Source: a virus. Taken from it: a stretch of 64,000 nt of DNA. Both the position numbers and the translations under genes were made by a program. Below the pieces are notes generated by a model. That model was not told where the DNA came from and did not search any database. It saw only the letters and a program-made list of their open reading frames with translations. This document shows, one piece after another, positions 1 to 64,000 of this stretch (position 1 is the first letter of the stretch; every line of letters begins with the position of its first letter). The DNA lies in the IMG/VR virus record IMGVR_UViG_3300037420_000246, positions 3,642 to 67,641 of that record; one strand, 5' to 3'.

Positions 1-1
1 A

Positions 2-673
2 ACCTCGTGCAGTATTTGGCAAACATCTGGAAGTGCTGACAGCATATCCAGCGCAACAGGTGTAACACTCTCGATTACCTCAACTGAGGGTTCGGTAGTT
101 TGCTTGTCTGGTGTTACAGCCGAGGGAGTTGCAATTTGGCAAGTGGATGGAGCTTCTTACGGCACATCTGTTGCTAGCGGCACAGGTAGCAATGCACAGC
201 AAGATTCTATCGTGTCTGCTAGTGGCTCTTCTGCTGGAGCGTCTTCTGCAAATGCAACTGGTAATACCATTATTATTGCATCAGGCACCATTAGTGGATT
301 GTCTACAGCTAACGCGAACGGCGGAGCAGTTGTTTCGTCTTCTGGCAATACGACAGGTAATGGCGCAGTTACAGCAAGTGCAAACTCTGTAAGCACGACA
401 CAGGGTACATCAACAGGAACAAGCAACTCTCAACCTGTTACAATGATGATTGTGCAATCATCAGGGTTCTCTGCTGGCACTAGCGTAATAAGTACAATAA
501 CAGCAACAGTGGCAGCGGTAATGTGCAATGCCACAGGCACATCAACAGTGCATGGCACAACAGAAGGTGGTGTCCACTACACGGCGATTGGCGATAAATT
601 TAATATTGCGCTTGTGTTATCTCCGTACCAAATCACACTGTCTGGCAACCCATATAACATCTCCCTTAACTAA
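2..673 (+). CDS. Virion structural protein, Ser/Thr/Gly/Ala-rich repeats (5' end outside window)
   Basis: Frame is open from nt 2 with no upstream stop, so the gene starts before the window; low-complexity S/T/G/A repeats; directly followed by neck/tail genes. Confidence 0.5.
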   Translation, partial: TSCSIWQTSGSADSISSATGVTLSITSTEGSVVCLSGVTAEGVAIWQVDGASYGTSVASGTGSNAQQDSIVSASGSSAGASSANATGNTIIIASGTISGLSTANANGGAVVSSSGNTTGNGAVTASANSVSTTQGTSTGTSNSQPVTMMIVQSSGFSAGTSVISTITATVAAVMCNATGTSTVHGTTEGGVHYTAIGDKFNIALVLSPYQITLSGNPYNISLN

Positions 674-683
674 GGAATCATTT

Positions 684-1019
684 ATGCAAATAACTAGAAC
701 TAGGGGTGATACTTACGCAGACAGTTTCACCATCTCTAATGCAGCAACAGGTGATGTGGTGAATCTGGCGGGTTGCTCTTTCAAGTTGACACTTAACTCT
801 GTTCAGAACCCCGTAGATACTACAACACAAGTGTACCAACTTGACGGTGTTATTACAGACGCCGCAACAGGTGTTGTAGAGTTTGCCCCTACAGAGGCTC
901 AGGCAAATCAAATTGGATTTTTCTACTTTGATATTGAGATGACGGATGGACAAGGGTACAAACGCACACTTGTGAAAGACTCATACATCTACAAACAAGA
1001 CATCACTAAGAGTGCGTAA
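684..1019 (+). CDS. Small neck-module structural protein (hypothetical)
   Basis: ATG 684 with AAGGAA 8 nt upstream, right after previous stop; 111 aa; the track ORF 528..1019 is the same frame extended into upstream gene. Confidence 0.5.
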   Translation: MQITRTRGDTYADSFTISNAATGDVVNLAGCSFKLTLNSVQNPVDTTTQVYQLDGVITDAATGVVEFAPTEAQANQIGFFYFDIEMTDGQGYKRTLVKDSYIYKQDITKSA

Positions 1020-1072
1020 AATTTGACAAGAAGCCTTGTTGATGATATAATTCTGAATTAAAGGAGAAGGCA

Positions 1073-1516
1073 TTGGGAGTATTCTCAGACCATCTTAAGA
1101 AGAACATCGAACGTGTTCTGCAAGAAGTGAACTACAAGATTACTTGGGTTGCCTATCAATACTTTGTCCGTATTGTTCAGAATTCTCCCCATGTAGGTGA
1201 CGGTCCGTATGTAGCGGGCCATTTTGTTGCCAACTGGTTTCCTGCTGTGAACAGCTTCGACATGAGCATCATTGGAGCTACAAGCAACGGTTCAGATAGC
1301 ATAGCTAGGATTGAAAGCATTGTTAAGGAAAGCAATGCTTTCTTTCAGAAGGACGGGTTTGTTTCTTTGTCCAACAATCTTAATTATGCGTTCCGTGTCG
1401 AATACGCTGGCTGGCCTGCTGGTAAAGACCCAATCTCCGGTTGGACTTGGACTGGTATGCGCAGAGTGTATGCACCTGTGGCTAACTCGTTCACCTATCT
1501 GAAGACAATCATATGA
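1073..1516 (+). CDS. Putative head-tail joining/neck protein
   Basis: TTG start preceded by strong SD AAGGAGAAGG; 147 aa; position between capsid-proximal and tail genes. Confidence 0.5.
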   Translation: MGVFSDHLKKNIERVLQEVNYKITWVAYQYFVRIVQNSPHVGDGPYVAGHFVANWFPAVNSFDMSIIGATSNGSDSIARIESIVKESNAFFQKDGFVSLSNNLNYAFRVEYAGWPAGKDPISGWTWTGMRRVYAPVANSFTYLKTII

Positions 1517-1911
1517 ACATTCGGCAAGAAGCTGAAACGGCTGTAGCAACATTTGCAGCAGCACAAACGCCACCCATCCCTATCGCATACGAAGGCGTCC
1601 CTTTCGTTAAGCCTACCAATGGCCCCTATCTAGAAATCTTGTTCCTAGATAGCGCGTCAATGAATGCCACGGTGGATGCTTCTCGTATCAGGAAGTACGG
1701 CACCTTTCAAATCAATTGCTATACACTGGACGGCAAGGGCATGCGGGAGCTTGAAGCTCTCACAGAAAACATCATAGCACTGTTCCCTGTGAATGACAAG
1801 GAACGATACACAACTTTCTCAGTAGAATCTCCTCCGAATGCTAGTCCTCCTATGCAGGATGCAAAGTTCAGGATGGCTGCTGTGAGGGTGAAATATAGGC
1901 AAGAAATTTAA
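1513..1911 (+). CDS. Putative tail completion/tail terminator-like protein
   Basis: ATGA overlap with upstream gene; 132 aa; size and position typical for tail terminator upstream of major tail gene. Confidence 0.45.
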   Translation: MNIRQEAETAVATFAAAQTPPIPIAYEGVPFVKPTNGPYLEILFLDSASMNATVDASRIRKYGTFQINCYTLDGKGMRELEALTENIIALFPVNDKERYTTFSVESPPNASPPMQDAKFRMAAVRVKYRQEI

Positions 1912-1931
1912 CCAATTCTAAAGGAATTTAA

Positions 1932-2282
1932 ATGGCTGTTATTACGCAAACCAACAACGTCAGCACAGCTACTTCTGCTGTAGCCGTTACAACCACTGTG
2001 CTATCCGCTTCGGACACTCTTACTTATGTTGCTGGTTCGGGTCAAGTGCTAGAGCTTACGAATGATACCGCTGGCACTCTTACTGCGAATATTGACGGTA
2101 GTGGCTCTACCACTCTGTTTGTGCAGGGTCTTGGGCAGACTGTTGATGTCAGCGCTGGCTATAACGTTGCTCTGGCTGCTGGTCAGACTAAGCAAGTAAA
2201 ACTTGACAATATTTCTGCTTGGTTGCAGGGCGTTGTTACTGTCACCGGAGCTTCGGGCGTAAAAGCTCGGCTGTGGGTTTAA
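1932..2282 (+). CDS. Hypothetical structural protein
   Basis: 116 aa; RBS AAGGAA upstream; in structural operon. Confidence 0.5.
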   Translation: MAVITQTNNVSTATSAVAVTTTVLSASDTLTYVAGSGQVLELTNDTAGTLTANIDGSGSTTLFVQGLGQTVDVSAGYNVALAAGQTKQVKLDNISAWLQGVVTVTGASGVKARLWV

Positions 2283-2307
2283 TTTTTAAAATTTAAAAGG
2301 AAATAAA

Positions 2308-2760
2308 ATGGCTGGCTCTTCTGCTATTACTAGCGCAACTACAAAACTGTATATCTCGCCTAACCTCCCTTCTTCGTTTGACCAAGCTGGCTATACTGCT
2401 GTCTCAGGTTGGATTCTTATCGCTGAGGTCAGCAATATGGGTACGTTCGGTGCAAAAGCGGGCACCGTGAAGCACGTTCCGATTGACACCGCAGTAGTTG
2501 TCAAACGTGCAACAAGTGTCGATGCAGGCACACTCTCGGTCACTTTGGCTCGCCACGCTGGGGCAGATGTCACTGCACTGCAAACTGCTGCTAACAATCG
2601 GACCTCGCAGTCGTTTAAAGTGGTCTATCCCACCGCACTTGGGGTGTCGGACTACTTTACAGGCATCGTACTTGGTACACCCACCACAGTAGGAACTGCG
2701 GAGCAGATTCTGCAAATGAACGTTGACATCGAACTGGATTCGATTCCGGTTACGTTCTAA
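2308..2760 (+). CDS. Putative major tail tube protein
   Basis: 150 aa; strong SD (AAAGGAAATAAAATG); followed by strong hairpin terminator as typical for abundant MTP; precedes chaperone and tape measure genes. Confidence 0.5.
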   Translation: MAGSSAITSATTKLYISPNLPSSFDQAGYTAVSGWILIAEVSNMGTFGAKAGTVKHVPIDTAVVVKRATSVDAGTLSVTLARHAGADVTALQTAANNRTSQSFKVVYPTALGVSDYFTGIVLGTPTTVGTAEQILQMNVDIELDSIPVTF

Positions 2761-2764
2761 TAGG

Positions 2765-2786
2765 AGAGGGCTCACGCCCTCTTTAA
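2765..2786 (+). terminator. Rho-independent terminator-like hairpin
   Basis: AGAGGGC-TCAC-GCCCTCT 7-bp stem followed by TTTAAG directly after stop codon of putative major tail gene. Confidence 0.5.
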
Positions 2787-2930
2787 GTAACAAGAGTACC
2801 GCTGTGAAGCGCCTCTTAAGTTATTTTCCTCCACAAGATGACTTAATATAAGTTTTACACTGACACTTACGGGAGTGTAGGCCGGATACCTACCTCCCGC
2901 CTAAGTGTATCTAATAAAGGTACACAAGGG

Positions 2931-4301
2931 ATGCCAAAGAAATTAACACAAGAAGAATATCTAGCTAACTGCATTAACGCCCACGGCTCGACGTACAATT
3001 TAGAAAGAATTGTGTATCGCGGAACGATGTCGAAAGTTACTGTCGGTTGTCCAATCCATGATTGGTTTGAAGTGAAAGCCGGATCATTTATGAGAGGGAC
3101 TGGTTGCGCCAAGTGTGCTGCAGATAAGCGGGGTCTTAACAGACGACTCTCAGAGGGAGAATTCTTATCGCGGAGTGTCGCGCGGCATGGACAAGACTAC
3201 GGATACCAATTTGTAAACTACGTGAAGACGGATGTTAAGGTCAAGATTCTCTGCAATCGCTGCGAATGCACCTTCGAGATGACGCCAGAGTGTCATATGG
3301 CAGGACAAGGCTGTCGTGATTGTGGATACGAGAAGAATGGCTTGAATAAGCGCAGCAAGTTTGAAGAATTCGTCAAAGCCTCGCGTGAACATCACGGACA
3401 AAAGTTCAATTATGATGGTGTTGATTGGAGAGGAAATAAACAATCTATTGAGTTGTTTTGCCCTGTCCATCAAGAATATTTCACGACTACGCCAGCACTG
3501 CACGCGAAAGGAGCGGACTGCCCTAAATGCGCTAAACAACGAGGTGGTCTGAAGAACCGCAGTAATACCGAGAAGTTTGTCAAAGATGGAACTGAGAAGT
3601 TTGGAACACGATTTGACTACTCTGAAGTGGACTACATCAAAAGCAATCTTAAAGTGAAGATTCGTTGTGTTACGCATAATAAGTGGCTTTCTGTGACTCC
3701 GAATATGCATCTAGCAGGTTTTGGAGGTTGTGCGGATTGCGCTAAAGAAGCCACGAGTGAGCGTTGTAAGAAGTCAACGGAGCGTTTTGTCCTTGACGCC
3801 ACTAAGGAGCACGGTTCTCGGTATGGCTATGATCGTTCCATTTACAACGGTGCGTACAACAAAGTAGAAATTCATTGCAGAGAGCACGGCTATTTCTGGC
3901 AGAGCGCTGGCGCTCACATAGCAGGCCGAGGTTGCTCTAAATGTGGTAACAACGGGTATAAAGTAAACAAATCTGGGTATCTTTATGTTCTATACGATGG
4001 TGAATTAACTAAGGTTGGCATTACAAACAGGAACCCTGAAATCCGTTGCAAGTTTATTGCTAAGAAGTCTGAACGCCCATTCGAAGTTTTGAAGTTTTAC
4101 CACTTCGATGACGGCGGAGTTCCGTTGAGTCTTGAAACAAAACTGCTGAGTGAGTTGTGGCAAACATATAAGTCTCCAACAGAGAAATTTTCAGGATACA
4201 CCGAGTGCTTTTACCATGTTGACCAAGCCGCCCTACTAAACCGAATTGAATCACTAATCAAAGAGCAACATAGCTCTTACTCCGCTTCACCAGAAGCATA
4301 A
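2931..4301 (+). CDS. Homing-endonuclease-like protein: four zinc-ribbon repeats + C-terminal T5orf172/GIY-YIG-like domain
   Basis: Four ~60-aa repeats each ending G-x-G-C-x-[KD]-C-[AG]; C-terminal GYLYVLYDGELTKVGIT motif resembling GIY-YIG/T5orf172; inserted between tail tube and chaperone genes with its own flanking hairpins. Confidence 0.6.
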   Translation: MPKKLTQEEYLANCINAHGSTYNLERIVYRGTMSKVTVGCPIHDWFEVKAGSFMRGTGCAKCAADKRGLNRRLSEGEFLSRSVARHGQDYGYQFVNYVKTDVKVKILCNRCECTFEMTPECHMAGQGCRDCGYEKNGLNKRSKFEEFVKASREHHGQKFNYDGVDWRGNKQSIELFCPVHQEYFTTTPALHAKGADCPKCAKQRGGLKNRSNTEKFVKDGTEKFGTRFDYSEVDYIKSNLKVKIRCVTHNKWLSVTPNMHLAGFGGCADCAKEATSERCKKSTERFVLDATKEHGSRYGYDRSIYNGAYNKVEIHCREHGYFWQSAGAHIAGRGCSKCGNNGYKVNKSGYLYVLYDGELTKVGITNRNPEIRCKFIAKKSERPFEVLKFYHFDDGGVPLSLETKLLSELWQTYKSPTEKFSGYTECFYHVDQAALLNRIESLIKEQHSSYSASPEA

Positions 4302-4325
4302 CATAACTAAGAAGGAAACTCTACC

Positions 4326-4724
4326 ATGACTTTTGAACTGAACACTCTGGCGCTTGAAGACCAAGCTGCACTGCACCTCACCCATCCGGCAACTGATATG
4401 CCACTGTACGCTGACAAGGAAGAAACCAAGCCTGTACAAATTATCCTCAAGGGCCAAGCTTCGCAAACCTATGCACGCGCTGTGGACGCGATGATGAAAG
4501 CAGCAGCGAAGCGCGGCAAGCGTGAAGCCACTCCAGCAGAGGCGCGCGAACAAAGCGTAAACTTCCTTGTTGCTCTGTCGGTCACTGCTGAGAATCTTAC
4601 GCTTGACGGCGAGCCTGTAGATTCCCAAGAAGCTTTCCGTAAACTGTACTCGGACGAGCGTTTTGGTTGGATTAAAACGCAGGTTAATGAGTTCTTGGGA
4701 AAGACGGAGGCGTTCTTGAAATAA
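4326..4724 (+). CDS. Tail assembly chaperone (gpG-like)
   Basis: 132 aa acidic protein immediately upstream of tape measure; contains slippery heptamer GGGAAAG near 3' end. Confidence 0.7.
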   Translation: MTFELNTLALEDQAALHLTHPATDMPLYADKEETKPVQIILKGQASQTYARAVDAMMKAAAKRGKREATPAEAREQSVNFLVALSVTAENLTLDGEPVDSQEAFRKLYSDERFGWIKTQVNEFLGKTEAFLK

Positions 4725-5227
4725 TCGAAGAACAGCTTCTGCTATATGTCAGACAAATGGCGTGGCTTGGTGCTACGCCTGACAAGCAAAGCTGCTCTCG
4801 ACTAGAGGCCATTCAAAACAATGTGCCTCTTATTCAAGAACGAATAGATTCAGATTTACCTGAAGACAATATAAGCAGTACAACAATAGCTCCTTTAGAG
4901 GTAAATTTGCCCGAAATCCCCTCGGCTTATGCACACCTAAAGGAGCTATTCTTTTTATCAGGCCAAGGAACTAGCACTGGCATGGGCCTTGCTCCGCTAT
5001 CTTGGCAGGAGTTGCAAGCCTTCCGTACAGAGAACAAGCTAGAGCTAACTCTTTGGGAGCGGCAGACACTGAAGAAGATGTCAGAAGCATACTGTGCTGA
5101 AGCATCTCGTGCAACGGACCCGAAACGTCCTGCACCATACGCACCACAAAAAGAAGATGAAGAAGTAGACAAGATTGCATTGGCAATAAAGATGCGCGAT
5201 GCGTTGAATGCATTTAGAAAGGCTTAA
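4326..5227 (+). CDS. Tail assembly chaperone G-T fusion made by programmed -1 ribosomal frameshift
   Basis: Zero-frame G GGA AAG at 4697-4703 (identical to lambda G/GT slip site); -1 frame is open from 4691 (stop TGA 4688-4690) to 5227 and contains ORF 4757..5227; G stop at 4722-4724. Confidence 0.65.
4697..4703 (+). promoter_or_regulatory. Slippery heptamer GGGAAAG (-1 PRF site)
   Basis: X XXY YYZ in the gpG reading frame, 25 nt before G stop. Confidence 0.65.
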
Positions 5228-5229
5228 AT

Positions 5230-8200
5230 ATGGCACTAGAGGCAAGCTCACTACAAGTCGTGGTTTCCGGGTCGGGAATCGAGGCGACAACTAAACAACT
5301 TAACGACCTCGCAGCGGCTGGCGAGAAAGCCGAAAAGAGTACAACTAAGCTTGCTCAATCCTCTAAGGATAGTTCCAAAGCCCAAGTAGATGCTGCCCAA
5401 CAAGCTGCCTCTCAGTACAACGCCATCATTGATATGATGACGGAGAAATCCAACACATATTATGCCGACAAAGCTGCCAAAGCTGCTATTGCTGCTCAGC
5501 AGGAGCTTTACGATGGCATGGTAATGATGGATAAGTTGCGTGCCGGTGCTGAAGGTTATTACGCCGATCAGGCGGCCAAGCGAGAGAAAGACCATCAAGA
5601 TGTATTGGCGAAACAGCAAGCTCAGAAGAACGCTGCTGAGGCACGCTATGCTGCTGAACAAGAGCTTGCCAATCGCATGAATGCTGCCTTCGATAAGCGG
5701 CAAGCTCAGACTGAAGCTATGGCGATTAATGCCAAATTGGATGCTGACACAAAAGCTCTGAAAGCCGATGGAGATGCGTTCACAGCTATGCTTAAGACGC
5801 AAGCTGAAAAAGTTGGCTTGACTACTAAAGAACTCCGCGAATATAACGCAGAACAGCTTCGTACTAAAGCAGCACAGCTTGGACTTATGCAGGCAGGCAG
5901 TGAGTCCAAGGATAAAATTGACGGTTATATCAACACCATCAAGAATGCAAAAGGCCCGCACGAGTCCTTTAACCTCCTCACCGCAGGCTCTGCACGCGAA
6001 CTGATGGTGTTGACTCACGAGCTTAGCCAAGGGCAGTTTCAGCGCTTTGGTGGCTCTCTTATCGTGTTGGCAGAACGTATTAACTTCTTGCCTAGCGTGC
6101 TTGAAAAAGCTGGTGCTTTTGCAGCAAGCCTTGGAGTGAGTTTGGGAGTGCTTGTTGCTGCTGTGGCTGCTGTTGTTGCAGTGGTGGGTACAGCAATATG
6201 GACATTCACTAAGAGTGGTACCGCACTGAAAGAAATGCGCAATGAAGTGATTTTGACAGGTCACTCAATCGGTGTTACAGGCGATCAACTGTATGACATG
6301 GCTAACAAGATTGGCGAGGCTACAGGCAAGTTTGGTGCTGCTCGTGAAGCTGTTATCCAACTGGCATCCACTGGCAAATTCACTGCTGACCAAATCAAGT
6401 TGATTACTGAAGCTGCTGTAGGTCTTGAAAAGTATGGTGGTGTTGCAATTGACAACACAATCAAGCAATTCGAAAAGCTTGCTGCTGAGCCGATTAAAGG
6501 CGCTCAGCGTGGATTCAAAGGTGTGTCTGAAGCAGCAATGGAGCTTGATAAGCAGCTTCATTTCCTCACTCCACAAATGCTGGATGAAATTATCCATTTG
6601 GAGCGTATTGGAGATGCAGCAGGGGCATCCAAGAAAGCAATTGGTAGTTTGGCCGAAGAAGAGAAAAAGCGTGTTCAGGAGCTTAAGAACAACCTTACTC
6701 CTATTGGCGTCCTGTTTGACACCATTGCCGAGAAGGCTTCTAAGATGTGGAATAACGTATTCCATAAGAAGTCGCTGACAGAGCAACTGGAAGATGCCAA
6801 GGACAATCTCGCTCAGATTCAAGGTGTGAATGGTGTACATCCTGAACAAACCCACCAAGCCAATGCTATTGCAGAAGTGGCTAGGCTTGAAAAGAAAATC
6901 AGGGATCAAGCTGAGAAAGAAAAGCAAGAGCAGCACAACAAAGAGGTTGCTCGCACAGCAGAATTGGCGCTTATCCATCGCCGTACTCTGCTTGATATGG
7001 GCAAGGATGAGGATACTCTAACAGCACAAACTGCGCGCGATGCAGCAGACCGTGCAGCGATTAAGGCAGCAGGGCTTAAGTCTGAACTATTCTCTGCTGA
7101 AGCAGATGCCGAAGCAATGGCAATCATTGAGAAGAAATACAAGCAGAAAGTTACACCAACTCCCGGCCTTGGTATGTCCAAGGTGAATTCGCGTATCGCT
7201 GAATTGCAAATGGAGTTTGAGAAGGCTTCTTATTTCGCAGATAAGGAAATGAAGCTGGAGCAAGACAAGGCTAAGCATCATGAAGTGTCTGCCCTCAAAC
7301 TTTATAACGATCAGCAGAAGTATTTCAATGATCGACAGAAACTGATTGATGATACAGAGGCAAAAGAGATTGCTGCCACTAACCTATATGACCACGGTGC
7401 GAAGAACAAGGACAAGCTGGCAGAAGAGGCTGCAACCAAACGTTTTGAAATTGAGAAGCGCTACGACATGCTGCGAGGAAAACTTGCTGCTGATCGAGAC
7501 GCCGCCGACACTGCATTGGAACGTGCAAACAAAACTGCCGAAGACAACCGGGAAGAAATGTATGTCAAAGGCACTCAAACTATCAATGCTGAGACAAAAG
7601 CCCTTCAAGACAAGATCGCTGGCTACAATCTGATCCCTGAAGCCATCCGTAAGGCTGGCATCAGTGAGAAACAGATGCAGGACTATTTCACTCAGGCTGA
7701 GATTGACAACATCCAAGAGCGCATTGATGCTCTGAAGCAGTTCGATGGGGTTGACGGCACAATGATGGCGGCTGAAATCGCTCGTCTGAATGCTCGGAAG
7801 AATGCTTTGGATGACAAGCGCAAGGCTCAGAAGGCTTGGGAGGATGTGCAGGCTGGGAATGCTGCCGCCCTTAACACCCCAGCAGCAATGAAAGCCAACG
7901 CTGCTGAACAAGTGAAACTGTGGAAAGACGCTGGCAACGAGATTCAGAAAGCGCTTACACAAGCTTTTGGTGAATCTGGTAAAGCTGCTGGTGAAATGTT
8001 TAAAGCATTCTCGGAAGGCCAAGCTAATCAAATCGATTTGACACAGAAAGTTGCTGAAGCTAACAGGCGCACCGACCTCTCAAAAATTGAGCAAACACAG
8101 CTTATCACAGCCCTGCAAAATCAGCAAGAGCAGAATCAGTTGAACATGTATGGCAACATGGCGAATGCTGCATCACAGTTTTTTGACCATCAGTCTAAGG

Positions 8201-11043
8201 GCTACAAAGTGATGCAGACGGTTTCGCAAGCATACCACTTGGCTGAAATGGCCCAAGCGCTTGCTTCGATTCCTGTAAAACTGGCTGCTGGTGCTGCAAC
8301 AATGTTTGCACAATCTGGCTTTGGTGGCTTTGCCGGTGTGGCTGCAATGACTGCTCTTGTTGCGGGCTTTGGTGTGGCTATCAGTGGGGGTGGCAGCAAA
8401 CCTCCTTCTGCGGCTGACCGTCAAGCTGCGCAAGGCACTGGTAGTATTCTTGGGGATGACAAAGCTAAGAGCGATAGTATTGCCCACTCCATCTCCGTCC
8501 TTGAAAAAAATAGTGGTTTGGGGCTGGCGCAAGGCAACGAAATGGTTGGGTATCTGAAGAATGTTTCGGATAACATTTCAAGTTTTGCTGCCTTGGTTGT
8601 CCGTACAACAGGCATTACAGGCAATCTGGCAGACACCACTAAAGGCGGTGCTGCAAGTTTTGCAAGTTCTGCCCTTGGTACGACACTCATAATGGGGCCA
8701 ATCACTGAGATTCTGAACAAACTCTCTGGTGGTTTTATTGGAAACGCAATTGGTAAAATTGCTAACTCTATCTTTGGTGGCAATGTACATACAATTGACA
8801 CTGGCTTCACGTTAGGTAAAACCTCTGTTGCGGATGTGATGGCAAATGGTGTAAATGCTAGTCAGTACACAGACACAAAAACGGATGGTGGATGGTTCCA
8901 TAGCGATAAGTATAACACCAGCCTAACCTCCCTCGGCCAACAAGCAAACGATCAGTTTGCAAAGATTATTGTCGGGATGTCTGACACCATCACTGCTGCT
9001 GCAAAAACTCTTGGGGTTTGCACTGATGATTTTACAGCACATCTGCAAAGCTTTGTTGTAGACATTGGAAACATCTCGCTTAAAGGGCTTTCTGGAGACG
9101 AGATTCAAAAGCAACTGCAAGCTGTATTCAGTAAGCTTGGTGACGACATGGCGCAATATGGTCTGTCTGGATTCGATAAGTTTCAGAAGGTTGGTGAAGG
9201 GTATCTTGAGACGATTGCTCGTGTTGCTAACGACTTCATGCAAGTGAAGGATGTCTTTGCTGTTCTTGGCAAGTCTCTCACTGCTGTAGGTGTTGATGCA
9301 GCAAATGTATCCGAGGGTTTGATTAGTGCAGCAGGTAGTGTAGAAGCTCTTACGAAGAATACAAAAACCTTCGTTGACGGCTTCCTCACTAACGCTGAGA
9401 AGATTGCCCCAATTGCCAAGTCTGTTGATGCTGAATTGGCGAAATGGAATCTGTCTTGGGTGCAAACTCGTGAGCAATTTAAGCAAGTGGTGCTTGGCCT
9501 TGATCTTACAACCGAAGCAGGGCAAAAGGAATACGCAGCACTGATTAATCTTGCGGGGGCATTCGCCCAAGTGCATGACGCTATTGTAGACACTACAATG
9601 ACGGCCCAACAGATTGCTGACCAACGTAAGAGTTTGCAAGACCAGTATGACCAACTGACGATGACCTCTGCTCAATTACATGAGAAAGAACGTAATGCTA
9701 TAGACGATAGTAACAAGGCGCTCTATGACAATATATATCTTCTTACACAACAAGCACAGGCCATCAAAGATATGCAGGATGGCGCAACTACGAGTCTTGC
9801 TAATGTGGATAATGCTTTCAATGTGTTCCAAAAAGCTGTAGATCGACAGAAAACTGTGCTGAAGAATGCTTTCGACGTTCAGATGAAGCAGATTGACGAC
9901 AAGATTACTCTTGAAACCAATGCTAACCAGAAGCTGAAAGCACTGGCATCTAGCCTTCAATCTACGCTTGATGGTATGAAGCCATCTGTGCAAGCAGCCG
10001 ATGTAACAAGGGCGCTGCGAGTTCAAGCACAGCAGCAGCTTCGAGATGCTTTGACGTTGTTTAAGTCTGGTGTTGTTCCTGATGCAGACAGCCTGAAGAA
10101 TCCTCTGAGTGTTGCTGCAAGCGACTCTACGGCGATGTTCTCAAGTGCTGAGGATTACCAACGTGATTTCTACCGCACTCAGAACACCATCTCTGATTTG
10201 GCGAAATACAGCAACGACGCCGCATCAACAAGCGACAAAATCCTGCAAACTCTTAACGATCAGAAGACTGCTGCACAAGCTGCATATGACGCTGAGATTA
10301 AGAGCTTAGATGACACAGTTGCTAAGGCTCAAGAGCAAATTGACATCCTGAAAGGGCAGTCTACAACGCTGTTGAGCATCGATCAAGCATTGAACGCCCT
10401 CGGCTTGGCTATCAGCGAAGCTAACAAGAATCCTCTTGTCAGTGGACAATCTGCTATCTCTCAAGCTTATCAAACTTCTTTGGGGCGTGCTCCAGATCAA
10501 GCAGGGTTGGACTTCTGGAAGAATCAAATCACAAAAGGGACGCCTATCGAAGACATCCTGAATGCGATTAACAATTCTCCTGAAGCTCAAGTGCAGAAAT
10601 TGTACCAGTCGTTGTTCAATCGTCCTGCTGATGCTGGTGGATTGGGATTCTGGACACAACAGATGAACAATGGCGTGGACATTTCGGCTATCAAGCAAGC
10701 GATGATGTCGAGTGATGAGTATCATGACTTAAAGAACAAGATTCCTTCGTTTGACAAAGGGACGAATGAACTCCCTGAAGACATGCTTGCTATGGTTCAT
10801 AAAGGTGAGCGAATCGTGCCCGCAAGTGATAACTTGGAATTGATGCAACGTCTGAAGAGTCCTCAATCGAATGCTGAAGCCTTGAGCAACGAAGTGGTGA
10901 ATCTGCGTGAAGAGATTGCTTCCCTTAAAGAGACAATCCGTGCGGGGGATGTTGCTAATGTTCAGACATCGAAGGAAATCGTAAAAGTGTTGAAGCGCTG
11001 GGACGTAGATGGTCAGCCTGAAACTCGTGATGTATCAGCGTAA
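5230..11043 (+). CDS. Tail tape measure protein (1937 aa)
   Basis: Very long ORF after G/GT; Ala/Lys/Glu/Gln-rich coiled-coil N-terminal third, hydrophobic Gly-rich segment (AFAASLGVSLGVLVAAVAAVVAVVG), C-terminal tandem ~60-aa repeats. Confidence 0.9.
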   Translation: MALEASSLQVVVSGSGIEATTKQLNDLAAAGEKAEKSTTKLAQSSKDSSKAQVDAAQQAASQYNAIIDMMTEKSNTYYADKAAKAAIAAQQELYDGMVMMDKLRAGAEGYYADQAAKREKDHQDVLAKQQAQKNAAEARYAAEQELANRMNAAFDKRQAQTEAMAINAKLDADTKALKADGDAFTAMLKTQAEKVGLTTKELREYNAEQLRTKAAQLGLMQAGSESKDKIDGYINTIKNAKGPHESFNLLTAGSARELMVLTHELSQGQFQRFGGSLIVLAERINFLPSVLEKAGAFAASLGVSLGVLVAAVAAVVAVVGTAIWTFTKSGTALKEMRNEVILTGHSIGVTGDQLYDMANKIGEATGKFGAAREAVIQLASTGKFTADQIKLITEAAVGLEKYGGVAIDNTIKQFEKLAAEPIKGAQRGFKGVSEAAMELDKQLHFLTPQMLDEIIHLERIGDAAGASKKAIGSLAEEEKKRVQELKNNLTPIGVLFDTIAEKASKMWNNVFHKKSLTEQLEDAKDNLAQIQGVNGVHPEQTHQANAIAEVARLEKKIRDQAEKEKQEQHNKEVARTAELALIHRRTLLDMGKDEDTLTAQTARDAADRAAIKAAGLKSELFSAEADAEAMAIIEKKYKQKVTPTPGLGMSKVNSRIAELQMEFEKASYFADKEMKLEQDKAKHHEVSALKLYNDQQKYFNDRQKLIDDTEAKEIAATNLYDHGAKNKDKLAEEAATKRFEIEKRYDMLRGKLAADRDAADTALERANKTAEDNREEMYVKGTQTINAETKALQDKIAGYNLIPEAIRKAGISEKQMQDYFTQAEIDNIQERIDALKQFDGVDGTMMAAEIARLNARKNALDDKRKAQKAWEDVQAGNAAALNTPAAMKANAAEQVKLWKDAGNEIQKALTQAFGESGKAAGEMFKAFSEGQANQIDLTQKVAEANRRTDLSKIEQTQLITALQNQQEQNQLNMYGNMANAASQFFDHQSKGYKVMQTVSQAYHLAEMAQALASIPVKLAAGAATMFAQSGFGGFAGVAAMTALVAGFGVAISGGGSKPPSAADRQAAQGTGSILGDDKAKSDSIAHSISVLEKNSGLGLAQGNEMVGYLKNVSDNISSFAALVVRTTGITGNLADTTKGGAASFASSALGTTLIMGPITEILNKLSGGFIGNAIGKIANSIFGGNVHTIDTGFTLGKTSVADVMANGVNASQYTDTKTDGGWFHSDKYNTSLTSLGQQANDQFAKIIVGMSDTITAAAKTLGVCTDDFTAHLQSFVVDIGNISLKGLSGDEIQKQLQAVFSKLGDDMAQYGLSGFDKFQKVGEGYLETIARVANDFMQVKDVFAVLGKSLTAVGVDAANVSEGLISAAGSVEALTKNTKTFVDGFLTNAEKIAPIAKSVDAELAKWNLSWVQTREQFKQVVLGLDLTTEAGQKEYAALINLAGAFAQVHDAIVDTTMTAQQIADQRKSLQDQYDQLTMTSAQLHEKERNAIDDSNKALYDNIYLLTQQAQAIKDMQDGATTSLANVDNAFNVFQKAVDRQKTVLKNAFDVQMKQIDDKITLETNANQKLKALASSLQSTLDGMKPSVQAADVTRALRVQAQQQLRDALTLFKSGVVPDADSLKNPLSVAASDSTAMFSSAEDYQRDFYRTQNTISDLAKYSNDAASTSDKILQTLNDQKTAAQAAYDAEIKSLDDTVAKAQEQIDILKGQSTTLLSIDQALNALGLAISEANKNPLVSGQSAISQAYQTSLGRAPDQAGLDFWKNQITKGTPIEDILNAINNSPEAQVQKLYQSLFNRPADAGGLGFWTQQMNNGVDISAIKQAMMSSDEYHDLKNKIPSFDKGTNELPEDMLAMVHKGERIVPASDNLELMQRLKSPQSNAEALSNEVVNLREEIASLKETIRAGDVANVQTSKEIVKVLKRWDVDGQPETRDVSA

Positions 11044-11048
11044 TGCGA

Positions 11049-11077
11049 AGAGAATCCTTTCGGGGATTCTCTCTTTA
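11049..11077 (+). terminator. Hairpin after tape measure gene (terminator/attenuator-like)
   Basis: AGAGAATCC-TTTCGG-GGATTCTCT 9-bp stem followed by CTTTAAT. Confidence 0.4.
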
Positions 11078-11093
11078 ATAAGAGGCAAATGAA

Positions 11094-12941
11094 TTGAAAA
11101 TTGTAAAGCCTGTCCCTGTTACACAAGCAGGTACATTTTCTCGTGCCTCTGTAGGCACTTATTTTGATAATAATGGTGTACTACAAACTGCTGCTGTAGA
11201 TACGCCAAGATATACGTATGATCCTAGTGATTTAACGAAGGCTCCTTATTTGTTATTGGAGGCCGCTGCAACGAACTTACTGCCGAATTCAGGGCACCTA
11301 GCCGCGTGGACAAACGCGGGGGCACCTTATATGAGCACTACAACGGGGGCAACAGCAGCCCCGGACGGCACATTATCCGGTGATCTTATTGTGAATAGCG
11401 GCGGCACCGATTTTTGTTCGTTCTACCAAGCTGCTAGCGTAACATCTGGCAACAACTATGTTGTGTCTCTGTTTGTTAAAGCAGGAACGTCTTCCAGATT
11501 TGACGTTCGTATGATCTCCGGCAGCACGGATTGCTACGCGACTTATGCCCTAGATGTCAGCAGCGTGGTGTATGTCCAACCCGGCGCAATTGCAACGAAG
11601 TTTACAAATATCGGTGGAGGTTGGTATAGAGTAGAGTTGTCCGTTACTGCGCAGAGCAACACCCTAACGGTGTATGTTTATCCTAAAACACAGTACGCAT
11701 CGTCCAGCACAGGCGGGATGTATTACTGGGGCGCTCAGCTAGAGGCAGGCTCCGCAGCAACCAGTTACATCGCTACAACCTCCACTGCGTCCGCACGAGC
11801 AGCAGACTCCCTCAATGGAAGCGGCCTGCTTGCTTCCTCTGTAGCAGAAAATGATTACGCAGCATATTCTAGCAGCACAAGCTACACATTAGGTCAGCGA
11901 GTGATTGTAACGAGTCTGCATAAAGTGTTTGAATCGCTTCGTGGAGGCTCATCTACCGTAACAATCAGTTATGCATCTCCTGCTGTTATTGGATGGACTG
12001 CGCATGGACTGCCTAATGGTACAGCAGTGACGTTCACCACAACAGGAACGCTGCCAACAGGGTTGACAGCAGGCACAACTTATTATGTCGTGAATGCTAA
12101 CACAGATACGTTCAATGTAGCAGCAACATTAGGTGGCACAGTAATCAACACTACAAGTGCAGGTAGTGGTGTTCACACAGGACACGATAGTGCCAACCTG
12201 AACAACGACCCATCAACAAGCCCAACGTACTGGCTCGATTGTGGTAGTACAAATAGGTGGAAGCCGTTCGACTCTGTTGTGCAGTCGCAGCTTACAGCGA
12301 CAACCAACGCAGCATTCACTGTAAATGTTCCACAGCTTATTGACACCGTAGCGCTGCTGAACACTAATGCACAATCTGCACGAGTGACAGCATATTATGG
12401 CTCGACACAAGTGTACGACACGAATGTTAGTTTGTACACCGATGAAGTGGAAATTACAGATTGGAGCTTGTATTTCTTCACTGACTTCAGGCAGCAGACA
12501 GACATTATTCTAAACGATCTTCCTCCGTATCTCAACATGAATGTTTCTGTCTCTCTTGCGGCAGCTTCTGGCAATCCTGTAGCAGTTGGTGCAGTGATAT
12601 ATGGCAAAGCTAAAGACATTTCTAGCGAAAAGAAGGGCGTGGAGTTTGGGGCTAAGATTGGTATTACAGACTATTCTGTGAAGACAAAAGATGCATTCGG
12701 TAACTACACAATCACTCCTAGGGCGTTTGCTAAACGTGCTAATTGGGATGTGTATGTGAATAATGAAGACATTGACTTCACGTTCAATCTGCTTTCCAGT
12801 ATTAGGACAACACCTATTCTGTTCATCGGCAGTAGCCAGTATAAGTCTGCTGCAATTTATGGTTACTATAAGTCGTGGGATGTGACTATCCCCTACCCGG
12901 ATGTGAGCATTTGTACTATTGAAATTGACGGACTTGTGTAA
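11094..12941 (+). CDS. Tail tip/baseplate protein (putative, 615 aa)
   Basis: TTG start 11094 (an ATG at 11088 is immediately followed by TGA); first large ORF after tape measure; T/S/G/A-rich. Confidence 0.5.
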   Translation: MKIVKPVPVTQAGTFSRASVGTYFDNNGVLQTAAVDTPRYTYDPSDLTKAPYLLLEAAATNLLPNSGHLAAWTNAGAPYMSTTTGATAAPDGTLSGDLIVNSGGTDFCSFYQAASVTSGNNYVVSLFVKAGTSSRFDVRMISGSTDCYATYALDVSSVVYVQPGAIATKFTNIGGGWYRVELSVTAQSNTLTVYVYPKTQYASSSTGGMYYWGAQLEAGSAATSYIATTSTASARAADSLNGSGLLASSVAENDYAAYSSSTSYTLGQRVIVTSLHKVFESLRGGSSTVTISYASPAVIGWTAHGLPNGTAVTFTTTGTLPTGLTAGTTYYVVNANTDTFNVAATLGGTVINTTSAGSGVHTGHDSANLNNDPSTSPTYWLDCGSTNRWKPFDSVVQSQLTATTNAAFTVNVPQLIDTVALLNTNAQSARVTAYYGSTQVYDTNVSLYTDEVEITDWSLYFFTDFRQQTDIILNDLPPYLNMNVSVSLAAASGNPVAVGAVIYGKAKDISSEKKGVEFGAKIGITDYSVKTKDAFGNYTITPRAFAKRANWDVYVNNEDIDFTFNLLSSIRTTPILFIGSSQYKSAAIYGYYKSWDVTIPYPDVSICTIEIDGLV

Positions 12942-12962
12942 AAGAATTTAAAAGGATTATAA

Positions 12963-13991
12963 ATGGCAATTACATCTCTACCAGCAGTACCACAACGGAG
13001 CGATCCGACCAACTTTGCTACGAAGGCAGATGCCTTTCTTGCTGCACTGCCCACTTTTGTTAGCGATGCTAATACGCTTGCTGCTAACTTGAATAGCATT
13101 GCAGCAGGCGGGGCGTATGCGATTCCGTACACTTATGCAGCTACCCCAACACCAGTCGGACAAGCTGCAGGTGGGCGGCTTTCGTTCAATAGCGGCGGCA
13201 CGGTCACAACAGCCAACTCCATCTATGCCGACGTAAAGAGCTCTGGCGGCTCTACAGTTACTGCAATTCTCAATGACTTCAATGCTTCGTCTAGCACAGT
13301 TAAAGGTGTGATCCGACTAGTGAAGGTTGGAGATACAACTAAGTGGGCCACATTTAATGTAAGTGCGTATGTTTTGAACGGCGGAGGATTGTACGGCATA
13401 GCTACAGTTACGCCTGTTGCACAGAGTAGTGCAACCCCATTTAATGATGGCGACTCTCTCGTACTACTCTTCCAGCGCACAGGTGACATGGGGGCTACAG
13501 GGGCTGCTGGTCAATCAGGAGTTCTGGTATTCCACGCTCGTGAGGAGCAGGCAGCAGGTACAACGGGGGCAGCAGGGACATCTGTTACTGGAGGTTACCG
13601 GCGCGTTTTGAACACTGTGAAGACTAACCAGATTAGCGGCGTTGCACTTTCAGGCAACCAGATCACAGGCGTGCCAGCAGGTGTGTATAAGGTTCGCGCA
13701 AGGTCGCCACTCCATCTCAATAGTGCCGTTATGAGGAAGCTGGCGCTGTACAACGTAACGACTAGTAGCTATGTAGCGATTGGCTCGCCAGCCTTTAACT
13801 TCGATTATTCAGGTGCTTCTGATATCTACGGTGAAGTGTCCGAATTAATGGCTGTAATCACCTTGGCTGGGACAACAACACTTGAACTTCGTGACCTTTG
13901 GTCCGGTGCGTCGCCGGCATTTTGGGGTCGATCCGGGAACCAAGGCCAAGTAGAAGTGTACACAGAAATTATGATTGAAAAGATTGGTTAA
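12963..13991 (+). CDS. Putative tail fibre protein
   Basis: N-terminus LPAVPQRSDPTNFATKADAFLAALPTF typical of phage tail-fibre N-termini; short collagen-like G-X-Y run (GDMGATGAAGQSG); position after tail tip protein. Confidence 0.55.
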   Translation: MAITSLPAVPQRSDPTNFATKADAFLAALPTFVSDANTLAANLNSIAAGGAYAIPYTYAATPTPVGQAAGGRLSFNSGGTVTTANSIYADVKSSGGSTVTAILNDFNASSSTVKGVIRLVKVGDTTKWATFNVSAYVLNGGGLYGIATVTPVAQSSATPFNDGDSLVLLFQRTGDMGATGAAGQSGVLVFHAREEQAAGTTGAAGTSVTGGYRRVLNTVKTNQISGVALSGNQITGVPAGVYKVRARSPLHLNSAVMRKLALYNVTTSSYVAIGSPAFNFDYSGASDIYGEVSELMAVITLAGTTTLELRDLWSGASPAFWGRSGNQGQVEVYTEIMIEKIG

Positions 13992-13994
13992 GAT

Positions 13995-14567
13995 ATGGAC
14001 GACACGACAGAATTTCCTATCCCATTTAGCTACGTAACTTACCTGCCAGACGGCACACTCGACGGCTGCTACTTTCAAATGCCGCCAGAAGACCACATTA
14101 CCCGTATGATTGTTGTAGACGATGCTACACGCGATGTGTGGGTAAACTACCGTGCTAATGACACACGAGACGGCTTAGAGCCGGTGATTGTTGTGCCGCG
14201 CGTAATAGACATTACGACTATTAAAGCAGCCAAAAACGTCCAAATCAACGTATGGCGAGCATCAGCCAACCTCTCCACATTCCCCTACAACGGTAAGCTT
14301 ATTGCTTGTGATGCCCTGTCCCGCTCTGACATTGACGGCGTAGCCAATCACATTGCCTTGTTCGGTACATTCCCTGAAGGCTTTCCGGGCGCATGGAAGG
14401 CCACAGATAACACTTTTATCCCGATGACTGACATTGACGCTTTCAAAGAAATGTACGCTGCCATGACTGCACAAGGAACTGCCAATTTCTCTTATTCACA
14501 AGAGTTGAAGGCTGCATTGGCGACAGCTACAACACAAGAGGAAATCGCAGCGATAGTGTGGCAATAG
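13995..14567 (+). CDS. Tail fibre assembly/chaperone-like protein (DUF4376-like)
   Basis: 190 aa directly downstream of fibre gene; C-terminal half resembles tail-fibre-associated DUF4376 pattern. Confidence 0.4.
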   Translation: MDDTTEFPIPFSYVTYLPDGTLDGCYFQMPPEDHITRMIVVDDATRDVWVNYRANDTRDGLEPVIVVPRVIDITTIKAAKNVQINVWRASANLSTFPYNGKLIACDALSRSDIDGVANHIALFGTFPEGFPGAWKATDNTFIPMTDIDAFKEMYAAMTAQGTANFSYSQELKAALATATTQEEIAAIVWQ

Positions 14568-14613
14568 TTCTGCTCTTGTAGCCATTCAAAGGAACGTCCT
14601 GTAAAGGAACAAT

Positions 14614-15120
14614 ATGAAATTCTCTGAATTTAAAAATGTTGTACGGAGTGGTGACCTCATCGCACTCTCGCATCAGTCATGGGCTTCTGAAAAAGATATT
14701 GAGTCCCAAATCGTTAGGATGGCTACGAGGTCCGAGTTTAGTCACGTATGCGTCGCTCTTGTAGAAGATGGAGATGCCTACTGCATTGAAGCGATTGTAC
14801 CTCATGTTTCAATCACTCGCCTAGAAGAGCGCCTTAGTGAAGGGTTCTACCACATTCCGACACCAGATAAGCCCATGACCGAGGAAGAGAAACAGTATGG
14901 GTTGTCTAAAGTCGGGGACGGGTATTCCAAGCTCGAAGCAATTGAGGGATATTTGGATTTGCTAAAAATAGGCTATGACGGGCTGTGGCAGTGTTCAGAG
15001 CTTACCATTGCTATGCGCAGACTGTCTAGTCTCGACCTTGGGCCTATCGCAACACCAGCGAAAGTAGTAGAGAAAGCCATGAAGCTTGGCTACGAGATGA
15101 GACTTATTACAAAGGATTGA
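14614..15120 (+). CDS. Papain-like cysteine peptidase (permuted YiiX/C92-like), possible peptidoglycan endopeptidase
   Basis: GDLIALSH...SEFSHVCVAL...AYCIEA motif order resembling permuted papain-fold amidases; heads lysis cassette. Confidence 0.45.
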   Translation: MKFSEFKNVVRSGDLIALSHQSWASEKDIESQIVRMATRSEFSHVCVALVEDGDAYCIEAIVPHVSITRLEERLSEGFYHIPTPDKPMTEEEKQYGLSKVGDGYSKLEAIEGYLDLLKIGYDGLWQCSELTIAMRRLSSLDLGPIATPAKVVEKAMKLGYEMRLITKD

Positions 15121-15121
15121 G

Positions 15122-15397
15122 ATGGACTACAGTGTGCTTATTTGGCCTTTACAGGCTTTGATCGGGGCGTTCTGCGCCGTGATATGGGCGAACTACTTAG
15201 ATGTAAAGAAGACGGCTGATAGGGCCATTAAAGAGCTTGGAGAGTACCGTGTGCATGTAGCGGAAACGTACTCCACAAGTGCTGAGCTTAAAGATGCAGT
15301 CGAGTCCATCAATAAGGCTTTTGAATCTTATTCCAGTAAGCTTGATGTTCGTCTCGACCGGATCGAAAGTAAGATTGACAACAAGGCGGATAAATAA
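15122..15397 (+). CDS. Holin or i-spanin-like membrane protein (N-terminal TM + charged coiled coil)
   Basis: 91 aa; one N-terminal hydrophobic helix (LIWPLQALIGAFCAVIWANYL) then K/E-rich helix; immediately upstream of endolysin with ATAATGG overlap. Confidence 0.4.
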   Translation: MDYSVLIWPLQALIGAFCAVIWANYLDVKKTADRAIKELGEYRVHVAETYSTSAELKDAVESINKAFESYSSKLDVRLDRIESKIDNKADK

Positions 15398-15942
15398 TGG
15401 AACTGACGCTCGCACAACTCGTAGCTATTATGCCATACGCTAAGAAGCGTGCAAGCCTTTTCTTGGCCCCTCTAAATGCAGCTATGCAGGAATTTAGCAT
15501 CAACACTCATCTGAGGATGGCTGCGTTCTTAGCTCAGACAGGTCACGAGTCTGGTCAGCTATTGTACACCGAAGAGATTGCTTCTGGAAGCGCTTACGAA
15601 ATGCGCAGGGATTTGGGCAACACACATCCCGGTTGGGGCGTCTTGTACAAGGGGCGTGGACTAATTCAGATCACAGGCTTCTACAACTACACGGCTGTGA
15701 TGATGGCTCTTGACATTCCTTGTGTGGAGCATCCAGAGATTCTTAAAGAGCCTGTTAATGCTTGTAGGAGTGCAGCGTGGTATTGGAGTGATAGGGGACT
15801 GAATGCGTTAGCTGACCAAGGCACTGATGAATCTTTTACAACCATAACAAGACGGGTTAACGGAGGTCTGAACGGCATCCAAGACCGCCTATCACTCTAT
15901 CACACTGCAAAGGAAGTGTTATGTTCTCAATCACAAAAATGA
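15397..15942 (+). CDS. Endolysin, glycoside hydrolase family 19 (chitinase-like lysozyme)
   Basis: FLAQTGHESG...YKGRGLIQITGFYNY matches GH19 catalytic signature; no signal/SAR sequence. Confidence 0.8.
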   Translation: MELTLAQLVAIMPYAKKRASLFLAPLNAAMQEFSINTHLRMAAFLAQTGHESGQLLYTEEIASGSAYEMRRDLGNTHPGWGVLYKGRGLIQITGFYNYTAVMMALDIPCVEHPEILKEPVNACRSAAWYWSDRGLNALADQGTDESFTTITRRVNGGLNGIQDRLSLYHTAKEVLCSQSQK

Positions 15943-16397
15943 AAGCCTTGTGGGAGTTGTTCCAACAAGGGAAAGCTGTAGCGGACCCTGCGAAGTGGAA
16001 AGCTCACCAAATCACTGCCACGATGCTTGGTGGCTTCATCATCGCCATTGTACAACTTGCGAAAGCCTTCGGTCATGAAATTCCTGTGGACTCGGACTCT
16101 GCCACAGCAATTGCTGGTGGCGTTGTCGCTGTCACTAATATTATTTTCACCATCACTACAAGCAAGCACGTTGGACTGCCAGCCACACAACAAGCTGTGC
16201 CAAGCGTACAACAAGACACTCCTACAGAGCCAACACAAAGCTCCGTGCAGCCTAGCCCTGTCGCCCCTGTGGAACAACAGCCTGTTGGCCCTAATAGCTC
16301 AGAAGAACATGCTGCTCTCGTTGAACGGGCAAGAGAGTGGGCAGCAAAGCATAGAAAATTTGACAACGACCAAAATCCAAATTACGAGAATGGTTGA
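15921..16397 (+). CDS. Two-TM membrane protein with Pro/Gln-rich tail (holin-like / lysis accessory)
   Basis: Two hydrophobic helices (ITATMLGGFIIAIVQLAKAF; ATAIAGGVVAVTNIIFTITT); overlaps endolysin 3' end; last gene of + structural/lysis operon. Confidence 0.4.
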   Translation: MFSITKMKALWELFQQGKAVADPAKWKAHQITATMLGGFIIAIVQLAKAFGHEIPVDSDSATAIAGGVVAVTNIIFTITTSKHVGLPATQQAVPSVQQDTPTEPTQSSVQPSPVAPVEQQPVGPNSSEEHAALVERAREWAAKHRKFDNDQNPNYENG

Positions 16398-16586
16398 CGC
16401 TGTAGAAGGAATAAGCTTACGAGTGGAATGTAAGCTATAAAAGACAAAAAGGAGGCACCCTACACTATTAATGTAAGAAACCTCCCTTGTAACAATCACG
16501 TTTGTACATACAATCGCTAACGCTCTTGGTAGAGCATCTTCGCCTCGCCTTCCTTATGGGACGCGGGGCTTCTTTTTGCCTATTGT

Positions 16587-16856
16587 TTACGCAGCCTTGG
16601 CAACTTTAACAAATGCGCCGATTTGATTGTAGAATTGCACCAGCGCCGCAATCACAGCCGTTACATGACCAACAACTTGATCAAATGGCATGACAGGACT
16701 AGAGGCATCGTAAACAGATTTGATGATGTCAAGCGCAAGTTGCAGTTTTGCTTGTCCGTTACCCGGAGTTTGTGACTCTGCTTCAACGGCCTTCACAGTG
16801 TCGCTTACGACTGGCAGCAGGGTGAGGACAACCTTGGAGATGGTGATGAGGTTCAT
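16587..16856 (-). CDS. Small two-helix membrane protein (holin-like?)
   Basis: 89 aa, hydrophobic segments VVLTLLPVV and HVTAVIAALVQF; terminal gene of leftward operon, convergent with lysis cassette. Confidence 0.35.
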   Translation of the reverse strand: MNLITISKVVLTLLPVVSDTVKAVEAESQTPGNGQAKLQLALDIIKSVYDASSPVMPFDQVVGHVTAVIAALVQFYNQIGAFVKVAKAA

Positions 16857-17069
16857 TGTTAATTCTCCTTCAAGAAATTTATTGTTTACGTTTAGCCCTA
16901 GAAGAGAGCGTGTTCATTTTGTGTTCAATTATTGTGTGGAATCAGTATCCACCCTGCATCTGATTTTCGTCAAGCATTTTCTTGCGTTGCGGAAAAGATA
17001 CCACACAAACAGTGTTGTTTCTGAACAGCGTTTACTAGTGCTTGACGGAATTTAGCTCAGATTGTAGTG

Positions 17070-17333
17070 TCAGTTGTCAATAAGGTTATCAATCGCTGCG
17101 AACAGTTCGCCTTGTTCTGCAACTTCCTTCGTCTGAGCCTTGTAGCGAGCAGCGAAGTATTTGTTAATGATCTTCTTGTCAAGCTTGTTCTTTTCAGATG
17201 CCTCTAGAACAATAGTCTTCAGGTCTTCTTTCAGTGCATCCATCTCGGCCTTGACACTGATGTAGCGACGGAGGCTATTGGTGAATTCAGATGCTTGGAT
17301 GGTTGCGTCATTGATGCTGATTACTTTAGTCAT
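17070..17333 (-). CDS. Hypothetical protein
   Basis: 87 aa ORF in leftward operon. Confidence 0.5.
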   Translation of the reverse strand: MTKVISINDATIQASEFTNSLRRYISVKAEMDALKEDLKTIVLEASEKNKLDKKIINKYFAARYKAQTKEVAEQGELFAAIDNLIDN

Positions 17334-17342
17334 GCTTTCTCC

Positions 17343-17534
17343 TTAGTTTACTTCTTTAACAATCATGTAACGAGTGCTAGTCAGGTATTCGTTTGCCATG
17401 TCGGTCGGGTTATCCAGCAGAATCGTTCTAGCTAGTTTATCCGGCTGGCCTTCTGGGTAGCCCTTGTCCCACACCTCCACTACAACTTTGTAATGCGAGA
17501 GGTCAGCGTTTTCGATACGTACATGTTTAGTCAT
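17343..17534 (-). CDS. Hypothetical protein
   Basis: 63 aa ORF, tightly packed in operon. Confidence 0.45.
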   Translation of the reverse strand: MTKHVRIENADLSHYKVVVEVWDKGYPEGQPDKLARTILLDNPTDMANEYLTSTRYMIVKEVN

Positions 17535-17719
17535 TAGTTGGTTTCCTTGTTCATACGTTGTGCCATAATGTGCCCTTGGTACATCTTCAGAAGCTCGTTG
17601 GAAGATACCTCCACATCTTCAAGGGCTTCGTCCATAGACAAAAAGTCGTCAGGGCTATCCTTCAGTGCTTGATAAAAATCTTTGATTGCTTGGTACAGTT
17701 CGTCACTAGTGATGTTCAT
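17534..17719 (-). CDS. Hypothetical protein (acidic, 61 aa)
   Basis: ATG at 17719 (GTATGAAC) overlapping upstream stop; track ORF extends to GTG at 17740. Confidence 0.45.
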   Translation of the reverse strand: MNITSDELYQAIKDFYQALKDSPDDFLSMDEALEDVEVSSNELLKMYQGHIMAQRMNKETN

Positions 17720-17877
17720 ACTTCCTCCATAATTTTCCACGCACGAATGTGGTCAATGTTTACGAAATGTTTGTCGTTGTTTTGGATGAAAAGAATGTTA
17801 TCCTCAGTGCCCCAATCTTTAACTTCTGTGAAACTTCTGATTGTGCCGTCCGTATAAAGAACATCGATGCTACTCAT
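17716..17877 (-). CDS. Hypothetical small protein (53 aa)
   Basis: Not in >=60-aa track; ATGA overlaps at both ends (17874-17877 and 17716-17719); MSSIDVLYTDGTIRSF... Confidence 0.35.
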   Translation of the reverse strand: MSSIDVLYTDGTIRSFTEVKDWGTEDNILFIQNNDKHFVNIDHIRAWKIMEEV

Positions 17878-18095
17878 GCCTGCACCCCTCGTTTAGCAGC
17901 ACGTTTCGCTGCACGTTGTTTCTTCAGTTCCTGCTTCTCTTTGTTCACATATGTGCCAGCGTAGGAAGAGTCCCAAAATTCCTTGCCGTACTTAAGAGCT
18001 TTGACAGCCTTGTTAGATGCTGCTCGACGGATTTTGTAATCATCGAACGATTCGTCTGCCCCGCGTTCGAGGCTAGTGTAAATTTGTTGCGTCAA
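17874..18095 (-). CDS. Hypothetical basic protein
   Basis: 73 aa, K/R-rich C-terminus. Confidence 0.5.
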   Translation of the reverse strand: MTQQIYTSLERGADESFDDYKIRRAASNKAVKALKYGKEFWDSSYAGTYVNKEKQELKKQRAAKRAAKRGVQA

Positions 18096-18194
18096 TCTAG
18101 TTCTCCTTTACGTTGTTTGTGTTGCTCACACATCTTGTGTCAACGAAGGGCATTGTACGCTTTGTTATGCCCTTCGTCAACAAGTTTCTTAAAA

Positions 18195-18446
18195 TTACTT
18201 CAGCTTGTCGTACAATTCCTGCTTCTCAAGCTTCTCCAACCAGCTAAGACCACCCGGAGCAAACAGCCTTCCCTCTACATAGAACTGAGGGACACTTCGA
18301 TGCTGCTCTCCGAGAAGGAATGCCTTAGCGTCTGCATCTTCGTCAATCTTTACCACCTCAAACGGAATGCCATAATATTCTAGAAGGGTGATAGCCTTAA
18401 CACAGGCAGGGCAGTTGTTCTTAGAGTAGATTGTTACAGTCTTCAT
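18195..18446 (-). CDS. Glutaredoxin (NrdH/Grx-like)
   Basis: MKTVTIYSKNNCPACVKA CPxC thioredoxin-fold motif; start at 18446 with SD AAGGAAG (track start 18560 would overlap RNR gene); adjacent to RNR. Confidence 0.75.
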   Translation of the reverse strand: MKTVTIYSKNNCPACVKAITLLEYYGIPFEVVKIDEDADAKAFLLGEQHRSVPQFYVEGRLFAPGGLSWLEKLEKQELYDKLK

Positions 18447-18513
18447 TTCTTCCTTACGTGGATAGTTGTAGAGATTAATTGGAGGCATCCAATCGTTCCA
18501 TGCCTCCATTGTG

Positions 18514-20394
18514 TTAGATGATTTCGCAGGCACCACCAGCACACGCACTCTCAGCAGCAAGGTCTACGGCGTTCCCGTTTTCTTCAAACACTTGCCCAAT
18601 GTCGATTCCTTCAAGAAGCGGAAGCAGAGACTCGTAGCGCTCTTTCGTAATATCCTCAAAAGGAAGTTGAGGATATGCTTCGGCCCCTGCAAAAGGCAAC
18701 ACGGAGATGCCATTGTAGTGATCCTTGTTTTCCCACATCCACTTCGTCAGTTCTGCCCATTCATCATTCTTGACAGAGATAGTACAGCTAACGTTGTGTT
18801 GATTAATGCCGGTACGATGCCCTGCTGACACCCAATTTTGAGACACATTCTTCACACGTTCCAGAAGAGAATTCATCGTCTCTGTCCTTACCGTTGCGCC
18901 ATCAGGGGCCTTCTGCGGGAAACTCAGTACAACTTGGTGGGGCACGAACACATCCTGCTCTACAAGAGACGGAGCGGCTTTCATCATATATTGTGCAAGC
19001 GCCTCATCTTTACCTGCGCGCATACGGCGGATGTAGTAGGGAGCATGCCAAGCGTGAATGCCACTCGAAGTGCCCAACACAAGCGACGTAGTACCCGCAG
19101 GTTTCACACACGTTACTCGTGCAGCCTTCTTAATACCAAGCTGTTTAGCCACAGCAGCGTTAGTATCAAGGGCGTGCTTTGCTGCTTCACTCATGTTCAA
19201 CGGTTCTACAGTGCCAGATGCAATACCAGTCATAGACACGCCCAGCAGCGCATCCTTTTCGCAAGCAATCTTCCATTTAGGATTCAAGTAGTGGAAGTCT
19301 GTATATCCTGCTTGAAGCGTGCCGATGAATGCTGCTGCTGATGCTGCTTCGTTGAAGCTTTGTTGGTCAGTGATGGCGCTTGCATTAATTTCCGAAAGAT
19401 TGCACATTTGGTACGGGCGCAAGGCAATTTCACAACATGGGTTCGTTCCCCAATCTTTGTTGTTCGTCCAATACACTCCCGGCTCTCCACAACCACTGTC
19501 TTCTACACGCTTCATCAGTTCAGCAAACTCTTCCTCAGTAACTTCCCCACGAGGCAGCACAGCAGAGTTATTAGAGCGAGCACGATACGGATGCGTCAGA
19601 TACCACTCACCGGATTTTGCAGAAAGCATTTCTTCATCATCACGATCAAACAAGCTAATCATAGCTGCACGGCGAATACCTCCTGCCAACACTGCATCTG
19701 CAATGATACAAGCCATGTCATGCACTTCAATAGGTTTCAGCTTTCGTCCGACAGCAGAACGGAGAAGCACAGTGAGCTTTTCTACACAAACTCGTAGTGG
19801 CTCTGGTCCCGGTGCTTGCCCACCAGTCGTAACCAACTCACTCCCTTTTTCCCGAATGTCCCGATAGTCAAATACAGGCAGAGTGCCCGCGTTGAAGAAT
19901 GCCTTGGCTACCACTTTAATAGCATCGCTCCAACCAATAATACTATCTTGCACTTGAAACTTGTATTCACCATCCGACTCAGGTAGTTTCACTTTAGGCA
20001 GCTTGCCTACATGACGCCTCTGCACAGAGTAGCCCATACCCGTACCGCCCAACAGCAGGAACATAAGCTCGCTGAAGAAGTGGGGAGACTCAGCAGGAGC
20101 ATACGCACAATTGAAGATACGTGCCTCATTCAATAGGATGGGACGACCACCAAATTGCAGCGAGCGCATCGACGGCAGTACACGCTTGGTATCAACAAAA
20201 TTCTTATACACGCCATGAATCTCATCAGCCATCTCTGGATACTTTTCGATGTGCATCGCTTGATTGCGAGCGCTAATCTCGATAAAGTTTTCCCGACGAT
20301 TCAGTTCAGGTACAAATTTTGCATACTTGTTAAAAACAGTAATATCCGACAGTGCTTTTTTATCCATTGATTTCATTTCCTTTTGATTGCTCAT
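18514..20394 (-). CDS. Ribonucleotide reductase catalytic chain (possibly class II/B12-dependent; no beta-subunit gene seen)
   Basis: 626 aa; NPCCEIALRPYQMCNLSEIN active-site region resembling RNR NPCGE/CNL motifs; C-terminal redox Cys pair ACAGGACEII; adjacent glutaredoxin. Confidence 0.8.
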   Translation of the reverse strand: MSNQKEMKSMDKKALSDITVFNKYAKFVPELNRRENFIEISARNQAMHIEKYPEMADEIHGVYKNFVDTKRVLPSMRSLQFGGRPILLNEARIFNCAYAPAESPHFFSELMFLLLGGTGMGYSVQRRHVGKLPKVKLPESDGEYKFQVQDSIIGWSDAIKVVAKAFFNAGTLPVFDYRDIREKGSELVTTGGQAPGPEPLRVCVEKLTVLLRSAVGRKLKPIEVHDMACIIADAVLAGGIRRAAMISLFDRDDEEMLSAKSGEWYLTHPYRARSNNSAVLPRGEVTEEEFAELMKRVEDSGCGEPGVYWTNNKDWGTNPCCEIALRPYQMCNLSEINASAITDQQSFNEAASAAAFIGTLQAGYTDFHYLNPKWKIACEKDALLGVSMTGIASGTVEPLNMSEAAKHALDTNAAVAKQLGIKKAARVTCVKPAGTTSLVLGTSSGIHAWHAPYYIRRMRAGKDEALAQYMMKAAPSLVEQDVFVPHQVVLSFPQKAPDGATVRTETMNSLLERVKNVSQNWVSAGHRTGINQHNVSCTISVKNDEWAELTKWMWENKDHYNGISVLPFAGAEAYPQLPFEDITKERYESLLPLLEGIDIGQVFEENGNAVDLAAESACAGGACEII

Positions 20395-21004
20395 TTACAA
20401 CTAATTTCTTCTTGCGTTTCTTCTTTACCACTTCTACTTCTGGATTTTTATAATCCTCTACCGTCTTAACACTTCCATCCTTCTTATACTGACTCCCACG
20501 GATATGAAACAGAATGTCTTCAAGCTGTTTAATCTGCTCCGTAATGGCGTTCTCTTCCTCTTCATATTCATTAGCATACTCAAGATGGCTCTTGTGTGAA
20601 AACCTCTCAGCTTTCTTGGCCTGTTTAGGAACATTCTCATCAAGCGCCATGTCACTACCATAAGAGACACACGCACTACTCATGGCATGTAATTGTTCAA
20701 ACAGGCTCTGATCACTATGACTTGCTGCGACTAGGACATCTTCAAGTGTGCTATATGGGCCTTTAATATGTTCCCTGCTAAGATTGTATTCTCCAGCAAA
20801 CACATAGCCAATCTTCACTTCATTCTTCAGCGTCCTATGTTGTGCTGCATAAATGTGGACAGGTTTCGTAACATCGAACCCAAGCGTTTCTAGCACAGCG
20901 TTCACCTTATCAATGTTGTCCAGATGGCACAGATCAAACTGATTCATACCTTGGAGCGTGTCTGCTAGGAGCAGATCATATGCGGAAATAACTTTACTCA
21001 TCAA
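20360..21004 (-). CDS. Hypothetical protein (acidic C-terminal coiled coil)
   Basis: 214 aa ORF between MazG-like and RNR genes. Confidence 0.5.
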   Translation of the reverse strand: MMSKVISAYDLLLADTLQGMNQFDLCHLDNIDKVNAVLETLGFDVTKPVHIYAAQHRTLKNEVKIGYVFAGEYNLSREHIKGPYSTLEDVLVAASHSDQSLFEQLHAMSSACVSYGSDMALDENVPKQAKKAERFSHKSHLEYANEYEEEENAITEQIKQLEDILFHIRGSQYKKDGSVKTVEDYKNPEVEVVKKKRKKKLVVNEQSKGNEING

Positions 21005-21417
21005 TACGCCTTCCCACCAGCAGCTTCACGATTTTCTTTCTTATGATCTGGACGCACGGCATTAAAAGCAAGCTTCTCTTCAATTGCGCCACCAAGATCA
21101 AGTCTCAGAGCACCAGCCAAATCGGCAATCCGAATCACGGCATCTGCTAGTTCCACTTCTAACATCGAACGATGTGGCAACTTATCGTCCATCAGACCTT
21201 TACGATGTCCTTCCATGCCTTCACTAACTTCGCTATGAGTGAGGCACAGTTTCTGCGCTACCAGCGCTCCAGCAAGCAACTCTTGAAAGGCGTCTTGCGG
21301 ATTGTTCACCACTTCTACAAGGTTCAGCCCCGTTTTACTGTGATGCCACCAGCCTGCACTATAGGACGCCCCGTGGCAAGTGTAAACAAGATTGTTGATG
21401 TTTGCTTTAATACTCAT
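21001..21417 (-). CDS. MazG-like all-alpha NTP pyrophosphohydrolase
   Basis: HSEVSEGMEGHRKG and EVELADAVIRIADLAGALRLDLGGAIEEKLAFNAVR resemble MazG/HisE EExxE...ExxDxL motifs. Confidence 0.5.
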   Translation of the reverse strand: MSIKANINNLVYTCHGASYSAGWWHHSKTGLNLVEVVNNPQDAFQELLAGALVAQKLCLTHSEVSEGMEGHRKGLMDDKLPHRSMLEVELADAVIRIADLAGALRLDLGGAIEEKLAFNAVRPDHKKENREAAGGKAY

Positions 21418-21624
21418 TTAGCCTCCGAATCGAGGTTCGTCAAATGCCAAATCTTTTGGCTTGTAGTAATCGTCTCCAACCCAAATCACCTCCCAGCCTT
21501 GCTGCTTGGCGAAGTTGAAAGCATTTTTACAGCGCTCCCATGTGTCATTGGCACCAGTGGGTTCTTTCATCCTATACCAACCATCCTCTAGGCCGTGCTC
21601 AAAACTAATCATTGCCTGCTTCAT
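21418..21624 (-). CDS. Hypothetical protein
   Basis: 68 aa ORF, adjacent stop/start with neighbours. Confidence 0.45.
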   Translation of the reverse strand: MKQAMISFEHGLEDGWYRMKEPTGANDTWERCKNAFNFAKQQGWEVIWVGDDYYKPKDLAFDEPRFGG

Positions 21625-21637
21625 ACACCCTCCTCAA

Positions 21638-21832
21638 TCAAACAAAACACCACTCACCATTCTTTAGCTTTTCAGCTACGTCATTATAACACAAATCCAC
21701 ACTTGCCTCACAATTCTTATAGCTTATTGTAATCGAATAGCCTTCTTGTGTGCGCTGTGCGAAATATGTGTCTGTGTCACCTTCGTAGGTTGTGGTGAAA
21801 TAGAAGCTTTCGCTCATTGGCTCATCACCCAT
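21638..21832 (-). CDS. Hypothetical protein
   Basis: 64 aa ORF. Confidence 0.4.
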   Translation of the reverse strand: MGDEPMSESFYFTTTYEGDTDTYFAQRTQEGYSITISYKNCEASVDLCYNDVAEKLKNGEWCFV

Positions 21833-22218
21833 TCAAGATGCCCAGCAAGCTCTGTAGTGACAAGCACGGGCTTTCCGATTCTAGCTGTTGCAACAAGTTC
21901 TTGCATTTGCTCGTATCTCTCCCATTCGAAACTGGACACATTGAAAGTCCACCAAAACCCACTATTACGCTCCTTAAGAATCTTAATGCACTGCTGCTCT
22001 GAGCGTGGGCCTACCTTGAAGCCGAGCTTGCGAAGAGCCTTGCGGAGCATTCCTCCCCACATAACTTCCCACACGGCTTCTTGTCGATTCTTTTCTCTTC
22101 GCTTTTCAATAAGCTTCATACCATTGAAAGCAGCCTCGTAGACGTATTCAGCAGGAAGCTCTACGAATCCGTTAATTTGTTGGGTCATATTCAATCCCAA
22201 CCCATTCGGTGTCGCCAT
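21814..22218 (-). CDS. Hypothetical protein
   Basis: 134 aa ORF in operon. Confidence 0.5.
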   Translation of the reverse strand: MATPNGLGLNMTQQINGFVELPAEYVYEAAFNGMKLIEKRREKNRQEAVWEVMWGGMLRKALRKLGFKVGPRSEQQCIKILKERNSGFWWTFNVSSFEWERYEQMQELVATARIGKPVLVTTELAGHLEWVMSQ

Positions 22219-22370
22219 CCATTTGTGCCGAAAACATCATCGCAGTCTCCCTCATCTAGCATGTCTGTAAATTTCAGCACAGTCTCAAAGAAACCATTAG
22301 CTTCTTCATCCTTTAGAGCACACCCTGCCAAAATCTTACCTAGAGCGATTCCATATTCTGTTTCAGTCAT
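22191..22370 (-). CDS. Hypothetical small protein (59 aa)
   Basis: Not in track; TAATG overlap with upstream gene at 22370; MTETEYGIALGKILAGC... Confidence 0.35.
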   Translation of the reverse strand: MTETEYGIALGKILAGCALKDEEANGFFETVLKFTDMLDEGDCDDVFGTNGWRHRMGWD

Positions 22371-22633
22371 TATTTATCCCATCCAATTTCTACAGCTTTC
22401 TCAAGGGCTTTGATGAGGTGTTTTACATCCTCTTTGCGGACAGTTGCATAATGACCATTAAGGGAGTTCTCAATATAGATAAATCGGTCGTTGACACCAA
22501 GCTCCGAATTGACAACATTGGTAATAAAATCTACCACAGCAGAGCCGTCTTCATTACAAGACGCTGCAAAATAAACTCGCGTAACTTCTCTCGATTCGCG
22601 CACATCAATACTTGCCATTGTTTTCTCCTTCAT
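22370..22633 (-). CDS. Hypothetical protein
   Basis: 87 aa ORF. Confidence 0.5.
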   Translation of the reverse strand: MKEKTMASIDVRESREVTRVYFAASCNEDGSAVVDFITNVVNSELGVNDRFIYIENSLNGHYATVRKEDVKHLIKALEKAVEIGWDK

Positions 22634-23580
22634 TTGCCATGATTCGTAAGACTGTTTTGTTTCGTATGCTCAGAAATATTCGTCCTACTCCTGTTCATCT
22701 TACCACAATCCATGCAGTTGTAGAGAGCAAATGTAGAAGCATTTGTATAGTATTTCTTATCAATCAGAGAAAGCTTCTCGCTTCCGCAGCATACACAACG
22801 CACCTTACCAGCAGGCTCATACAGAGCAACGTTAGGATGGGTCTTGCTCCAATGGCGCAGTCGCATATACACTTCTTCCAGCACCACGACATCTTGGACG
22901 TTGTACTCCAGCATCTCTTCAAACGCATCGTCGTCCATCGCCATACAACGAGTCCACAGTTCAAAGCCACTATGGCTCATCTTGCGAGGGAGGCCAAGAT
23001 ATGCGGCAATGCTGTCAAGGCTGTTGCTTGGGAATCGGAATTCAGCCTTAGCAATACGCAGCGTATCTACAATCTTAGAAGGGCTTGGAGGCGTCATGCC
23101 GAGTGCCACCATACGAGTCTTGATAAGAGGAATATCGAATTTCTGCGCATTGTGTGCTACGATTAGGTCGGCATTGCTCATCAACTCCGAAAGCTCTCGC
23201 ACCAATACTTCATCATTCCGTGCTTCATAAATACGATTAGAAACAATCGTTTCTTCACCAAGCCATTTCGCAGAGTAGGTGAGAAGGTAGCCTTCATTGA
23301 CAACCTGCTTCTGGCTCACAGTTTGATCCCACCTCCCCCACACATAAGCAGTGGTTGGAGCACATTCAATGTCCAGCAAAAGAATTTTAGCACTCTGAGG
23401 AACAGTGCCCTCTGCTGGCTCCACTTCCACTTTCTTGAATTTAAAATACTTGCGTAGATGGTCGCTAACCGTGGACTTGGCCTCTCCAATCAGTCGTGCA
23501 ATCTCTCGCCACGACATTTCAGGATGCTCGTTAGCAAGCTTCACGCTCAAAACTTTCCAATCCAATTGTTGCTCGCTCAT
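22630..23580 (-). CDS. DEDD-family 3'-5' exonuclease (DnaQ-like) with N-terminal HTH and C-terminal zinc ribbon
   Basis: Exo I LLLDIECAPT, Exo II VAHNAQKFDIPLI, Exo III YNVQDVVVLEEVY; N-terminal SWREIARLIGEAKSTVSDHLRKY HTH-like; C-terminal CVCCG...CMDCG. Confidence 0.65.
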   Translation of the reverse strand: MSEQQLDWKVLSVKLANEHPEMSWREIARLIGEAKSTVSDHLRKYFKFKKVEVEPAEGTVPQSAKILLLDIECAPTTAYVWGRWDQTVSQKQVVNEGYLLTYSAKWLGEETIVSNRIYEARNDEVLVRELSELMSNADLIVAHNAQKFDIPLIKTRMVALGMTPPSPSKIVDTLRIAKAEFRFPSNSLDSIAAYLGLPRKMSHSGFELWTRCMAMDDDAFEEMLEYNVQDVVVLEEVYMRLRHWSKTHPNVALYEPAGKVRCVCCGSEKLSLIDKKYYTNASTFALYNCMDCGKMNRSRTNISEHTKQNSLTNHGK

Positions 23581-23777
23581 TCATTCTCCTTATGAAACAG
23601 CTTATCAAATGCACTCCACCGACTACGCAACTCACTTGCAAAATCACTCTGAATGTGCGATTGCCCTACAATGTTCTGGTTGATCTTATGAAGCTCTGCT
23701 AAGATGTCCTTCAAATACGACACGATCCAGAAGATTGCAATAACCAGTGTTACGTACAATACGGTGAAATCACTCAT
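23577..23777 (-). CDS. Small membrane protein
   Basis: 66 aa, hydrophobic N-terminus VLYVTLVIAIFWIVSYL. Confidence 0.45.
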   Translation of the reverse strand: MSDFTVLYVTLVIAIFWIVSYLKDILAELHKINQNIVGQSHIQSDFASELRSRWSAFDKLFHKENE

Positions 23778-24409
23778 TCCTCCACCAATCCTTTCTTCAA
23801 TTCTTCCTTGCGCTCTTCATAACTCTGAATAAGTCTATTATGATGCTCGATGTTCTGCTCTGCAATCTTAATGCTGCTGTCAAGCTGCGCCAGTTGCTCG
23901 TTGATTTCCTTGTTGCGACGGAGTTGTTCGGCAGTGAGTGGCTTGGGTTCGTAGAGTGTCCACCAACCCCCATCAAACCTGTAGGAGATTTCAGACTCAC
24001 TGTATCGACATCCCGCACCTTCTTCTCCAATGTTCCCGTAGTGCCAACAGCGCCACTCATTGCCATCTCGGGTCATTGTGAGTTTGTCATTTCCACCAAT
24101 GGTGTTGATGAAGTGGAATACATCAGGATACTTGCTAGGCTTTTTACTTTCTTCTGCAATCACCCAGCCACCATCGCTCACACACCCCTCCACCTCATAC
24201 TTATAAGTTTCGCCCCAAGGAACCTCGTCAATCTCGTTGGCCCACCCTCGTGCCCACTTCACTTTCACAATATCTCCTTCTACTTTCGCACTGTGAGTGA
24301 AGCCGGGATTAGACCTGAGACGAAAGCTAAACTTGTTTGGCAATTTCATTGTTATTCCCTCCTTAAAATTGTTATGCACATTATACATTGAATTCTTGTT
24401 TGCTGTCAA
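23774..24409 (-). CDS. Hypothetical protein with C-terminal coiled coil
   Basis: 211 aa ORF; Trp/Gly-rich core, K/E-rich C-terminal helix. Confidence 0.5.
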   Translation of the reverse strand: MTANKNSMYNVHNNFKEGITMKLPNKFSFRLRSNPGFTHSAKVEGDIVKVKWARGWANEIDEVPWGETYKYEVEGCVSDGGWVIAEESKKPSKYPDVFHFINTIGGNDKLTMTRDGNEWRCWHYGNIGEEGAGCRYSESEISYRFDGGWWTLYEPKPLTAEQLRRNKEINEQLAQLDSSIKIAEQNIEHHNRLIQSYEERKEELKKGLVEE

Positions 24410-24975
24410 GAGGCGTTTCGTAAGATTTCCTCTAAAGCTTTCTTCCTCTTTGCAGCGTTCGATAGATTATTATATCCGTGCTGCTCTAGAAGAGCAAGAA
24501 GTTCTTCCTTGTTTTCCTTCTTCATAAGACGGATAACTTCTTTATCTATCTTAGCGTCCTCAAAACTCATCTTGGGGTGTTTCTGCATGTGAGAGACGAC
24601 CGCATGGCATGACTTACACAAGCAGCGCATGTCTGCGTAAGTGAGCATAAACAGGTGTCTTGCATACTTCTCGACATCATCCATGTTCCTGAGAGTGCTG
24701 CTGTCTCCGATATGATCTACTTCAATGTCTCCCTGTACATGAGGGGCACCACACAACTCGCAGTCAATGCCCCATATCATCGCATGATTGCTGGAGAACT
24801 TCTCTTTCGGGTTAGGAATCTTACGTCGCTTGGATTGCTTGTACAAGTGCTTCAATGGGTACTTAGACCACCCTTTTCTCAGAACTCCACGAACCCACGT
24901 AATGAACTTAGATTCGCTTCCCCAAGGGTTGTTTGGTTCTTCCCAAGGCTTTGCGTCTTTACGGCCTGTAGACAT
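24406..24975 (-). CDS. HNH homing endonuclease
   Basis: CELCGAPHVQGDIEVDHIGDSSTLRNMDDVEKYARHLFMLTYADMRCLCKSCHAVV contains the HNH C..C...(E)VDH...N...C..CH signature. Confidence 0.7.
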   Translation of the reverse strand: MSTGRKDAKPWEEPNNPWGSESKFITWVRGVLRKGWSKYPLKHLYKQSKRRKIPNPKEKFSSNHAMIWGIDCELCGAPHVQGDIEVDHIGDSSTLRNMDDVEKYARHLFMLTYADMRCLCKSCHAVVSHMQKHPKMSFEDAKIDKEVIRLMKKENKEELLALLEQHGYNNLSNAAKRKKALEEILRNAS

Positions 24976-25156
24976 AGCCCTCCGATTCGTTAAGAAACTT
25001 CGTTATCTTGTATGCCACCTCTTGTGAATATGCCGTGCAGATGATTTTCCCACACCCCTCAATTGAGGTGTCCTTAATATTGTAAAAATCGCTGCTGTAT
25101 GGTGTCACTAACACAGGCATGTATTTTACGGGGAAGGACTTTTGTTCTTCACTCAT
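24959..25156 (-). CDS. Hypothetical protein
   Basis: 65 aa ORF. Confidence 0.4.
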   Translation of the reverse strand: MSEEQKSFPVKYMPVLVTPYSSDFYNIKDTSIEGCGKIICTAYSQEVAYKITKFLNESEGYVYRP

Positions 25157-26109
25157 AGCTTAATCTCCAGTTTGTCTAAAAGCTTCTTCGTATCAAACAC
25201 ATCATCTTCAAAACGTTTCATGTGAGCACAAGCAGCATACATATCCATAATCTCAATAACACTCTTAGTATGCTCTGTGCCCTCCCATGCCGTGTAGGTA
25301 GTAGGCTCGGGATACCAAATCTTGTACTGATTGTACACTGCCTCAACACACTCCTTGTCGGTCTTGCAATCTTTAAGGAGGTTGTACATAGCAACTACAC
25401 CAAACTTTTTCTTTGCAAGCTCACACGGTTTAAAACAGTCCGTCGCATCCCCAAGTACCCATTGCGCATAGTAAAACTTGCGTCCGTAACCATCAAAGTC
25501 TTTATTATCCTTAACAAGCTCGATTTCACCAAGACCTGTAACAAGCTTAGGCTCGCGCATCTTAGTCCAATTGTACATCCACCCTGCCACTCCTTGTTGG
25601 TCGCCGTCGATGGTAACTGCAACAGTTTTAATCTTCTGCTGCAAACCTTCGTAACAACGTTGAGCAAGCATATCGTCAACCTCTCTGCCATGTACAATTT
25701 TTGCCTTGTATTTCTTTACAAGATACTCTCGGCAATCACTCAGTTGAAGCGGCTTGATTCCAGTACGATTGCTTTTGTACTTTGTAGGCAGCGGCAGGCT
25801 GTCTCTAAAGTTATCATCTCCGCTAACATAAACTTCGTAAGAACTCGCATCACATGATTTCATCCAAGCTTCTATGCAAGTGTTAATTGCATGGTATGCG
25901 TGACTGATATCCTCACAGGTTTGTACGTCTTCTACATCAAATTCGTCTACCTCAAAACTCCCACGAATGTGTTCTTTAAAGGCTGTTCGATGGGCGTGCT
26001 GCGTTTGCTGGCCTGTTACTTTGTGTGTTACGCGAATGCTGCGTGATTCATTGGCTGCTGCGCAGCGGAAGCTGAGAATGTCACCATCTATGATAAGAAT
26101 TGTTTTCAT
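25153..26109 (-). CDS. 5'-3' exonuclease / flap endonuclease (FEN, RNase H-like)
   Basis: N-terminal MKTILIIDGDILSFRCAAA resembles the LLLVDGSSLAFRA PIN-like motif of 5'-3' exonucleases; VLGDATDCFKPCELAKKKFGVVAM resembles GDxxDNIPGV helix-hairpin-helix region; start at 26109 with SD AAGGAGA. Confidence 0.55.
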   Translation of the reverse strand: MKTILIIDGDILSFRCAAANESRSIRVTHKVTGQQTQHAHRTAFKEHIRGSFEVDEFDVEDVQTCEDISHAYHAINTCIEAWMKSCDASSYEVYVSGDDNFRDSLPLPTKYKSNRTGIKPLQLSDCREYLVKKYKAKIVHGREVDDMLAQRCYEGLQQKIKTVAVTIDGDQQGVAGWMYNWTKMREPKLVTGLGEIELVKDNKDFDGYGRKFYYAQWVLGDATDCFKPCELAKKKFGVVAMYNLLKDCKTDKECVEAVYNQYKIWYPEPTTYTAWEGTEHTKSVIEIMDMYAACAHMKRFEDDVFDTKKLLDKLEIKL

Positions 26110-26123
26110 CGCTCTCCTTAAAC

Positions 26124-26155
26124 ACAAAACCCTGACTCCCTTTCGAGAATCAGGG
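26124..26155 (-). terminator. Rho-independent terminator downstream of SSB-like gene (minus strand)
   Basis: Minus-strand CCCTGA-(loop)-TCAGGG hairpin followed by TTTTGTGTTT. Confidence 0.45.
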
Positions 26156-26172
26156 CGATAAATTAAATTACA

Positions 26173-27201
26173 TCAGAATGGTGCATCGTCTTCCGGGTCA
26201 GTTACAGGAGTTTGCTGCTTCGTAGCAGGCTCGACAGAAACTGCACCACCTTGCCCATTAGGATACTTAGCACGAATCTCCTGCAAGTCCTTATCCGACT
26301 CAAGAATCTTCTCTGCAATCTCCTTGGCCTTAGCAATCAGCTCTTTCTCGCCGTCTTCGCCCATGCGCTCCAGAACAGCTTCACGCATCTTGGAGCCCTT
26401 ATACTCCTCTGCCAGAACAATCTTGCGCAGATCAGCAATTCGCACCAGATCAAACTTAGCCACACCACCAAGCTCTTCTTTCACTTCAAGCAGATCGTCG
26501 TCATCAAAATTCACGGACACAGCAGGCATCAGAGCAGGCTCAGGTTTCATGCCTTTCATCAGGGGCACAGGAGACTTGAGTTTGGTGTTGACAAATTTCT
26601 TGTCGTCCTTCTCCGTCACCTTGACATCCAGATTAAACATGAAAGGCTTACCCAGCAGTTGTGCGATGTCGTTAAGCTTAGGATTCTTGTAATCAGGCTT
26701 AAAAATAACATCACTCACCTTCTCACCATTCTCATACTTCACAACGCCAGCAATCTTGTAGAATTGCGAAGTGGATGCAAGAATCCAAGGTCGTCCTTTA
26801 ATGTAAGCATTCGTCTTCGGGTCACGAGGGGCTACAGTGGTGAAGTTGAGGCCATCCGACATACCACGGCTAACAGGGTGCAGAGGCAGACGAATGTTTT
26901 TCACACCAATGTCACCTTCGTAGTCATGCGTCTGGTCCAGCAGGTCAACATAGCAAGCAATCTTCTGTTCTACAGCATTCTCCTTGGGCCACAGAATCTT
27001 GTCTTCACCAGTGTCTTCATCCTTCTCACGATTGCCAGCGTTGTCCTTGGCAAACTTAGGCTGCTTCTTGTGCGAGCCAAGATCAACCAGAAGACCAATC
27101 TGAACAGCTTGCAAACCGTCTTCAGGAATGATTGGGACAAACTCTTTGCGTTCCGCGCTATCCGAATTTACAGCAGGAGCATTAATGTTACGTGGTTTCA
27201 C
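26173..27201 (-). CDS. Putative single-stranded DNA-binding protein (acidic SSB-like C-terminal tip)
   Basis: 342 aa; C-terminus ...TDPEDDAPF resembles SSB D-D-D-I-P-F tip; located between FEN and replication genes. Confidence 0.4.
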   Translation of the reverse strand: MKPRNINAPAVNSDSAERKEFVPIIPEDGLQAVQIGLLVDLGSHKKQPKFAKDNAGNREKDEDTGEDKILWPKENAVEQKIACYVDLLDQTHDYEGDIGVKNIRLPLHPVSRGMSDGLNFTTVAPRDPKTNAYIKGRPWILASTSQFYKIAGVVKYENGEKVSDVIFKPDYKNPKLNDIAQLLGKPFMFNLDVKVTEKDDKKFVNTKLKSPVPLMKGMKPEPALMPAVSVNFDDDDLLEVKEELGGVAKFDLVRIADLRKIVLAEEYKGSKMREAVLERMGEDGEKELIAKAKEIAEKILESDKDLQEIRAKYPNGQGGAVSVEPATKQQTPVTDPEDDAPF

Positions 27202-27274
27202 TTATATTTCCTTTCAATTTAAATTAAATGCGCAGAGCTTGCGCAAGCCTTGCCCATGATCCGCATGAGCTACG

Positions 27275-27709
27275 TTAAACATCAAACTTCAGCGTCTGCT
27301 TAGTATCAGAAATCACCATAAACTTCAGACCAAGCTTCTCAATCATCGGCTTCACAACATCGTTGATGTAAAACCGACCAGCAGCAGTTGTAGAGTTCTC
27401 ATCGTTGAACAGTATAATCTCCTTGCCCGGATTCTGAATTGCCTCCGCAATCTGCTTCATCGCATGCGCAGTGGTTTTCCCCATTCCGCGATTGTTGTCC
27501 ACAATATCTTTCAGCATCTCACGGGTGAATGAGTGTGCTTGGGAGCCGTACAGATGCTCTTGCAACTTATTCAGTTTTGGGAACTCTGAATTCATTGCAT
27601 CCTCAAAAGCTTTACGCAGATGAGCTTGAGTAAACCCTTCAATAGTTACAGTGTAGATAGGAAACCCAACCATCCGTGATTCTTCCTTTTTAACATAGTA
27701 GCCGCTCAA
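27275..27709 (-). CDS. Small P-loop-containing protein (hypothetical)
   Basis: 144 aa; NNRGMGKTTA Walker-A-like segment; too short for a canonical ATPase. Confidence 0.45.
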   Translation of the reverse strand: MSGYYVKKEESRMVGFPIYTVTIEGFTQAHLRKAFEDAMNSEFPKLNKLQEHLYGSQAHSFTREMLKDIVDNNRGMGKTTAHAMKQIAEAIQNPGKEIILFNDENSTTAAGRFYINDVVKPMIEKLGLKFMVISDTKQTLKFDV

Positions 27710-27939
27710 ACATCCTCCTTATTGTCCAGTATCTTCCAAAGCTCCTTCTCCACTTCCTCCAAGCCTTTCTTCCCCATGAGACGGACGATATCAAAATCGT
27801 CTACAAACACAGCCTCAATAAAAATCTCATCGGGCGCTTCAGGCTCATCGAGTGTGGCAGGAAACCCTTCGTAGTATTCAAATTCCACTTCAAGAGGAAT
27901 GCCCTTTACAACAACATTCCGTGTATAACGATTAGCCAT
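27706..27939 (-). CDS. Hypothetical acidic protein
   Basis: 77 aa ORF. Confidence 0.45.
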   Translation of the reverse strand: MANRYTRNVVVKGIPLEVEFEYYEGFPATLDEPEAPDEIFIEAVFVDDFDIVRLMGKKGLEEVEKELWKILDNKEDV

Positions 27940-28042
27940 TCAGCAAATCACTCCAAAAATCTTCCAGTGCATCACAGTACAGGTCGTAGCTCAATTGTAG
28001 CATGTCGATGTATGCTTTCATGTAGTCGGTGATTTCTTTCAT
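27932..28042 (-). CDS. Hypothetical small protein (36 aa)
   Basis: Not in track; overlaps downstream start by 8 nt; MKEITDYMKAYIDML... Confidence 0.25.
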   Translation of the reverse strand: MKEITDYMKAYIDMLQLSYDLYCDALEDFWSDLLNG

Positions 28043-28067
28043 GTTTTAGGCTCCCTCAGTAAAATGT

Positions 28068-28199
28068 TTAATCATTGCCGAAATCCTCAAGAATCTTAAC
28101 TATGAAATCATTCTTCTCATCTTGCCCAAGCTCATCCCACTGGTTGTGCTCGTCAGCCTCTGCATTCCACAAGGTCTTAGCTACTGCTTCAATGTCCAT
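28068..28199 (-). CDS. Hypothetical small acidic protein (43 aa)
   Basis: Not in track; start overlaps upstream stop region; MDIEAVAKTLWNAEADEH... Confidence 0.3.
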   Translation of the reverse strand: MDIEAVAKTLWNAEADEHNQWDELGQDEKNDFIVKILEDFGND

Positions 28200-28596
28200 C
28201 GCCACTCCCCTCCTCAATTTGTAAACGACATTCTACACTATCTTCTAGAGGGCTGTCAAGAATTTTATTTATCCTCCCCTCTAGATAAGCAAGCTCCCGC
28301 ATACTCTTCATAATATTCTTATGATCTTGCGGAAGATGGCCCTTCTCGAAGAGCCAGTTGGCGAGCTTCCACACTTTAGCTTTGTAGTAGTTGTGTTGGC
28401 TATCTTTCTTGACGATGATGCCTTTTGGGAAACTCTCGTCAAATTCTACGAAGTAGGGAAAGCGCAGCACAACATCCCGCTTACGCTCAATGATGGCTAC
28501 AAGGACGGCTTGGGCAAGCTTTGCGTAGTCTTCATCGCTGGCTTGATGAGTGGCATCTACAACGTCCTTGCGAGGCTTCCAGCGCTTAATCTGCAT
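28189..28596 (-). CDS. Hypothetical protein
   Basis: 135 aa ORF. Confidence 0.5.
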   Translation of the reverse strand: MQIKRWKPRKDVVDATHQASDEDYAKLAQAVLVAIIERKRDVVLRFPYFVEFDESFPKGIIVKKDSQHNYYKAKVWKLANWLFEKGHLPQDHKNIMKSMRELAYLEGRINKILDSPLEDSVECRLQIEEGSGDGH

Positions 28597-28753
28597 TCTT
28601 TGCTATCTGTTCTACTAAGGCGGCAATCCTCATGCTGCGTTCACGAGGTAGACGAACAAGTTTTGAAACATCTACAGCGTTTACACGAGAAATGGCCTCC
28701 ACCTCTTCTTTTCGGGCATATCTACTGCGCAGTCTCACTACCTTTAGTTTCAT
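28586..28753 (-). CDS. Hypothetical small basic protein (55 aa)
   Basis: Not in track; ends ...KNAD overlapping ATG of downstream gene. Confidence 0.3.
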   Translation of the reverse strand: MKLKVVRLRSRYARKEEVEAISRVNAVDVSKLVRLPRERSMRIAALVEQIAKNAD

Positions 28754-28765
28754 CAGTCCTCCTTA

Positions 28766-29020
28766 TCAACCAAACCAAGAATGCTGCTCAGTGGTACGCT
28801 CACTACATTTCCCACAACAGGCGCACTCATTCCAATATTCCGTATATGCTCTGTCGTAGTAGCTTCCGTCTACATATTGTTCTCGTGGAATAAGTGTAGT
28901 GTGCGGACATAGATCGTCACGAAGCGCCTTAGCAGCATTAAACGATTCCTTTGCTTTCTTAAACCGCTCGTCAGCTTTTAGGAAAGCCTCTTGAGATTGT
29001 TCGAATGTTTTCTTTGCCAT
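28766..29020 (-). CDS. Hypothetical protein with C-terminal Cys cluster
   Basis: 84 aa; CPH...CACCGKC zinc-binding-like. Confidence 0.45.
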   Translation of the reverse strand: MAKKTFEQSQEAFLKADERFKKAKESFNAAKALRDDLCPHTTLIPREQYVDGSYYDRAYTEYWNECACCGKCSERTTEQHSWFG

Positions 29021-29220
29021 TATTCCTCCTTATCAGAATACGCCTCGGGAATAGTGTGGCCTGCTTCATAGTAAGCCTCTTTGATCCAGTATTCCTCGTC
29101 CGTGCCTCCGTCTGAATACCACTCACAAGCAGTGTTGTAGAAGAATCGCAAGAATGCTAACTCTGCCGCTACTTCATCAATATCTGCTGCTTTGATTTCC
29201 AGTTGTATTGCTGTCATCAT
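29020..29220 (-). CDS. Hypothetical acidic protein
   Basis: 66 aa ORF, ATGA overlaps. Confidence 0.4.
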   Translation of the reverse strand: MMTAIQLEIKAADIDEVAAELAFLRFFYNTACEWYSDGGTDEEYWIKEAYYEAGHTIPEAYSDKEE

Positions 29221-29277
29221 TCCTCCTTAAAGAATTTCTCTGGCACTCGTTGATAAGTACGTCCATTCCATGCAACG

Positions 29278-29460
29278 TCAGCCATATTGCTCCATACTAC
29301 TCCTGTATTTCTCGTCTTCTTCTGCTGCGAACCAGCCGTTGTCCCATGCAGCCCATTCTTCATGTGCGCAGTATGCTCCGTTGTACGGGTTGGCATTTAA
29401 GTCCTTTCCTTCGTTGTATGCGTTGTGGCCCATAAGCCAGATATTAAAGTTGCGTTCCAT
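29278..29460 (-). CDS. Hypothetical protein
   Basis: 60 aa ORF directly downstream of DNA polymerase gene. Confidence 0.4.
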   Translation of the reverse strand: MERNFNIWLMGHNAYNEGKDLNANPYNGAYCAHEEWAAWDNGWFAAEEDEKYRSSMEQYG

Positions 29461-29470
29461 GTGATTTCCT

Positions 29471-31543
29471 TTATGGTTTAATTACCAGTTTCTCTGCTTC
29501 AGCGACGTAGTAGTCATAGTCAATGTCTCCAACAAAATCTTCCACATCATTACAGGGTTTTACAAACCAGTCAGCGTCAATAGAAAGCCTGCGTTCTTCG
29601 CCACCGGCTTCCAACGGAGGCATAATTTTAACAAGTTTACCACCTGACTTACACGGATAGTAACGGCAAATATTCTGCTGCTGGATTTCCGTACCATCCT
29701 CCATTACAAGCACAAGACGGCTGCTGCGTGGCACTTTTGTGCGAAGCATGAAATCAAACTTCTCTGTGTGATTTGTAATAAACTCACGGATATCAACCCC
29801 ATGAAGCATGTGCGCTTCTGCTGCCATTGGAATCACCAGTGACGAATGGTTTTTGTGCCAACCCAAATCCTTGTATTCGTAAGCACCTTTGTTCTTCGTT
29901 TTACCGTCTGTGTATAAGGCAATGTAGTTGTTGACATCCCTGATATACATTTTGTCGTACTCAGCAAACTCTAGTTGCAAACCAACCTGCTTCTGCCAGT
30001 CTTCACAAATCTTGTCGTAATGCTCTCGTGTATTACGTTTGAGGGCGACAGTAACACCATCCGTATTCACCTGAATCAGTTTCAAACCTTCAATCGTCAG
30101 CAGCTTTTCAGCCAGCAGGCAAAGCGACAACTGACCATTGATCGTGATTTTCATGGTGTACATCGGGTCAAAGAACGGGCTGTATTGGTTGTTTGAGTCG
30201 CCATACACACCATTCAGCGCCAGTTTAAGCATCGCGTTCTCAGCCGTTTTCTTGCCATACGATTTGCGTTGTTCGTAAACGTCTTTGTAAATCTCGCAAA
30301 ACTTCTTCGACAAGTGTTCGGGATAGACGTTATTAGCAATTGCAATGTTCGGGTACATTGAGCTAACGTCAGCGTCTACAATCTGATAAGTGCTCGTCTG
30401 CTTCGCAATCTTGCTATTCAAACTACCGTGAATTCCACCAGTACCAAAGTCAAAACGAAACCCATCAACTACAACATTCAAATTTTCCGCTACACGATAA
30501 CACGCCCAATATGAATATTGTGTTTCCCCTTTCTTCTTTGCCTTCAATTCCACCTTGTCAAACCACCCGCAAGGATGTTCACGTTTGAATTGGTCGTATT
30601 CTGCCCTAGTAGGTTCAGCTTTCCATTTCTTCCGCTTCACAACCATTTCAGCGTATTTCGCTACATCGCCAAGTTTGTGTTCTTCAATATCGGAAAACAC
30701 ACCTTTGGTTTCACGAATAACCTGCTTCGAAAGCCAGTCTTTGACAGCAATGAATTCAGGACGTTTGAAATCGTAATACGAGAAAAGACAATCTTTAATA
30801 CGAATACTGTCTCGTTTCGTCTGATTCATCTTACGCTTACCATCTACGATTTTATACACCGGAATCTTGCTCTCTTCCAGTCGCATAATGAAGTAGTCCT
30901 TGCCGATCTTCGTATCATTGTGGTTCATGAAGTCACGACCGTATTTCGCGGTAAGCTGCTCACGAAACTCCACTTGTGTAATGCTGTGTTTGTAGAAGGC
31001 TAACGTCATCTTAACGTCATGAGCATTATACTTAATCAGTGTGTCAATCTGTTCACTGTTTAATTCCATTCCAACAGGAAACGGAAGGTCTTCAATGTTC
31101 TTCTCGCGCATATTGAATTCCAGCATTTTCAAGCTGGTCATCTTCGCTTTGTTATCGAAGTGGTGAACCTTGAACAAATCGATTTGCTTTACATGACGAT
31201 CTTCAGCTTTCACAGTGTTGGCGAACTCACCCTTCATGCTCTCGATCTGTTCTTGTGCAAACTTATACACTCGCTTTGCAATCGTCTCTCCCTTCACAGG
31301 AAGCCTATCACGAATGGCAAGAAGTTTGTGGAGAACAGGATAGTCAAAGTTCAGATTGTTGAAACCAACAAGGAAGTCATCTTCATTTGCAATATAATCT
31401 AGGCAAGCAAAAATCCTGTTTGTTTCATTCTTGCGAGCACTCACCTCAAAAGTGTTGGCGAATTTTCCGTCTTCACGGATAACGCTGAAAGTGAATACGT
31501 TCGGGTAAGTCTCGATGTCAAATACCCATTTCCTATTCCCCAC
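29471..31543 (-). CDS. DNA polymerase, family B, with 3'-5' exonuclease domain
   Basis: Exo I FDIETYPN, Exo III YNAHDVKMT, polymerase motif A DADVSSMYPNIAIANNV (DxxSLYPS), motif B KLALNGVYGDSNN (KxxxNSxYG), motif C VNTDGV (DTD). Confidence 0.85.
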   Translation of the reverse strand: MGNRKWVFDIETYPNVFTFSVIREDGKFANTFEVSARKNETNRIFACLDYIANEDDFLVGFNNLNFDYPVLHKLLAIRDRLPVKGETIAKRVYKFAQEQIESMKGEFANTVKAEDRHVKQIDLFKVHHFDNKAKMTSLKMLEFNMREKNIEDLPFPVGMELNSEQIDTLIKYNAHDVKMTLAFYKHSITQVEFREQLTAKYGRDFMNHNDTKIGKDYFIMRLEESKIPVYKIVDGKRKMNQTKRDSIRIKDCLFSYYDFKRPEFIAVKDWLSKQVIRETKGVFSDIEEHKLGDVAKYAEMVVKRKKWKAEPTRAEYDQFKREHPCGWFDKVELKAKKKGETQYSYWACYRVAENLNVVVDGFRFDFGTGGIHGSLNSKIAKQTSTYQIVDADVSSMYPNIAIANNVYPEHLSKKFCEIYKDVYEQRKSYGKKTAENAMLKLALNGVYGDSNNQYSPFFDPMYTMKITINGQLSLCLLAEKLLTIEGLKLIQVNTDGVTVALKRNTREHYDKICEDWQKQVGLQLEFAEYDKMYIRDVNNYIALYTDGKTKNKGAYEYKDLGWHKNHSSLVIPMAAEAHMLHGVDIREFITNHTEKFDFMLRTKVPRSSRLVLVMEDGTEIQQQNICRYYPCKSGGKLVKIMPPLEAGGEERRLSIDADWFVKPCNDVEDFVGDIDYDYYVAEAEKLVIKP

Positions 31544-31554
31544 AACCCCTCCTG

Positions 31555-31779
31555 TTAAATCATCTCCGAAAGCTTCTTACCAATTTCCCGCAACAAACCT
31601 TCTGCTACAGCCTCTTTAGCATCCTCGTCATTTTCTCGCCAAGCCTCGTCAATAATTTCCTTGCTATGGAAATTAAACTTGCGAATGTAGTAGCATTTGT
31701 ATTCGTCATATTCCTCGCCAACGTACACCAATCCTAACGCCTCTGCAAAATCCCAAGCTGGAATTTTAATGTTTGCCAT
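31555..31779 (-). CDS. Hypothetical protein
   Basis: 74 aa ORF. Confidence 0.45.
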   Translation of the reverse strand: MANIKIPAWDFAEALGLVYVGEEYDEYKCYYIRKFNFHSKEIIDEAWRENDEDAKEAVAEGLLREIGKKLSEMI

Positions 31780-31791
31780 GCTTCCTCCTAT

Positions 31792-32043
31792 TCACTCATA
31801 ATATGAAGCCACCAACACTCTCCGCTTCAGCCGCTTCTTCAACGCAGATTGCAGTTCATGCATCTTCTTAAGCTTGTTTTCAAACTTAAGGATGTACGGA
31901 CTATATAATTTCGCATGCTCCAGCTCGCCCTCTTCATAGCACATTCGGCGATAAAACTTCAATTTTGCAAGCTCTTCAGACAGCCCTTGAATCACTTGAG
32001 CGTTGATGCGCAATTGGCGCTGGATAAGACTGCTAGTTTGCAT
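31792..32043 (-). CDS. Hypothetical basic helical protein
   Basis: 83 aa ORF. Confidence 0.45.
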   Translation of the reverse strand: MQTSSLIQRQLRINAQVIQGLSEELAKLKFYRRMCYEEGELEHAKLYSPYILKFENKLKKMHELQSALKKRLKRRVLVASYYE

Positions 32044-32404
32044 TCTTAATATCCTCCTCAGTAACTACATATTCCCGTACATTCTTAATCCAATAGAACG
32101 AAGGCTTGCAATGCTTCTCAATCCAGCCTTTGAGCATGTTATTCAATTCTTCAAGAGCTTCCTTTCCCACATTAGGGTAATCTTCTGCACATTCCCCAAA
32201 GTTGTCCCAAGTTCGTTCTGATATCATCTCAACAACATCATCAGCATCTACTAGGTGAAGACTGTCCTTATACGCATCCACTTTATCTCCTACATACACA
32301 CTGCTGCCGTAAGAAATATCATCGCCATAATTGTCCAGCAATTCTCCGAGACTATCGTAAGCGAAGTATTCCCCGTCATGGCTCCACACTTGTTCTTGCA
32401 TCAT
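32033..32404 (-). CDS. Hypothetical acidic protein
   Basis: 123 aa ORF. Confidence 0.5.
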   Translation of the reverse strand: MMQEQVWSHDGEYFAYDSLGELLDNYGDDISYGSSVYVGDKVDAYKDSLHLVDADDVVEMISERTWDNFGECAEDYPNVGKEALEELNNMLKGWIEKHCKPSFYWIKNVREYVVTEEDIKNAN

Positions 32405-32859
32405 TGTTGCCCCTCCACAGCCTTCTTAAGCCAATTCTCAAACTCTGTGCTGCAATTCGCGGCCCGAGAGTAATACGAATACTTTTCCCGTTCTTTAAAG
32501 CGGCGCGCGATCATCTCCTCCAACTCCTCCAAAGAACAATGTTCCACATCCCACTGACCTTCTAGTCCATAGCAGGAGCAATGACCACCATGCACTTCAA
32601 AGAATTTCTTTTCTTGTTTATCATACCCGAGGACGTAAGCGTCTCCTGAGTAGTCCTCGTATGTATAATCGCCATAAAGCAGAACAAAGCGTTTATCAAG
32701 AGCCTTGCGGCGTGCTGCAATTTCTTCTTCAGACGGACCGTCGCCACTCCAATAGTATTTGCCCACACCTTCCACTTCAAAACTTGCCCACACATCAAAG
32801 TTGACATCTGGCGTTGCTGCTAGAAGGGCTTTCTTAGTAAGTTTCATTTCTCCACCCAT
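32401..32859 (-). CDS. Hypothetical protein
   Basis: 152 aa ORF. Confidence 0.5.
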   Translation of the reverse strand: MGGEMKLTKKALLAATPDVNFDVWASFEVEGVGKYYWSGDGPSEEEIAARRKALDKRFVLLYGDYTYEDYSGDAYVLGYDKQEKKFFEVHGGHCSCYGLEGQWDVEHCSLEELEEMIARRFKEREKYSYYSRAANCSTEFENWLKKAVEGQQ

Positions 32860-33329
32860 TCTTGTCGTACACTCAGTTCAGCCAACTCGTTCACCCATTC
32901 ATGAGGAATCAACCATCCAGCCTCAACATATCGCAACATTTCTTCCAGCAGGTCTTGCATACGCTCTTTGTCGTGAATGCGTCGTGGTTTCAGACCGAAA
33001 AAGGGGCTACGCTGTTTGACGGGAGGCGTCTCAGGCTGTTTGAAATAATCTTCTGGCTTCATAAAGGTTCCTTGTGGAGTGAGAATGTATTCCTCCGAGT
33101 CATCGTGCTTAAATCCTTCTTCCACATCCTGCTCATTAAGACTAAAACGTACAATGCACCCGTCACCGTATGTTTTAATTCCATAACAATCATCCAAGAA
33201 TTTGTACTCGGACGAATCTGGCACCATTTCGTGCCAGAAGTAGTCAAGTTTATACAGCGCCTCTTGGACTTTCTGTGCAGTGGCAGGGTCTGTGGTGCGG
33301 ATTTTCATGTTCTTAAAATCGTTCATCAT
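32844..33329 (-). CDS. Hypothetical protein
   Basis: 161 aa ORF. Confidence 0.5.
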   Translation of the reverse strand: MMNDFKNMKIRTTDPATAQKVQEALYKLDYFWHEMVPDSSEYKFLDDCYGIKTYGDGCIVRFSLNEQDVEEGFKHDDSEEYILTPQGTFMKPEDYFKQPETPPVKQRSPFFGLKPRRIHDKERMQDLLEEMLRYVEAGWLIPHEWVNELAELSVRQEWVEK

Positions 33330-33344
33330 TCCTCCATAAGATTG

Positions 33345-34604
33345 TTACTGTATTTTACTTGGCAGGTTGTTGTGTGTCAAGGGGTTAGTGTCAACATTGT
33401 TGAATAGCCACTCGTCTACAAAGTCTACTACATCTTGGTACAGTTCTGGGTAGGTAGCTTCGGTCATAAAACCCTCAACCTCTTGCGAAAACCTAGGAAA
33501 AGTGGCTTTTATGGCTTTCTCCACCTCCCATGCTTGCCGACCTGTCATCTGGAAAATCTCCGTCTTACCCAATCTAAAGCCAGCCCTCCTAAGATTTCTA
33601 TCGTGATCCGTCAAGCGCCTGTCCGGTGCATTTGAAATCCCGTACCCTGTAAAACCGTGCCTGCCTTCTACGAGCAAGATGTACAAGTGCCCATCTTTGT
33701 TTGTATCAAACCCACCCTTAGCACAACTGGGACACCCACTGCAATTGTAGAGGAAAGCGTCAGCCCGAGCCAGCCAGTTGCCATGCTCCTCGCAGTGCAT
33801 CACGCATCTGCTGTCAAAACCTGAATACTCCCCATCCCAATCTACAAACTTGTACTTCAAGCCTCGTTCTGCAATCGTCTTTGTTATTAGATGTTGCCTT
33901 TGTTCGGGCGTCCATCTAAAGTGTGGTCCACACCGACACGATTTTGCCCCTCGCTTTAATGACTCTACGTGCTGCTCAAAAACTCCTGTGCAAACGCCTG
34001 CCTTCACAAAATCATCATTGCTGCACACGGAGCATGTAACATTCCAATAATTTCTTTTCTTTCCAGACCCTCGTAGACTTCTAGAGAAGGTAGTCCCTTC
34101 AGGGTACAACCCGGCCTCTAAAAACATAATAATCATGTCGTCATCAGATTTTCTGTAGCGATCCCCAGTAACCTTTGCTGCACAACTTGGACAGCCAACA
34201 TCCAACAAAAAGTTTGTTACAGTGGTTGAAGCCCAGCAAAACTGACAAGTCTGACACTCCAACTTCAGCTTAGTGGCAACCCCTTTGTATTCCTCTGCGT
34301 ACCCTATAAGTCTATACCCTTTGTCTTCTGCTGATCTTTGGACCTTCACCAACGTCTGTTTTTCTGTCAACCTTGCAAACTTAGAACATCCGCAAGGTTC
34401 AATGTTACGATCAATTATCGATTTTGGAGTTAGATAAATTCCATCACCGAACATTTCAGGGTCTTCACTACAAGTGTGGCACTTCACTTTGTAAATCCGA
34501 TCTTTCTTACCCCGGCGGTAGCCATCAAATGCTAGTATTTCTAACTGACCGTCCTTGCCATAACGTTTTCCTATAAATTTTGTATCATCAAATGGAGGAC
34601 TCAA
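33345..34604 (-). CDS. Homing-endonuclease-like protein: zinc-ribbon repeats + T5orf172/GIY-YIG-like domain (paralogue of 2931..4301)
   Basis: Repeated GCPSCA / GCSGCPSCA Cys modules; C-terminal GHLYILLVEGRHGFTGYGIS motif; same architecture as the + strand gene at 2931. Confidence 0.6.
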   Translation of the reverse strand: MSPPFDDTKFIGKRYGKDGQLEILAFDGYRRGKKDRIYKVKCHTCSEDPEMFGDGIYLTPKSIIDRNIEPCGCSKFARLTEKQTLVKVQRSAEDKGYRLIGYAEEYKGVATKLKLECQTCQFCWASTTVTNFLLDVGCPSCAAKVTGDRYRKSDDDMIIMFLEAGLYPEGTTFSRSLRGSGKKRNYWNVTCSVCSNDDFVKAGVCTGVFEQHVESLKRGAKSCRCGPHFRWTPEQRQHLITKTIAERGLKYKFVDWDGEYSGFDSRCVMHCEEHGNWLARADAFLYNCSGCPSCAKGGFDTNKDGHLYILLVEGRHGFTGYGISNAPDRRLTDHDRNLRRAGFRLGKTEIFQMTGRQAWEVEKAIKATFPRFSQEVEGFMTEATYPELYQDVVDFVDEWLFNNVDTNPLTHNNLPSKIQ

Positions 34605-34786
34605 ATTTCCTCCATCTCTTTAAGAATTTTACGCTGCTTCGCAAGGAGGCGTGCCTTCTTGATCTTTGCAACAATCTCTGCATTATCTTTTTTCTTATAA
34701 TACATTATTTGTTGCGTAATCGCGGCTACAGTGCTGGCGGCTACGTGGTCTGCAAGCTCTTCTACTGTGCAGGTTTTGTAATTCAT
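34601..34786 (-). CDS. Hypothetical small protein
   Basis: 61 aa; strong SD GAGGAG; first gene after an internal minus-strand promoter. Confidence 0.45.
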   Translation of the reverse strand: MNYKTCTVEELADHVAASTVAAITQQIMYYKKKDNAEIVAKIKKARLLAKQRKILKEMEEI

Positions 34787-34809
34787 AAATTCTCCTCGGT
34801 TAAAAGGAG

Positions 34810-34839
34810 ATTATAACATATTTATTGATTCTTGTCAAG
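34810..34839 (-). promoter_or_regulatory. Sigma70-like promoter (minus strand): -35 TTGACA, 18-nt spacer, -10 TATAAT
   Basis: Plus-strand ATTATA at 34810-34815 and TGTCAA at 34834-34839, between primase-helicase stop and the 61-aa gene. Confidence 0.5.
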
Positions 34840-34847
34840 TTTTAAGA

Positions 34848-36506
34848 CTAAAACGTAGGAGCTTCGTTATCTACAAGAACAACTTCCCCGGTTTCATCGT
34901 CAATATAGAATTCATCGCAGATGCCCAAATAGCCATGTGCCCGGTTTTTCATAACAGTTAGCCTCACATTACCACGGCTCTTGTCAGGGCGAATTTGAGG
35001 CTCAAGTCCAAGCACAGTCCAAGCAAGCTGCTCAAGACAAGAAGAACTGCGAAGTGCCTCCTTAGTAATAGGAACCCAAAAAGGTTCTGATTCCTTACCT
35101 TTGGGCGGTTTGAAGCCTTCTGCGATAGAGCGGTTAAGATGCGACACGAGAATTACACAAACATCACTAGCAGCGCAGAATGCCGCTAACTTGGTCATCA
35201 CCATATCCAGTTCACGGCGCTCATCTGTAATTCCTGCATCCCCAAGAATCATGCCGATGTGATCCAGCAGTAGGTACTTGACTTTGTTGGCGTGAACAAA
35301 ACTCTTAATTTTGTTCATGAGTGTGTCAAGTGGCATAGAGCCGAAATGGTCGAGCAAAAACACTTCTCGCTCTTTCGTCACCCAGTTATATGCATCTTGA
35401 ATCTCTTCTTGGGAGGCGCAGGCCAGCGGGTTCTCTTTGAAACGGTTGTAGTTCACCTTCAGCCTCATTGACATAAGCCGTTGGATAGACTCTTTAGCTG
35501 TTTCTTCCAACATCATCATTCCGATTCGTTCGCCAGCTTCAAGGAATCTATACATAAAATGGCTTGTGACGAGGCTTTTTCCAACATTCGAAGGCGCAGT
35601 GAATACAACAAGCTCCCTTGGTCGGAAGCCGTGTAGTTTGTGATCTAGCTTAGGGAAAACTCCGGTATATACGCCCTCTACTCGTGGTGCCAGAATTTCG
35701 TCTAGTTCAATACTACTTGCCGTAATGATCTTCTCAGCAGTGTAAGGCTTTTTACCAAACTGCACCAGTTTTGCCAACTCATCCGATTTTCCGGCTTGGA
35801 GCATGTCGGACGCATCTTTGAATCCGTCTGGATAATCAACCACTGTCAATTCCATATCGGACAGCACAGCGGCTACATCCTCTCGTGCCTCAAGTCCGCG
35901 CTTAATTTTCTTAAGACGCTCTACAGGTGTAGCACAATCTGAATCAAATGCGATACAGCAGGCTTCAAATGATCGAATAAACGCCTCATTGTGAATTGTG
36001 GCTTCTTGTGCGTTAGCTGTGCCCATTGGGACACTGACGACGAACGGCTCCAAGTCTTCAAACTTAGTCCCTTTAACTTGGTCCCGCATGGCTTGGTAGA
36101 GACTTAAACAGTCCAATTCACCTTCCACATAAGTTAGTGAAGACCTTTTACGTTTAATTCCTTCTGCAACATCTTGACCAAACAATTTATTTGTGATCTG
36201 GACTGATGCCACAACACTCCAATGACCCTTCTCCCCCTTGCTTTTACTAAGGTCCATCTTTTTGAAGCCGCGAACGACTCCTTTTTGGTCGTATGATGGG
36301 AAGTACAGAGCTTCAAGCGTGCGCCCGTCACGCTCAGATACAGCACCCCTAACACCGAATTTTTCGCACGTTTCTTTACGAATCTTCCGGTCTGGAATAT
36401 CCACAAACGGAAGTTCCAACACATCCTTCAAAGTTTCTTTCGGCACGAATTCAGTCATTTGTTTTGTCTGTCCTTTCCAATAACCCATCAACCCTCCCCA
36501 CACCAC
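34848..36506 (-). CDS. Bifunctional DNA primase (TOPRIM) / DnaB-like replicative helicase
   Basis: TOPRIM acidic motifs (YVEGELDCLSLYQ; IAFDSDCATP) N-terminal; Walker A APSNVGKS, Walker B LLLDHIG, VSHLNRS helicase motifs C-terminal. Confidence 0.8.
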   Translation of the reverse strand: MVWGGLMGYWKGQTKQMTEFVPKETLKDVLELPFVDIPDRKIRKETCEKFGVRGAVSERDGRTLEALYFPSYDQKGVVRGFKKMDLSKSKGEKGHWSVVASVQITNKLFGQDVAEGIKRKRSSLTYVEGELDCLSLYQAMRDQVKGTKFEDLEPFVVSVPMGTANAQEATIHNEAFIRSFEACCIAFDSDCATPVERLKKIKRGLEAREDVAAVLSDMELTVVDYPDGFKDASDMLQAGKSDELAKLVQFGKKPYTAEKIITASSIELDEILAPRVEGVYTGVFPKLDHKLHGFRPRELVVFTAPSNVGKSLVTSHFMYRFLEAGERIGMMMLEETAKESIQRLMSMRLKVNYNRFKENPLACASQEEIQDAYNWVTKEREVFLLDHFGSMPLDTLMNKIKSFVHANKVKYLLLDHIGMILGDAGITDERRELDMVMTKLAAFCAASDVCVILVSHLNRSIAEGFKPPKGKESEPFWVPITKEALRSSSCLEQLAWTVLGLEPQIRPDKSRGNVRLTVMKNRAHGYLGICDEFYIDDETGEVVLVDNEAPTF

Positions 36507-36658
36507 TCCAACACAGACTCGATCATATTAGCCTCAAATTTATCGAGCCATCGGATTACAACACCAGACCGAGTCAGGCACCAAACTTCAACATTAGAGT
36601 ATCCATACTGACGCTTCTCGTAACGTGCGTTATTATCGCCTTTAATCGGAATCTTCAT
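36488..36658 (-). CDS. Hypothetical small protein (56 aa)
   Basis: Short in-frame version of track ORF 36488..36784 starting at ATG 36658 (MKIPIKGDNN); overlaps both neighbours. Confidence 0.25.
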   Translation of the reverse strand: MKIPIKGDNNARYEKRQYGYSNVEVWCLTRSGVVIRWLDKFEANMIESVLEWCGEG

Positions 36659-36842
36659 TCGTCCCGTCCACAATTTTAGCTTCATGGCATAGCGCAGCAA
36701 GAAGCTCCAACACTTCCTGTGCAATATTTTCAGCGCCATAGCTGCAATCGAAATAAGCAAGCTCGTCAACGGAAAAACATCCACGCAACTGCTTTTCCTG
36801 AGTAACTAACACAGCACCTTTGTGTTTGCGAATTTTAATCAT
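36642..36842 (-). CDS. Hypothetical protein
   Basis: 66 aa; ATGA coupling with upstream gene. Confidence 0.45.
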   Translation of the reverse strand: MIKIRKHKGAVLVTQEKQLRGCFSVDELAYFDCSYGAENIAQEVLELLAALCHEAKIVDGTNEDSD

Positions 36843-37114
36843 ACACTCTCCAAAATCTTCCTATCAATTTCCTCAATCCTTTGCCGTGCCTCTCGCATAG
36901 CCTTTCGGTATGTGCTAAACAGCTTCTCCTTCCAAAACTTCTTCCCACACATATAAGGACCACTTTCTGTGCTGTAGTATACAGTGGTGTCGGTAACCTT
37001 CGTCACAAAGCATGTATAAACTGCTGCAACATGCCTGTCATCGTACCCTTCAATCTTTCCCGGCTCGTACACAACTGTCTTGTATTTAGTGTGCCCTTGC
37101 TTTACTTTGCTCAT
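36839..37114 (-). CDS. Hypothetical protein
   Basis: 91 aa ORF. Confidence 0.5.
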   Translation of the reverse strand: MSKVKQGHTKYKTVVYEPGKIEGYDDRHVAAVYTCFVTKVTDTTVYYSTESGPYMCGKKFWKEKLFSTYRKAMREARQRIEEIDRKILESV

Positions 37115-37305
37115 TCGTCCTCCTTAACTTCGTCCCACTTACCGTCACAGTGATAGTCGATACAGTCAAGCGCTTGTTCTACGCTAATGTATTCTTCAGG
37201 CGAGCAGTAATCTTCATCGTTACCAAAAGTCGCATAGAAAAACCTGCCTTTAGAATACACGCTGTTCCCGCTTGCTAGAATCTTTCGGGCGTCATCTCTT
37301 GTCAT
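37111..37305 (-). CDS. Hypothetical protein
   Basis: 64 aa ORF. Confidence 0.45.
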   Translation of the reverse strand: MTRDDARKILASGNSVYSKGRFFYATFGNDEDYCSPEEYISVEQALDCIDYHCDGKWDEVKEDE

Positions 37306-37315
37306 AATATCTCCT

Positions 37316-37519
37316 TCAGAAACACAAATATGCAGCCTTCACCTTGTCTTGCAGCTTATTCAGCTTCCGCAGCAAGTCCTTGTATGTTTCATAAAGCTGC
37401 GCATAATCCTCATACAGAACAAACTCGCCAGAAACACTTTCCACGGCTGCAACGGGAACGCTGTCAGGTGCATCGAAATCAAATCGCTTTACAGTCATTT
37501 CAATACCCATTAATGTCAA
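37316..37519 (-). CDS. Hypothetical protein
   Basis: 67 aa ORF. Confidence 0.45.
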   Translation of the reverse strand: MTLMGIEMTVKRFDFDAPDSVPVAAVESVSGEFVLYEDYAQLYETYKDLLRKLNKLQDKVKAAYLCF

Positions 37520-37753
37520 TTAATACCCATTCGGAAACCACTGCTTATACGTCCACTTGCGCAAATCCCAAAACATCCTATCATATGAAATGTCGCAATG
37601 ATAGCTGAGCCATGCTGATGAGTCTAAATCGAAATTGATTTTGTCAATCACTTGAATGCGCCGTCCCCGAATGTTGTACACAATTCTGTTACGAATTAAA
37701 AACGCAAGAAAAGTGACAATGCACAGACAAAGAATGTAATAAAGGGCGTGCAT
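37520..37753 (-). CDS. Small membrane protein (possible NfeD-like partner of SPFH protein)
   Basis: 77 aa; N-terminal TM YYILCLCIVTFLAFLI then beta-rich basic segment; directly downstream of SPFH gene. Confidence 0.45.
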   Translation of the reverse strand: MHALYYILCLCIVTFLAFLIRNRIVYNIRGRRIQVIDKINFDLDSSAWLSYHCDISYDRMFWDLRKWTYKQWFPNGY

Positions 37754-37762
37754 TTGTTCTCC

Positions 37763-38557
37763 TTAGTTTTTACCAACATTAACCATACCTTTGAAATCAT
37801 ACGGAATAACAACCGTCTGTACCTTACCTTCAGCAATACCTTCTGCAATTTTCATCTGTGCCTGAGCTTGCATATAGTTGATTGCGCCAGCATTCGCATT
37901 CAGAGCAGCAATGCGTTCCGCCTCCTTCTTGGCGGTCTGCACCTCCACCTCTTTTGCAGCGTACTCGCTCTTAGCCTGCACAAGACGATTAGCAGCATCC
38001 TTCACAGCATCCGATGGCTGAATACTTTTTACTTGCACTTGCGAGACAACAATCGCATTATCCAACTTCTCTTCTTTCAGCGTATCCTTCACTTGCAGCA
38101 TAATCTTCTGCTCGATTTCAGAGCGGCTGTCATTCATTTGCAGCGAAGGATACTCTCGTGCCACTTTATACACGGCATTGCGCACAGTGGTGTACAGATA
38201 GGAATGCATCAGGTAAGTAGTGCCGTCATCAGCAACAGTGTGGAAGCTATGACTCTTGTTCACGTACAGATCGCTAACACTTGCAGGATTGATGTTGTAG
38301 ACGAAGGTGACATCAAAATCCTTCATAGTGCTGTTGTCTGCTGCCAGAGGGGTGAGGTCAGACACTTCCGCTGCGATTTCCTTGACAGGAAACTTGATGA
38401 TGTCGCCTACAATGGTTTGGTTGAAGCTGCCCGGAAGACGCTCTTGTGCGTCAACAGTTTTGTCGAAATTGACACGCAGGCCCACTTCGCCAGTTGGTAC
38501 ACGAGAGCAAGCAGACAGGGACGCTACGATTGCTACAGCCAGAATAATTTTCTTCAT
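37763..38557 (-). CDS. SPFH/band-7 (stomatin/HflKC-like) domain lipoprotein
   Basis: Signal peptide with lipobox LSAC; SPFH-like core and C-terminal A/E/K coiled coil (VQAKSEYAAKEVEVQTAKKEAERIAALNA). Confidence 0.6.
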   Translation of the reverse strand: MKKIILAVAIVASLSACSRVPTGEVGLRVNFDKTVDAQERLPGSFNQTIVGDIIKFPVKEIAAEVSDLTPLAADNSTMKDFDVTFVYNINPASVSDLYVNKSHSFHTVADDGTTYLMHSYLYTTVRNAVYKVAREYPSLQMNDSRSEIEQKIMLQVKDTLKEEKLDNAIVVSQVQVKSIQPSDAVKDAANRLVQAKSEYAAKEVEVQTAKKEAERIAALNANAGAINYMQAQAQMKIAEGIAEGKVQTVVIPYDFKGMVNVGKN

Positions 38558-38625
38558 GTGTTCTCCTTAAAATTGTTAGGCTTCTCGCTAAGAAAAGCCA
38601 TTCTACATCACTTATAAGATTGTTG

Positions 38626-39279
38626 TCAAGTCACTTTGAATGTCTTGTTGATCTGCTCTGCAATCAGTCGTGCAAGAACAACGTGCTCAAGCTGCGTTAC
38701 ACCTTCCTCAAGCCTCACTTCTAAATAGTGAATCCACGAACGAATAGTTCCATTGACGTACAAGCGGCTCATCGTAAGACCTTCTGGCAGAATGACGCGA
38801 GCAACCTCTTTAGCAATACCGCGATCAAGAGCACGCTTGTACGTATCTTGTACAATTGCCAGCAACATTTTCTGTTCACTCTCCCACCAATCTTTCAACA
38901 ACTCATCGTCCGTTGCCAAACTGTTTTGCCGGTTCTTGGTGTCTTGCATTCGCAACTCTCGTAGACAGAAAGCTTGTTCTAGCTGAGTCACATCAGCGTA
39001 GCGCTGGCTAAACTCTTGAAACTTGAAGCTGCCATGCCGCAACAGTTGCCTTGCAATATCTCGCGGAGACTCCACCTCTACAACACAGTTTGCCATCTCG
39101 AACGGACTCCAGTGCTTATGCTTCTTGAGATAGTTAAGAAGCTTATCCGCCGTGTTCGTGTTCATCTGATTAGCGGGGTTGCTAACACGAGCACAATACG
39201 CGATAAGTTCTTGTGCATCCTTCATGCCAGTTTCTTCCACTGGTTGCGTAACAGCAATCAAACGTGCTTTAAAAGTCAA
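38626..39279 (-). CDS. thyX: Flavin-dependent thymidylate synthase ThyX
   Basis: ThyX signature RHGSFKFQEFSQRY (RHRx7SxRY). Confidence 0.85.
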   Translation of the reverse strand: MTFKARLIAVTQPVEETGMKDAQELIAYCARVSNPANQMNTNTADKLLNYLKKHKHWSPFEMANCVVEVESPRDIARQLLRHGSFKFQEFSQRYADVTQLEQAFCLRELRMQDTKNRQNSLATDDELLKDWWESEQKMLLAIVQDTYKRALDRGIAKEVARVILPEGLTMSRLYVNGTIRSWIHYLEVRLEEGVTQLEHVVLARLIAEQINKTFKVT

Positions 39280-39596
39280 TTCTTATCCTTTCGAAAGAAT
39301 ACATGCTCAATCAAATCCTGCACCACTTCATTACCCTTTTTCGTATCCACCTGTGCAAGACCATAACGCTCTCCAGACTCTTTGTCGCAGTCAAACACGC
39401 CTTGAATAGCGCCCATCTCTACAAGAGCTTCGTAGATGTCATACTCCCAACAACTGTCGCCAAAAGGACGCTTGCCCGAAAAGCCTTCCCCTTCCAGCCA
39501 CAACGTCTCCAGCAGACGGAAGAAATATTCTCTCAGGTTACATGCATCCACACCCCGAAATTTGTATTCGTACTTAAGAATTTCATCAAAAGTCAT
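39276..39596 (-). CDS. Hypothetical protein
   Basis: 106 aa ORF. Confidence 0.5.
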   Translation of the reverse strand: MTFDEILKYEYKFRGVDACNLREYFFRLLETLWLEGEGFSGKRPFGDSCWEYDIYEALVEMGAIQGVFDCDKESGERYGLAQVDTKKGNEVVQDLIEHVFFRKDKN

Positions 39597-39784
39597 GCCA
39601 CTTCCTCCTTCACAACAATCTTAACCTCATTCCCACCTTCAAACCTGAAGTGGTATTCCACATACCCCCAATACGGCATTCTCGTCGTATATCCCAACAC
39701 ATGAAGCTTCTGCCCATAAAACTCAACAGGCTTCACACACAAGAATGCTTCGTGTAGAGCTTTTATGTGTTCTAGTTTATTCAT
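39593..39784 (-). CDS. Hypothetical protein
   Basis: 63 aa ORF. Confidence 0.45.
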   Translation of the reverse strand: MNKLEHIKALHEAFLCVKPVEFYGQKLHVLGYTTRMPYWGYVEYHFRFEGGNEVKIVVKEEVA

Positions 39785-39975
39785 CGCTCACGCTCCACAA
39801 TCTTGACACAATTTTTAATGGTTTTCTTCTTAGTGAAATAGCCTTCATTGACCTCAAGAAGGAACACAATACCCAACACAGCATAAAACTTCCAACTGTG
39901 CCAATCGATGCCAACGGAGTCAAGAATAGCGCCAAGGAAGGCGTACCCGACACAACCAATAAGAAACTTAATCAA
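39781..39975 (-). CDS. Small membrane protein
   Basis: 64 aa; two hydrophobic segments. Confidence 0.45.
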   Translation of the reverse strand: MIKFLIGCVGYAFLGAILDSVGIDWHSWKFYAVLGIVFLLEVNEGYFTKKKTIKNCVKIVERER

Positions 39976-40229
39976 TTCAACCCTCCGTGTGACTCCATTA
40001 CTTTCCGTGGAAGCAGCCCAAATATCCTCTCTGCCTCGTTGATGGCGTCTTCCATATCTGTGAAATACTGGATAAATTCTGCCGGGTTACTGTTCTCCCG
40101 CAGTTCAACATGGTTGTCGTGTAGCTCAATCAACCACGCAGGGTCTTCGTCATCGGTCACTGGAGGGTACAAAAATACTACACCATCTTCATTCACACCA
40201 TAGTACAGTAGTTTTCCATTCTTGTTCAT
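39972..40229 (-). CDS. Hypothetical acidic protein
   Basis: 85 aa ORF. Confidence 0.45.
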   Translation of the reverse strand: MNKNGKLLYYGVNEDGVVFLYPPVTDDEDPAWLIELHDNHVELRENSNPAEFIQYFTDMEDAINEAERIFGLLPRKVMESHGGLN

Positions 40230-40402
40230 TATGCCTCCACCAAATATTGAATATCTGTGTGGTTGTACGTATGATTCTCGTCGGGATTATCCTCGAATTC
40301 TGCCCGTACACCATCTTCTGTAACAGACACAATCACGCCCTCAAGACCCGGCTCAATTACGTCAAACACTTTCATTCCTACTTTTGCATCGATCAAATTC
40401 AC
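40229..40402 (-). CDS. Hypothetical small protein (57 aa from GTG; 48 aa from ATG 40375)
   Basis: Not in track; SD AAGGAGA 6 nt before GTG 40402; stop overlaps downstream ATG (ATAATG). Confidence 0.3.
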   Translation of the reverse strand: MNLIDAKVGMKVFDVIEPGLEGVIVSVTEDGVRAEFEDNPDENHTYNHTDIQYLVEA

Positions 40403-40413
40403 GCTTGTTCTCC

Positions 40414-41448
40414 TTAACGTTTATTCGTCTCAATCTTGCCAACATCAACACAACCAGTCCCTCCACAAGCAGAGCATTCCTGCACAGGACGATTGATTTC
40501 CTCCATCAACTCTTCCAGATAGTTCTTAATTTGCACTGCCATCTCTTTCAGGTTGTTGGCCTGCCATCCTGCAATCGGCGTGTAGCCCTTGTAATTGTTT
40601 GGTGAATACGTCATCTCAAACAAATCCACTTCCTTGTGCTCTACAGATTGGGTAACAAACTTAGGTCGGCCGCGAGGAGTGTTCTTAACAGTCTTCTGCA
40701 CATTGTAAGGCTTAATAGCAATCTTACGCTTTACAGTGAAACAGAAATCATAGTCTGATGTGATTCGAGCGTATTTCCCATCGATGTGTGTGCGGACATA
40801 ATCACGAACAATCTTATACACCTGCTCTGAGGACAGCGAGCATGGACGCTCATGCAGCAAGAATTCTGGCGTCAGCATCTTCTCGATGTCACTGTAGCGG
40901 ACAATGCTGGACAACTCGTATTCCCCTGTACGACTGCTCCAACCAGAGCTTTCAAGCATGCTCACTTTCATCTCAATAGGGTTTTCCACCTTATCAATCT
41001 GAAGATGCTGAATAACGTTCACGCTAAACTCAATAGGCTCCCACGAGTCAGGAAGGGTTTCTGTAACAGGCTTATACAGAGCACGGTACTCGTTAAAGTG
41101 TTTCCATGCTGTGTCGTCCAGATCATCATTCCAATACTGCTCCACTTGCTCAATCGACAGATTCAGAGGAATTTCCTCGTTTGCCAGAGTAGGAAGCTTG
41201 AGGGTGAAGCCAATAGTTTGCGTGCTGCCTCGCTTCAAATCTTCAATGCTCGTGATTTCATCAACACCTTGCAAGAACACCCACTTTGGAAAGAAAGTTG
41301 GTTGTGCAATATCACTCAAAAGTTTTCCGTTCACCTTCCAACGATCCAAGCTGCCTACGGCACTGGTAAAGCCGGATGTGTAGCCATAGCTGCCACTCTC
41401 AGCAATGTACATGCCAAGATTGGTTTTGTATGCCATTAGGTTCTTCAT
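40414..41448 (-). CDS. Hypothetical protein with C-terminal CxxCGGTGC motif
   Basis: Start at ATG 41448 with SD GGAGG (track start 41469 lies inside upstream gene); about 344 aa. Confidence 0.5.
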   Translation of the reverse strand: MKNLMAYKTNLGMYIAESGSYGYTSGFTSAVGSLDRWKVNGKLLSDIAQPTFFPKWVFLQGVDEITSIEDLKRGSTQTIGFTLKLPTLANEEIPLNLSIEQVEQYWNDDLDDTAWKHFNEYRALYKPVTETLPDSWEPIEFSVNVIQHLQIDKVENPIEMKVSMLESSGWSSRTGEYELSSIVRYSDIEKMLTPEFLLHERPCSLSSEQVYKIVRDYVRTHIDGKYARITSDYDFCFTVKRKIAIKPYNVQKTVKNTPRGRPKFVTQSVEHKEVDLFEMTYSPNNYKGYTPIAGWQANNLKEMAVQIKNYLEELMEEINRPVQECSACGGTGCVDVGKIETNKR

Positions 41449-41726
41449 TTGTCCTCCGCACTCACCCATCGAACGACAGTGATGGTCTCTAGCTTAGGAG
41501 TCACTTTCCGCACCTCTGGTTCGTACCACTCGCTATCACTCCAATATCCGCTGTTCGAACGGGTAAAGTCCACAGCAAAGTGCTCTTCACCAACAGCGTA
41601 AATGTCAGTTTTGTATTGCATCTTGTGTTCGGTTTCCCAATCCCCTGCTTCTACGACAGTGCAACCGTCGCCACCCACTTCTGAGTGTCCAAGTACATAA
41701 AGATGCCTGAATTCTGATACATTCAT
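41445..41726 (-). CDS. Hypothetical protein
   Basis: 93 aa ORF, ATGA coupling. Confidence 0.5.
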   Translation of the reverse strand: MNVSEFRHLYVLGHSEVGGDGCTVVEAGDWETEHKMQYKTDIYAVGEEHFAVDFTRSNSGYWSDSEWYEPEVRKVTPKLETITVVRWVSAEDK

Positions 41727-41947
41727 TTGTTCAACCCCTCTAGTGTAAAATAAACTTCAGTTAAGTCCACCAACACATAATCCGCACAATCTTCCAGCGG
41801 CTCTCCAACATGCAGATTGAAAGCGCTCTTGGCAGGGCCGCTACCATTCCATGCAGCCTTTGCACCAAATGAGATAAACTGGTTAGTGGGGCTGTGCAGG
41901 ATGCCATAGATGTGTTTTGCTGGCTGTGCTCTATAAAAACGTGGCAC
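41723..41947 (-). CDS. Hypothetical protein
   Basis: 74 aa ORF. Confidence 0.45.
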   Translation of the reverse strand: MPRFYRAQPAKHIYGILHSPTNQFISFGAKAAWNGSGPAKSAFNLHVGEPLEDCADYVLVDLTEVYFTLEGLNK

Positions 41948-42228
41948 TATTCTTTATCCTCTGGCAGATAGTCTAGAGGATTGTAGCCAGTGCTCCAATT
42001 TTCGCCCAAGATGCTCTCAAACATTGTGATGAATTCCTGATTGTCAGTTTTAAGTTCAATGTCGCCTTCATCAAGCGTCCCAAACACCTCGGAGTGCTTA
42101 CCAAGGATTTCTCCAAAATAAACACTCTTCCCAATTGCTTTAGCAACTTCTTCACTGTCAGCAATAAACGTACCCGACACTTCGCCCATCCGACCACAAT
42201 CCCAAAAGAATGAATATAAACCTTTCAT
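41947..42228 (-). CDS. Hypothetical protein
   Basis: 93 aa ORF. Confidence 0.5.
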   Translation of the reverse strand: MKGLYSFFWDCGRMGEVSGTFIADSEEVAKAIGKSVYFGEILGKHSEVFGTLDEGDIELKTDNQEFITMFESILGENWSTGYNPLDYLPEDKE

Positions 42229-42237
42229 GTTTTATCC

Positions 42238-42591
42238 TTAGCTAATACGCACAGTATGAATAATTTCTGCTGGATGATTAGGGAACATTTTGTTCCATTT
42301 CTCAATAGCATCAGCCACATTTTCAGCAAAACGTTCAGTGTCTCGCGGATTCAGCTTAAACCCAATGTAATACGGATCGCCGTGGTACAAATCGAGACAC
42401 TCACAAGTGGGCCAATCCTTCTTGCTGTACAAAAACTCTGAAATCCCTTCATCATCAATGTAAGCTTCATCCTCGTCAGACAACGTTAGATATTCCCTTA
42501 CAAACTGCTCGACATCGTATTTTTCGTCAAACTCACGACCAACTGCCAACACTGCACTGTATGATACGCCCATGTTCTCTCTCCTTAACAA
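42238..42591 (-). CDS. Hypothetical acidic protein
   Basis: 117 aa ORF. Confidence 0.5.
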   Translation of the reverse strand: MLRRENMGVSYSAVLAVGREFDEKYDVEQFVREYLTLSDEDEAYIDDEGISEFLYSKKDWPTCECLDLYHGDPYYIGFKLNPRDTERFAENVADAIEKWNKMFPNHPAEIIHTVRIS

Positions 42592-42983
42592 TAGTAAATT
42601 TGATTACCTACACGTTTCCCCTTCTTGCCTCTCGCCCACCAAGGCTTAATCCTCCTGTGGTGAAAGAATTCCGTGCAGTCTTCTACAACAGCAGGCAGTG
42701 TAGCAGCGATCTTATACTTCTGCAAGAACTTTGTAGGTAGCTTCGTAGAAATCTTACCGCGCTTGTACCAGCTAAACTGATTGTGTTCCCTGATTGTCTC
42801 GCACACTGTCAGCCCACGCTTCCTTGCCCTGTTCTTGATGGTTTGCAGTGTTGCTGCTACACCGCGTACAGACTCACCGCTTGCCTCCCTAAACACACTG
42901 TACTGAAGGCAGGCTTCATCACTCACAGACGCCTTCACATGGCTCACAGAGGCAAGCAAGATGGCTGCTAGGGCGAGCCTCAA
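42585..42983 (-). CDS. Secreted SleB-like cell wall hydrolase (Hydrolase_2-like)
   Basis: TTG start; signal peptide MRLALAAILLASVSHVKA; VFREASGESVRGVAATLQTIKNRARKRGLTVCETIREHNQFSWYKRG resembles the SleB/CwlJ EARGE...NR...QFS motif. Confidence 0.5.
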   Translation of the reverse strand: MRLALAAILLASVSHVKASVSDEACLQYSVFREASGESVRGVAATLQTIKNRARKRGLTVCETIREHNQFSWYKRGKISTKLPTKFLQKYKIAATLPAVVEDCTEFFHHRRIKPWWARGKKGKRVGNQIYYC

Positions 42984-42986
42984 CGT

Positions 42987-43118
42987 TCAATCTCGTACAT
43001 TGTCGTCCCTATTTGTAGGTTTTAGTAAATTAAATCCAAGCTCTTCCAGAATTCTTTCGTCAACTTCTGGTCGTGTTTGGTCGTTATCGTGGCAAGGTTC
43101 GGGAGGGCGTTCAATCAT
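42987..43118 (-). CDS. Hypothetical small protein (43 aa)
   Basis: Not in track; ATG overlaps upstream stop; MIERPPEPCHDNDQ... Confidence 0.25.
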   Translation of the reverse strand: MIERPPEPCHDNDQTRPEVDERILEELGFNLLKPTNRDDNVRD

Positions 43119-43581
43119 CTTTCACCCCTTCATCCAAACCCTTTTCAGCATACTGCTTCACTTTCTCTTCCACATACTCCATCTGGACATTCAGATCATC
43201 AAAGAATAGATAGAGGAGCTTACCACACTCGTTATACCAAGTAGCAGTGATAATCTTTGATACCTCAGACTCGTTACTCACGCCCAATAACTTCTGGTGT
43301 GCCTTCGCTTCACAAGCTTCAGAAAATTTTTGAAGCTGAGTGAGGACATCTTGTTTCGTTGGCGTCTTGCGTTCTGTGTAAGCCTCTGCCAGTAAGCGCT
43401 TTAATCGCTCCACTTCTTTAGGAAGTGATTTCTCTAGTTGCTCTGTGTGGTATTTCTTTGCCCACCCATTATCTAAAGGTTTTAGACGCTCCGCTTTTTT
43501 CAATTCTTCCTTGTGGTAATCAGCAGTGCTGAACGATGGCGTTTTCTGCTTCAGGTTCTTGAACCACGCTGCAAGACTCAT
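43111..43581 (-). CDS. Hypothetical protein
   Basis: 156 aa, helical K/E-rich. Confidence 0.5.
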   Translation of the reverse strand: MSLAAWFKNLKQKTPSFSTADYHKEELKKAERLKPLDNGWAKKYHTEQLEKSLPKEVERLKRLLAEAYTERKTPTKQDVLTQLQKFSEACEAKAHQKLLGVSNESEVSKIITATWYNECGKLLYLFFDDLNVQMEYVEEKVKQYAEKGLDEGVKDD

Positions 43582-43790
43582 TCCATCTCCTCAATCTCAC
43601 ACTTAAGACGAATACCATTGGCAGATAGCGTCTTAAGTAGTTCAGAATATCGTTCGAAAACAATCATAGGATTACCTCCTACAGTGATGATGTTCTCCAC
43701 CAAAGTTTTGAGATTATCTGCGTACAGATCAATTACTTTGTTCATTTCAGATTTCATACAATTCCTCCGCAAGCTTCTTGATTTCCTCAT
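43578..43790 (-). CDS. Hypothetical protein
   Basis: 70 aa ORF. Confidence 0.45.
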   Translation of the reverse strand: MRKSRSLRRNCMKSEMNKVIDLYADNLKTLVENIITVGGNPMIVFERYSELLKTLSANGIRLKCEIEEME

Positions 43791-44058
43791 TAGGCAAAGG
43801 CTTCAGCAAATTCTTCATAGTGGTGTTGCACCATGCGTCTACGTCAGGAGGGTACCTTTTAAGTCGCAAACATTCATGCCTTGGTTTAAATGGCCTTCCT
43901 TCGTGTGTAAGATCACACGAATATCCTTCCCACCTCCCCACATCTGGTGCGTACCACTCGGTAAGTGGTTCTGTGATGGTCAGTTCAACTCCCCGGAGCT
44001 TGGGGAAGCGAGTCTCTACGATTACGCAGACGCTACCAACAGGATACTGCTGCTTCAT
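43747..44058 (-). CDS. Hypothetical protein (first gene of leftward operon)
   Basis: 103 aa; perfect SD CAAGGAGGAATG; downstream of minus-strand promoter. Confidence 0.55.
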   Translation of the reverse strand: MKQQYPVGSVCVIVETRFPKLRGVELTITEPLTEWYAPDVGRWEGYSCDLTHEGRPFKPRHECLRLKRYPPDVDAWCNTTMKNLLKPLPNEEIKKLAEELYEI

Positions 44059-44091
44059 AACATTCCTCCTTGTGTTGTAAGTTGATGTCGC

Positions 44092-44121
44092 ATTCTAGAA
44101 CACTTCTCTGAGCCCTGTCAA
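44092..44121 (-). promoter_or_regulatory. Sigma70-like promoter for leftward operon: -35 TTGACA, 18-nt spacer, -10 TAGAAT
   Basis: Plus-strand ATTCTA at 44092-44097 and TGTCAA at 44116-44121, about 35 nt upstream of the first minus-strand gene. Confidence 0.5.
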
Positions 44122-44189
44122 GCCCCTTGTTGTGTTCACTCTACAACTATGTTCACGTAACATGAACAACATTCTTACGCGAACAGCAC

Positions 44190-44218
44190 TTGACATCCCT
44201 CTACAAGCCCCGTACAAT
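44190..44218 (+). promoter_or_regulatory. Consensus sigma70 promoter for rightward early operon: TTGACA-N17-TACAAT
   Basis: TTGACA 44190-44195, 17-nt spacer, TACAAT 44213-44218; 40 nt upstream of ATG 44258. Confidence 0.6.
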
Positions 44219-44257
44219 GTCGATTGTCTCAACAAAATTCTTAAGGAGGAATGTAAC

Positions 44258-44731
44258 ATGAAACAAGTGAAGTGTGTAGACAACTACGATGGAGAAAATT
44301 ATCTGACAATCGGACGTGTGTATGACGTTCTGGAAGAGACGAAGGCTTGCTACACAATCATCAACGATGAGGGAGATTGTAGTGCGTACTATAAGACAGC
44401 CTTTGAGGCTGTAGGAAAGGATGCAGAAATCGCAGGCGAGCAGAAGGAATTTAGCGGAAACAATGTAGATTATTACATTGTCGAAATCAACGAACCAAAA
44501 CGTCTCGCTCCGTACTGCGCAGAAGCTGAAGACATCATTGAATCTTTAGGTATGACGTTTGCTGAAGGATGTGCATTCAAGGCAATCTGGAGGTCGTGTG
44601 CTGCCCGAACCCTTGGTAAAAAGAAGAAGGGGCAAGACGAAGAAGGCATCTACGACGCGGAGAAAGTAGTGTACTACGGAGGAAGGATGCTTGCAACACG
44701 TAAGAAAGCTGCCTATAAAAATGAATCTTAA
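44258..44731 (+). CDS. Hypothetical Cys-rich early protein
   Basis: ATG 44258 with SD AAGGAGG; 157 aa; track start 44132 would precede the promoter. Confidence 0.55.
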   Translation: MKQVKCVDNYDGENYLTIGRVYDVLEETKACYTIINDEGDCSAYYKTAFEAVGKDAEIAGEQKEFSGNNVDYYIVEINEPKRLAPYCAEAEDIIESLGMTFAEGCAFKAIWRSCAARTLGKKKKGQDEEGIYDAEKVVYYGGRMLATRKKAAYKNES

Positions 44732-44819
44732 ACAAATCCTTGCGTGGGTTGTTGTAGCAGCCTACGCAGTTTATTTAGTAGTATTGATTTCAAATAACTC
44801 TGGAGGGCTTGCGGCATGA
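44721..44819 (+). CDS. Small membrane peptide (32 aa)
   Basis: Not in track; overlaps both neighbours (ATGAATCTTAA and ATGA); MNLKQILAWVVVAAYAVYLVVLISNNSGGLAA has one TM helix. Confidence 0.35.
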   Translation: MNLKQILAWVVVAAYAVYLVVLISNNSGGLAA

Positions 44820-45259
44820 AGGTTAAAGTGATTAAAGCAGATGTTGACAATTGGTACAAAGTTGGTGAGGTACATGAGGTTGAAAACCGTGTTGTACAAT
44901 ACGATGGTTATAAAATGTACCCGCTCATCGAAGATAGGAATGTTGGCATTGATCCAGACGATTGTCTCGTTGTTGGAGACACCCTACCCGCTGAGACCTT
45001 CCTAGTTGGCGAGAAGTGCAATGAACATCTGGTAACAGAACACTTTGTAACAGAAGCCGACAAACTCGCATTGCGCATGGAAATGGCAACCCGCATGGCT
45101 GCTAACATTCCTGAGAAGACGCTGTGGGATGAATATGCGATGGTAACTCTTCAATCCATCCTCGTTGATCCTAGTGCGTTGATGCGCTCTCCTGATGTGC
45201 TAGCAAATATGGTGACGCGCGTTGTCGATGCCATGATGGAAGCGAGGAAGAACAAATGA
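44816..45259 (+). CDS. Hypothetical protein
   Basis: 147 aa ORF. Confidence 0.55.
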   Translation: MKVKVIKADVDNWYKVGEVHEVENRVVQYDGYKMYPLIEDRNVGIDPDDCLVVGDTLPAETFLVGEKCNEHLVTEHFVTEADKLALRMEMATRMAANIPEKTLWDEYAMVTLQSILVDPSALMRSPDVLANMVTRVVDAMMEARKNK

Positions 45260-45444
45260 AGAAGCACTTCTTCCTTATTCTGGCAGTGCTGCTGCCTGTA
45301 TTTATCTTTCTTGTTGGTGCATTCACTGTCGCTTCGTTCGATATTCGAGAATGGGAACCGTGGGGAAGGCTAATTGTTGGGGCGTACATGCTGATAGCAG
45401 TTATTGTGTGCGGTTTTGCATGGTGGAACACAGGACAAAGTTGA
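45256..45444 (+). CDS. Small two-TM membrane protein
   Basis: 62 aa; FFLILAVLLPVFIFLVGAF and LIVGAYMLIAVIVCGFAWW. Confidence 0.5.
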   Translation: MKKHFFLILAVLLPVFIFLVGAFTVASFDIREWEPWGRLIVGAYMLIAVIVCGFAWWNTGQS

Positions 45445-45497
45445 GATTCGATTTTTATAATTCAATATAAATCCAACTTCGATCCCCTCTTGAAACA

Positions 45498-45527
45498 TTT
45501 CAAACCTGTGTCACCAACGAGGGGGCT
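45498..45527 (+). repeat. Conserved 30-nt motif copy 1 (ATTTCAAACCTGTGTCACCAACGAGGGGGC)
   Basis: 28/30 identical to 53225-53254; opens a ~450-bp non-coding island. Confidence 0.6.
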
Positions 45528-45900
45528 TCTCCTTTTCCTGTATAATTCCCCTCCGCACGGCTTTTCTGCCCTGTGCAAATCCCCACAAAAGCCCTTCCAT
45601 ACTTGGCGCAGCGAGCCTGCTTTCGTTGAAAGCAGGCGAGCGTATCCCTGCCTATTTCCAGCATGAAAAATCGCCTTGAAGCATTGTTTTCCAATAGAAA
45701 CAATTCTTATAGGCAAAGCTTTCCCCTCCCCATCTAAAGGGATGTCTTGTGGTAATAATGACAATAATGTGACATCAGACAAGCGATAGCAGCCACAGCC
45801 GTGAGAGGCTACGGATACAGCATATGTCAGTGGTGGTAGTTCACATTGGGGCAGGAATGCCCTGTTAGAAAACCTTGTGTTACGTCATAGGAGCCTCCAG

Positions 45901-46212
45901 ATGGACAGCAAAGAGAACGTCATTCCCATTACGCGAGCAGGAAAGGAAACGGCTGTGAGCCGTCATTACACACCCTATCATACGGACGCAGAAGTGCCAT
46001 ACTGCTATGGCGTGGATGCCATAACAGGGGAGTGCGGGTGGTTTTGCTTTAAGGAAACCTCGGTCGGCCGCGTGGCGACAACGCCACTTTTCGAAGAGTG
46101 GTTTGAACTACTGTTTTATATGAATCAGGAGGGCTACACGTTCTCGCGTGTAAGGGAGAGGATGTTCGAGAAGAGGCCAGCAGTGCCGCCCCAAGAGGCA
46201 CAAGGAGAATAG
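45901..46212 (+). CDS. Hypothetical protein
   Basis: ATG 45901 with SD AGGAGCC; 103 aa. Confidence 0.5.
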   Translation: MDSKENVIPITRAGKETAVSRHYTPYHTDAEVPYCYGVDAITGECGWFCFKETSVGRVATTPLFEEWFELLFYMNQEGYTFSRVRERMFEKRPAVPPQEAQGE

Positions 46213-46236
46213 ATGTATGGGCAGGTGTCATACCTG

Positions 46237-46308
46237 CTACGACAGAGCTTGTCGCAAAATCTACGACAGGGGTTGTCGCTACAGGTGTGACAGAGCTTGT
46301 CGCAAATA
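46237..46308 (+). repeat. Three tandem 24-bp iterons (nnnnGACAGrGsTTGTCGCnnnnn)
   Basis: CTACGACAGAGCTTGTCGCAAAAT / CTACGACAGGGGTTGTCGCTACAG / GTGTGACAGAGCTTGTCGCAAATA; further GGGTTGTC half-site at 46322. Confidence 0.6.
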
Positions 46309-46684
46309 TGCAACAAAATATGGGTTGTCTGGTCATATCGTTTGCTGTGACATTCGGTTACTTTGTGTAGACACGATAACCCATTCATAAGAATCTTACA
46401 AGCACATTCTAGAGGGAGTTACACATGTGAGATTGTTGCATTGCCACATTCCATACAGTTGTCTTGTTGACCATAGGTAACTTCCCATAGCATGATGTAC
46501 AGCAAACGGCAATAGATTTTAGAGCGCACGGTTAAAATTTTTCTTGTGTTGCTGGGAATGTTGTTTTATAGTGTCACTCATGGACAGCAAGCAGAGACAA
46601 GGTGGAATGTCAAGATTGCCCTAGCTGCCCTGCTAGGTGGCTGTACAACAAACTAACTGAATACAAACTTAAGGAGAATTGAAC

Positions 46685-47365
46685 ATGAAAGACGCTACGA
46701 TGACCGCCGTAATCCCTCGCTTTGCACCAATTTCGAACAAGGCAGTGATTTTCCTTCCTGAGACGAAGGAAAACGGCAGGATTGACATGATTACGGAAGG
46801 GCAACGTATTACCGTTGGCATCGACTACTACATGGCTACAGAGCCCCTCAGTGCCGAAGATGCCAAGAAAGTGGCGCTGGCATTTGCACAACACGAGCAC
46901 ATCAATCCTGACATGCTCGTTATTCGTCAGCGTCTGCCCAAGACGATGAATAAACGTCCTAGCCGTCTGAATGACGCTAACCTTGTTCTTGTCCAACAGG
47001 AGCAACCTAAACAAGAAGCTGCACCAAGCTCGCTCGCGGAATTCGCGCAGGCACTACAGGATGAGCACAATCGCCGGCAGGGCGACAAGCAAGAAGGGCA
47101 GAAAGCCACTGCGCATCAGCCAGAAGGCGCTGTTGTAGAAACTAAAACCAAGAGGAAGTACAACAAGAAGACTGCTGAGGAACGTTCACGCCGTAGCGCT
47201 GCTGCCATGAAGCGTTACCAAGAAGAACTTGCCCGCGTAAGCTCGCAGTCTCCTACGTTGATGGAACCTGTTGCAACCGATGCACCAAAGCCTGTCGTTG
47301 ACCAAGCGATTCTTGATCTGGCTCAGGCTTTGGCCCGTATCCTGAAGGTGCCCGGTGCCGTCTGA
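46685..47365 (+). CDS. Hypothetical DNA-binding-like protein (basic helical region)
   Basis: ATG 46685, SD AAGGAGA; 226 aa; Gln/Ala-rich linker then basic segment KTKRKYNKKTAEERSRRSAAAMKRYQEEL. Confidence 0.5.
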   Translation: MKDATMTAVIPRFAPISNKAVIFLPETKENGRIDMITEGQRITVGIDYYMATEPLSAEDAKKVALAFAQHEHINPDMLVIRQRLPKTMNKRPSRLNDANLVLVQQEQPKQEAAPSSLAEFAQALQDEHNRRQGDKQEGQKATAHQPEGAVVETKTKRKYNKKTAEERSRRSAAAMKRYQEELARVSSQSPTLMEPVATDAPKPVVDQAILDLAQALARILKVPGAV

Positions 47366-47388
47366 TATACTTACCGCTGTGGTCCTTT

Positions 47389-47416
47389 GCCCGCCTTTGT
47401 GCGGGCTTTTTCTTTT
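47389..47416 (+). terminator. Rho-independent terminator
   Basis: GCCCGC-CTTTGT-GCGGGC followed by TTTTTCTTTT. Confidence 0.65.
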
Positions 47417-47435
47417 GTAGCTTCGAAAATTTCTC

Positions 47436-47464
47436 TTGACTCCTTAAAATTGTTATGGCAAGAT
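47436..47464 (+). promoter_or_regulatory. Promoter-like element TTCTCTTGACTC-N17-CAAGAT
   Basis: Same 12-mer -35 context as 53536 promoter; lies between terminator and alarmone-hydrolase gene. Confidence 0.35.
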
Positions 47465-47512
47465 AATGTCACTGCGTAACATATTGAAGATTCTTAACAA
47501 GGGAGAACTTGC

Positions 47513-47935
47513 ATGAATCATGGTGCTGCTGTTGGGCTGGCCCTTAAATATCACAACGGTCAAAAATATGGAGAACACACCTACATCTATCACTTGAGTT
47601 GCGTAGTGGACAGTGTGTTGGATGCCAATTATTATGGGGCAGAAGTGGATGTAGCCTACCTCCACGACATCCTAGAAGACACTGCCTGCACTGAAGAAGA
47701 GCTTCGCCAGAAATTCAGTGCTGAGGTTGTTGATGCTGTTGTGGCTATGACGAAACGTGAAGGCGAGGCTTACGAGGAATACATTAAGCGTGTCCGCAGC
47801 AATTCCATCGCCCATGTCGTAAAGATTCACGATACGATGTGCAATCTAGCTGAGAGCCTGAAGCAGAACCAGATTGGACGTATTGCGAAATATTCTAAGC
47901 AGATGTATTTGCTGACGAAGGGGGTTGACGAATGA
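47513..47935 (+). CDS. Small alarmone hydrolase: RelA/SpoT-type HD-domain (p)ppGpp hydrolase (Mesh1/SAH-like)
   Basis: KYGEHTYIYHLSCVV...VAYLHDILEDTACTEEELRQKFSAEVVDAVVAMTK matches the SpoT hydrolase HD motifs (H...HD..ED...FG..V..LV.GVTK); 140 aa stand-alone. Confidence 0.65.
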   Translation: MNHGAAVGLALKYHNGQKYGEHTYIYHLSCVVDSVLDANYYGAEVDVAYLHDILEDTACTEEELRQKFSAEVVDAVVAMTKREGEAYEEYIKRVRSNSIAHVVKIHDTMCNLAESLKQNQIGRIAKYSKQMYLLTKGVDE

Positions 47936-48108
47936 CCTACATCCTAGTTGTTTTCCTGAGCATCTACAGCAAGCCTTCCTCGCTCGTAGGCATCGAATTT
48001 AATTCACTAGAAGCTTGTCAAGCTGCTGCCACTGAAATCCGAAAGCAACGGAATAGTGATACATCCATTGGAATCCTGTTCTGCTCTGCAAAAGGTGAAA
48101 AGAAATGA
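47932..48108 (+). CDS. Hypothetical small protein (58 aa)
   Basis: Not in track; ATGA overlaps at both ends. Confidence 0.35.
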   Translation: MTYILVVFLSIYSKPSSLVGIEFNSLEACQAAATEIRKQRNSDTSIGILFCSAKGEKK

Positions 48109-48308
48109 CCCGCCAAGAAGCCACCATCATCTCAGCCTACACAGGCGTCATGTTCGGCAACAACTTTCCAGATGTCTGTGCCTACGCCGAGAAGCTTCTA
48201 GGCCGTAAAGTGGAGCCTTGGGAGTTTGTCAAGCCAAGCTTTTGTGAGCAACTGAAGCAAGAGGCTGAGAAGGATTTTCTGGCATTGAAAATTACTGAGG
48301 ACAAATAA
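48105..48308 (+). CDS. Hypothetical protein
   Basis: 67 aa ORF. Confidence 0.5.
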   Translation: MTRQEATIISAYTGVMFGNNFPDVCAYAEKLLGRKVEPWEFVKPSFCEQLKQEAEKDFLALKITEDK

Positions 48309-48433
48309 TGTGCTTCCCATTTCGTCATAAATACTCCGTCTGGAGCGAAGCTAAGTGGAACTCCGTGTGGCGCTATTACGAACAATTTCGCTCTTGCCCA
48401 TGTTGCGGTAAAATTCAACGGAGGTGTGTATAA
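48308..48433 (+). CDS. Hypothetical small Cys-rich protein (41 aa)
   Basis: Not in track; TAATG overlap; CPCCGK motif. Confidence 0.3.
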   Translation: MCFPFRHKYSVWSEAKWNSVWRYYEQFRSCPCCGKIQRRCV

Positions 48434-48434
48434 C

Positions 48435-48551
48435 ATGCAAAACAACTCCACATTCGAAAAGGCTTACAAGAAAGCCAAAGGGAAGGCTCCGCAAGGGAAA
48501 CATAAAGACGCTCGCAAATGGGAGCGTAGGGATAAGAGGGAGGAACAATGA
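48435..48551 (+). CDS. Hypothetical small basic protein (38 aa)
   Basis: Not in track; stop overlaps next ATG (ATGA). Confidence 0.3.
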   Translation: MQNNSTFEKAYKKAKGKAPQGKHKDARKWERRDKREEQ

Positions 48552-48865
48552 ACAACCGACAACGCCAGCTAGATAATGAACACTTACTGAACCCACAACC
48601 CGGAGACTACTGGCATGATAGATTCTGCCCTGCTGCACTAGTAATCGATTCTGGAGCATTCTTCGTAGCTTATCTCTCGGAGAGAAAGAGTGTGGATAGT
48701 GACCACTGGACATGGGATACCAGCCACGTAGAAGTGAAGTCTAAGAGTGATTTCAAGAAGTGGCTTAGCTACGAACACATCGAGGGAACTTGGGCGAGCG
48801 TGGTCCCTAATTGGAAAGGGTGGAAAGAGTTTGCTGAAGAAGCTTTGCAGAAGGAAGAACAATGA
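48548..48865 (+). CDS. Hypothetical protein
   Basis: 105 aa ORF. Confidence 0.55.
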   Translation: MNNRQRQLDNEHLLNPQPGDYWHDRFCPAALVIDSGAFFVAYLSERKSVDSDHWTWDTSHVEVKSKSDFKKWLSYEHIEGTWASVVPNWKGWKEFAEEALQKEEQ

Positions 48866-49104
48866 AACCGTTCGTAGTAGAATTTAGAATTAGGGCTGTT
48901 GTTATGGGCGAAGATGAAAGTGATGCCTATTGCAACGCAATGAACAACTGGCGTGAAATTGCTTCAGACAGCCCAGCTATTATTGACGTTGAGCGAGAAG
49001 TGTTTAGCGCCAAAGACCTGCCTTCTGAATGGGACTTGCAATGCATCCCCTATGGAGGGGATGGGAACACTCGCTTAGAAGCTCTCCTTGGAGAACAACA
49101 ATGA
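48862..49104 (+). CDS. Hypothetical protein
   Basis: 80 aa; ends ...EALLGEQQ with ATGA overlap. Confidence 0.5.
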   Translation: MKPFVVEFRIRAVVMGEDESDAYCNAMNNWREIASDSPAIIDVEREVFSAKDLPSEWDLQCIPYGGDGNTRLEALLGEQQ

Positions 49105-49271
49105 GCGACTTCCGCCAACAATTCCAGCAGCTAGAGCTTGATGCAGCAATGCGACAACTCACTTACGTAAAAACCCACCTCCGCAACCTCATCACGGATA
49201 TTGAGGAAGGTGAAATGTCGCAAGAGGATATTGTAGAGAACATTAAAGCTTTGATTGGAGAACAACAATGA
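49101..49271 (+). CDS. Hypothetical small protein (56 aa)
   Basis: ATG 49101 overlapping upstream stop; ends ...KALIGEQQ, same C-terminal peptide and junction as the previous gene. Confidence 0.4.
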   Translation: MSDFRQQFQQLELDAAMRQLTYVKTHLRNLITDIEEGEMSQEDIVENIKALIGEQQ

Positions 49272-49558
49272 ACTCATCCGAAACGCTAAACACAATGCTG
49301 TGGCTCTACCGACGACTGCCGCACATTTATGGCAGGCCTCCGTTTATTGAGGCTGTGATTAACTCTCTGGCAAAGGAGGCTGGTGTAGATGTGGCTGAGA
49401 GTCTTGCGGAGCGTGGGAATACAGAGACTGTTGAACGTGAAGTTGAGAAATGCAAAAAGATGCTAACAGAGCAGGATGTTGCCACAAAAAGGGAATTTCA
49501 GGAGAGGCTGAACGGTATGATTAACGAAATTCGTAATGCGCTTAAACATAATGCTTGA
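49268..49558 (+). CDS. Hypothetical protein
   Basis: 96 aa ORF. Confidence 0.55.
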   Translation: MNSSETLNTMLWLYRRLPHIYGRPPFIEAVINSLAKEAGVDVAESLAERGNTETVEREVEKCKKMLTEQDVATKREFQERLNGMINEIRNALKHNA

Positions 49559-49615
49559 CAGCACAACATAAGAATGTTATCGTGAGCAAATATTAACAAT
49601 TTGGTGGAGAAGAGA

Positions 49616-50194
49616 ATGGAACTTAACACTTGCGTGGGGTACTCAAGCCCACCCCGGCAGACGACAGCCAGAAAGGAGACAATCATGCATGAACTGGTAC
49701 AGTTTTTTGATGAATGGGAGCAAATCATCCCGCAAGACGCCCGTAAAGCGCTTCAGCCTATTGTGGACAAGGCCCGCGCCGTGAGCGAACAGGCGGACGA
49801 GCGGGCGCTGTTTGAGACCGAGTGGAGAATGCTAACGAGGCCGCATTTGTACGATTACAGGACAGATGCACACGGCGATTACAACGACCGCCACCTGTTC
49901 CGGGCATGGCGAATTTGGCAGGCCAGCACGCATGCTCTGCGCGACAGCTACACCGGCAGCACAATGGTGTCCGACCTTCAAGGTCCGAAGATTACCCTGC
50001 GCTATGCAACGAGTGCCCAAGCCGATGCCGCACACGAACTGCTGTGCCGAGTCATCGACGCGGCCGCACCTTTGACAGACGACCGTATTTTGCAGATTGC
50101 TGCTGAGCAGGATTATGGAGACGAAGACCCAAAATGCATCCTCCGACTAGCCAGAGCGTTGATCAGCGCAGCCCTCAACCAACAAAACAAATAA
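49616..50194 (+). CDS. Hypothetical protein encoded in a GC-rich island
   Basis: ATG 49616 with SD GGAGAAG; 192 aa; local GC far above neighbours, so several overlapping spurious ORFs appear in other frames. Confidence 0.5.
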   Translation: MELNTCVGYSSPPRQTTARKETIMHELVQFFDEWEQIIPQDARKALQPIVDKARAVSEQADERALFETEWRMLTRPHLYDYRTDAHGDYNDRHLFRAWRIWQASTHALRDSYTGSTMVSDLQGPKITLRYATSAQADAAHELLCRVIDAAAPLTDDRILQIAAEQDYGDEDPKCILRLARALISAALNQQNK

Positions 50195-50209
50195 AATTCT
50201 TATCAGCCC

Positions 50210-50238
50210 TTGACAGCCAATCTTAAAAGCCTTATGCT
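50210..50238 (+). promoter_or_regulatory. Early promoter TTGACA-N17-TATGCT with conserved downstream TACGTACATGG
   Basis: Preceded by ATAAAATTCTT box; 30 nt upstream of gene 50269. Confidence 0.45.
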
Positions 50239-50268
50239 TACGTACATGGGCCAATAATAGGAGAATAA

Positions 50269-50532
50269 ATGAACGAACAATCTGCAATTGCTGTGCATCC
50301 GGTGCAGCGCAAGCGTGACTACGAGCAAGCATACGCCCCACAAGTTGTGACGATGATGGCATACGAAGTTTACTGTCATGTTTACGCACCCCAAGAGGCT
50401 ATGGTTACTGGCCACTGTCGAGGAGGATTCTCTGCCGGGGAGTTAATTGCCTTCCTGTACGCACACAACTTCCCCAAAACTGAGTGGCGGGAGCGCGTGA
50501 CTGAAGCATTCCGTGGCATGAAAAGTTTGTAA
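50269..50532 (+). CDS. Hypothetical protein
   Basis: 87 aa; SD TAGGAGAATAAATG. Confidence 0.55.
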   Translation: MNEQSAIAVHPVQRKRDYEQAYAPQVVTMMAYEVYCHVYAPQEAMVTGHCRGGFSAGELIAFLYAHNFPKTEWRERVTEAFRGMKSL

Positions 50533-50542
50533 GGAGAACAAA

Positions 50543-50710
50543 ATGAACAACACAAACTCAAAGTTAGTAGCTGCCTACATCAGAACGCATTTTGTACGCT
50601 TCGAAATGGGCGATTTTATGGGTGTGGACGAATCTCCATCGCTCGACAAGCTGCTCAATTTGGAAGCTCTAGTTAAGATGGCTATTGAGGAAAAGCGGAG
50701 GGAAGGATAA
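50543..50710 (+). CDS. Hypothetical small protein (55 aa)
   Basis: Not in track; SD AAGGAGAACAAAATG; stop overlaps next ATG. Confidence 0.4.
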   Translation: MNNTNSKLVAAYIRTHFVRFEMGDFMGVDESPSLDKLLNLEALVKMAIEEKRREG

Positions 50711-50901
50711 TGAAAGATTACACCATCCCAACCCACGAACAAAACAACGTCATGCATTCTTTTTGGACAATGTTACGTGAGTGTGAAACGAAGGCTGAGA
50801 ATGAAAACGACATCATTTTGAAGAACTGGGTGGCTCAATGGTATCAACAATGGAATCGTATCACTGGCGATAACCTTTTGCCTAGTTGGGAGAAGAAATG
50901 A
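50710..50901 (+). CDS. Hypothetical protein
   Basis: 63 aa ORF. Confidence 0.5.
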   Translation: MKDYTIPTHEQNNVMHSFWTMLRECETKAENENDIILKNWVAQWYQQWNRITGDNLLPSWEKK

Positions 50902-51092
50902 AATACCAAATTAACGCCCAAATCACTGTGTCATGCTGGACAGAAGTGGAAGCAGAGTCTGAGGAAGAAGCATTGGAAATTGCAAAAGACAGGTGTGTTG
51001 CCGACATCCACATTGACGGCTCATTTCCTGAAGATGAGTGCTGGCATATCGCTGTAGACGGGGAGCCTGTAAACATTCGCGTGGGAGAATAA
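50898..51092 (+). CDS. Hypothetical acidic protein
   Basis: ATG 50898 (ATGA overlap); track starts at TTG 50886. Confidence 0.5.
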   Translation: MKYQINAQITVSCWTEVEAESEEEALEIAKDRCVADIHIDGSFPEDECWHIAVDGEPVNIRVGE

Positions 51093-51331
51093 TGAACAAC
51101 GCCCTCCGCAGCCTTTCAGCCATCTTCACGCTCTGTATCTCGCTCTTCCCTGTTGCGCTCTACGGAGGCGTGCTAGGCGTCACAATTACAGTGGTGTTGT
51201 TCTTTGCAGGCTTGATGTTGTTCGTGCGAGCGATGGAAAAGAATTCCGCCTTGTGGAATGTTGTGATGATTTACGGGACGTTCTTTGGCACTATGGCGAC
51301 TATTATTGTGTTGTGGACATGGGGAATTTGA
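51092..51331 (+). CDS. Small three-TM membrane protein
   Basis: ATG 51092 (TAATG overlap), 79 aa; track ORF 51038 starts inside upstream gene. Confidence 0.5.
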   Translation: MNNALRSLSAIFTLCISLFPVALYGGVLGVTITVVLFFAGLMLFVRAMEKNSALWNVVMIYGTFFGTMATIIVLWTWGI

Positions 51332-51393
51332 GGAGAATAATATGGATGATTCCGCCCACCAATTTACTGTGTGACATGGAAAGCCTGTACAGC

Positions 51394-51422
51394 TTGACAT
51401 TGCAAAGGCGCTCTCATAGCTT
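51394..51422 (+). promoter_or_regulatory. Promoter-like element TTGACA-N17-TAGCTT
   Basis: In 200-nt non-coding gap upstream of lipoprotein gene. Confidence 0.3.
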
Positions 51423-51531
51423 TTATTTTCTCTCTGTTCCAAATCAATTCCGGCCTCATCAAGTCGCATATTGTGGCATTGGCACTAGGCTTTTGCCATA
51501 GGTGCCTTTCCTCAACCCATTGGAGTGATGT

Positions 51532-52653
51532 ATGAGAAACTTGCTTTTAAGTGCATCCGTTGCGGCTTGCCTTTTAGCCTGTGGTGCGCGTGATGCCGGA
51601 ATTACTACTGCCTCTAGCACGCCCGCAGTATATCTCACAGGTGCAACGCTGTTCAAGGCTGGTTATTCGTTGCCTGTAGGAGCGCAAAGCTTAACAACAG
51701 GTAGTGGCTTTCGGTATTCAGTTGGTGTCAATGCAGACACTGGCTATTACGTCCTGTGCGGGAAACGTGGTAATGCTGAAGAAAAATGCTTGCCAATCGT
51801 TCCTGTCAAACTGATGCAAGGAATTTCTGTTCGTGCAGATATAGCGCTAGATGGGGAATCGCCCGTTGTCTGGTTTGAACAAAGCGAAAACCTAACGCCC
51901 GATGCAAGCGCTCGTCAATCGTTCGCCATAGGCGTATTTAATGAGCGCTTTTGGGATGTGTTAGAGCAATTCAATAGCGCCAATGTGGCAATGCCTACGA
52001 ATGCTGCAATGCGAAGCGGTCGGGAATCACGCACTGCGCCCCAAAAAGACGACTCAGGAAGTTCCGGCGAATCTGCCGACCCTGCCTCTGGTAGAACGCC
52101 ATACATGCAAACGGTTGATGTCCCCGGCGAGCGACCTGATCCTGAATATCCGTCGCCATATGATCCGCTACCGCCTCCCGATCTTTCGCCAACAGATAAT
52201 CCCGGCTCTAGTGGCGGGGAGGACCCCGGCAATGCATATTCTGATGAAAACCGTTATGAACGAATGGCTGCAAACTGTTTGCCCGCACCGGGCCGTCCTG
52301 CTGCAATAGCGTGCGTGTATGTTCCCGGTAAGCGGCCTCCGCCAATAGACCCGCTCAACCCACCTACAACTGATGTCCCACCACCACCGGGAAGCCACCC
52401 TGAATACGACTGGTGCGGCCTGTTGGGGATCGGTTGCACCGTGGGAGGGCAGCGCCCACCTGATCCGTCTGAGGATATACGGCGTGCAATGTGCAATAGT
52501 CGCTATATCGTCAAAGGTGCAGTGTGCGTGTATAAGCGTCTGATTGGCGAGTTTAACGAAATTGACGAGCAAAAATGTTTGGACATGCAATATAACGCGC
52601 TCGGACAATGCCTGACGAAAGAAACACCATTACTCGCGCCAGCGAAGCAATAG
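51532..52653 (+). CDS. Lipoprotein, Pro-rich linker and Cys-rich C-terminal domain (candidate superinfection-exclusion/surface protein)
   Basis: Signal peptide with lipobox LLAC (MRNLLLSASVAACLLACGA); proline-rich middle; GC-rich gene. Confidence 0.6.
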   Translation: MRNLLLSASVAACLLACGARDAGITTASSTPAVYLTGATLFKAGYSLPVGAQSLTTGSGFRYSVGVNADTGYYVLCGKRGNAEEKCLPIVPVKLMQGISVRADIALDGESPVVWFEQSENLTPDASARQSFAIGVFNERFWDVLEQFNSANVAMPTNAAMRSGRESRTAPQKDDSGSSGESADPASGRTPYMQTVDVPGERPDPEYPSPYDPLPPPDLSPTDNPGSSGGEDPGNAYSDENRYERMAANCLPAPGRPAAIACVYVPGKRPPPIDPLNPPTTDVPPPPGSHPEYDWCGLLGIGCTVGGQRPPDPSEDIRRAMCNSRYIVKGAVCVYKRLIGEFNEIDEQKCLDMQYNALGQCLTKETPLLAPAKQ

Positions 52654-52663
52654 CTGCAAATAG

Positions 52664-52685
52664 AGGCCCGACATCGGGCCTTTTA
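52664..52685 (+). terminator. Rho-independent terminator
   Basis: AGGCCCG-ACAT-CGGGCCT followed by TTTT. Confidence 0.6.
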
Positions 52686-52751
52686 GTCGAACCATTTTAG
52701 GAGAAATTGTGATATGATTGGTAATAATTATTTGAAGAGCAGGGAGAGATT

Positions 52752-52991
52752 ATGCCAGTAAGCGCAGCACATTCCGCAGCAACAAGCCCTCATGCAATCG
52801 CCCTCAGAGGGGCTATAGGGGCTGCTCATGGCACAGGCGGCAGTAGTGCCTACACAGAGCAACCTGCACGAGTTAGCGAGCCTCCTGTTGAGAGGCTACC
52901 TGACGAGTTTGGATTTGCAGTTGTTGTAGCAATCGTGTTTTGTGTAATGTTCTTGATTTTTGTTTTGGCATTTTATGAGGAAGAAAGTTGA
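52752..52991 (+). CDS. Hypothetical protein with C-terminal TM anchor
   Basis: 79 aa; FAVVVAIVFCVMFLIFVLAF. Confidence 0.45.
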   Translation: MPVSAAHSAATSPHAIALRGAIGAAHGTGGSSAYTEQPARVSEPPVERLPDEFGFAVVVAIVFCVMFLIFVLAFYEEES

Positions 52992-52992
52992 C

Positions 52993-53166
52993 ATGGAATA
53001 CCACCAAATCAAAGAAGGAATGCAAGTACTCGACAAACTCCCTCAGTTTGGATATGGTGAAGTTGTTAAGGTGAACAAGACAACTGTGTGGGTGAAGTTT
53101 TATAACTACCGTGACAAGCTAATCATTTACGACTTGGACCATATTCAGTTTTTGGAGAGGGTGTAA
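52993..53166 (+). CDS. Hypothetical small protein (57 aa)
   Basis: ATG 52993 with SD GAGGAAG; track ORF 52960 begins inside upstream gene. Confidence 0.4.
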   Translation: MEYHQIKEGMQVLDKLPQFGYGEVVKVNKTTVWVKFYNYRDKLIIYDLDHIQFLERV

Positions 53167-53224
53167 AGTTCATTTCCAAACTGTATAAAATTCTAGGAAA
53201 TGAATCTGGATTCCTTTGCCGATA

Positions 53225-53254
53225 ATTTCAAACCTATGTGACCAACGAGGGGGC
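53225..53254 (+). repeat. Conserved 30-nt motif copy 2 (ATTTCAAACCTATGTGACCAACGAGGGGGC)
   Basis: 28/30 identical to 45498-45527; opens a second ~440-bp non-coding island. Confidence 0.6.
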
Positions 53255-53535
53255 ATGTGAATCCCCTGAAGCTGTCAGAGACAAGGCTTTTCTAGGGACA
53301 TGCAGCATTTGTAGAGGGGCTGGCGAGAGCAGCCCTTTTGTTTGCCTGTAAAGCTGCGGATAGAATGCATGTTTGCTCTGGCTAGGGCTTATCGGCAGGC
53401 TTTACAGGGATTGTCTGTAGCTCCGATGTGTCTAGTATGAGGCAGGAGGGAGGCTTACGAACGGCAGGAACACTAATAAAAACAACGAGATAAGTGTTAT
53501 ATACAACTATTTTCTAACTTTCTTGCTACTTTCTC

Positions 53536-53564
53536 TTGACTCTGCCTGTTAGCTGGCCTAAGAT
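53536..53564 (+). promoter_or_regulatory. Promoter TTCTCTTGACTC-N17-TAAGAT
   Basis: TTGACT 53536-53541, 17-nt spacer, TAAGAT 53559-53564; 40 nt upstream of gene 53604. Confidence 0.45.
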
Positions 53565-53603
53565 GGACACATCAAACATACATTCTTACGGAGGGATGCA
53601 AGC

Positions 53604-53936
53604 ATGACACACAAGGAATTTCAAGCAATCTTGCAGCGTGCTATTTCATCCGGTGCCATCCACCATGCGGCGCAATTGATGAACACTGGTAATTTTAAAA
53701 AGCTTGAGGGCATCACCGTCGGAAACATGGGTGACATCACATATGCGAATCCGGACAAGCTGAACATTCGCGCACATGCTAGCAAGAAAGCTCGCATCAC
53801 TCACAAATTTGTATTGTTCTACACCTACCAAGGGCAACACAAAGTAATCTCGGCTGGCAGTCTTGAAAGCATTGCCGGATATGTCGAATATAGAGAGCGT
53901 ATCTATGCATTCGAAACAGAAACCTTTGGGGTCTAA
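53604..53936 (+). CDS. Hypothetical protein
   Basis: 110 aa; SD GGAGGG. Confidence 0.55.
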   Translation: MTHKEFQAILQRAISSGAIHHAAQLMNTGNFKKLEGITVGNMGDITYANPDKLNIRAHASKKARITHKFVLFYTYQGQHKVISAGSLESIAGYVEYRERIYAFETETFGV

Positions 53937-53937
53937 C

Positions 53938-54135
53938 ATGAAAGATTGGATTCTTCGTTGGACTAACCTCTCTGGTGACACGTTCGAAGGCTCTTACACA
54001 GAGCATGAAGCTAAAATTTTGTTTGACTACTATCAGGAAACGAATCAGCAAGTAGAGCTTGTGCCTCCGACTGGTAATTGGTACACTGTCTATAATCGCA
54101 CGCTCAATAGAATTTTTGATTGCTGGAAAAACTAA
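53938..54135 (+). CDS. Hypothetical protein
   Basis: ATG 53938; 65 aa; in-frame shorter form of track ORF 53863. Confidence 0.45.
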   Translation: MKDWILRWTNLSGDTFEGSYTEHEAKILFDYYQETNQQVELVPPTGNWYTVYNRTLNRIFDCWKN

Positions 54136-54147
54136 CAGGAGCAACAA

Positions 54148-54405
54148 ATGAGCCATAAAACTTGGACGTTCTTTCCTCTCTCTGCTACACGTTACAGCGA
54201 ACCGGCAGAGCATGACAAAGTAACTGGAGAGAAAATCTCCGATGCTTGCGCGCTGTACTACGGAAAGCAACCGGGCGTAGGCTGGCGCTTTGTTGTGTTG
54301 TGCGACGGTACATACTCGCAAGTTGGCGCTACATACGCAACAAAAGATGAATTGCTGGCAGATTTGCCGCGATACGCTGCCACTTGGTCTAAAAATTGGA
54401 GGTAA
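54148..54405 (+). CDS. Hypothetical protein
   Basis: 85 aa ORF. Confidence 0.55.
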   Translation: MSHKTWTFFPLSATRYSEPAEHDKVTGEKISDACALYYGKQPGVGWRFVVLCDGTYSQVGATYATKDELLADLPRYAATWSKNWR

Positions 54406-54407
54406 AC

Positions 54408-54521
54408 ATGAACCACATCACGCGCGCTGCATACAGAGCTTGGAAAGAGAGCCTCACGTCTGTTCCTTTTGATGAGTATTTGGAATATAATAAACGTGCC
54501 GGTCGCTATTGGGGAGCATAA
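54408..54521 (+). CDS. Hypothetical small protein (37 aa)
   Basis: Not in track; SD GGAGG. Confidence 0.3.
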   Translation: MNHITRAAYRAWKESLTSVPFDEYLEYNKRAGRYWGA

Positions 54522-54522
54522 A

Positions 54523-54738
54523 ATGAGCAAACACACTTTCATAGGTAAATTCGGAACACAATATGTCACAGATCGCTTTATGGCTGGCCCTGCCCTACAT
54601 GCTGGCTACTGGTGGAACGATGAGGCTCCGCTAGGTGCAGGCTTTAGCGTATGGCGTGAAGTGGTGCGACCACACAACACAGACGGAAAACTGTTCGGGT
54701 ATGATGAGCAGGAATTCATGGCGAAGCAATACAAATAA
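54523..54738 (+). CDS. Hypothetical Trp-rich protein
   Basis: ATG 54523, 71 aa. Confidence 0.5.
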   Translation: MSKHTFIGKFGTQYVTDRFMAGPALHAGYWWNDEAPLGAGFSVWREVVRPHNTDGKLFGYDEQEFMAKQYK

Positions 54739-54746
54739 GGCACATC

Positions 54747-55004
54747 ATGGCTAAACTCACTGCCGCGCAAGTGCGCTCAATTGAAACTGTTCTGTACCAT
54801 CTTGAGCGCGCGAACAAATACCTTCTTTCGGAAAATGTTGTATTGGCTATCCGCAACGATCGGGCGACGACTACGCTTGATTATTCCAACGTTGTAGGAA
54901 AGGCTTTGACGCCTGTAGACAAAGAGATTGGATCGGATATTGCTGGCTTAAGCATGGGGATTGAGTATCTAAAAAACTACCTAGCGTTTAACGCTAAACA
55001 ATGA
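54747..55004 (+). CDS. Hypothetical protein
   Basis: 85 aa ORF followed by terminator. Confidence 0.55.
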   Translation: MAKLTAAQVRSIETVLYHLERANKYLLSENVVLAIRNDRATTTLDYSNVVGKALTPVDKEIGSDIAGLSMGIEYLKNYLAFNAKQ

Positions 55005-55007
55005 CAC

Positions 55008-55033
55008 AGCCGCCTTCGGGCGGCTTTTCTTTT
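55008..55033 (+). terminator. Rho-independent terminator
   Basis: AGCCGCC-TTCG-GGCGGCT followed by TTTTCTTTT. Confidence 0.65.
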
Positions 55034-55182
55034 GTCTGCATTCTTACAAACCTTTCGCGCAGGGTTGGATTAGTCAAACCGTAGGTTAGCCGTGTTCCGC
55101 TCTTCGTCTGATACAAGTACAGCATATCCTACTCCGCCAACAAACGCAAGCATTATTTTCACAAGATTGTATAAAATTCTTC

Positions 55183-55210
55183 TTGATTGTTCCGTATCTT
55201 AGTCTAAGCT
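55183..55210 (+). promoter_or_regulatory. Early promoter TTGATT-N16-TAAGCT with shared GTTCCGTATCTTA spacer and CACACAACGGAG 5'UTR
   Basis: Preceded by TATAAAATTCTT box; spacer shared with 58335 promoter; UTR shared with 58390 and 61815. Confidence 0.4.
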
Positions 55211-55237
55211 ATAGAGACACACAACGGAGACGCCATC

Positions 55238-55444
55238 ATGACCAAGCAACAATCCTACCTTGCACAGAACAGCATAGATCGTGCTGAAGGCTACAGCGCA
55301 TGCGTTGCCTGTATAGCTGCTAACGGACTGGCAATAGCTCGTGCAATGCTTCGTGCTGAAGGAGTCAGAGAGCGGCATACGTTCGGTTATTGGTGCGGCT
55401 GGCTCCACGCTTGTGCGTGTTGCGTAGGTGCTACATCGAAATAA
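55238..55444 (+). CDS. Hypothetical Cys-rich protein
   Basis: 68 aa; CVAC...CGWLHACACC. Confidence 0.5.
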   Translation: MTKQQSYLAQNSIDRAEGYSACVACIAANGLAIARAMLRAEGVRERHTFGYWCGWLHACACCVGATSK

Positions 55445-55449
55445 AATTC

Positions 55450-55477
55450 TTGACAGAGTCTGTTAGTGTGCTATGCT
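55450..55477 (+). promoter_or_regulatory. Early promoter TTGACA-N16-TATGCT
   Basis: Preceded by AATAAAATTCT box right after stop codon. Confidence 0.4.
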
Positions 55478-55509
55478 GTGTTGCATAACAATTTTATGAG
55501 GAGCCTAAC

Positions 55510-55608
55510 ATGTCCCGCTACATTCCAGCCGTGTTTTACGTTTCCGTGTTTGTTGGGCTGTGCTATGCTTTTGCGTATGCCTGTGATACACAGCAATTCA
55601 TCGTCTAA
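55510..55608 (+). CDS. Small membrane peptide (32 aa)
   Basis: Not in track; SD GAGGAG; one TM. Confidence 0.3.
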   Translation: MSRYIPAVFYVSVFVGLCYAFAYACDTQQFIV

Positions 55609-55628
55609 TATTTAAAGGAATACACAAA

Positions 55629-55826
55629 ATGGCAACCTCTCATATTGACTTTACTTGGCAAACACCGGAATCTTCAGATGATGTGTTGTTCTCGCTAGAG
55701 CAGGCACTACTGCAAGCTATCCCGCACATTGGCGGAATGAATGTCAATCCTGCATGGGAAGCTAAGTATTCTCATCAAAAGATGCGTGTAACACTGACTG
55801 TTGAAATTATCGAAGATTTTAAATAA
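55629..55826 (+). CDS. Hypothetical protein
   Basis: 65 aa ORF. Confidence 0.5.
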   Translation: MATSHIDFTWQTPESSDDVLFSLEQALLQAIPHIGGMNVNPAWEAKYSHQKMRVTLTVEIIEDFK

Positions 55827-55839
55827 AGAGGGTGACAAA

Positions 55840-56067
55840 ATGAAAAACCTTCGTCATTTCACTGTCACGGCTGATCGTGCAACAGGTGAGTGGCTAGGCG
55901 TGCCACACTTTACAGGCCGCTACGTAGACGCGGAGAAATGGGTGAGGGGCTGCACATGGTCAAAGTATTATGACACGTTTGAGCGTCCTTTACCGTCTGA
56001 CACAACTCTTGACCGTGATGGAGTTGGAACGGAAACCTGTGCAATCACGGTCGTATGGCAAGACTAA
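55840..56067 (+). CDS. Hypothetical protein
   Basis: ATG 55840 (SD AGAGGGTG); 75 aa. Confidence 0.5.
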   Translation: MKNLRHFTVTADRATGEWLGVPHFTGRYVDAEKWVRGCTWSKYYDTFERPLPSDTTLDRDGVGTETCAITVVWQD

Positions 56068-56178
56068 GGCAGCTTGTATATAACACTTCTTTACTAAAAT
56101 CTCTTGCAAATTGTAGATAAGCCTGTTACGATGTGCTCATGTTCAACGAAACGCCCTACAGGGCAGAGAAAGAAATCC

Positions 56179-56493
56179 ATGCAAGCATTCAACATCAAAC
56201 GCGGTAGGAAAATCATTGACACTGTATTTTACAATGACTCTCCGAAAGAGTCGGCAGCAGATGTCGAGAAAGCTTTAAAGGCTCGCGGAGAAATGCCGGA
56301 TGATTGCACGGTGACAAAAGTAAGGCGCAAGCTGAAGGATGAATTTGAGATTCAAGGTAATTACGGACATGGCTGGGATGTTGAATGCACCGAAGAAACC
56401 CGCAAGGAAGCTAATCAGCGGCTGAAGGAATACCGCGAGAATGCGGGAACTATTGGGCAGCATCGCATTGTGCATCGTCGGGTTCCGGTTTAA
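56179..56493 (+). CDS. Hypothetical protein
   Basis: ATG 56179 in frame with track ORF 56104; 104 aa. Confidence 0.5.
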   Translation: MQAFNIKRGRKIIDTVFYNDSPKESAADVEKALKARGEMPDDCTVTKVRRKLKDEFEIQGNYGHGWDVECTEETRKEANQRLKEYRENAGTIGQHRIVHRRVPV

Positions 56494-56516
56494 CTAGCTC
56501 AAAAGGACAAAACAAA

Positions 56517-56726
56517 ATGGGCACTAACCATAAAGATTTAGCGAAGAGAACTGCAACGTACCTTCAAAAATTGCAGCAATACCAAGAATTGCAAGGGCTG
56601 TGCGCTCATCCTAGGTTTAATGTTGACAGAGACGTTGCTTTGTACGCACAGAAACAAAGTTTAGACAAATGGCTAAAGGAAGAGGCGGAAGACCTTTGGG
56701 CATTAGGTGTGAACGTCTATAAGTAA
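56517..56726 (+). CDS. Hypothetical protein
   Basis: 69 aa; preceded by AAAGGACAAAACAAAATG cassette. Confidence 0.5.
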   Translation: MGTNHKDLAKRTATYLQKLQQYQELQGLCAHPRFNVDRDVALYAQKQSLDKWLKEEAEDLWALGVNVYK

Positions 56727-56746
56727 TTATCAAAGGACAAAACAAA

Positions 56747-56962
56747 ATGACAACCTACAAAAACCCTTGGCACAAACGGTTTGAACCTATGTACGGACCA
56801 GCAGAATACATCACAAACGTTCAACCGGAGGAATACAAAGGTTTTCTGATCTATGAGCGTATCGACGAGGCTGTGTGGGACGTTGTGAAAGATGGTGCAT
56901 GTGTCACACAACGGGCAGGAATCAACGGTGCAAAACGGTATATTGATGAGGTAGCAGAATGA
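56747..56962 (+). CDS. Hypothetical protein
   Basis: 71 aa; preceded by second copy of AAAGGACAAAACAAAATG cassette. Confidence 0.5.
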   Translation: MTTYKNPWHKRFEPMYGPAEYITNVQPEEYKGFLIYERIDEAVWDVVKDGACVTQRAGINGAKRYIDEVAE

Positions 56963-57126
56963 ATACTTACGAAATCAAATTTCACGGACGGACTAAAAAC
57001 GCCATCGGCATTACATACTGGATAACAGATACGGTGGAAGTCGAAGACGAGAAAGCGGCAATTCTGAAGCTTTACGATAAATACGAGCATATCAGCCGCC
57101 CTGTTGTCAAACTCTTGAGTAAATGA
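56959..57126 (+). CDS. Hypothetical small protein (55 aa)
   Basis: Not in track; ATGA overlap. Confidence 0.35.
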   Translation: MNTYEIKFHGRTKNAIGITYWITDTVEVEDEKAAILKLYDKYEHISRPVVKLLSK

Positions 57127-57127
57127 A

Positions 57128-57295
57128 ATGAACATAGGCGACTACACAACACTTGTCAATCTTGTCCTTTCCGAACAGAAACAGCCGTTCCTGCTCAATG
57201 CTGACGAAAAGGAAGTCGTTAAGCGCTGCTACAAGAACGGCTTCACTGTGGCGGAATGTGTCCATGTAATTGTTCTTAGCAGGGTGGGAGACTGA
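57128..57295 (+). CDS. Hypothetical small protein (55 aa)
   Basis: Not in track. Confidence 0.35.
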   Translation: MNIGDYTTLVNLVLSEQKQPFLLNADEKEVVKRCYKNGFTVAECVHVIVLSRVGD

Positions 57296-57297
57296 TC

Positions 57298-57486
57298 GTG
57301 GCTGATGTAACAATGTGCCCCGGTGCAAATAACAATAAGAATTGCCCGATGAAAGACAATTGCTACAGGTACACGGCTAAGCCTGCTCCGCTGATGCAAA
57401 GCTGGTTTATCGTTATGCCTCTGGTGACAGTGGGGCTCACTGACAGATGCAATCATCATCTGCCATTGGAAAGGGTGAGGAAATGA
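57298..57486 (+). CDS. Hypothetical Cys-rich protein
   Basis: 62 aa; GTG start (ATG at 57313 in frame). Confidence 0.45.
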   Translation: MADVTMCPGANNNKNCPMKDNCYRYTAKPAPLMQSWFIVMPLVTVGLTDRCNHHLPLERVRK

Positions 57487-57710
57487 TGGATCAATTAGAG
57501 AAATTGGACGATGAAGCAATAGACGATCTTCGCCAACTTGAAAAAGAAATGTTCATGCAAGGTGACAGTAGGTCAAATGTTCTTCGGCGTGTGCTAGATT
57601 TACTCTGGATTAAAGAGATTATAGACGATGAATATGAACCGCCGAAGACTCGGTCTGATCCTGTTTTGAAAAAGGTTAAGTCTAATAAAAACCTGCAAGG
57701 GGTAAGATAA
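57483..57710 (+). CDS. Hypothetical acidic protein
   Basis: ATGATG at 57483 overlapping upstream stop. Confidence 0.5.
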   Translation: MMDQLEKLDDEAIDDLRQLEKEMFMQGDSRSNVLRRVLDLLWIKEIIDDEYEPPKTRSDPVLKKVKSNKNLQGVR

Positions 57711-58030
57711 TGAGCCGATACACAGAGGCACAGCTACACGAAATGATTGATCAAATTAACAGGCTGACATGCGCGCCAGACACAATGACTGTGCCAGTGC
57801 GAGAAGGTGTGCGGGTAGTATTCAATGTAGGCCACTACTACATGAAACGCAGTAGGAATGGATACATTCTATATAGGATTACTTCTGACGATGGCGAGTG
57901 TTCGGATGTGTTCGGCCAAGGGTGGATGACTAAGCCTGAGTTAGGGGCTATCCTACAAGCGTATGCGCTAGGGCTGGAGGAGGCCAGACGGTGTGTTGTC
58001 AAGCACAATCAAGCGATGGCGTGGGCGTAA
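57710..58030 (+). CDS. Hypothetical protein
   Basis: 106 aa ORF. Confidence 0.55.
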   Translation: MSRYTEAQLHEMIDQINRLTCAPDTMTVPVREGVRVVFNVGHYYMKRSRNGYILYRITSDDGECSDVFGQGWMTKPELGAILQAYALGLEEARRCVVKHNQAMAWA

Positions 58031-58033
58031 TGT

Positions 58034-58282
58034 ATGGGAAATTATAGCAAAACACGAACAGGCTCATTCAATGACAATCTAGCACGACTAGAGGTTGGCG
58101 AATACCTTTGGATTGAGACGACAGTCGAGGAGTATGCATCCGTACAGCGCAGAGTTACGGCTAGGTCTAGGTTTCCTGAGACAATGCAACACATGCGGTT
58201 TTTCTCTCAAGGGTTCACATGTATAAGCAATAGCAAGGTTGGAGACATACGAATAGCCGTCAGAATAGAACGTGTAGCATAA
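58034..58282 (+). CDS. Hypothetical protein
   Basis: 82 aa ORF. Confidence 0.5.
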   Translation: MGNYSKTRTGSFNDNLARLEVGEYLWIETTVEEYASVQRRVTARSRFPETMQHMRFFSQGFTCISNSKVGDIRIAVRIERVA

Positions 58283-58334
58283 GAGCAACATTAACGTTGT
58301 AAACGTGCCACACAATAAAAAGATTAAGAATCGC

Positions 58335-58363
58335 TTGCAATGTTCCGTATCTTACGGTATGCT
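58335..58363 (+). promoter_or_regulatory. Early promoter TTGCAA-N17-TATGCT + TCTGTACATGG downstream box
   Basis: Part of ~90-bp promoter/5'UTR cassette duplicated at 61745-61837. Confidence 0.45.
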
Positions 58364-58412
58364 TCTGTACATGGGCTGACGGCAAGCCTACAACACAACA
58401 CAGGAGCATCCA

Positions 58413-58616
58413 ATGAGCTACTACTCGCCAGAACTGAAGGCACAAGCAGAAGAAATAATAGAAAAGTGCTGGGATTACCATCCAGACGCAAAGCTTCCAG
58501 ATGGCTTGATTCTGGCAGCATATGAGGATGGGATTTGGGTGTGCGATACAATGGGAGAGTGTGATATGTTCAAATTCAAAAAGCTTGGGCAAATCACTTC
58601 GGAAACTTGGGCATAA
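58413..58616 (+). CDS. Hypothetical protein
   Basis: 67 aa; SD CAGGAG. Confidence 0.55.
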   Translation: MSYYSPELKAQAEEIIEKCWDYHPDAKLPDGLILAAYEDGIWVCDTMGECDMFKFKKLGQITSETWA

Positions 58617-58617
58617 C

Positions 58618-58746
58618 ATGCGAACAATAACAACATTTCTCCTGCTCAGCTTTCTCTCCTTCTGCCTTTGGGGAGCAGTGCATACGGATGAGGCTGGGAG
58701 CACAATAGAGAAGGCTTGGCAGGGAATAATACGGAAGATCAAATGA
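58618..58746 (+). CDS. Small membrane protein (42 aa)
   Basis: ATG 58618; TM FLLLSFLSFCLWGAV. Confidence 0.35.
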   Translation: MRTITTFLLLSFLSFCLWGAVHTDEAGSTIEKAWQGIIRKIK

Positions 58747-58955
58747 AACATAAAGACATCCTCCCCGGCGACCGGGTCACCTACCTTGACATCATCCACG
58801 CAACTGTCATGCACTCAAGCGCCAATGGTGTAGTGATTACATATTGGGGCAGAGGGAAACGCATGGGAGAGCAGATTCAGGAGAGAGTTAGCGCCAGATG
58901 GCTGGAAAAGGGCTGGAAAGCTATTGATGAATTTGAAAAGGGAGTGGCGAAATGA
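58743..58955 (+). CDS. Hypothetical protein
   Basis: ATG 58743 (ATGA overlap), 70 aa. Confidence 0.5.
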   Translation: MKHKDILPGDRVTYLDIIHATVMHSSANGVVITYWGRGKRMGEQIQERVSARWLEKGWKAIDEFEKGVAK

Positions 58956-59260
58956 GCACGTTCAATAAGCATACGCCGGGTCCGTTCCTCGTTGAAGGAA
59001 CCACAGTTTATGCCTTGGAATTCGATAGCTGGAGAGGTGGAAAGGAACTAATGCGCAATCGTATCTATGCCAATGTTCAAGGGTATAGGGACACTCCTAA
59101 AGAAGAGCTTGAAGCCGTCGCAACCCTGTTTGCAGCAGCGCCAGAGCTTTTGGAGGCTTTGGAAAAGCTTATTGATGCAGTTTCCAGAAACTCTCTCAGC
59201 GATGTTATATTGTGCAAGCACAGGGCGGTTGATCTTATTGCCAAAGTGACAGGAGAATAA
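58952..59260 (+). CDS. Hypothetical protein
   Basis: 102 aa ORF. Confidence 0.55.
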   Translation: MSTFNKHTPGPFLVEGTTVYALEFDSWRGGKELMRNRIYANVQGYRDTPKEELEAVATLFAAAPELLEALEKLIDAVSRNSLSDVILCKHRAVDLIAKVTGE

Positions 59261-59261
59261 T

Positions 59262-59465
59262 ATGACGCTCTCAGCAGACGCACGGTTTTACATGGAGAAA
59301 CGCGAAGAGATTTCTTTCAAAGAGCGTACATTAGTTGATAACATCATGGTTGAGCTTTTCGATGAAGCAATGCGGGCAGGGATTCCCGCAGCTAAGGACG
59401 ACAGAGCGGCAGAATTGGAAGCAGCAATCATCCGTTTCATTATTGAGAGCAGGGAGAAAGCATAA
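59262..59465 (+). CDS. Hypothetical protein
   Basis: 67 aa ORF. Confidence 0.5.
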   Translation: MTLSADARFYMEKREEISFKERTLVDNIMVELFDEAMRAGIPAAKDDRAAELEAAIIRFIIESREKA

Positions 59466-59743
59466 TGCCAGATGTTTATGAGCACATAATGATCAGTATT
59501 TATCAGTTTGCTGTGAATAACGTAAGAGAGTATATTCGGGGCGAAGAGAATCAGAAGGCTCTTGCACAAATGGACAAGAGCATGAACGCTTTTGATACTG
59601 CTCAAGTGCTGGCTGTGGCATTCATGAAGAGGCAAGAGGATGTGTTGGCGGATTTGATTGGCATCACTTCCGGCGCAGACAGGCAGCGACGCCAAATTGA
59701 CGAAGTGGCAAAGAAAATAACAGCACAGAGAGAGAAAGCATAA
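59465..59743 (+). CDS. Hypothetical protein
   Basis: 92 aa ORF. Confidence 0.55.
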   Translation: MPDVYEHIMISIYQFAVNNVREYIRGEENQKALAQMDKSMNAFDTAQVLAVAFMKRQEDVLADLIGITSGADRQRRQIDEVAKKITAQREKA

Positions 59744-60168
59744 TGTCTAATAAGTCCATTCGTCAATTCCTTGCTGATTTCGATGCAGGGAAGTTTGAAG
59801 ATAGATCAAGAGAAACACAGATTGAGGCTGGCTGGTATGACTGGTTTTGTGACGACAACGAGTTAGTTGTCAAAACAACGGAACTGGCAGGCAAGCTAAA
59901 AGAGATTATCAACTCTCCGAAGATTGACCAAGACAAGCATTATGTGTTCTTTAAAAACAATTGCCCGCTTGATGGAGATTTGTATGATGATTTCCGCATT
60001 TGTGACATTGAAAGCGGGAATGTCATCTACACAGTGGTTCCTGCAAGCGGGTACACTAAAAAGAAAAACTTTGCTGAAGTGTGGGGACAGGAGAATGGAT
60101 TCAATGAACCGCTAGCAGAGGGAAGCTGGCAGGATGTGTTAGAGTGGTTCAAGCCTAAAACGCACTAG
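59743..60168 (+). CDS. Hypothetical protein
   Basis: 141 aa ORF. Confidence 0.55.
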   Translation: MSNKSIRQFLADFDAGKFEDRSRETQIEAGWYDWFCDDNELVVKTTELAGKLKEIINSPKIDQDKHYVFFKNNCPLDGDLYDDFRICDIESGNVIYTVVPASGYTKKKNFAEVWGQENGFNEPLAEGSWQDVLEWFKPKTH

Positions 60169-60179
60169 AACGCCCCACA

Positions 60180-60200
60180 GGCGTCTTTCTATCCTTCTGG
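60180..60200 (+). terminator. Weak terminator-like hairpin
   Basis: ACGCC-CCACA-GGCGT followed by CTTTCT. Confidence 0.3.
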
Positions 60201-60337
60201 CTGGAGCCTGTAAAACAGTCTCCCTTGCTCGATTGAGTCTCGCAAGTAGGTAGACATCAACACAGGGCTGAAAACGTCTCTATGGGGCTGTAAACATGTT
60301 TAAACGATATGTCCATTACATGAACAGGTGAGGAAGA

Positions 60338-60511
60338 ATGAACAACACATTACCAACACCATATGATGCAGGGTATGATCATTTCCTGAACGGCGGAACA
60401 TTGGATTATGAGCCAATCAACAACGAAGCTGATAGGCAGTTTCGGGCAGGGTGGGAACAGGCGAGAATTGATGATTTTGTGCATGCCATAGTATTTGTGA
60501 GGGAAGAATGA
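60338..60511 (+). CDS. Hypothetical small protein (57 aa)
   Basis: Not in track; SD AGGTGAGGAAGAATG. Confidence 0.4.
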   Translation: MNNTLPTPYDAGYDHFLNGGTLDYEPINNEADRQFRAGWEQARIDDFVHAIVFVREE

Positions 60512-60864
60512 AACTAACAGACAAAGGGCTTTCCGAATATTGGAACAGTTTGCTAGATCGGAGAATGCCTGAAGGGCGCGAAGTGGAACGCCTTATTAGT
60601 GTGATGAAAGGCTTTTACTTTAGCTATTGCATCCATAATGAAACTCTCAATCAAAACCACGAGCAAGGGCTGATTGAGTTTCACAGCAGCAAACGCCCAT
60701 ACGGAAACAAAGATATTCCTGCATCGATTGCATTTAATCTTGGATGGGACTACAAGCGGCAATTATGTTATTATGCATTGCCTGATGAAATTGAGGCAAT
60801 TGCAGAAGATTTGCACAAGAAGGTTTTGGAAGAGCTTAAAAAGAATACGTCTCTTTATGTGTGA
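60508..60864 (+). CDS. Hypothetical protein
   Basis: 118 aa ORF. Confidence 0.55.
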   Translation: MKLTDKGLSEYWNSLLDRRMPEGREVERLISVMKGFYFSYCIHNETLNQNHEQGLIEFHSSKRPYGNKDIPASIAFNLGWDYKRQLCYYALPDEIEAIAEDLHKKVLEELKKNTSLYV

Positions 60865-60873
60865 GGGGAGACA

Positions 60874-61080
60874 ATGAGCCGAAACAAACGAGAAGGGCGC
60901 TATGCTGGGAAGTTTAAAGGGTATGAAAATAAGAGTCGTCATCGTCCCACAGGGTTAGATGGCTCTGCTCGTATTTTCTCGTGCAAGCCAGCTCGGCGGT
61001 ATGGATTGCAAAGTAGTTTGCAGCCTATTTATGATTTACTGTTGCAAAGTTTTCAACAGTGTGTTAGCTTATCAGCATGA
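60874..61080 (+). CDS. Hypothetical basic protein
   Basis: 68 aa ORF. Confidence 0.45.
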   Translation: MSRNKREGRYAGKFKGYENKSRHRPTGLDGSARIFSCKPARRYGLQSSLQPIYDLLLQSFQQCVSLSA

Positions 61081-61107
61081 TAAATCACAACAAGAAAGGA
61101 ATGCGCT

Positions 61108-61539
61108 ATGTATAAACGTCTCGTCAGCTTTATTCTCGTTTCAGCCTCTCTTGCAGCATGTGGTGGAGGAGGAACTAACGTTCCTGATAATTCCCAAGCC
61201 ATCAAGGATGCACTAGGCGGCATCACTGTTCCGGGTGGAGGCACAAACACTCCAGCATATACAGGGGCTGTTGTAGCTGTTGACGGCGTAGGTATTGGCT
61301 ACATTTCGGGCAAGGATGAACGCTCTGTTGTGGCGAATGCTGTGGCTCCTATTGTCGCCAATGTTGCACAGAATCAAGCTTTGTACAACAAGCTTCTGTC
61401 AGATGCGGGGCTGAACGTCACAGTGTTTGGCGACATCATTGGACATTCCAGCATCACAGGAGCGCCATTGTATGCGCCTGATAGCCATTACACTGTGAAG
61501 CTGGCGAAGGATGGGACATTGGGGATTGTGAAGAAATGA
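61108..61539 (+). CDS. Lipoprotein (Gly/Ala/Val-rich)
   Basis: Signal peptide with lipobox LAAC (MYKRLVSFILVSASLAACGGGG); 143 aa. Confidence 0.6.
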   Translation: MYKRLVSFILVSASLAACGGGGTNVPDNSQAIKDALGGITVPGGGTNTPAYTGAVVAVDGVGIGYISGKDERSVVANAVAPIVANVAQNQALYNKLLSDAGLNVTVFGDIIGHSSITGAPLYAPDSHYTVKLAKDGTLGIVKK

Positions 61540-61561
61540 CGAGGAACAGGACACGAAGAGG

Positions 61562-61590
61562 GAGCCGCAAGGCTCCTTTGTTGTTTCTGC
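61562..61590 (+). terminator. Rho-independent terminator
   Basis: GGAGCC-GCAA-GGCTCC followed by TTTGTTGTTT. Confidence 0.55.
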
Positions 61591-61667
61591 TCAAGGTATG
61601 TCGGAACACATTCCACTATTCTGTGCTCGTGACAAGCCATTGTCATTTCCAAGTAATGACCTCCTTT

Positions 61668-61699
61668 TGGGCCGGACCATACCATCCGGCCTTTTTCTT
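61668..61699 (+). terminator. Rho-independent terminator
   Basis: GGCCGGA-CCATACCA-TCCGGCC followed by TTTTTCTTTT. Confidence 0.6.
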
Positions 61700-61758
61700 T
61701 TGTGCAACTACAACGCACGTTGCACGGATGCCACACATAAAAATGTTATGAAATGCTC

Positions 61759-61786
61759 TTGCATTCTTATTTGAGTGTGGTATGCT
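61759..61786 (+). promoter_or_regulatory. Early promoter TTGCAT-N16-TATGCT + TCTCTACATGG downstream box
   Basis: Second copy of the promoter/5'UTR cassette. Confidence 0.45.
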
Positions 61787-61837
61787 TCTCTACATGGCAG
61801 GTCAACAGAGCCGAGAGGCACACAACAGGAGAACATC

Positions 61838-62029
61838 ATGGTCAAACTCGTCAACGCAAAGGCTGCACAAAAATTCCACGTAAGCACAGCCACAGATGAT
61901 TGCACCGTGGAAGCTGGCGATACAGTGGTAGTTATCGAAAAGGTTGACTTGCACACATATCGGATAGAAGTAAAGAACGGTATGCGCTGCATTGTGAACG
62001 AAGACCTATTGATTTTCAATCAATGCTAA
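61838..62029 (+). CDS. Hypothetical protein
   Basis: ATG 61838 with SD CAGGAG downstream of predicted TSS; track ORF 61775 would start inside the promoter. Confidence 0.5.
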   Translation: MVKLVNAKAAQKFHVSTATDDCTVEAGDTVVVIEKVDLHTYRIEVKNGMRCIVNEDLLIFNQC

Positions 62030-62052
62030 CCAGAACCAACAGGAGAAATGAC

Positions 62053-62187
62053 ATGACCAAGAAAGAGCTTGTAGCACTCGTCACGAAGTTTGGCGGGTGG
62101 ATGGAAGGCGATGTTGCACGGTTTCCCTCTGTGTATCAGAAGGAGCAGTTTGAGAAAGCGCTTGCTGCGAGCAAGGCGAAAATATAG
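62053..62187 (+). CDS. Hypothetical small protein (44 aa)
   Basis: Not in track; SD AGGAGAAATGACATG. Confidence 0.35.
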   Translation: MTKKELVALVTKFGGWMEGDVARFPSVYQKEQFEKALAASKAKI

Positions 62188-62229
62188 CAGAATTCAACGA
62201 ACCACAATTCAAACATTCAGGAGAATAAA

Positions 62230-62361
62230 ATGTTTCTGTTCAAACGTGAAACGGGAAGTATGGGCGGCTGGGAATTCGTCTCTTACGTGGAGAACGCCCC
62301 ACAAGAATTGACCAGCACTACCCACGAGTATTGCTATTTCTTCATCAGCACAGAAGTGTGA
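62230..62361 (+). CDS. Hypothetical small protein (43 aa)
   Basis: Not in track; SD CAGGAGAATAAAATG. Confidence 0.35.
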   Translation: MFLFKRETGSMGGWEFVSYVENAPQELTSTTHEYCYFFISTEV

Positions 62362-62480
62362 GCGAATTCTATTGCAATTCAGAGCCATCTAGGCGTTTTC
62401 TCGGCTGGGTGGCACTCGGATAGCACTTCGTGCCCGTTCGTTGAATGTGGCGTTATTTTGTGAAGATGAAAGGGGAAACA

Positions 62481-62798
62481 ATGAAACTGATAACAAAACA
62501 ATCGAAGGTGAAGGGAGCTATTCAAAGTTTCCTGAACAATTATCCATTATACAATAAGTCCAGTGCTCCATTCTACACACAAGAGCGTTACAACAAAGTA
62601 GTGGCACTCGATCCTGAGACGGCTACACCAGAGGATATTGAGATGGTGTTAAATCCTTCGTGGGTACAATGTATGTGCTACGAGTGTGGATGTTGTGTTG
62701 ATGCTGTGGTACAGATGGGACAAGAGCCGGATTATGAGAGTATTTGGGTGGAGGTTTGTAAGGGGTGTTTGCAGAGGGCTTTGGGGATGGTGGATTGA
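62481..62798 (+). CDS. Hypothetical Cys-rich protein
   Basis: ATG 62481 with SD AAAGGGGAAACAATG; CMCYECGCC...CKGC. Confidence 0.5.
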   Translation: MKLITKQSKVKGAIQSFLNNYPLYNKSSAPFYTQERYNKVVALDPETATPEDIEMVLNPSWVQCMCYECGCCVDAVVQMGQEPDYESIWVEVCKGCLQRALGMVD

Positions 62799-63115
62799 GA
62801 ATGCACATCAAATACCCGCTTTAAGCGGGGTTTCTATTATCTATGATTATCGTTGCACTCTTGCACCACAAAAATTAGTCTTACTCGCTGGCGCTCGCGC
62901 TTAAAGCATTGCACACAAACCAATCTTATCTATTCGTTGCACTGCGCGAGCCGTAGGCGAGAGGAGGGCAACACAGAGCGAAGCGATGGTTATCTGTTCC
63001 TCTGTGGAGGCGAAGCCGTAGCAGAGATAAGGTAAGAATGATTGTCTTAAGGATTGAACGTCCTTAAGTTATCTTTTCTCTTATCTATTCTCTTATCTGT
63101 TAGTACGGTAAAAAA

Positions 63116-63184
63116 GCGGGGTTTTGCACCTCTCTAATGCGGGGTTATCAACCTCTCTAAAGCGGGGTTTTGCACTCCTACGAC
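63116..63184 (+). repeat. Tandem 23-bp direct repeats GCGGGGTT(T/A)T(G/C)CA(C)CTCTCTAA(T/A)
   Basis: GCGGGG at 63116, 63139, 63162 (period 23) plus palindromic copies at 62817-62836 and 63197-63216. Confidence 0.55.
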
Positions 63185-63229
63185 ATATCCTAATACCCGC
63201 TTTAAGCGGGGTTTATGCATTCTGTAAGC

Positions 63230-63258
63230 TTGACAAATAGCATTGTTCATGTTACAAT
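63230..63258 (+). promoter_or_regulatory. Consensus sigma70 promoter TTGACA-N17-TACAAT
   Basis: TTGACA 63230-63235, 17-nt spacer, TACAAT 63253-63258; 30 nt upstream of ATG 63289. Confidence 0.6.
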
Positions 63259-63288
63259 GTTTCTGTAGTAAATCAATCAAGGAAAATT

Positions 63289-63474
63289 ATGCAACTTAAT
63301 CTTAACCCGGAAGTTGCCATCTGGATAGATGCGAACAGAGGCGAACTGTCTAGGCAAAAGTTTATTCTAACTCTTGTCAAGAAAATGATGTTGCAGGATA
63401 CTCAATCTACTAAGGATAACAATGGAAAAAACAATCTCCCCAATGGAGCTATCCACGCTCCTGTGCAAGAGTAA
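63289..63474 (+). CDS. Small DNA-binding regulator, ribbon-helix-helix-like
   Basis: 61 aa; N-terminal beta strand QLNLNPEV then two helices (AIWIDANRGELSRQKFILTLVKKMM); first gene after consensus promoter. Confidence 0.45.
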   Translation: MQLNLNPEVAIWIDANRGELSRQKFILTLVKKMMLQDTQSTKDNNGKNNLPNGAIHAPVQE

Positions 63475-63931
63475 TGATTCTTGTGTCAATCTGTCACTCG
63501 CAGAATTCCGCGTGCTGACATACCTCCTAGCCTGCGCCAATACCAAAGATGGTGAAGGATATAAATGCTGGCCCAGTACAGACGCTATATCCGAACATAC
63601 AGGCATACACATCAAAACAGTTGAGAAAGTAAGAAAGACACTCGTTGACAACGGCTGGATGCAGTATAAATCCGGCAAAGGTAAGGGAAACTGCAACACT
63701 TATTATGTTAATGGGTTTAAGATTGTCGAGTGCTACATTAAATCCGGCAATGAACGGCCAAAGGGTGCGATTGCTGCTGCAAACCTAGAGGCACCTAAGA
63801 AGGTACGAGACCGCAACATTAAGGGCTTGAAGCAAGGTAAGAGCACGCCAGTGCAGGAGAAGCCTGTAGAACCTCCTAAGCCAGCAAATAATGCGTATGA
63901 CCATTATGATAGCGACGAACCGCCGTTCTAG
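63422..63931 (+). CDS. Winged-helix DNA-binding protein, replication-initiator/organiser-like N-terminal domain
   Basis: LSLAEFRVLTYLLACANTKDGEGYKCWPSTDAISEHTGIHIKTVEKVRKTLVDNGWM wHTH-like; basic linker; acidic C-terminus DSDEPPF; overlaps upstream gene by 53 nt. Confidence 0.45.
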   Translation: MEKTISPMELSTLLCKSNDSCVNLSLAEFRVLTYLLACANTKDGEGYKCWPSTDAISEHTGIHIKTVEKVRKTLVDNGWMQYKSGKGKGNCNTYYVNGFKIVECYIKSGNERPKGAIAAANLEAPKKVRDRNIKGLKQGKSTPVQEKPVEPPKPANNAYDHYDSDEPPF

Positions 63932-63939
63932 CATACATT

Positions 63940-63960
63940 GCCGCCCGAAGGCGGCTTTTG
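63940..63960 (+). terminator. Rho-independent terminator
   Basis: GCCGCC-CGAA-GGCGGC followed by TTTTGC; same stem as 55008 terminator. Confidence 0.6.
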
Positions 63961-64000
63961 CTATTGTACCATACAAACAACACTCTTAAGGGACAAACAT

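Follow-up and report, generated by a model that had tools for sequence, protein, structure and literature searches.

Short palindromes in regular tandem order are known from several systems, both as DNA sites and as RNA structures. In phage lambda, the operators OR1–3 and OL1–3 each comprise three imperfect palindromes of about 16–17 bp that are spaced 23–24 bp centre to centre in the early region; they overlap the promoters PR/PRM and PL and adjoin repressor genes. Iterons of the lambda and theta-plasmid type are tandem repeats with regular spacing that are accompanied by an AT-rich region, DnaA or IHF boxes and an initiator gene, and the four 19-bp iterons of the lambda origin are themselves palindromic. 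At the RNA level, the R sites of T7 and other intercistronic RNase III hairpins of phages lie just past a stop codon, between early cistrons, where the transcribed strand forms extended but imperfect hairpins. REP and BIME elements can occur as tandem palindromes, REP units being about 35 nt long and dispersed, and stem-loops of the ompA type stabilize a message from its 5′ end.

Here we compare these systems with an array of three 24-nt repeats in a 64,000-nt stretch of phage DNA, which as a whole is called the window. The original prediction had taken the repeats for iterons of a candidate replication origin or for an operator array. The array shares with OR and OL the number of palindromes, their approximate size and spacing and the position in an early region, but it has no overlapping promoter, no repressor gene was found for it, and it follows closely on a stop codon. 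With iterons it has tandem order and regular spacing in common, whereas an adjacent AT-rich region, DnaA or IHF boxes, an initiator gene and conservation are missing. Like the T7 R sites it can be drawn as an extended imperfect hairpin on the transcribed strand, between early cistrons and just past a stop codon, and like REP and BIME it consists of tandem palindromes, although its units measure 15 nt and occupy one locus per genome. The likeness to REP, BIME and the R sites is one of predicted fold, the array having no match in sequence or in Rfam. In these terms it is one more intergenic palindromic repeat in a phage early region and nothing categorically new.

Results

Genomic setting and neighbouring genes

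The window is part of the genome of an uncultured tailed freshwater phage. It encodes a tape measure protein, a DNA polymerase and a primase-helicase (Table 1) together with many small early genes, and no tRNA or tmRNA is present. The best matches of the DNA polymerase, at 50–63% identity, are to Limnohabitans phage DC31, Curvibacter phage P26059A and Nitrincola phage 1M3-16, so that it groups with phages of fresh and marine waters that infect Comamonadaceae and relatives. The cultured phages known to be nearest are those of Limnohabitans and Curvibacter; Limnohabitans phage DC31 among them is described as long-tailed and as forming clear plaques (PMC12195039). The genes change direction at about 44.1 kb, the site of two divergent promoters that are close to consensus, and the minimum of the cumulative GC skew falls at the same place (about 44 kb). 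The array lies 2.1 kb to the right of this switch, in the rightward early block. About 4 kb past the end of the window there is a gene for a serine recombinase of 220 aa.

The array occupies the left part of a 472-nt island between two genes (Table 1). This island had been described as free of open reading frames; no gene is called in it by the JGI and Logan callers in more than ten contigs, but mechanical ORFs do exist, for example one of 57 aa at 46217–46390. The array starts 24 nt past the stop codon of the upstream gene at 45901–46212. The product of this gene has no Pfam or PHROG match, a general homologue search returned only the protein itself, and its sole homologue among the relatives is found in the locus labelled L013. 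The array had also been placed directly upstream of the gene at 46685, from which it is in fact well separated: 377 nt lie between its end and the ATG, and 236 nt between its end and the -35 hexamer of this gene's own conserved promoter. For the product of this downstream gene a DNA-binding-like helix had been proposed. No DNA-binding fold was detected, and the weak similarity that the basic helix does show is to ribosomal protein bS21, in its C-terminal helix (E 0.007 for PDB sequences, E 0.014 for the PHROG S21 family). Both this kind of helix and an SH3-like barrel are features typical of proteins that bind ribosomal RNA.

The 46685 protein has 15 homologues at 33–60% identity, and a profile scan of IMG/VR adds 16 loci; in every relative the gene is preceded by a long stretch without a called gene, which measures 411–1173 nt at the loci examined. 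The comparison covered 24 syntenic relatives, eight from Logan, JGI or ENA and 16 from IMG/VR. Among the INPHARED phages, near-identity and protein searches with the region and both flanking proteins gave no match, and no match was obtained in IMG/VR with the single 46685 protein or with an exact 30-mer.

Table 1. Features of the window that are discussed in the text
Feature	Position	Strand	Details
Tape measure protein	5230–11043		1937 aa
DNA polymerase	29471–31543	minus	
Primase-helicase	34848–36506	minus	
Upstream gene	45901–46212	+	103 aa; called in >10 contigs
Extended dyad	46213–46312	+	Flank palindrome and array as one interrupted hairpin of ~100 nt (predicted); apex 46255–46263
Flank palindrome	46222–46236	+	15 nt, CAGGTGTCATACCTG, just before unit 1; from sequence
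Repeat unit 1	46237–46260	+	CTACGACAGAGCTTGTCGCAAAAT; core 46240–46255; RNA hairpin -5.0 kcal/mol (predicted)
Repeat unit 2	46261–46284	+	CTACGACAGGGGTTGTCGCTACAG; core 46264–46279; RNA hairpin -5.0 kcal/mol (predicted)
Repeat unit 3	46285–46308	+	GTGTGACAGAGCTTGTCGCAAATA; core 46288–46303; RNA hairpin -7.8 kcal/mol (predicted)
Second hairpin	46320–46384	+	Half-site GGGTTGTC pairs with block GACACGATAACCCAT; from inverted repeat and fold
Hypervariable patch	46386–46431		Two haplotypes, ~14 differences in 46 nt; flanks otherwise identical
Promoter of the 46685 gene	46534–46572	+	A/T tract AAAATTTTT; -35 TTGTGT 46544–46549; 17-nt spacer; -10 TATAGT 46567–46572
Degenerate leader stem of the window	46581–46613	+	Arms UGGACAG (46581–46587) and AUGUCAA (46607–46613); 5/7 pairs
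Downstream gene	46685–47365	+	226 aa; SH3/Tudor-like N-terminal domain, disordered linker, basic helix like bS21
Intrinsic terminator of the 46685 unit	47389–47406	+	GCCCGCCTTTGTGCGGGC followed by TTTTTCTTTT; 24 nt past the stop codon

Sequence and constraint of the repeats

The existence of three head-to-tail units of 24 nt was borne out, with TRF and a repeat search in agreement. TRF reports an array at 46236–46306 with a period of 24, 3.0 copies and a score of 86, the second highest in the window. Units 2 and 3 are each 79% identical to unit 1, with zero indels and an exact 24-nt period, which corresponds to about 2.3 helical turns and not to the two turns that had been assumed. The shared core is (C/T)GACAG-N3-TTGTCGC. 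That each unit is an imperfect palindrome also proved correct, the core reading CGACA-N5-TGTCG with an inner G.T pair; in unit 3 the first arm base is a T, which gives a U.G pair. Additional half-sites had been listed around the array. Those of sequence GGGTTGTC at 46322–46329 and CAGGTGT at 46222 are present as described, but the second CAGGTGT is at 46282 instead of 46281.

The motif is rare. GACAG-N3-TTGTC occurs three times in 64 kb, always in the array, where 0.18 occurrences are expected, and none of 100 shuffled sequences reached three. The 16-nt core CGACAGRGSTTGTCGC has no second match in the window at up to two mismatches. Outside the array, single half-sites show no enrichment in the window. 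When the search was relaxed to CGACAG-N3-TTGTCG with up to two mismatches, nine more sites appeared, scattered and none of them at a promoter. Nine of the 24 positions vary among the three copies, yet none of these is among the 12 arm positions (GACAG and TTGTCGC; hypergeometric p = 1.7e-4). Because the variable positions all avoid the arms, we regard the arms as constrained and the centres (AGC, GGG and AGC) and spacers as free. It is only on the stem arms of the array that selection is visible.

Predicted folding of the island

Taken singly, the units are predicted to form weak hairpins, with energies of -5 to -7.8 kcal/mol and z scores of -0.9 to -2.3. The dyad symmetry extends past the tandem units into the left flank, where a further palindrome is located (Table 1), and folding of the combined segment gives -42 to -46 kcal/mol with z scores of -4.0 to -5.3. 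For 46213–46312 the plus strand reaches -42.4 kcal/mol (z -5.3) and the minus strand -36.5 kcal/mol (z -4.8), a difference of 6 kcal/mol in favour of the plus strand. The predicted hairpin has about 36 pairs in runs of 12, 8, 7 and 7, and would thus present, on the transcribed strand and between cistrons, at least about 20 bp of mostly continuous double-stranded RNA, as is expected of an RNase III site. The imperfections of the palindromes are all G.T on the plus strand, which holds for the inner pair of each unit, for the first pair of unit 3 and for the flank palindrome. Elsewhere in the window the flank palindrome has a match only with one mismatch, and in a strain variant (L082) changes at 46229 and 46231 convert it to the perfect palindrome CAGGTGTGACACCTG.

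To the right of the array, the block GACACGATAACCCAT that would pair with the half-site in the second hairpin is conserved in relatives (alignment A2). Rfam 15 gave no match at gathering thresholds in the window; between 45300 and 46800 there were only hairpins at chance level (E ≥ 0.3). In the terminator scan no intrinsic terminator was found at the array, where unit 3 is followed by CAAAUAUGCAAC, and none between a promoter-like site at 45432 and the array. From the consensus promoter and terminator scans only, we infer that the array is transcribed. Its position so close to the stop codon of the 45901 gene is the reason for taking it as the 3′ untranslated tail of that message; the intrinsic terminator of the 46685 unit is found at the same offset from its own stop codon.

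Distribution of the array

Conservation in relatives had been set beforehand as a test, and the array did not pass it, which tells against an origin. Neither GACA-N5-TGTC nor a comparable tandem array was found in any of the 24 syntenic relatives within 2.5 kb upstream (within about 1.3 kb in the eight Logan, JGI and ENA loci). The only relative that keeps the upstream gene, L013, allows a direct comparison: here the stop codon is followed by GGTATGTGTGTGGCACGAATGCAACA, while the window has GATGTATGGGCAGG, about 78 extra nucleotides and then AAATATGCAACA (alignment A2). This alignment indicates that the array arose by insertion or local expansion of about 78 nt. Other tandem expansions, unrelated to the array, are present in the same leader, namely a perfect 16-nt repeat in 2.8 copies in L168 and a repeat of about two copies in L157. 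The array is identical in six strain haplotypes of the phage, but with about 0.9 variable sites expected in 72 nt this invariance is uninformative.

Two adjacent GACAG-N3-TTGTC units were detected at seven viral, 45 genome and 65 metagenome loci, which are unrelated tandem repeats from diverse taxa. Since a pattern of two close copies inherently selects tandem repeats, these matches say nothing on function. None of the loci shares a protein with the window, save for one trivial repeat translation, and the contigs of the IMG/VR relatives, which are up to 89.8 kb long, are not among the seven IMG/VR contigs with two adjacent units.

A conserved promoter and a covarying leader stem

The right-hand third of the island is a promoter followed by a long 5′ leader. 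Most of the 24 relatives have a sigma-70-type promoter of the form TTGAC[ATG]-17-TAnnnT, preceded by an A/T tract, at a distance of 108–204 nt upstream of the ATG. The TTGAC -35 element is present in 22 of the 24 and has decayed to TTGTGT in the lineage of the window; L019 and L020 have weaker -35 hexamers. In the window, transcription from this promoter is predicted to start near 46579. In most relatives a stem begins 2–3 nt past the predicted transcription start, and it can be traced as UCGACAG...CUGUCGA in 21 relatives aligned with the window. RNAalifold predicts seven base pairs, enclosing a purine-rich loop of variable length (about 20–35 nt). Pairing is retained in 89% of the cells of the alignment, and four of the seven pairs change on both sides (AU/GU/GC; GC/CG/AU). 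The covariation score is 0.29 against 0.16 in shuffles, none of 500 shuffles reaching the observed value, and sliding the partner columns collapses the pairing. The variable loop length points to an RNA stem rather than to a DNA operator for a dimer. Other promoters of the window have short leaders of 20–35 nt without such a stem.

The arms of the array, CGACAG and UUGUCG, are the same hexamers as those in the arms UCGACAG and CUGUCGA of the leader stem. The likeness runs 2–3 nt further in the bases before the 3′ arm, where units 1 and 3 read AGCTTGTCG compared with AGCTGTCGA in L161 and L165, and unit 2 reads GGTTGTCG, identical to L159. CGACAG and CTGTCG are not common in the window, with 27 sites against 25 expected (128 kb, both strands). 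The match was noticed post hoc and is therefore treated as suggestive; allowing for about 20 other motifs that might have been compared, a rough estimate made outside any formal test puts p near 0.005. The array units look like copies of the leader stem, on the same strand, minus its loop.

A candidate replication module at 63 kb

The protein encoded at 63422–63931 carries an HTH_36 domain (E 6e-13) and has PHROG matches to replication initiation and O-like families. Upstream of its gene there are a 12-nt repeat in 2.5 copies, a 23-nt repeat in 2.7 copies (63113–63175, TRF score 98) and a consensus promoter. The module of about 1 kb at 63.07–63.93 kb is 80% identical in an 89-kb IMG/VR contig, the 23-nt repeats included. 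This relative is not among the seven contigs that match the pattern of paired palindromes.

Discussion

The data can be accommodated by several readings, of which we tentatively prefer one, while placing it somewhat short of probable: the array would encode a group of RNA hairpins, on the plus strand where the 45901 unit ends, that is confined to this lineage and descends from the leader stem of the family. In this scheme a lineage-specific insertion or expansion of about 78 nt would have produced three compact copies of a hairpin module that has the arms of the leader stem. Transcription of the 45901 unit would include the copies in the untranslated 3′ part of its message, where they would form three small stem-loops or, alternatively, a single hairpin of about 100 nt. 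This structure might shield the 3′ end of the upstream mRNA or fix its position, for instance by halting exonucleases or by providing an RNase III site; it might also supply a factor that recognizes the leader stem with additional places to bind. The identity of the arms in the array and in a covarying stem is the reason why an RNA-level reading is ranked first, and action as RNA, in cis on the plus strand, is what we consider most likely. With only three paralogous copies, the array itself yields no covariation, and its invariant arm sequence fits protein recognition of DNA equally well. Against an RNA role stand the weakness of the single hairpins, the good folding of the minus strand and the absence of an Rfam match. 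Stem-loops of the ompA type, which stabilize from the 5′ end, resemble the leader stem of the family in its position near the predicted start of the 46685 mRNA, and a comparable function of that stem may be supposed; the array, in contrast, lies upstream of the promoter and cannot be the 5′ end of this mRNA.

A more specific proposal is that array and leader stem are bound by one and the same RNA-binding factor, possibly the 46685 protein. The leader would then be an autoregulatory operator, and the array a triple decoy or recruitment site placed upstream on read-through early transcripts, in a lineage whose own leader stem has decayed. We consider this combination rather improbable. The leader stem of the window is degenerate, so that a shared factor is not guaranteed.

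The hairpin reading has to be weighed against explanations at the level of DNA and against the absence of any function. If the array is a DNA operator, its three dyad sites would cooperatively bind dimers of a phage or host protein, and the complex would either separate the 46685 promoter from the 45901 unit, as a transcriptional roadblock or an insulator, or exert regulation from a distance. Its geometry, three palindromes of 15–16 bp with an exact 24-bp period, matches that of lambda OR and OL, and invariant arms beside free centres (AGC, GGG, AGC) and spacers are as expected of sites where a protein touches the half-sites but not the centre. The decayed -35 hexamer TTGTGT downstream could also mean that this promoter is now regulated. 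We nevertheless judge an operator to be possible but on balance unlikely, as there is no promoter-like site within 46213–46330 on either strand, the nearest being at 46467 or 46544, and the array is 236 nt upstream of the nearest -35 element, that of the conserved promoter. No further site with up to one mismatch occurs in the 64-kb window plus 7.3 kb beyond it, and imperfections that are all G.T on the plus strand do not favour a DNA site either. A scan of about 45 early proteins for a repressor, in a phage with many small ORFs that lack annotation, returned the HTH_36 protein and a weak PHROG match to 'transcriptional regulator' for the 44816 protein; apart from the former, which has repeats of its own, no HTH, RHH or other DNA-binding protein was seen among the early genes scanned. 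A neutral origin, by which replication slippage in a long and plastic non-coding leader would have tripled a short palindrome that serves no purpose by itself, would account for an array that is absent from every relative, looks like an insertion in comparison with L013 and occupies one locus only; the unrelated expansions in the leaders of L168 and L157 imply that slippage is active here. What makes this unlikely in our view is that the copies have had time to diverge at 9 of 24 positions and yet agree at all of the 12 arm positions (p = 1.7e-4), that the period is undisturbed by indels, and that a stem which is conserved and covaries elsewhere in the family has matching arms.

The proposal of an iteron-type origin, at which an initiator would bind the three repeats and melt the adjacent DNA, has become very unlikely, since the array failed every test that could be run (conservation, AT-rich element, DnaA box, adjacent initiator). 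Its attraction lay in the exact 24-bp period of three repeats, as expected for iteron spacing, in the resemblance of regularly spaced palindromes to the four 19-bp iterons of the lambda origin, and in the minimum of the cumulative GC skew only about 2 kb away, at 44 kb. This minimum, however, falls where the divergent promoters lie and the genes change direction. No 40-mer with at least 80% A+T is present within 700 bp; the nearest, 760 bp off at 45437, is a promoter, and the GC content is 0.42–0.52 across and beside the array. Allowing up to one mismatch, DnaA boxes are lacking from 36.4 to 48.4 kb; neither of the neighbouring genes, 45901 and 46685, bears the signature of an initiator or a DNA-binding protein, and the array is conserved in none of the 24 relatives. 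The O-like winged-helix protein encoded at 63422–63931 could in principle bind the palindromes, but its gene adjoins 23-bp repeats of its own in 2.7 copies. Should the phage have an iteron-type origin, these repeats and the O-like gene would, judging from the sequence, be a better candidate than the array. A coding explanation is less probable still, and we give it hardly any weight: the 24-nt period equals eight codons, and the ORF at 46217–46390 is open for 57 codons, so that the array could encode three 8-residue repeats (CYDRACRK, IYDRGCRY and RCDRACRK) of a cysteine-rich protein of 57 aa, translated from AAGGAG at 46202. The Shine-Dalgarno sequence and its spacing, AAGGAGAATAGATGTATG, indeed closely match those of gene 46685, AAGGAGAATTGAACATG. 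Against this, codon usage gives a log-odds of -0.28 per codon, compared with +0.28 ± 0.16 for phage genes and +0.10 to +0.32 for small neighbours; there is no homologue in the relatives, no pipeline calls the ORF in more than ten contigs, its distal half overlaps blocks that are conserved at the nucleotide level in relatives without such an ORF, and AAGGAG is missing at the homologous place in L013.

A number of other candidates were considered and set aside. Extension of the 45901 gene by a -1 frameshift, in the third frame with +0.155 per codon, was dropped for want of a slippery heptamer and a start codon. Hairpin promoters of the N4 type, with a 5–7-bp stem and a 3-nt loop, do not apply, the 1937-aa protein being a tape measure protein and not a virion RNA polymerase. 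A res site of a resolvase was rejected because the recombinase gene is about 22 kb from the array, the inter-unit TGTC...GACA spans 19 bp instead of 25–34 bp and the motif is absent near the recombinase gene. By inspection, LexA, CRP and lux-box sites do not fit. Other readings, such as packaging or recombination, take up the remainder of the probability.

As an origin, the array would have been a useful landmark for a group of uncultured freshwater phages, and the evidence opposes this use. The comparison has in return pointed to a much better origin candidate at 63 kb, where a repeat array and an O-like protein occur together. It has also brought to light a conserved promoter and a covarying 5′ stem for a widespread early gene, that at 46685, whose product looks like an RNA binder. 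As for the array itself, read as an RNA element derived from this stem, it would be a small and clean case of a regulatory hairpin that was copied, shortened and multiplied in a phage leader region.

Leader and promoter of gene 46685

Transcripts of the 46685 homologues are predicted to begin with a conserved secondary structure. A 7-bp stem, UCGACAG/CUGUCGA, is conserved in the leaders, the long 5' stretches between the conserved sigma-70 promoter and the ATG (for example, L161:2386-2452 and L018:4884-4950, loci of two relatives). It starts 2-3 nt past the predicted transcription start point in most relatives, and the loop that it encloses is purine-rich and about 20-35 nt long. Four of the stem's seven pairs show compensatory changes; Rfam has no family for it. 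The stem is degenerate in the window (46581-46613), as it is in L009 and L013, the window's closest relatives. The conserved promoter has TTGTGT as its -35 hexamer in the window (46544-46549), where 22 of the 24 relatives have TTGAC[ATG]; this places the array-bearing lineage among those with the weakest -35 elements.

Tandem expansion is recurrent in these leaders, since that of L168 contains a perfect 16-nt tandem repeat, ATACGTAAGTAACGTG (2407-2451, 2.8 copies), that is unrelated to the array of palindromic units, and the L157 leader has about two copies. Upstream of the gene-45901 homologue of L013 lies a strong hairpin (4274-4300, -12.5 kcal/mol), GACAGACAA-CAAGGGG-TTTGTCTGTC; in its arms and loop it is similar to array unit 2 (GACAGGGGTTGTC).

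Variable and non-coding stretches

Positions 46386-46431 form a hypervariable patch with two haplotypes. Between them there are differences at about 14 of the 46 positions, a 1-nt indel among them, and in contigs from several samples the patch is flanked by hundreds of identical bases. Either recombination or diversifying change at this site could account for it. Non-coding sequence also makes up a second long stretch (45445-45876), which has a promoter-like site at its start. The minus-strand ORF called in it by the JGI pipeline has a homologue in none of the relatives, and short blocks of the stretch, such as GGCAAAGCTTTCCCCT, are found again in the relatives' spacers.

Other modules and genes

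The region 63069-63931 (also 62807-63300) is a candidate origin or regulatory module. IMG/VR contig 3300037467_000583 is 80% identical over the whole module of about 1 kb, and the flanking sequences of the two share no similarity. The palindrome motif of the array has no copy near the serine recombinase gene on L149, a contig of the same phage that reaches past the window's end. One homing-type endonuclease gene sits amid tail genes and the other adjoins the primase-helicase gene.

Features of the module at 63 kb, the non-coding stretch and other genes (window positions unless L149 is named)
Feature	Position	Strand	Remarks
12-nt repeat	63069-63098		2.5 copies
23-nt repeat AAAGCGGGGTTTTGCACCTCTCT	63113-63175		2.7 copies
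Terminator-like hairpin ACCCGCTTTAAGCGGGGTTT	63193		second copy at 62812
Promoter TTGACA-17-TACAAT	63230-63258		
61-aa ORF	within 63069-63931		
HTH_36 protein, 169 aa	within 63069-63931		likeness to replication initiator O
AT-rich promoter-like site AGGACA-18-TATAAT	45432-45461		start of 45445-45876
106-aa ORF	45462-45782	minus	JGI pipeline call
Two homing-type endonuclease genes	2931-4301 and 33345-34604		HNH-like and CapR-domain; PHROG 681 and 559
Serine recombinase, 220 aa	L149:6597-7259	minus	Resolvase domain; ~4 kb past window's right end

The 46685 protein

Together with its homologues P0001-P0015, the 46685 protein (gene at 46685-47365) is a widespread early protein. Its N-terminal barrel is modelled confidently as SH3/Tudor-like, and the disordered linker carries the short conserved motifs NDANLVLV and PEGAVVQ. 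The basic helix KRKYNKKTAEERSRRSAAAMKRYQEELAR shows a weak match to the C-terminal helix of bS21, a ribosomal protein. The 46685 protein may be a binder of RNA or of the ribosome.

Follow-up and report, generated by a model that had tools for sequence, protein, structure and literature searches.

The gene described in this study is located in a stretch of viral DNA of 64,000 nucleotides (positions 3,642 to 67,641 of IMG/VR record IMGVR_UViG_3300037420_000246), which is termed the window in the following and which excludes about 26 kb of the phage genome. It codes for a protein of 140 amino acids with the features of a small alarmone hydrolase (SAH) and is accompanied on the same strand by these elements:

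46679–47365, plus strand: gene for a 228-aa protein, ending the preceding transcription unit
47389–47416, plus strand: intrinsic terminator of the upstream 228-aa gene, GCCCGC-CTTTGT-GCGGGC followed by TTTTTCTTTT
47436–47464, plus strand: candidate for a sigma-70-like promoter, TTGACT (47436–47441), a 17-nt spacer and CAAGAT (47459–47464)
47499–47505, plus strand: Shine-Dalgarno sequence AAGGGAG, separated by 7 nt from the start codon of the SAH gene
47513–47935, plus strand: predicted SAH gene, 140 aa, ATG start, single RelA/SpoT-type HD hydrolase domain
47932–48108, plus strand: 58-aa ORF of phrog_3766, with an ATGA overlap with the SAH stop (47932–47935)
48105–48308, plus strand: gene for a 67-aa DUF7736 protein, with an ATGA overlap with the 58-aa ORF

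The genes of the window comprise a tail block, containing a tail assembly chaperone, a 1937-aa ORF taken as tape measure and a DUF4376 protein, and genes of replication and nucleotide metabolism coding for a DNA polymerase, a primase/helicase, an exonuclease, ThyX and an RNR-like protein. For a 626-aa protein encoded at 18514–20394 on the minus strand, similarity to the RNR barrel domain is weak and limited to about 40 residues (E=7e-9), and the protein may represent a highly diverged enzyme of RNR type. Starting at about 44.1 kb, the window contains a rightward block of small genes, and it is among these genes of early type that the SAH is found, beyond the replication genes and separated from the last of the tail genes by about 30 kb. 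At 44092–44218, two strong back-to-back promoters of sigma-70-like type, TTGACA-18-TAGAAT on the minus and TTGACA-17-TACAAT on the plus strand (both matching 11 of 12 consensus positions), indicate where transcription changes from a leftward to a rightward direction, in what is likely an early-control region. Many intergenic positions ahead of gene blocks on both strands (for example 1023, 24409(-), 28259(-), 34838(-), 38629(-) and 63230) also combine a perfect TTGACA -35 box with a good -10 hexamer, which suggests that the phage probably depends on the host RNA polymerase throughout; a phage-specific promoter motif is not obvious in the window.

When the locus was compared at the DNA level, for both near and distant matches, with 50,697 phage records and with every complete E. 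coli genome, no close relative emerged, and a tblastn search with the 456-aa protein encoded at 2931–4298, which matches annotated hypothetical proteins and endonucleases, returned only sequences of at most about 34% identity, mostly from Vibrio and enterobacterial phages. In the whole window, there were no Rfam matches at the gathering threshold and no tRNAs. A related contig of 90,006 bp (L001), recovered at the same size from two JGI samples, has provided the comparisons described below.

Transcription signals and operon layout

The earlier note had portrayed the gene as a self-contained moron, composed of a terminator, a promoter and the gene itself. The terminator at 47389–47416 is borne out by our analysis, where it appears as a match of the terminator scan. 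Its stem consists of six base pairs, all of them GC, that extend from 47389 to 47406, and it is followed by TTTTTCTTTT, which runs to 47416, with a hairpin energy of -12.4 kcal/mol. A hairpin is found at the same place in the related contig (GCCCCGC..GCGGGGC followed by a T-run), where one base pair is added on both arms and the energy amounts to -15.4 kcal/mol. The promoter proposed at 47436–47464 has held up in its upstream half, with a -35 box that matches the consensus in five of six positions, whereas the -10 box CAAGAT is weak (three of six) and the site was not among the matches of a consensus scan. An alternative -10 element, GATAAT at 47462–47467, would be separated from the -35 box by 20 nt. 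In the related contig, the corresponding sequence reads TTGACT-17-TATTAT, and since both sites share the -35 box and spacer (CTTGACTC..TAAAATTnTTATGG), a real promoter at this position is plausible. A riboswitch or attenuator in the 147-nt leader was considered and dropped, as the terminator hairpin was the only structure obtained by folding (z = -0.5).

The conservation of the terminator-promoter pair in the related contig thus defines a boundary between two transcription units. The first of these ends with the 228-aa gene, whose product has no Pfam or PHROG match and is 48% identical to a 227-aa protein encoded at the same relative position of the related contig. Upstream of this gene, a non-coding gap of about 470 nt (46213–46678) harbors three head-to-tail units of 24 nt at 46237–46308, each with the inverted repeat CGACA-N5-TGTCG and of operator-like appearance, an array that is absent from the related contig. 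In the second unit, the SAH, the 58-aa and the 67-aa ORFs are translationally coupled by their overlapping stop and start codons. Gene calls on independent contigs from this phage also include the 58-aa ORF, and a gene of 58 aa is called in the same slot of the related contig, for whose product blastp finds no similarity to that of the window. The 67-aa protein belongs to phrog_13999 (E=4.5e-12) and PF24875 and is 48% identical to its counterpart in the related contig; in both cases the DUF7736 gene is located two genes 3' of the SAH (48105–48308 in the window and 6634–6831 in the related contig). The two small proteins, of phrog_3766 and DUF7736, could have a functional link to the hydrolase.

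Within this arrangement, the SAH gene is either the first or an internal gene of the second transcription unit and is not a self-contained recent insertion. The description as moron finds no support, because there is no convincing terminator on the plus strand for several kb 3' of the gene (with only weak sites containing three G-C pairs at 50597, 51176 and 51850), because the stop codon of the gene overlaps with the next start as ATGA, because its GC content of 0.468 is typical of the window (0.460) and because the related contig contains an SAH of 68% amino acid identity in the same syntenic slot, 3' of the 227-aa gene and 5' of the DUF7736 gene. The terminator on the 5' side is that of the upstream gene, and in the related contig two additional small genes lie between the promoter and the SAH gene. 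No other protein of the neighborhood is conserved to the 68% of the SAH, with the values of its neighbors ranging from 35 to 60%. Its conservation in place, and to a higher degree than the remainder of the early-type cluster, in two related uncultured phages of about 90 kb argues for a core function during infection rather than for accessory cargo. Two antisense ORFs (47453–47665 and 47672–47830, both on the minus strand) were taken as shadows of the conserved plus-strand frame.

Fold and active site of the encoded protein

The assignment of the 140-aa protein as a stand-alone SAH with a RelA/SpoT-type HD hydrolase domain is well supported by sequence and by structure prediction. The reading frame contains the three SpoT hydrolase motifs HTYIYH, AYLHDILEDT and FSAEVVDAVVAMTK exactly as quoted previously. 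HD_4 is the sole Pfam family above the cut-off (29.2 bits compared to 27.2), in agreement with the earlier claim that a synthetase domain is absent, and within PHROG the protein matches phrog_990, annotated as 'metal-dependent phosphohydrolase', with E=4e-42. The match to the NCBIfam model spoT_relA is confined to the N-terminal hydrolase part, and the protein is thus composed of a single hydrolase domain, without synthetase or regulatory domains according to Pfam and NCBIfam. Among solved structures, the best match in sequence is Aph1 (adenosine 3'-pyrophosphohydrolase 1) from Bacteroides caccae (7SMG, E=4.6e-15, 34% identity), followed by the SAH of Pseudomonas aeruginosa (PaSAH; 6YVC and 6Z3N, E of about 1e-9) and by the hydrolase domains of Rel and SpoT proteins.

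The same relationships are reflected in the predicted structure. An AF2 model based on an alignment with 48 homologues was obtained with a pLDDT of 95.8 and a pTM of 0.90, and a Foldseek search of the PDB identified Aph1 as top match (TM 0.83, rmsd 2.1 Å, 34% identity), with significant matches being restricted to Aph1, PaSAH, MESH1 and the hydrolase domains of Rel and SpoT. Model and 7SMG superimpose end to end over 139 columns, with TM values of 0.83 and 0.82 when normalized to the length of the query and the target, respectively. In contrast, the model covers only about 60% of PaSAH or MESH1, the latter of which shares 20–23% of its residues with our protein in the Foldseek alignment. The model displays the compact topology of the Aph1 family and lacks the additional helices that (p)ppGpp hydrolases carry at both termini.

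Y24, H27, H51, D52, E55, K104, D107 and N111 are invariant in the alignment of 48 homologues, and D56, K126 and Y127 are conserved in at least 90% of them. In the predicted assignment of roles, H27, H51, D52 and D107 would act as metal ligands and E55-D56 as catalytic residues, with N111 and K126-Y127 as further constituents of the site. H27, H51-D52, E55-D56 and D107 are also invariant upon alignment with Aph1, PaSAH, the PVP-SE1-type SAH and the SAH of SSU5, where N111 and K126-Y127 align with the equivalent Asn and Lys-Tyr positions. The profile searches and structure prediction that the earlier note had proposed as checks, together with the alignment of the catalytic residues whose absence it had named as a refutation, have thus revealed an HD-hydrolase fold with the catalytic His and Asp residues in place, and its assignment stands, with HD_4, phrog_990, the match to Aph1, the AF2 fold and the conserved active-site residues all pointing to the same conclusion. 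All testable features that define SAHs as a branch of the RSH superfamily are present in the protein.

Specificity residues and the GQxYG clade

For Aph1, the determinants of substrate selection have been characterized in detail (PMC10083569). Its signature comprises D24, R96, D116, R119, K133 and Y134, of which D24 and the loop positions D116-R119 were shown to enforce specificity for (p)ppApp, and a D24R/R119A double mutant has gained the ability to hydrolyze ppGpp. All 12 Aph1 homologues investigated in the same study hydrolyzed ppApp, with modest activity towards ppGpp in only two of them (PMC10083569). Our protein retains three of the six signature residues, namely R93, K126 and Y127 (R96, K133 and Y134 in Aph1). 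In contrast, D24 of Aph1 has no counterpart, as the respective stretch, GQK-YG, contains one residue less, and a deletion of four residues removes the D116-R119 loop, thus leaving a distance between the conserved Asn and Tyr that equals the one found in PaSAH, an enzyme of dual specificity. A different situation is found in the SAH of PVP-SE1 type, whose orthologue GAP31_029 displays the full Aph1-like pattern D..DxxR..KY and matches Aph1 with E=6e-25.

Both deviations are shared by a large group of relatives. Among about 160 close homologues of up to 200 aa, 132 contain the six-residue spacer GQ-x-Y-G-x-x with its invariant Tyr, 125 contain a 14-residue spacer between the Asn and the Lys-Tyr pair and 99 combine both, as does the Pakpunavirus protein PaoP5_031. 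These shared features place our protein in a distinct, large and mostly phage-borne clade, which we term GQxYG and define by the invariant Tyr in place of D24/K25 of Aph1 concomitant with the loss of the D116-R119 specificity loop. It encompasses most of the approximately 190 closest sequences examined, those of Pakpunavirus included. Homologues of the protein populate 1,413 clusters at 50% identity (E<=1e-10) and occur in 374 phage records and also in phage-like contigs of 80–190 kb, where they are located beside replication genes. Three homologues (P0076, P0082 and P0170) have a size of 320–400 aa and align with our protein in two distinct segments, which may reflect tandem-duplicated or fused SAH domains.

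Since D24 and the D116-R119 loop are absent, the rules established for Aph1 cannot define the substrate preference of our protein or of its clade, a conclusion that was also reached by the authors describing the Pakpunavirus Adele for their homologue (PMC12846349). The sequence signature argues against a strict specificity for (p)ppApp, and without the complete Aph1 signature the protein should not be classed among the (p)ppApp-specific hydrolases of Aph1 type. It is conceivable, if at this stage speculative, that the GQxYG clade constitutes a functionally distinct SAH subfamily of broad substrate range, acting on (p)ppGpp, (p)ppApp and possibly 3'-pyrophospho-tRNA, which would serve large lytic phages as a general early counter-measure against the stringent response and abortive infection by toxSAS. 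Our search of the literature has retrieved no report on the substrate range of this clade or on its role in real infection.

Possible role during infection and relation to known systems

Previous studies on stand-alone phage SAHs provide the framework for a functional interpretation. Upon co-expression, the SAHs of Salmonella phage PVP-SE1 (PbcSpo) and of SSU5 (PaSpo) neutralized CapRel, PhRel, PhRel2, FaRel and FaRel2, leading Jimmy et al. (2020) to propose that incoming phages employ such enzymes to bypass alarmone-based defense (PMC7229694). The CCA end of tRNA that was pyrophosphorylated by FaRel2 was restored by SAHs (10.1101/2021.04.30.441581), and the SSU5 enzyme is in routine use to detoxify CapRel during protein expression (PMC9712102). 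On balance, we favor a mechanism where our protein acts as a compact metal-dependent 3'-pyrophosphohydrolase, encoded by the first cistron of an early-type operon transcribed by the host RNA polymerase, that would prevent growth arrest by alarmones or toxSAS. The operon, proceeding from the SAH via the 58-aa and the 67-aa DUF7736 ORFs onward, would be expressed in a phage of about 90 kb with its own replication genes. In the infected cell, the enzyme would remove the 3'-pyrophosphate from (p)ppApp and probably also from (p)ppGpp, and by analogy to other SAHs it might also act on 3'-pyrophosphorylated CCA ends of tRNA. The host would as a result be kept out of an alarmone- or toxSAS-imposed arrest of growth and translation that would abort phage production. 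We infer the substrates and the benefit to the phage from the assembled evidence, and the early timing only from the layout of the genes.

Within this mechanism, the role for which the protein was selected could be defined in more than one way. The earlier note had preferred a dedicated counter-defense, where the enzyme would neutralize toxSAS of the CapRel, PhRel, FaRel or FaRel2 type by degrading (pp)pApp or by repairing pyrophosphorylated tRNA rather than by acting on housekeeping (p)ppGpp. The rescue from all five tested toxSAS and the repaired tRNA ends described above are consistent with exactly this role, as are the relationship to Aph1, a (p)ppApp hydrolase and immunity protein that is the closest solved relative, and the location of the gene in an early-type cluster of small genes, which is a frequent site of anti-defense genes. 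[quoted passage not shown] A dedicated counter-defense is thus a possibility to be taken seriously, to which we would nonetheless assign less than even chances.

Alternatively, the enzyme might primarily hydrolyze the (p)ppGpp of the host and in this way hold transcription, ribosome synthesis, nucleotide pools and replication in 'growth mode'. Such a take-over of host physiology would be in line with the absence of the residues equivalent to D24 and R119, whose replacement in Aph1 enables ppGpp hydrolysis (PMC10083569), with the loop length shared with the dual-specificity enzyme PaSAH and with the apparent reliance of the phage on sigma-70 promoters of its host. There is also a precedent in other phage factors that lower (p)ppGpp, the MazG-like Atd1 and the portal protein Gp8 (Gp8: PMC13483052). 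Conversely, the protein resembles Aph1 more closely in sequence and fold than it does any (p)ppGpp hydrolase, the modest ppGpp activity of Aph1 homologues was confined to two of 12 proteins, and the Arg contacting the guanine in Rel is not evident in our protein, where the stretch reads GQKYG. We thus regard a main role in host take-over as somewhat doubtful. As selected role of the protein, we rate counter-defense against toxSAS and general suppression of the stringent response about equally. A contribution to either, in defense against toxSAS or in the tuning of host physiology, is a reasonable and plausible inference, which is not new, because the former was already proposed and investigated by co-expression in 2020 (PMC7229694).

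It appears improbable that the hydrolysis of alarmones would be incidental and that the protein would instead process another 3'-phosphorylated compound such as NADPH, PAPS/pAp or a signaling nucleotide of a defense system. This is conceivable in light of MESH1, which shares the same fold, hydrolyzes NADPH and binds PAPS (10.1101/2021.04.30.441581 and the PDB titles of 5VXA and 9CHY), and in light of the invariant Tyr that is specific to the base-binding stretch of the GQxYG clade, but all bacterial and phage SAHs characterized so far act on alarmones, and the identity to MESH1 is only 20–23%. Immunity against a (p)ppApp-synthetase toxin of the phage itself, although exactly the role of Aph1 with respect to MuF-Apk2 in a prophage of Bacteroides caccae (PMC10083569), is very improbable, as only 0.4% of Aph1 homologues are linked to MuF (PMC10083569), as the SAH gene is found among small early-type genes and not 3' of a head or MuF gene, as there is no adjacent RSH-synthetase toxin gene of the kind known from the FaRel/ATfaRel and MuF-Apk2/Aph1 modules, and as no RelA_SpoT synthetase or Apk toxin was detected in the SAH neighbors or in about 30 larger ORFs of the window (in three Pfam batches and one PHROG batch, a scan that excluded the 1937-aa tape-measure ORF, ORFs below about 150 aa and the 26 kb outside the window), with synthetase domains also absent from the flanking genes displayed for homologues in other contigs.

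If our preferred mechanism of a 3'-pyrophosphohydrolase that prevents alarmone- and toxSAS-imposed arrest holds, the protein adds one more member to the phage-borne alarmone hydrolases, and it would change little in an idea that has been published and partly investigated by co-expression since 2020. The remaining novelty is modest and concerns the uncharacterized GQxYG clade and its substrate range. This clade lacks the residues that make Aph1 specific for (p)ppApp, and it is shared with therapeutic phages of the Pakpunavirus group.

The described properties define the relationship of the protein to known systems. With Aph1 (7SMG; Ahmad et al., 2023, PMC10083569) it shares the compact single HD domain of about 140–150 aa, the phage-borne origin, the HD/ED residues and the equivalents of N114, R96, K133 and Y134. 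It differs by the absence of D24 and of the D116-R119 loop and by a gene neighborhood where neither a (p)ppApp synthetase toxin nor a Tis1-like immunity gene adjoins. Like our protein, PbcSpo of PVP-SE1 and PaSpo of SSU5 (PMC7229694) are single-domain SAHs with intact HD/ED residues that stand alone in large phage genomes, and their published function, the neutralization of all tested toxSAS upon co-expression, is the one proposed here. Sequence identities amount to 34% for GAP31_029 of PVP-SE1 type (E=5e-13) and to 29% for SSU5_099 (E=2e-9). The former carries the full Aph1-like signature that is absent in our protein, which belongs to the separate GQxYG clade, whereas PaSpo, with 213 aa and additional C-terminal helices, is closer to Rel, SpoT and MESH1. 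PaSAH of P. aeruginosa (6YVC) has the HD fold, the catalytic residues and the same distance between Asn and Tyr, but shows only 25% identity, is larger, with about 190 aa and an extra C-terminal helix, and, in contrast to the phage-borne protein of our study, is encoded on the chromosome and tied to the biology of Tas1 and the T6SS.

The relatives in the Pakpunavirus group, which are part of phrog_990, include PaAdele_032 of phage Adele, where it is annotated as small alarmone hydrolase (PMC12846349). In Pseudomonas phage PaoP5, the homologue PaoP5_031 is annotated as hypothetical, and PaoP5_029, located two genes 3', as 'putative phosphohydrolase' (2486–3046 and 3467–4021). The motifs GDFAF and GNHC of PaoP5_029 look calcineurin-like by eye, and as both proteins are present, annotations in this phage group can confuse the two. 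PaoP5_031 is about 36% identical to our protein and differs from it by a larger size (186 aa) that includes an insertion and a C-terminal extension, and by its gene neighbors, which code for a cell-wall hydrolase and a DNA ligase. It nevertheless resembles our protein in its GQ-x-YG motif, in the 14-residue spacer between the Asn and the Lys-Tyr pair, in its stand-alone organization within a lytic phage of about 90 kb and in its predicted function.

Follow-up and report, generated by a model that had tools for sequence, protein, structure and literature searches.

The 64,000-nt stretch of DNA analysed here (the window) derives from an uncharacterised phage that has a T7-gp4-like primase-helicase and a G+C content of ~46%, and that is known as a metagenome-only record. 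The nearest proteins, at ~45–57% identity, belong to Pseudaeromonas phage KLEP7, Pseudomonas phage M1 and Acinetobacter phage Phab24-type genomes. A sequence-only reading of this DNA had claimed at least five early promoters, and all five sites it listed were found where it placed them, with a strong sigma-70 consensus: in each, a −35 element, a 16–17 nt spacer and a −10 element of the sigma-70 type lie 5′ of GGAG and ATG. They resemble ordinary phage promoters of the host (sigma-70) type, each with its 5′ leader, and their promoter activity, start sites and timing are predictions from the sequence, ‘early’ timing being plausible.

All five cassettes lie on the plus strand. In P50210 (50189..50271) the 5′ box AAATAAAATTCTT (50189–50201) includes the upstream gene's stop codon (50192–94) and is followed by −35 TTGACA (50210–15), a 17-nt spacer, −10 TATGCT (50233–38; PWM score 13.5), a CAT start element (50245–47, predicted +1 at A 50246), AGGAG (50259–63) and ATG (50269). 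P55183 (55171..55240) comprises ATAAAATTCTT (55171–81), −35 TTGATT (55183–88), a 16-nt spacer with GTTCCGTATCTTA (55189–55201), −10 TAAGCT (55205–10), the leader CACACAACGGAG and ATG at 55238. P55450, a chimeric promoter (55439..55512), carries AAATAAAATTCTT with a stop codon at 55442–44, −35 TTGACA (55450–55), 16 nt, −10 TATGCT (55472–77; PWM 12.0), CAT (55484–86), the leader CATAACAATTTTATGAGGAG and ATG at 55510. P58335 (58294..58415) begins with an upstream module, ACGTTGTAAACGTGCCACACAATAAAAAG (58294–58322), and continues with −35 TTGCAA (58335–40), a 17-nt spacer with GTTCCGTATCTTA (58342–54), −10 TATGCT (58358–63), CAT (58370–72, predicted +1 at A 58371), AGGAG (58402–06) and ATG (58413). 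The P61759 cassette and its upstream terminator span 61669..61840: a hairpin with a T-run (61669–61703) precedes the module ACGTTGCACGGATGCCACACATAAAAA (61717–43), which is part of a 7-bp hairpin GTGCAAC..GTTGCAC, and then come −35 TTGCAT (61759–64), 16 nt, −10 TATGCT (61781–86), CAT (61793–95, predicted +1 at A 61794), AGGAG (61827–31) and ATG (61838).

The family had been confined to 50188–61837; the five copies are indeed there, but it numbers about 20 cassettes on both strands and extends well beyond these limits. When the whole window was scanned with a sigma-70 PWM built on the E. coli consensus, which is assumed to hold for the host, 12 sites scored ≥13 versus 2.7 ± 1.75 in shuffles, and nearly all of them were on the sense strand, directly 5′ of a Shine–Dalgarno sequence and ATG. 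Intrinsic terminators lie 5′ of P47436, P55183 and P61759. On the plus strand, P46545 (46545..46687) reads TTAAAATTTTTC-TTGTGT-17-TATAGT, with a CAT start at 46579–81 and a leader of ~105 nt before a 226-aa gene; its orthologs in L061, L063 and L065 keep TTGAC(G/T)-17-TAT(G/T)AT and CACAT(G/C)G. P47436, GAAAATTTCTC-TTGACT-17-CAAGAT, follows a terminator at 47389–47406 with tail TTTTTCTTTTGT (together 47389..47515), and shares TTTCTCTTGACTC in register with P53536 (53536..53606; TTGACT-17-TAAGAT, CAT start, leader ACATTCTTACGGAGG, PWM 12.1; ortholog at L063 position 19119). Further plus-strand members are P56104 (56104..56165), which reads CTAAAATCTC-TTGCAA-17-TACGAT with a CAT start, and P63230 (63230..63291; TTGACA-17-TACAAT, TG before the −10, PWM 14.7), located 3′ of an iteron field. 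The divergent pair P44190(+)/P44121(−) (44056..44260; TTGACA-17-TACAAT, PWM 14.7, and TTGACA-18-TAGAAT, PWM 13.4) has AAGGAGGAATGT leaders on both sides and orthologs in L061 and L063. The minus strand also carries P28259(−) (28197..28285; AAATAAAATTCTTGACAG-18-TAGAAT, PWM 13.4), in which a 9-bp inverted repeat, TCTAGAGGG..CCCTCTAGA, surrounds the UP-like box and the −35; P24409(−) (24347..24409; TTGACA-18-TATAAT, leader GTGCATAACAATTTTAAGGAGG, PWM 15.8); and P38629(−) (38555..38629; TTGACA-18-TAGAAT, 5′ hairpin GGCTTTTCT..AGAAGCC, PWM 13.4; ortholog at L061 (2840−)), whose leader TAACAATTTTAAGGAG is a 16-mer also present in P24409(−).

The proposal that these promoters form one family with shared modules is borne out by strand and gene position, by the terminators upstream of some members and by shared words that recur far above shuffled and coding controls. 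Twenty promoter segments have 24 12-mers in common; dinucleotide shuffles give 0.38 and non-overlapping coding controls 0.67. The longest common words are 13- to 18-mers in register with the −35 or −10: an 18-mer shared by P55450 and P28259(−), the 15-mer TGCATAACAATTTTA shared by P55450 and P24409(−), a 14-mer shared by P55183 and P58335 and a 13-mer shared by P47436 and P53536. With ≤1 mismatch, ATAAAATTCTT occurs at 16 sites versus 2.1 expected, a count reached in 0/100 shuffles, and with ≤3 mismatches TATGCTTCTSTACATGG occurs only at 50233, 58358 and 61781. As had been stated, P55183 and P58335 share a spacer: exact GTTCCGTATCTTA is found at 55189 and 58342 and nowhere else, ending 3 nt 5′ of the −10 in both. 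The supposed common leader did not hold up, as exact CACAACAGGAG is present at P61759 alone (P58335 has CACAACACAGGAG and P55183 CACACAACGGAG) and the leader motif taken by itself is not enriched (6 sites versus 2.9 expected). Of the boxes reported near 44229 and 53181, the first (‘ATAAAATTCT-like’, at 44232) is inside the plus-strand P44190 leader, where it abuts a Shine–Dalgarno sequence and is not 5′ of a −35; the second is at 53185, and no convincing −35/−10 was found downstream of it.

P58335 and P61759 had been described as a duplicated cassette of ~90 bp. The two are homologous, but the resemblance is patchy and not that of a recent copy: 58294–58406 aligns with 61717–61831 at 79 of 117 columns (67.5% identity over ~115 nt), with a local score of 31 versus 8.2 ± 1.3 in shuffles. 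The stretch from the −10 to +4 is 18/19 identical, an identity of this length being limited to these two cassettes. Because this block exceeds the 67.5% background and is unchanged in L037, the comparison leaves room for some additional constraint beyond homology.

The conserved TACATGG of this block contains CAT, with its A 8 nt past the −10. Across 48 promoters from the window and its relatives, CAT with A 7–8 nt past the −10 is present in 15, versus 1.6 expected (0/5000 shuffles; 0–2 in other registers), and in the wider family recurrence at the start region comes down to CAT, often CATnG. Transcription by sigma-70 polymerase typically begins 7 bp past the −10, with a purine at +1 and a pyrimidine at −1, and pyrimidine-rich discriminators shift starts downstream (PMC5730371); a YRY ‘start element’ has also been described (PMC12641261). 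Judged by sequence, the CAT of this family is this known start-site preference together with the YRY element.

Similarity to related contigs breaks off within all five cassettes. In relative L035, P50210 is identical up to 50256 and then runs into another leader and gene. At P55183 the break is at 55120, and the ortholog in L027 (13469) retains TTGAnT-16-TAnnCT. The left half of P55450 corresponds to L027 P13742 and the right half to L027 P14403 and L037 ~690, the crossover site being TGTG(C/G)TATGCTG, and ~950 nt of extra genes lie between the two parent promoters in L027, L028 and L031. By these matches P55450 is chimeric, joining two promoters that flank ~950 nt in L027, and the crossover may be illegitimate rather than homology-driven, because it offers only about 4–12 nt of homology. 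For P58335, L037 retains the cassette alone (58307–58416, ~90% identical) between different flanking genes, and L027, L044 and L046 lack the upstream gene, with similarity resuming at 58291–58307. Similarity of P61759 to L037 starts at 61712–61715, and its 20-nt leader ACAACAGGAGAACATCATGG is identical in the distant relative L063, before an unrelated protein; the L063 homolog of the 226-aa protein is only 48% identical. At P56104 similarity to L027, L028 and L031 stops at 56163, ~30 nt past the −10. Overall, 8 of 39 distinct breaks fall in cassettes, which make up 10.7% of the region, a ~2-fold enrichment among relatives that are few and partly non-independent (p = 0.05 with neighbouring ends collapsed, p = 0.01 before collapse). 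Most breaks are at promoter-less gene boundaries, and the cassettes are therefore not the sole or main exchange points.

Together, these data favour, at a probability of roughly 75%, a model in which the five sites are members of a set of ~20 host-sigma-70 cassettes spread over the genome and alike by descent and segment exchange. The RNA polymerase that reads them is probably the sigma-70 enzyme of the host. Because the A-tract box (A)AATAAAATTCTT sits at the UP element position, the alpha C-terminal domains would bind there. P55450 and P28259(−) have the box in the proximal position, P55183 has it 3 nt farther upstream and P50210 one helical turn farther; in P50210 and P55450 it also includes the upstream gene's stop codon. 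The −35 would be TTGACA or a weaker form (TTGCAA, for example), and the −10 would be TATGCT/TAAGCT, which retain the essential T−12, A−11 and T−7. TACATGG would combine the last part of a pyrimidine-rich discriminator with a YRY start element (C−1 A+1 T+2), so that transcription would begin at the A lying 8 nt past the −10, and a short unstructured leader would end in GGAG-N6-ATG. The modules would be alike because cassettes of common descent repeatedly swap segments through short-homology recombination, the crossovers lying in the UP region, the spacer/−10 and the Shine–Dalgarno/ATG. Such exchange would make the cassettes portable joints that supply transcription and translation signals to any small gene landing behind them.

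The sequence-only reading had instead suggested that the conserved +1 to +15 region is a common operator, antitermination or RNA-processing signal, for which the analysis gave no support. A phage or host regulator that co-regulates the promoters by binding the −10-to-+10 block TATGCTTCTsTACATGG or the spacer TGTTCCGTATCTTA would account for the 18/19 identity within cassettes otherwise 67.5% identical, for its persistence in L037 and for a 14-nt spacer word identical in two promoters where RNA polymerase does not read the sequence; moreover, a small early protein (44816–45259) has a weak match to a ‘transcriptional regulator’ PHROG (E 1.2e-5). An operator is nevertheless unlikely: no dyad symmetry was found in either word, nor in the conserved start region and leaders, each word is in just 2–3 of ~20 promoters, the wider recurrence is just CAT or CATnG, and short-patch recombination, directly visible at P55450, accounts for the identities without a binding protein. 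Still less probable is a signal at the RNA level, in which a conserved 5′ end (AUGG...) would be an antitermination or nuclease-processing site, or a 5′-terminal AUG would draw ribosomes to a mini-ORF and so stabilise or regulate early transcripts. Three transcripts would begin AUGG if the predicted A is the start, opening mini-ORFs of M-G-stop (P58335), M-G-Q-stop (P50210) and 29 codons (P61759), but these are not conserved in length or sequence, leader folds are no more stable than those of shuffles (z −0.5 to +1.0), the leaders have no hairpin in common, and no Rfam family was matched in the window. Nor is a 5′ AUG general, because at +3 the other CAT-start promoters have C or A in place of G.

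Promoters with a CTTGCAA/T −35, a TATGCT −10 and a CAT start could alternatively form a temporal class served by a phage-encoded factor, apart from the consensus TTGACA/TAnAAT promoters of the replication block. Plus- and minus-block promoters do differ systematically: the −10 ends in AAT in 2/12 plus-block versus 7/7 minus-block promoters of the window (p = 7e-4), or 5/32 versus 14/15 with relatives included, counts that are inflated by orthologous promoters; a CAT start is found in 7/12 versus 0/7, and GCTTGCAA recurs in P58335, P56104, L027 P14403 and L027 P19799. Yet all promoters stay within sigma-70 rules (TTG, 16–18 nt, TAnnnT), perfect TTGACA promoters are in the plus block too, none of ten scanned proteins proved to be sigma, MotA-like or AsiA-like, and shared descent of the cassettes explains the TTGCAA recurrence, which makes a separate class quite improbable. 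Pure convergence, in which independent selection for optimal UP, −35, −10, start and Shine–Dalgarno sequences operates without homology or exchange, would be expected to yield short modules such as AAAATTCTTGACA, CAT and GGAG, and an unrelated IMG/VR phage contig, L053, has AAATAAAATTCTTGACAG in a promoter-like context. It is largely refuted, the least credible of these accounts, by identical 13–18-mers where RNA polymerase reads no specific sequence (spacers, leaders and the −75 to −45 module), by the significant 115-nt P58335/P61759 alignment, by the three-way chimera at P55450 and by the identical 20-nt leader before unrelated genes.

Portable cassettes of the kind favoured here have a counterpart in the PeSLs (promoter-early stem-loops), regulatory cassettes of T4-like phages (Arbiol et al., 2010, PMC2839356; Comeau et al., 2014, PMC4122927). 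As in PeSLs, the upstream gene's stop codon is often within the cassette and a Shine–Dalgarno sequence and the ATG of a small ORFan are at its end; the cassettes are concentrated in a variable, ORFan-rich part of the genome and tied to insertions, deletions and replacements among close relatives; and recombination of two flanking cassettes gives one chimeric cassette, exactly as at P55450. The window cassettes may work like PeSLs, in a phage that is not T4-like and mostly without the stem-loop. This defining element is absent from four of the five cassettes and present in only some family members, and the enrichment of similarity breaks is modest; moreover, promoter and terminator activity and mini-circles are experimental findings for PeSLs, whereas the window cassettes are predictions from sequence.

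Lambda PL/PR, T7 A1/A3 and T5 N25 are strong early sigma-70 promoters with CAT starts, and the UP element consensus is an A/T tract 5′ of the −35. The window promoters resemble such coliphage promoters in their near-consensus −35, 16–18 nt spacer, A/T tract 5′ of the −35 and start at the A of CAT, 7–8 nt past the −10. They differ in that the −10 is often TATGCT/TAAGCT, not TATAAT, and in that their modules are identical words common to several promoters, which points to exchange beyond a common consensus. Models of modular phage evolution have proposed conserved gene-boundary or ‘linker’ sequences, and cluster K mycobacteriophages have start-associated sequences; both are short conserved words just 5′ of the start codons of otherwise unrelated genes. 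The window words differ from these in belonging to complete promoter and leader units and in their few copies, and no single consensus was found genome-wide. An example of the likeness is ACAACAGGAGAACATCATGG, which directly precedes unrelated genes in the window and in L063.

All five putative promoters singled out by the sequence-only reading (P50210, P55183, P55450, P58335 and P61759, each named by the window coordinate of its -35 element) are present, with a -35 element, a 16-17 nt spacer, a -10 element, a GGAG and an ATG at each; the -10 is TATGCT in four and TAAGCT in one. These five, together with some 15 further sites, have a sigma-70 arrangement, namely TTGACA-like and TATAAT-like elements with T-12, A-11 and T-7, separated by 16-18 nt. 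When the whole window was scanned with a sigma-70 weight matrix, 12 sites scored at least 13, against 2.7 +/- 1.75 in shuffles, and nearly all of them lie directly 5' of an ATG with its Shine-Dalgarno sequence, in the sense orientation. They include 1023, 44190, 50210 and 63230 on the plus strand and 44121, 38629, 34838, 33380, 28259 and 24409 on the minus strand. Weaker sites were found at 46545, 47436, 49555, 53536, 55183, 55450, 56104, 58335 and 61759 (plus) and at 18180 (minus). The high-scoring sites are on the same strand as the gene blocks, 20-140 nt ahead of a Shine-Dalgarno sequence and ATG. Large plus-strand genes, presumed to be virion genes, occupy about 1-18.4 kb; a minus-strand block that includes a primase-helicase extends from 18.4 to 44.1 kb, and about 70 small plus-strand genes fill the block from 44.1 to 64 kb.

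The sharing of modules was examined in 20 promoter segments running from -60 through the ATG, with dinucleotide shuffles and non-overlapping coding segments as controls. Twenty-four 12-mers are common to promoter segments, compared with 0.38 in the shuffles and 0.67 in the coding controls, and the long common words keep the same register relative to the -35 or the -10. AAATAAAATTCTTGACAG is shared by P55450 and P28259- (the suffix denotes the minus strand), TGCATAACAATTTTA by P55450 and P24409-, TAACAATTTTAAGGAG by P38629- and P24409-, TGTTCCGTATCTTA by P55183 and P58335, TTTCTCTTGACTC by P47436 and P53536, and GTACATGGGC by P50210 and P58335. Since shared words far exceed both kinds of control, an origin by chance fails when judged against shuffles and the modules are real; the observation of module sharing is correct and statistically solid.

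The ATAAAATTCTT box does recur, with 16 occurrences at no more than one mismatch against 2.1 expected, and the GTTCCGTATCTTA spacer is exactly common to 55189 and 58342, ending 3 nt ahead of the -10 in both. If up to three mismatches are allowed, TATGCTTCTSTACATGG has exactly three occurrences. Copies of the box are also present at 44232 and 53185, but the former lies within a leader and abuts the Shine-Dalgarno sequence, and the latter has no convincing promoter downstream. Of the proposed duplication of a ~90-bp cassette, the homology stands: 58294-58406 and 61717-61831 align over about 115 nt with 79 of 117 columns identical, at a local score of 31 (shuffles, 8.2 +/- 1.3). The likeness is, however, patchy (ACGTTG, TGCCACACA, GGTATGCTTCT-TACATGG and ACACAACA..GGAG) and is not that of a fresh 90-bp duplicate. 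As a minor correction, CACAACAGGAG is exact at 61759 only.

UP elements, which lie at about -38 to -59, are A/T-rich stretches with proximal and distal subsites and are bound by the alpha C-terminal domains. Taking together 48 promoters of the window and relatives, the most frequent base 5-10 nt 5' of the -35 is A, and C stands directly 5' of TTGACA in 32. The ATAAAATTCTT box is proximal in P55450 and P28259-, 3 nt farther 5' in P55183 and 10 nt farther upstream, or one helical turn, in P50210; these offsets of 0, 3 and 10 nt would fit proximal and distal UP-element subsites. A reading of GCTTGCAA as a MotA box was rejected, as it lies 18 nt from the -10 and the spacing for a MotA box is about 12 nt.

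The TACATGG word holds a CAT whose A is 8 nt past the -10. A CAT with its A at the seventh or eighth nucleotide is found in 15 of the 48 promoters (1.6 expected), a count reached by none of 5000 shuffles, and other registers give 0-2; the base after the CAT is G in 12 of the 15. Sigma-70 promoters start 7 +/- 1-2 nt past the -10. Published determinants of the start site are a distance of 7 bp past the -10 and a pyrimidine at -1 followed by a purine at +1, with pyrimidine-rich discriminators shifting the start downstream (PMC5730371), and a YRY 'start element' has been described (PMC12641261). The placement of the CAT, with transcription predicted to begin at its A, matches these start-site rules and the YRY start element.

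The conserved region from +1 had been taken to suggest a common operator, antitermination or RNA-processing signal. This is not supported: the leaders fold no better than shuffles (z from -0.5 to +1.0) and have no dyad symmetry, and no Rfam family was matched in the window. Some room for such a signal is left at the 18-of-19 block of P58335 and P61759. More broadly, conservation close to +1 is not in itself the mark of an operator. The CACACAAC-GGAG leader is limited to a few related cassettes and is no genome-wide feature, the motif by itself showing no enrichment. A role for AC-rich leaders as a genome-wide translational enhancer was likewise rejected, such pentamers occurring at seven of 120 gene starts against 11.6 expected, as was a leaderless mini-ORF at the 5' AUG, the mini-ORF being without conservation.

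The plus-block (44-64 kb) promoters are in a style of their own, with a weak TAnGnT-like -10, an UP box, a 16-17 nt spacer and a CATnG start, as opposed to the minus block (18-44 kb), where the -10 is TAnAAT and is followed by a G, the spacer measures 17-18 nt and the CAT is lacking. In the window the -10 ends in AAT in two of 12 plus-block and all seven minus-block promoters (p = 7e-4); with relatives included the figures are 5/32 and 14/15, counts inflated by orthologs. The CAT start is seen in seven of the 12 and none of the seven, respectively. As judged from these signatures, the two styles may be temporal or strength classes, or merely reflect separate descent.

The window is phage DNA. 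Its primase-helicase (34848-36506, minus strand) shares 45-57% identity with proteins from Pseudaeromonas phage KLEP7, Pseudomonas phage M1 and Acinetobacter phages. Nucleotide comparison of 50-62 kb with 50,697 phage records gave no match, tblastn with a 373-aa early protein gave none, and no tRNA was found in the window. Exact scans of IMG/VR returned 26 single matches for TATGCTTCTNTACATGG, none related in this region and a few being distant T7-like helicase genes, five unrelated matches for AAATAAAATTCTTGACAG and no matches for TTGCAATGTTCCGTATCTTAC, so the phage group is absent from that collection. Near-identical and mosaic relatives are metagenome contigs only (designated here by L numbers); a contig scan with the 373-aa protein had no return, exact-protein look-ups did yield contigs, and more distant relatives were reached via homologs of a 226-aa protein. 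Separately, a 351-aa protein encoded at 40414-41469 (minus strand) hits Pfam Gad1 (Gabija anti-defence 1) with E 8.8e-63; an anti-Gabija gene is thus part of the phage's repertoire.

Comparison with the mosaic contigs showed that similarity ends inside cassettes. The clearest case of exchange is P55450, which is a chimera of two promoters: the left half, taking in the -35 and most of the spacer, matches P13742 of L027, its right half (-10, leader and ATG) matches P14403 of L027 and a site at ~690 of L037, and the crossover lies inside TGTG(C/G)TATGCTG. Between the two parent promoters, L027, L028 and L031 have about 950 nt with extra genes. The L035 counterpart of P50210 is identical as far as position 50256 and then continues into another leader and gene, and similarity at P56104 stops about 30 nt past the -10. 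For P58335, the cassette alone (~58307-58416) is kept in L037 between different flanking genes; L027, L044 and L046 lack the upstream gene, and similarity resumes there at the upstream edge of the cassette. At P61759, similarity to L037 begins at the upstream edge of the P61759 cassette (61712-61715). In L063, the leader of promoter P16287 (16287-16360), ACAACAGGAGAACATCATGG, is the same as the P61759 leader, and the protein behind it is without detectable similarity; the L063 homolog of the 226-aa protein is only 48% identical. P13469 and P13742 of L027 (13469-13800) share an initial transcribed word, GAAGACTC, that is absent from the window versions; this word and the spacer hairpin of L063 P16287 are further cases of module swapping.

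Breaks occur in six of the 12 plus-block cassettes. Cassettes, which cover 10.7% of the region, contain eight of the 39 distinct breaks in similarity (p = 0.05), and 11 of 47 if all alignment ends are counted (p = 0.01), an enrichment of only about twofold. Most breaks are at promoter-less gene boundaries, so the cassettes share in exchange and are not its sole sites.

These features recall the PeSLs (promoter-early stem-loop cassettes) of T4-like phages, in which deletion between two flanking cassettes leaves a chimeric one (Arbiol et al. PMC2839356; Comeau et al. PMC4122927). PeSLs also give rise to excised mini-circles. In both families, a sigma-70-like promoter is repeated with an AT-rich upstream tract and runs up to a small gene's Shine-Dalgarno sequence and ATG, and the cassettes are tied to indels or replacements between close relatives, with a chimeric cassette after deletion as at P55450. 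In addition, the stop codon of the upstream gene lies inside the ATAAAATTCTT box of P50210 and P55450, as in PeSLs. In contrast to PeSLs, an integral stem-loop is missing from P50210, P55183, P55450 and P58335; among the flagged five, only P61759 has one within or next to the promoter. Others are found at P47436, P63230, P28259-, P18180- and L063 P16287, being upstream terminators at P61759 and P47436, inverted repeats spanning promoter elements at P28259- and P18180-, and, at L063 P16287, a GC hairpin (GCGCCCgacaaGGGCGC) occupying precisely the -35/-10 spacer. The phage is, moreover, not T4-like, its best protein matches being to non-T4 phages at 45-57% identity. A non-T4 phage with no stem-loop in four of the five flagged cassettes falls outside the PeSLs as defined. 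At 18143-18180 (minus strand), near the switch between plus- and minus-strand gene blocks, TTGACG-17-TACAAT sits within an 11-bp perfect inverted repeat (ACGAAGGGCAT..ATGCCCTTCGT) that extends from the -35 to past the -10; such a stem-loop over a promoter is a PeSL-like arrangement.

On the best-supported reading of these sequence comparisons, the sites form a family of cassettes, each a host-type promoter with its leader, that are related by descent. They would be ordinary predicted sigma-70 promoters equipped with an UP-like tract and a start element, and cassette homology and recombination would explain the module sharing. Short-homology recombination would both keep the cassettes alike and reshuffle them, and the cassettes may serve as movable junctions that provide small accessory genes with expression signals. 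Genome plasticity of this sort is already known in phages; what is new is the lineage, and no new mechanism is opened. If this reading holds, promoter-cassette gene shuffling would extend past the T4-like phages in which it was described, and P55450 with its two parents would be a concrete example from uncultured phage populations; the practical use is a map of promoters, start sites and leaders for annotating an uncharacterised phage group. We consider improbable the stronger proposal that the cassettes are actively exchangeable in PeSL-like fashion, moving small genes within and between diverged members of this non-T4 lineage, and that the plus- and minus-block signatures encode a temporal switch exploited by a phage factor disabling alpha or sigma region 4 contacts.

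Several other features of the window were recorded. Intrinsic terminators at 47389-47419, 55008-55036 and 61669-61703 differ in their GC stems but have almost identical tails, (C)TTTT(T)CTTTTGT; as each precedes a family promoter, the terminators seem to be modular as well. Two stretches poor in genes, each of about 450 nt (45445-45900 and 53167-53603), have ATTTCAAACCT(G/A)TGT(C/G)ACCAACGAGGGGGC and CA(C/A)GGCTTTTCT in common. Folding gave z = -3.9 for 45480-45760 and z = -1.7 for 53205-53480, and Rfam at a permissive threshold returned nothing credible for the two stretches, which might encode non-coding RNAs or be bound by proteins. At 46237-46308, three 24-nt units (CTACGACAGAGCTTGTCGCAAAAT) in tandem, each with an internal inverted repeat CGACAG..TTGTCG, sit within a 57-aa ORF (46217-46390) that had no match in Pfam. 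Finally, an iteron field at 62811-63225, together with 63422-63931, has a core A(A/T)GCGGGGTT five times as direct repeats, among them three 23-nt units in tandem at 63113-63181; it also has AATACCCGCTTTAAGCGGGGTTT twice (at 62811 and 63192), each copy containing the palindrome CCCGCTTTAAGCGGG, and TCTTATCTATTC three times. It lies directly upstream of P63230 and a 169-aa HTH_36/lambda-O-like replication initiator, and the field and this protein are probably the replication origin and its initiator.
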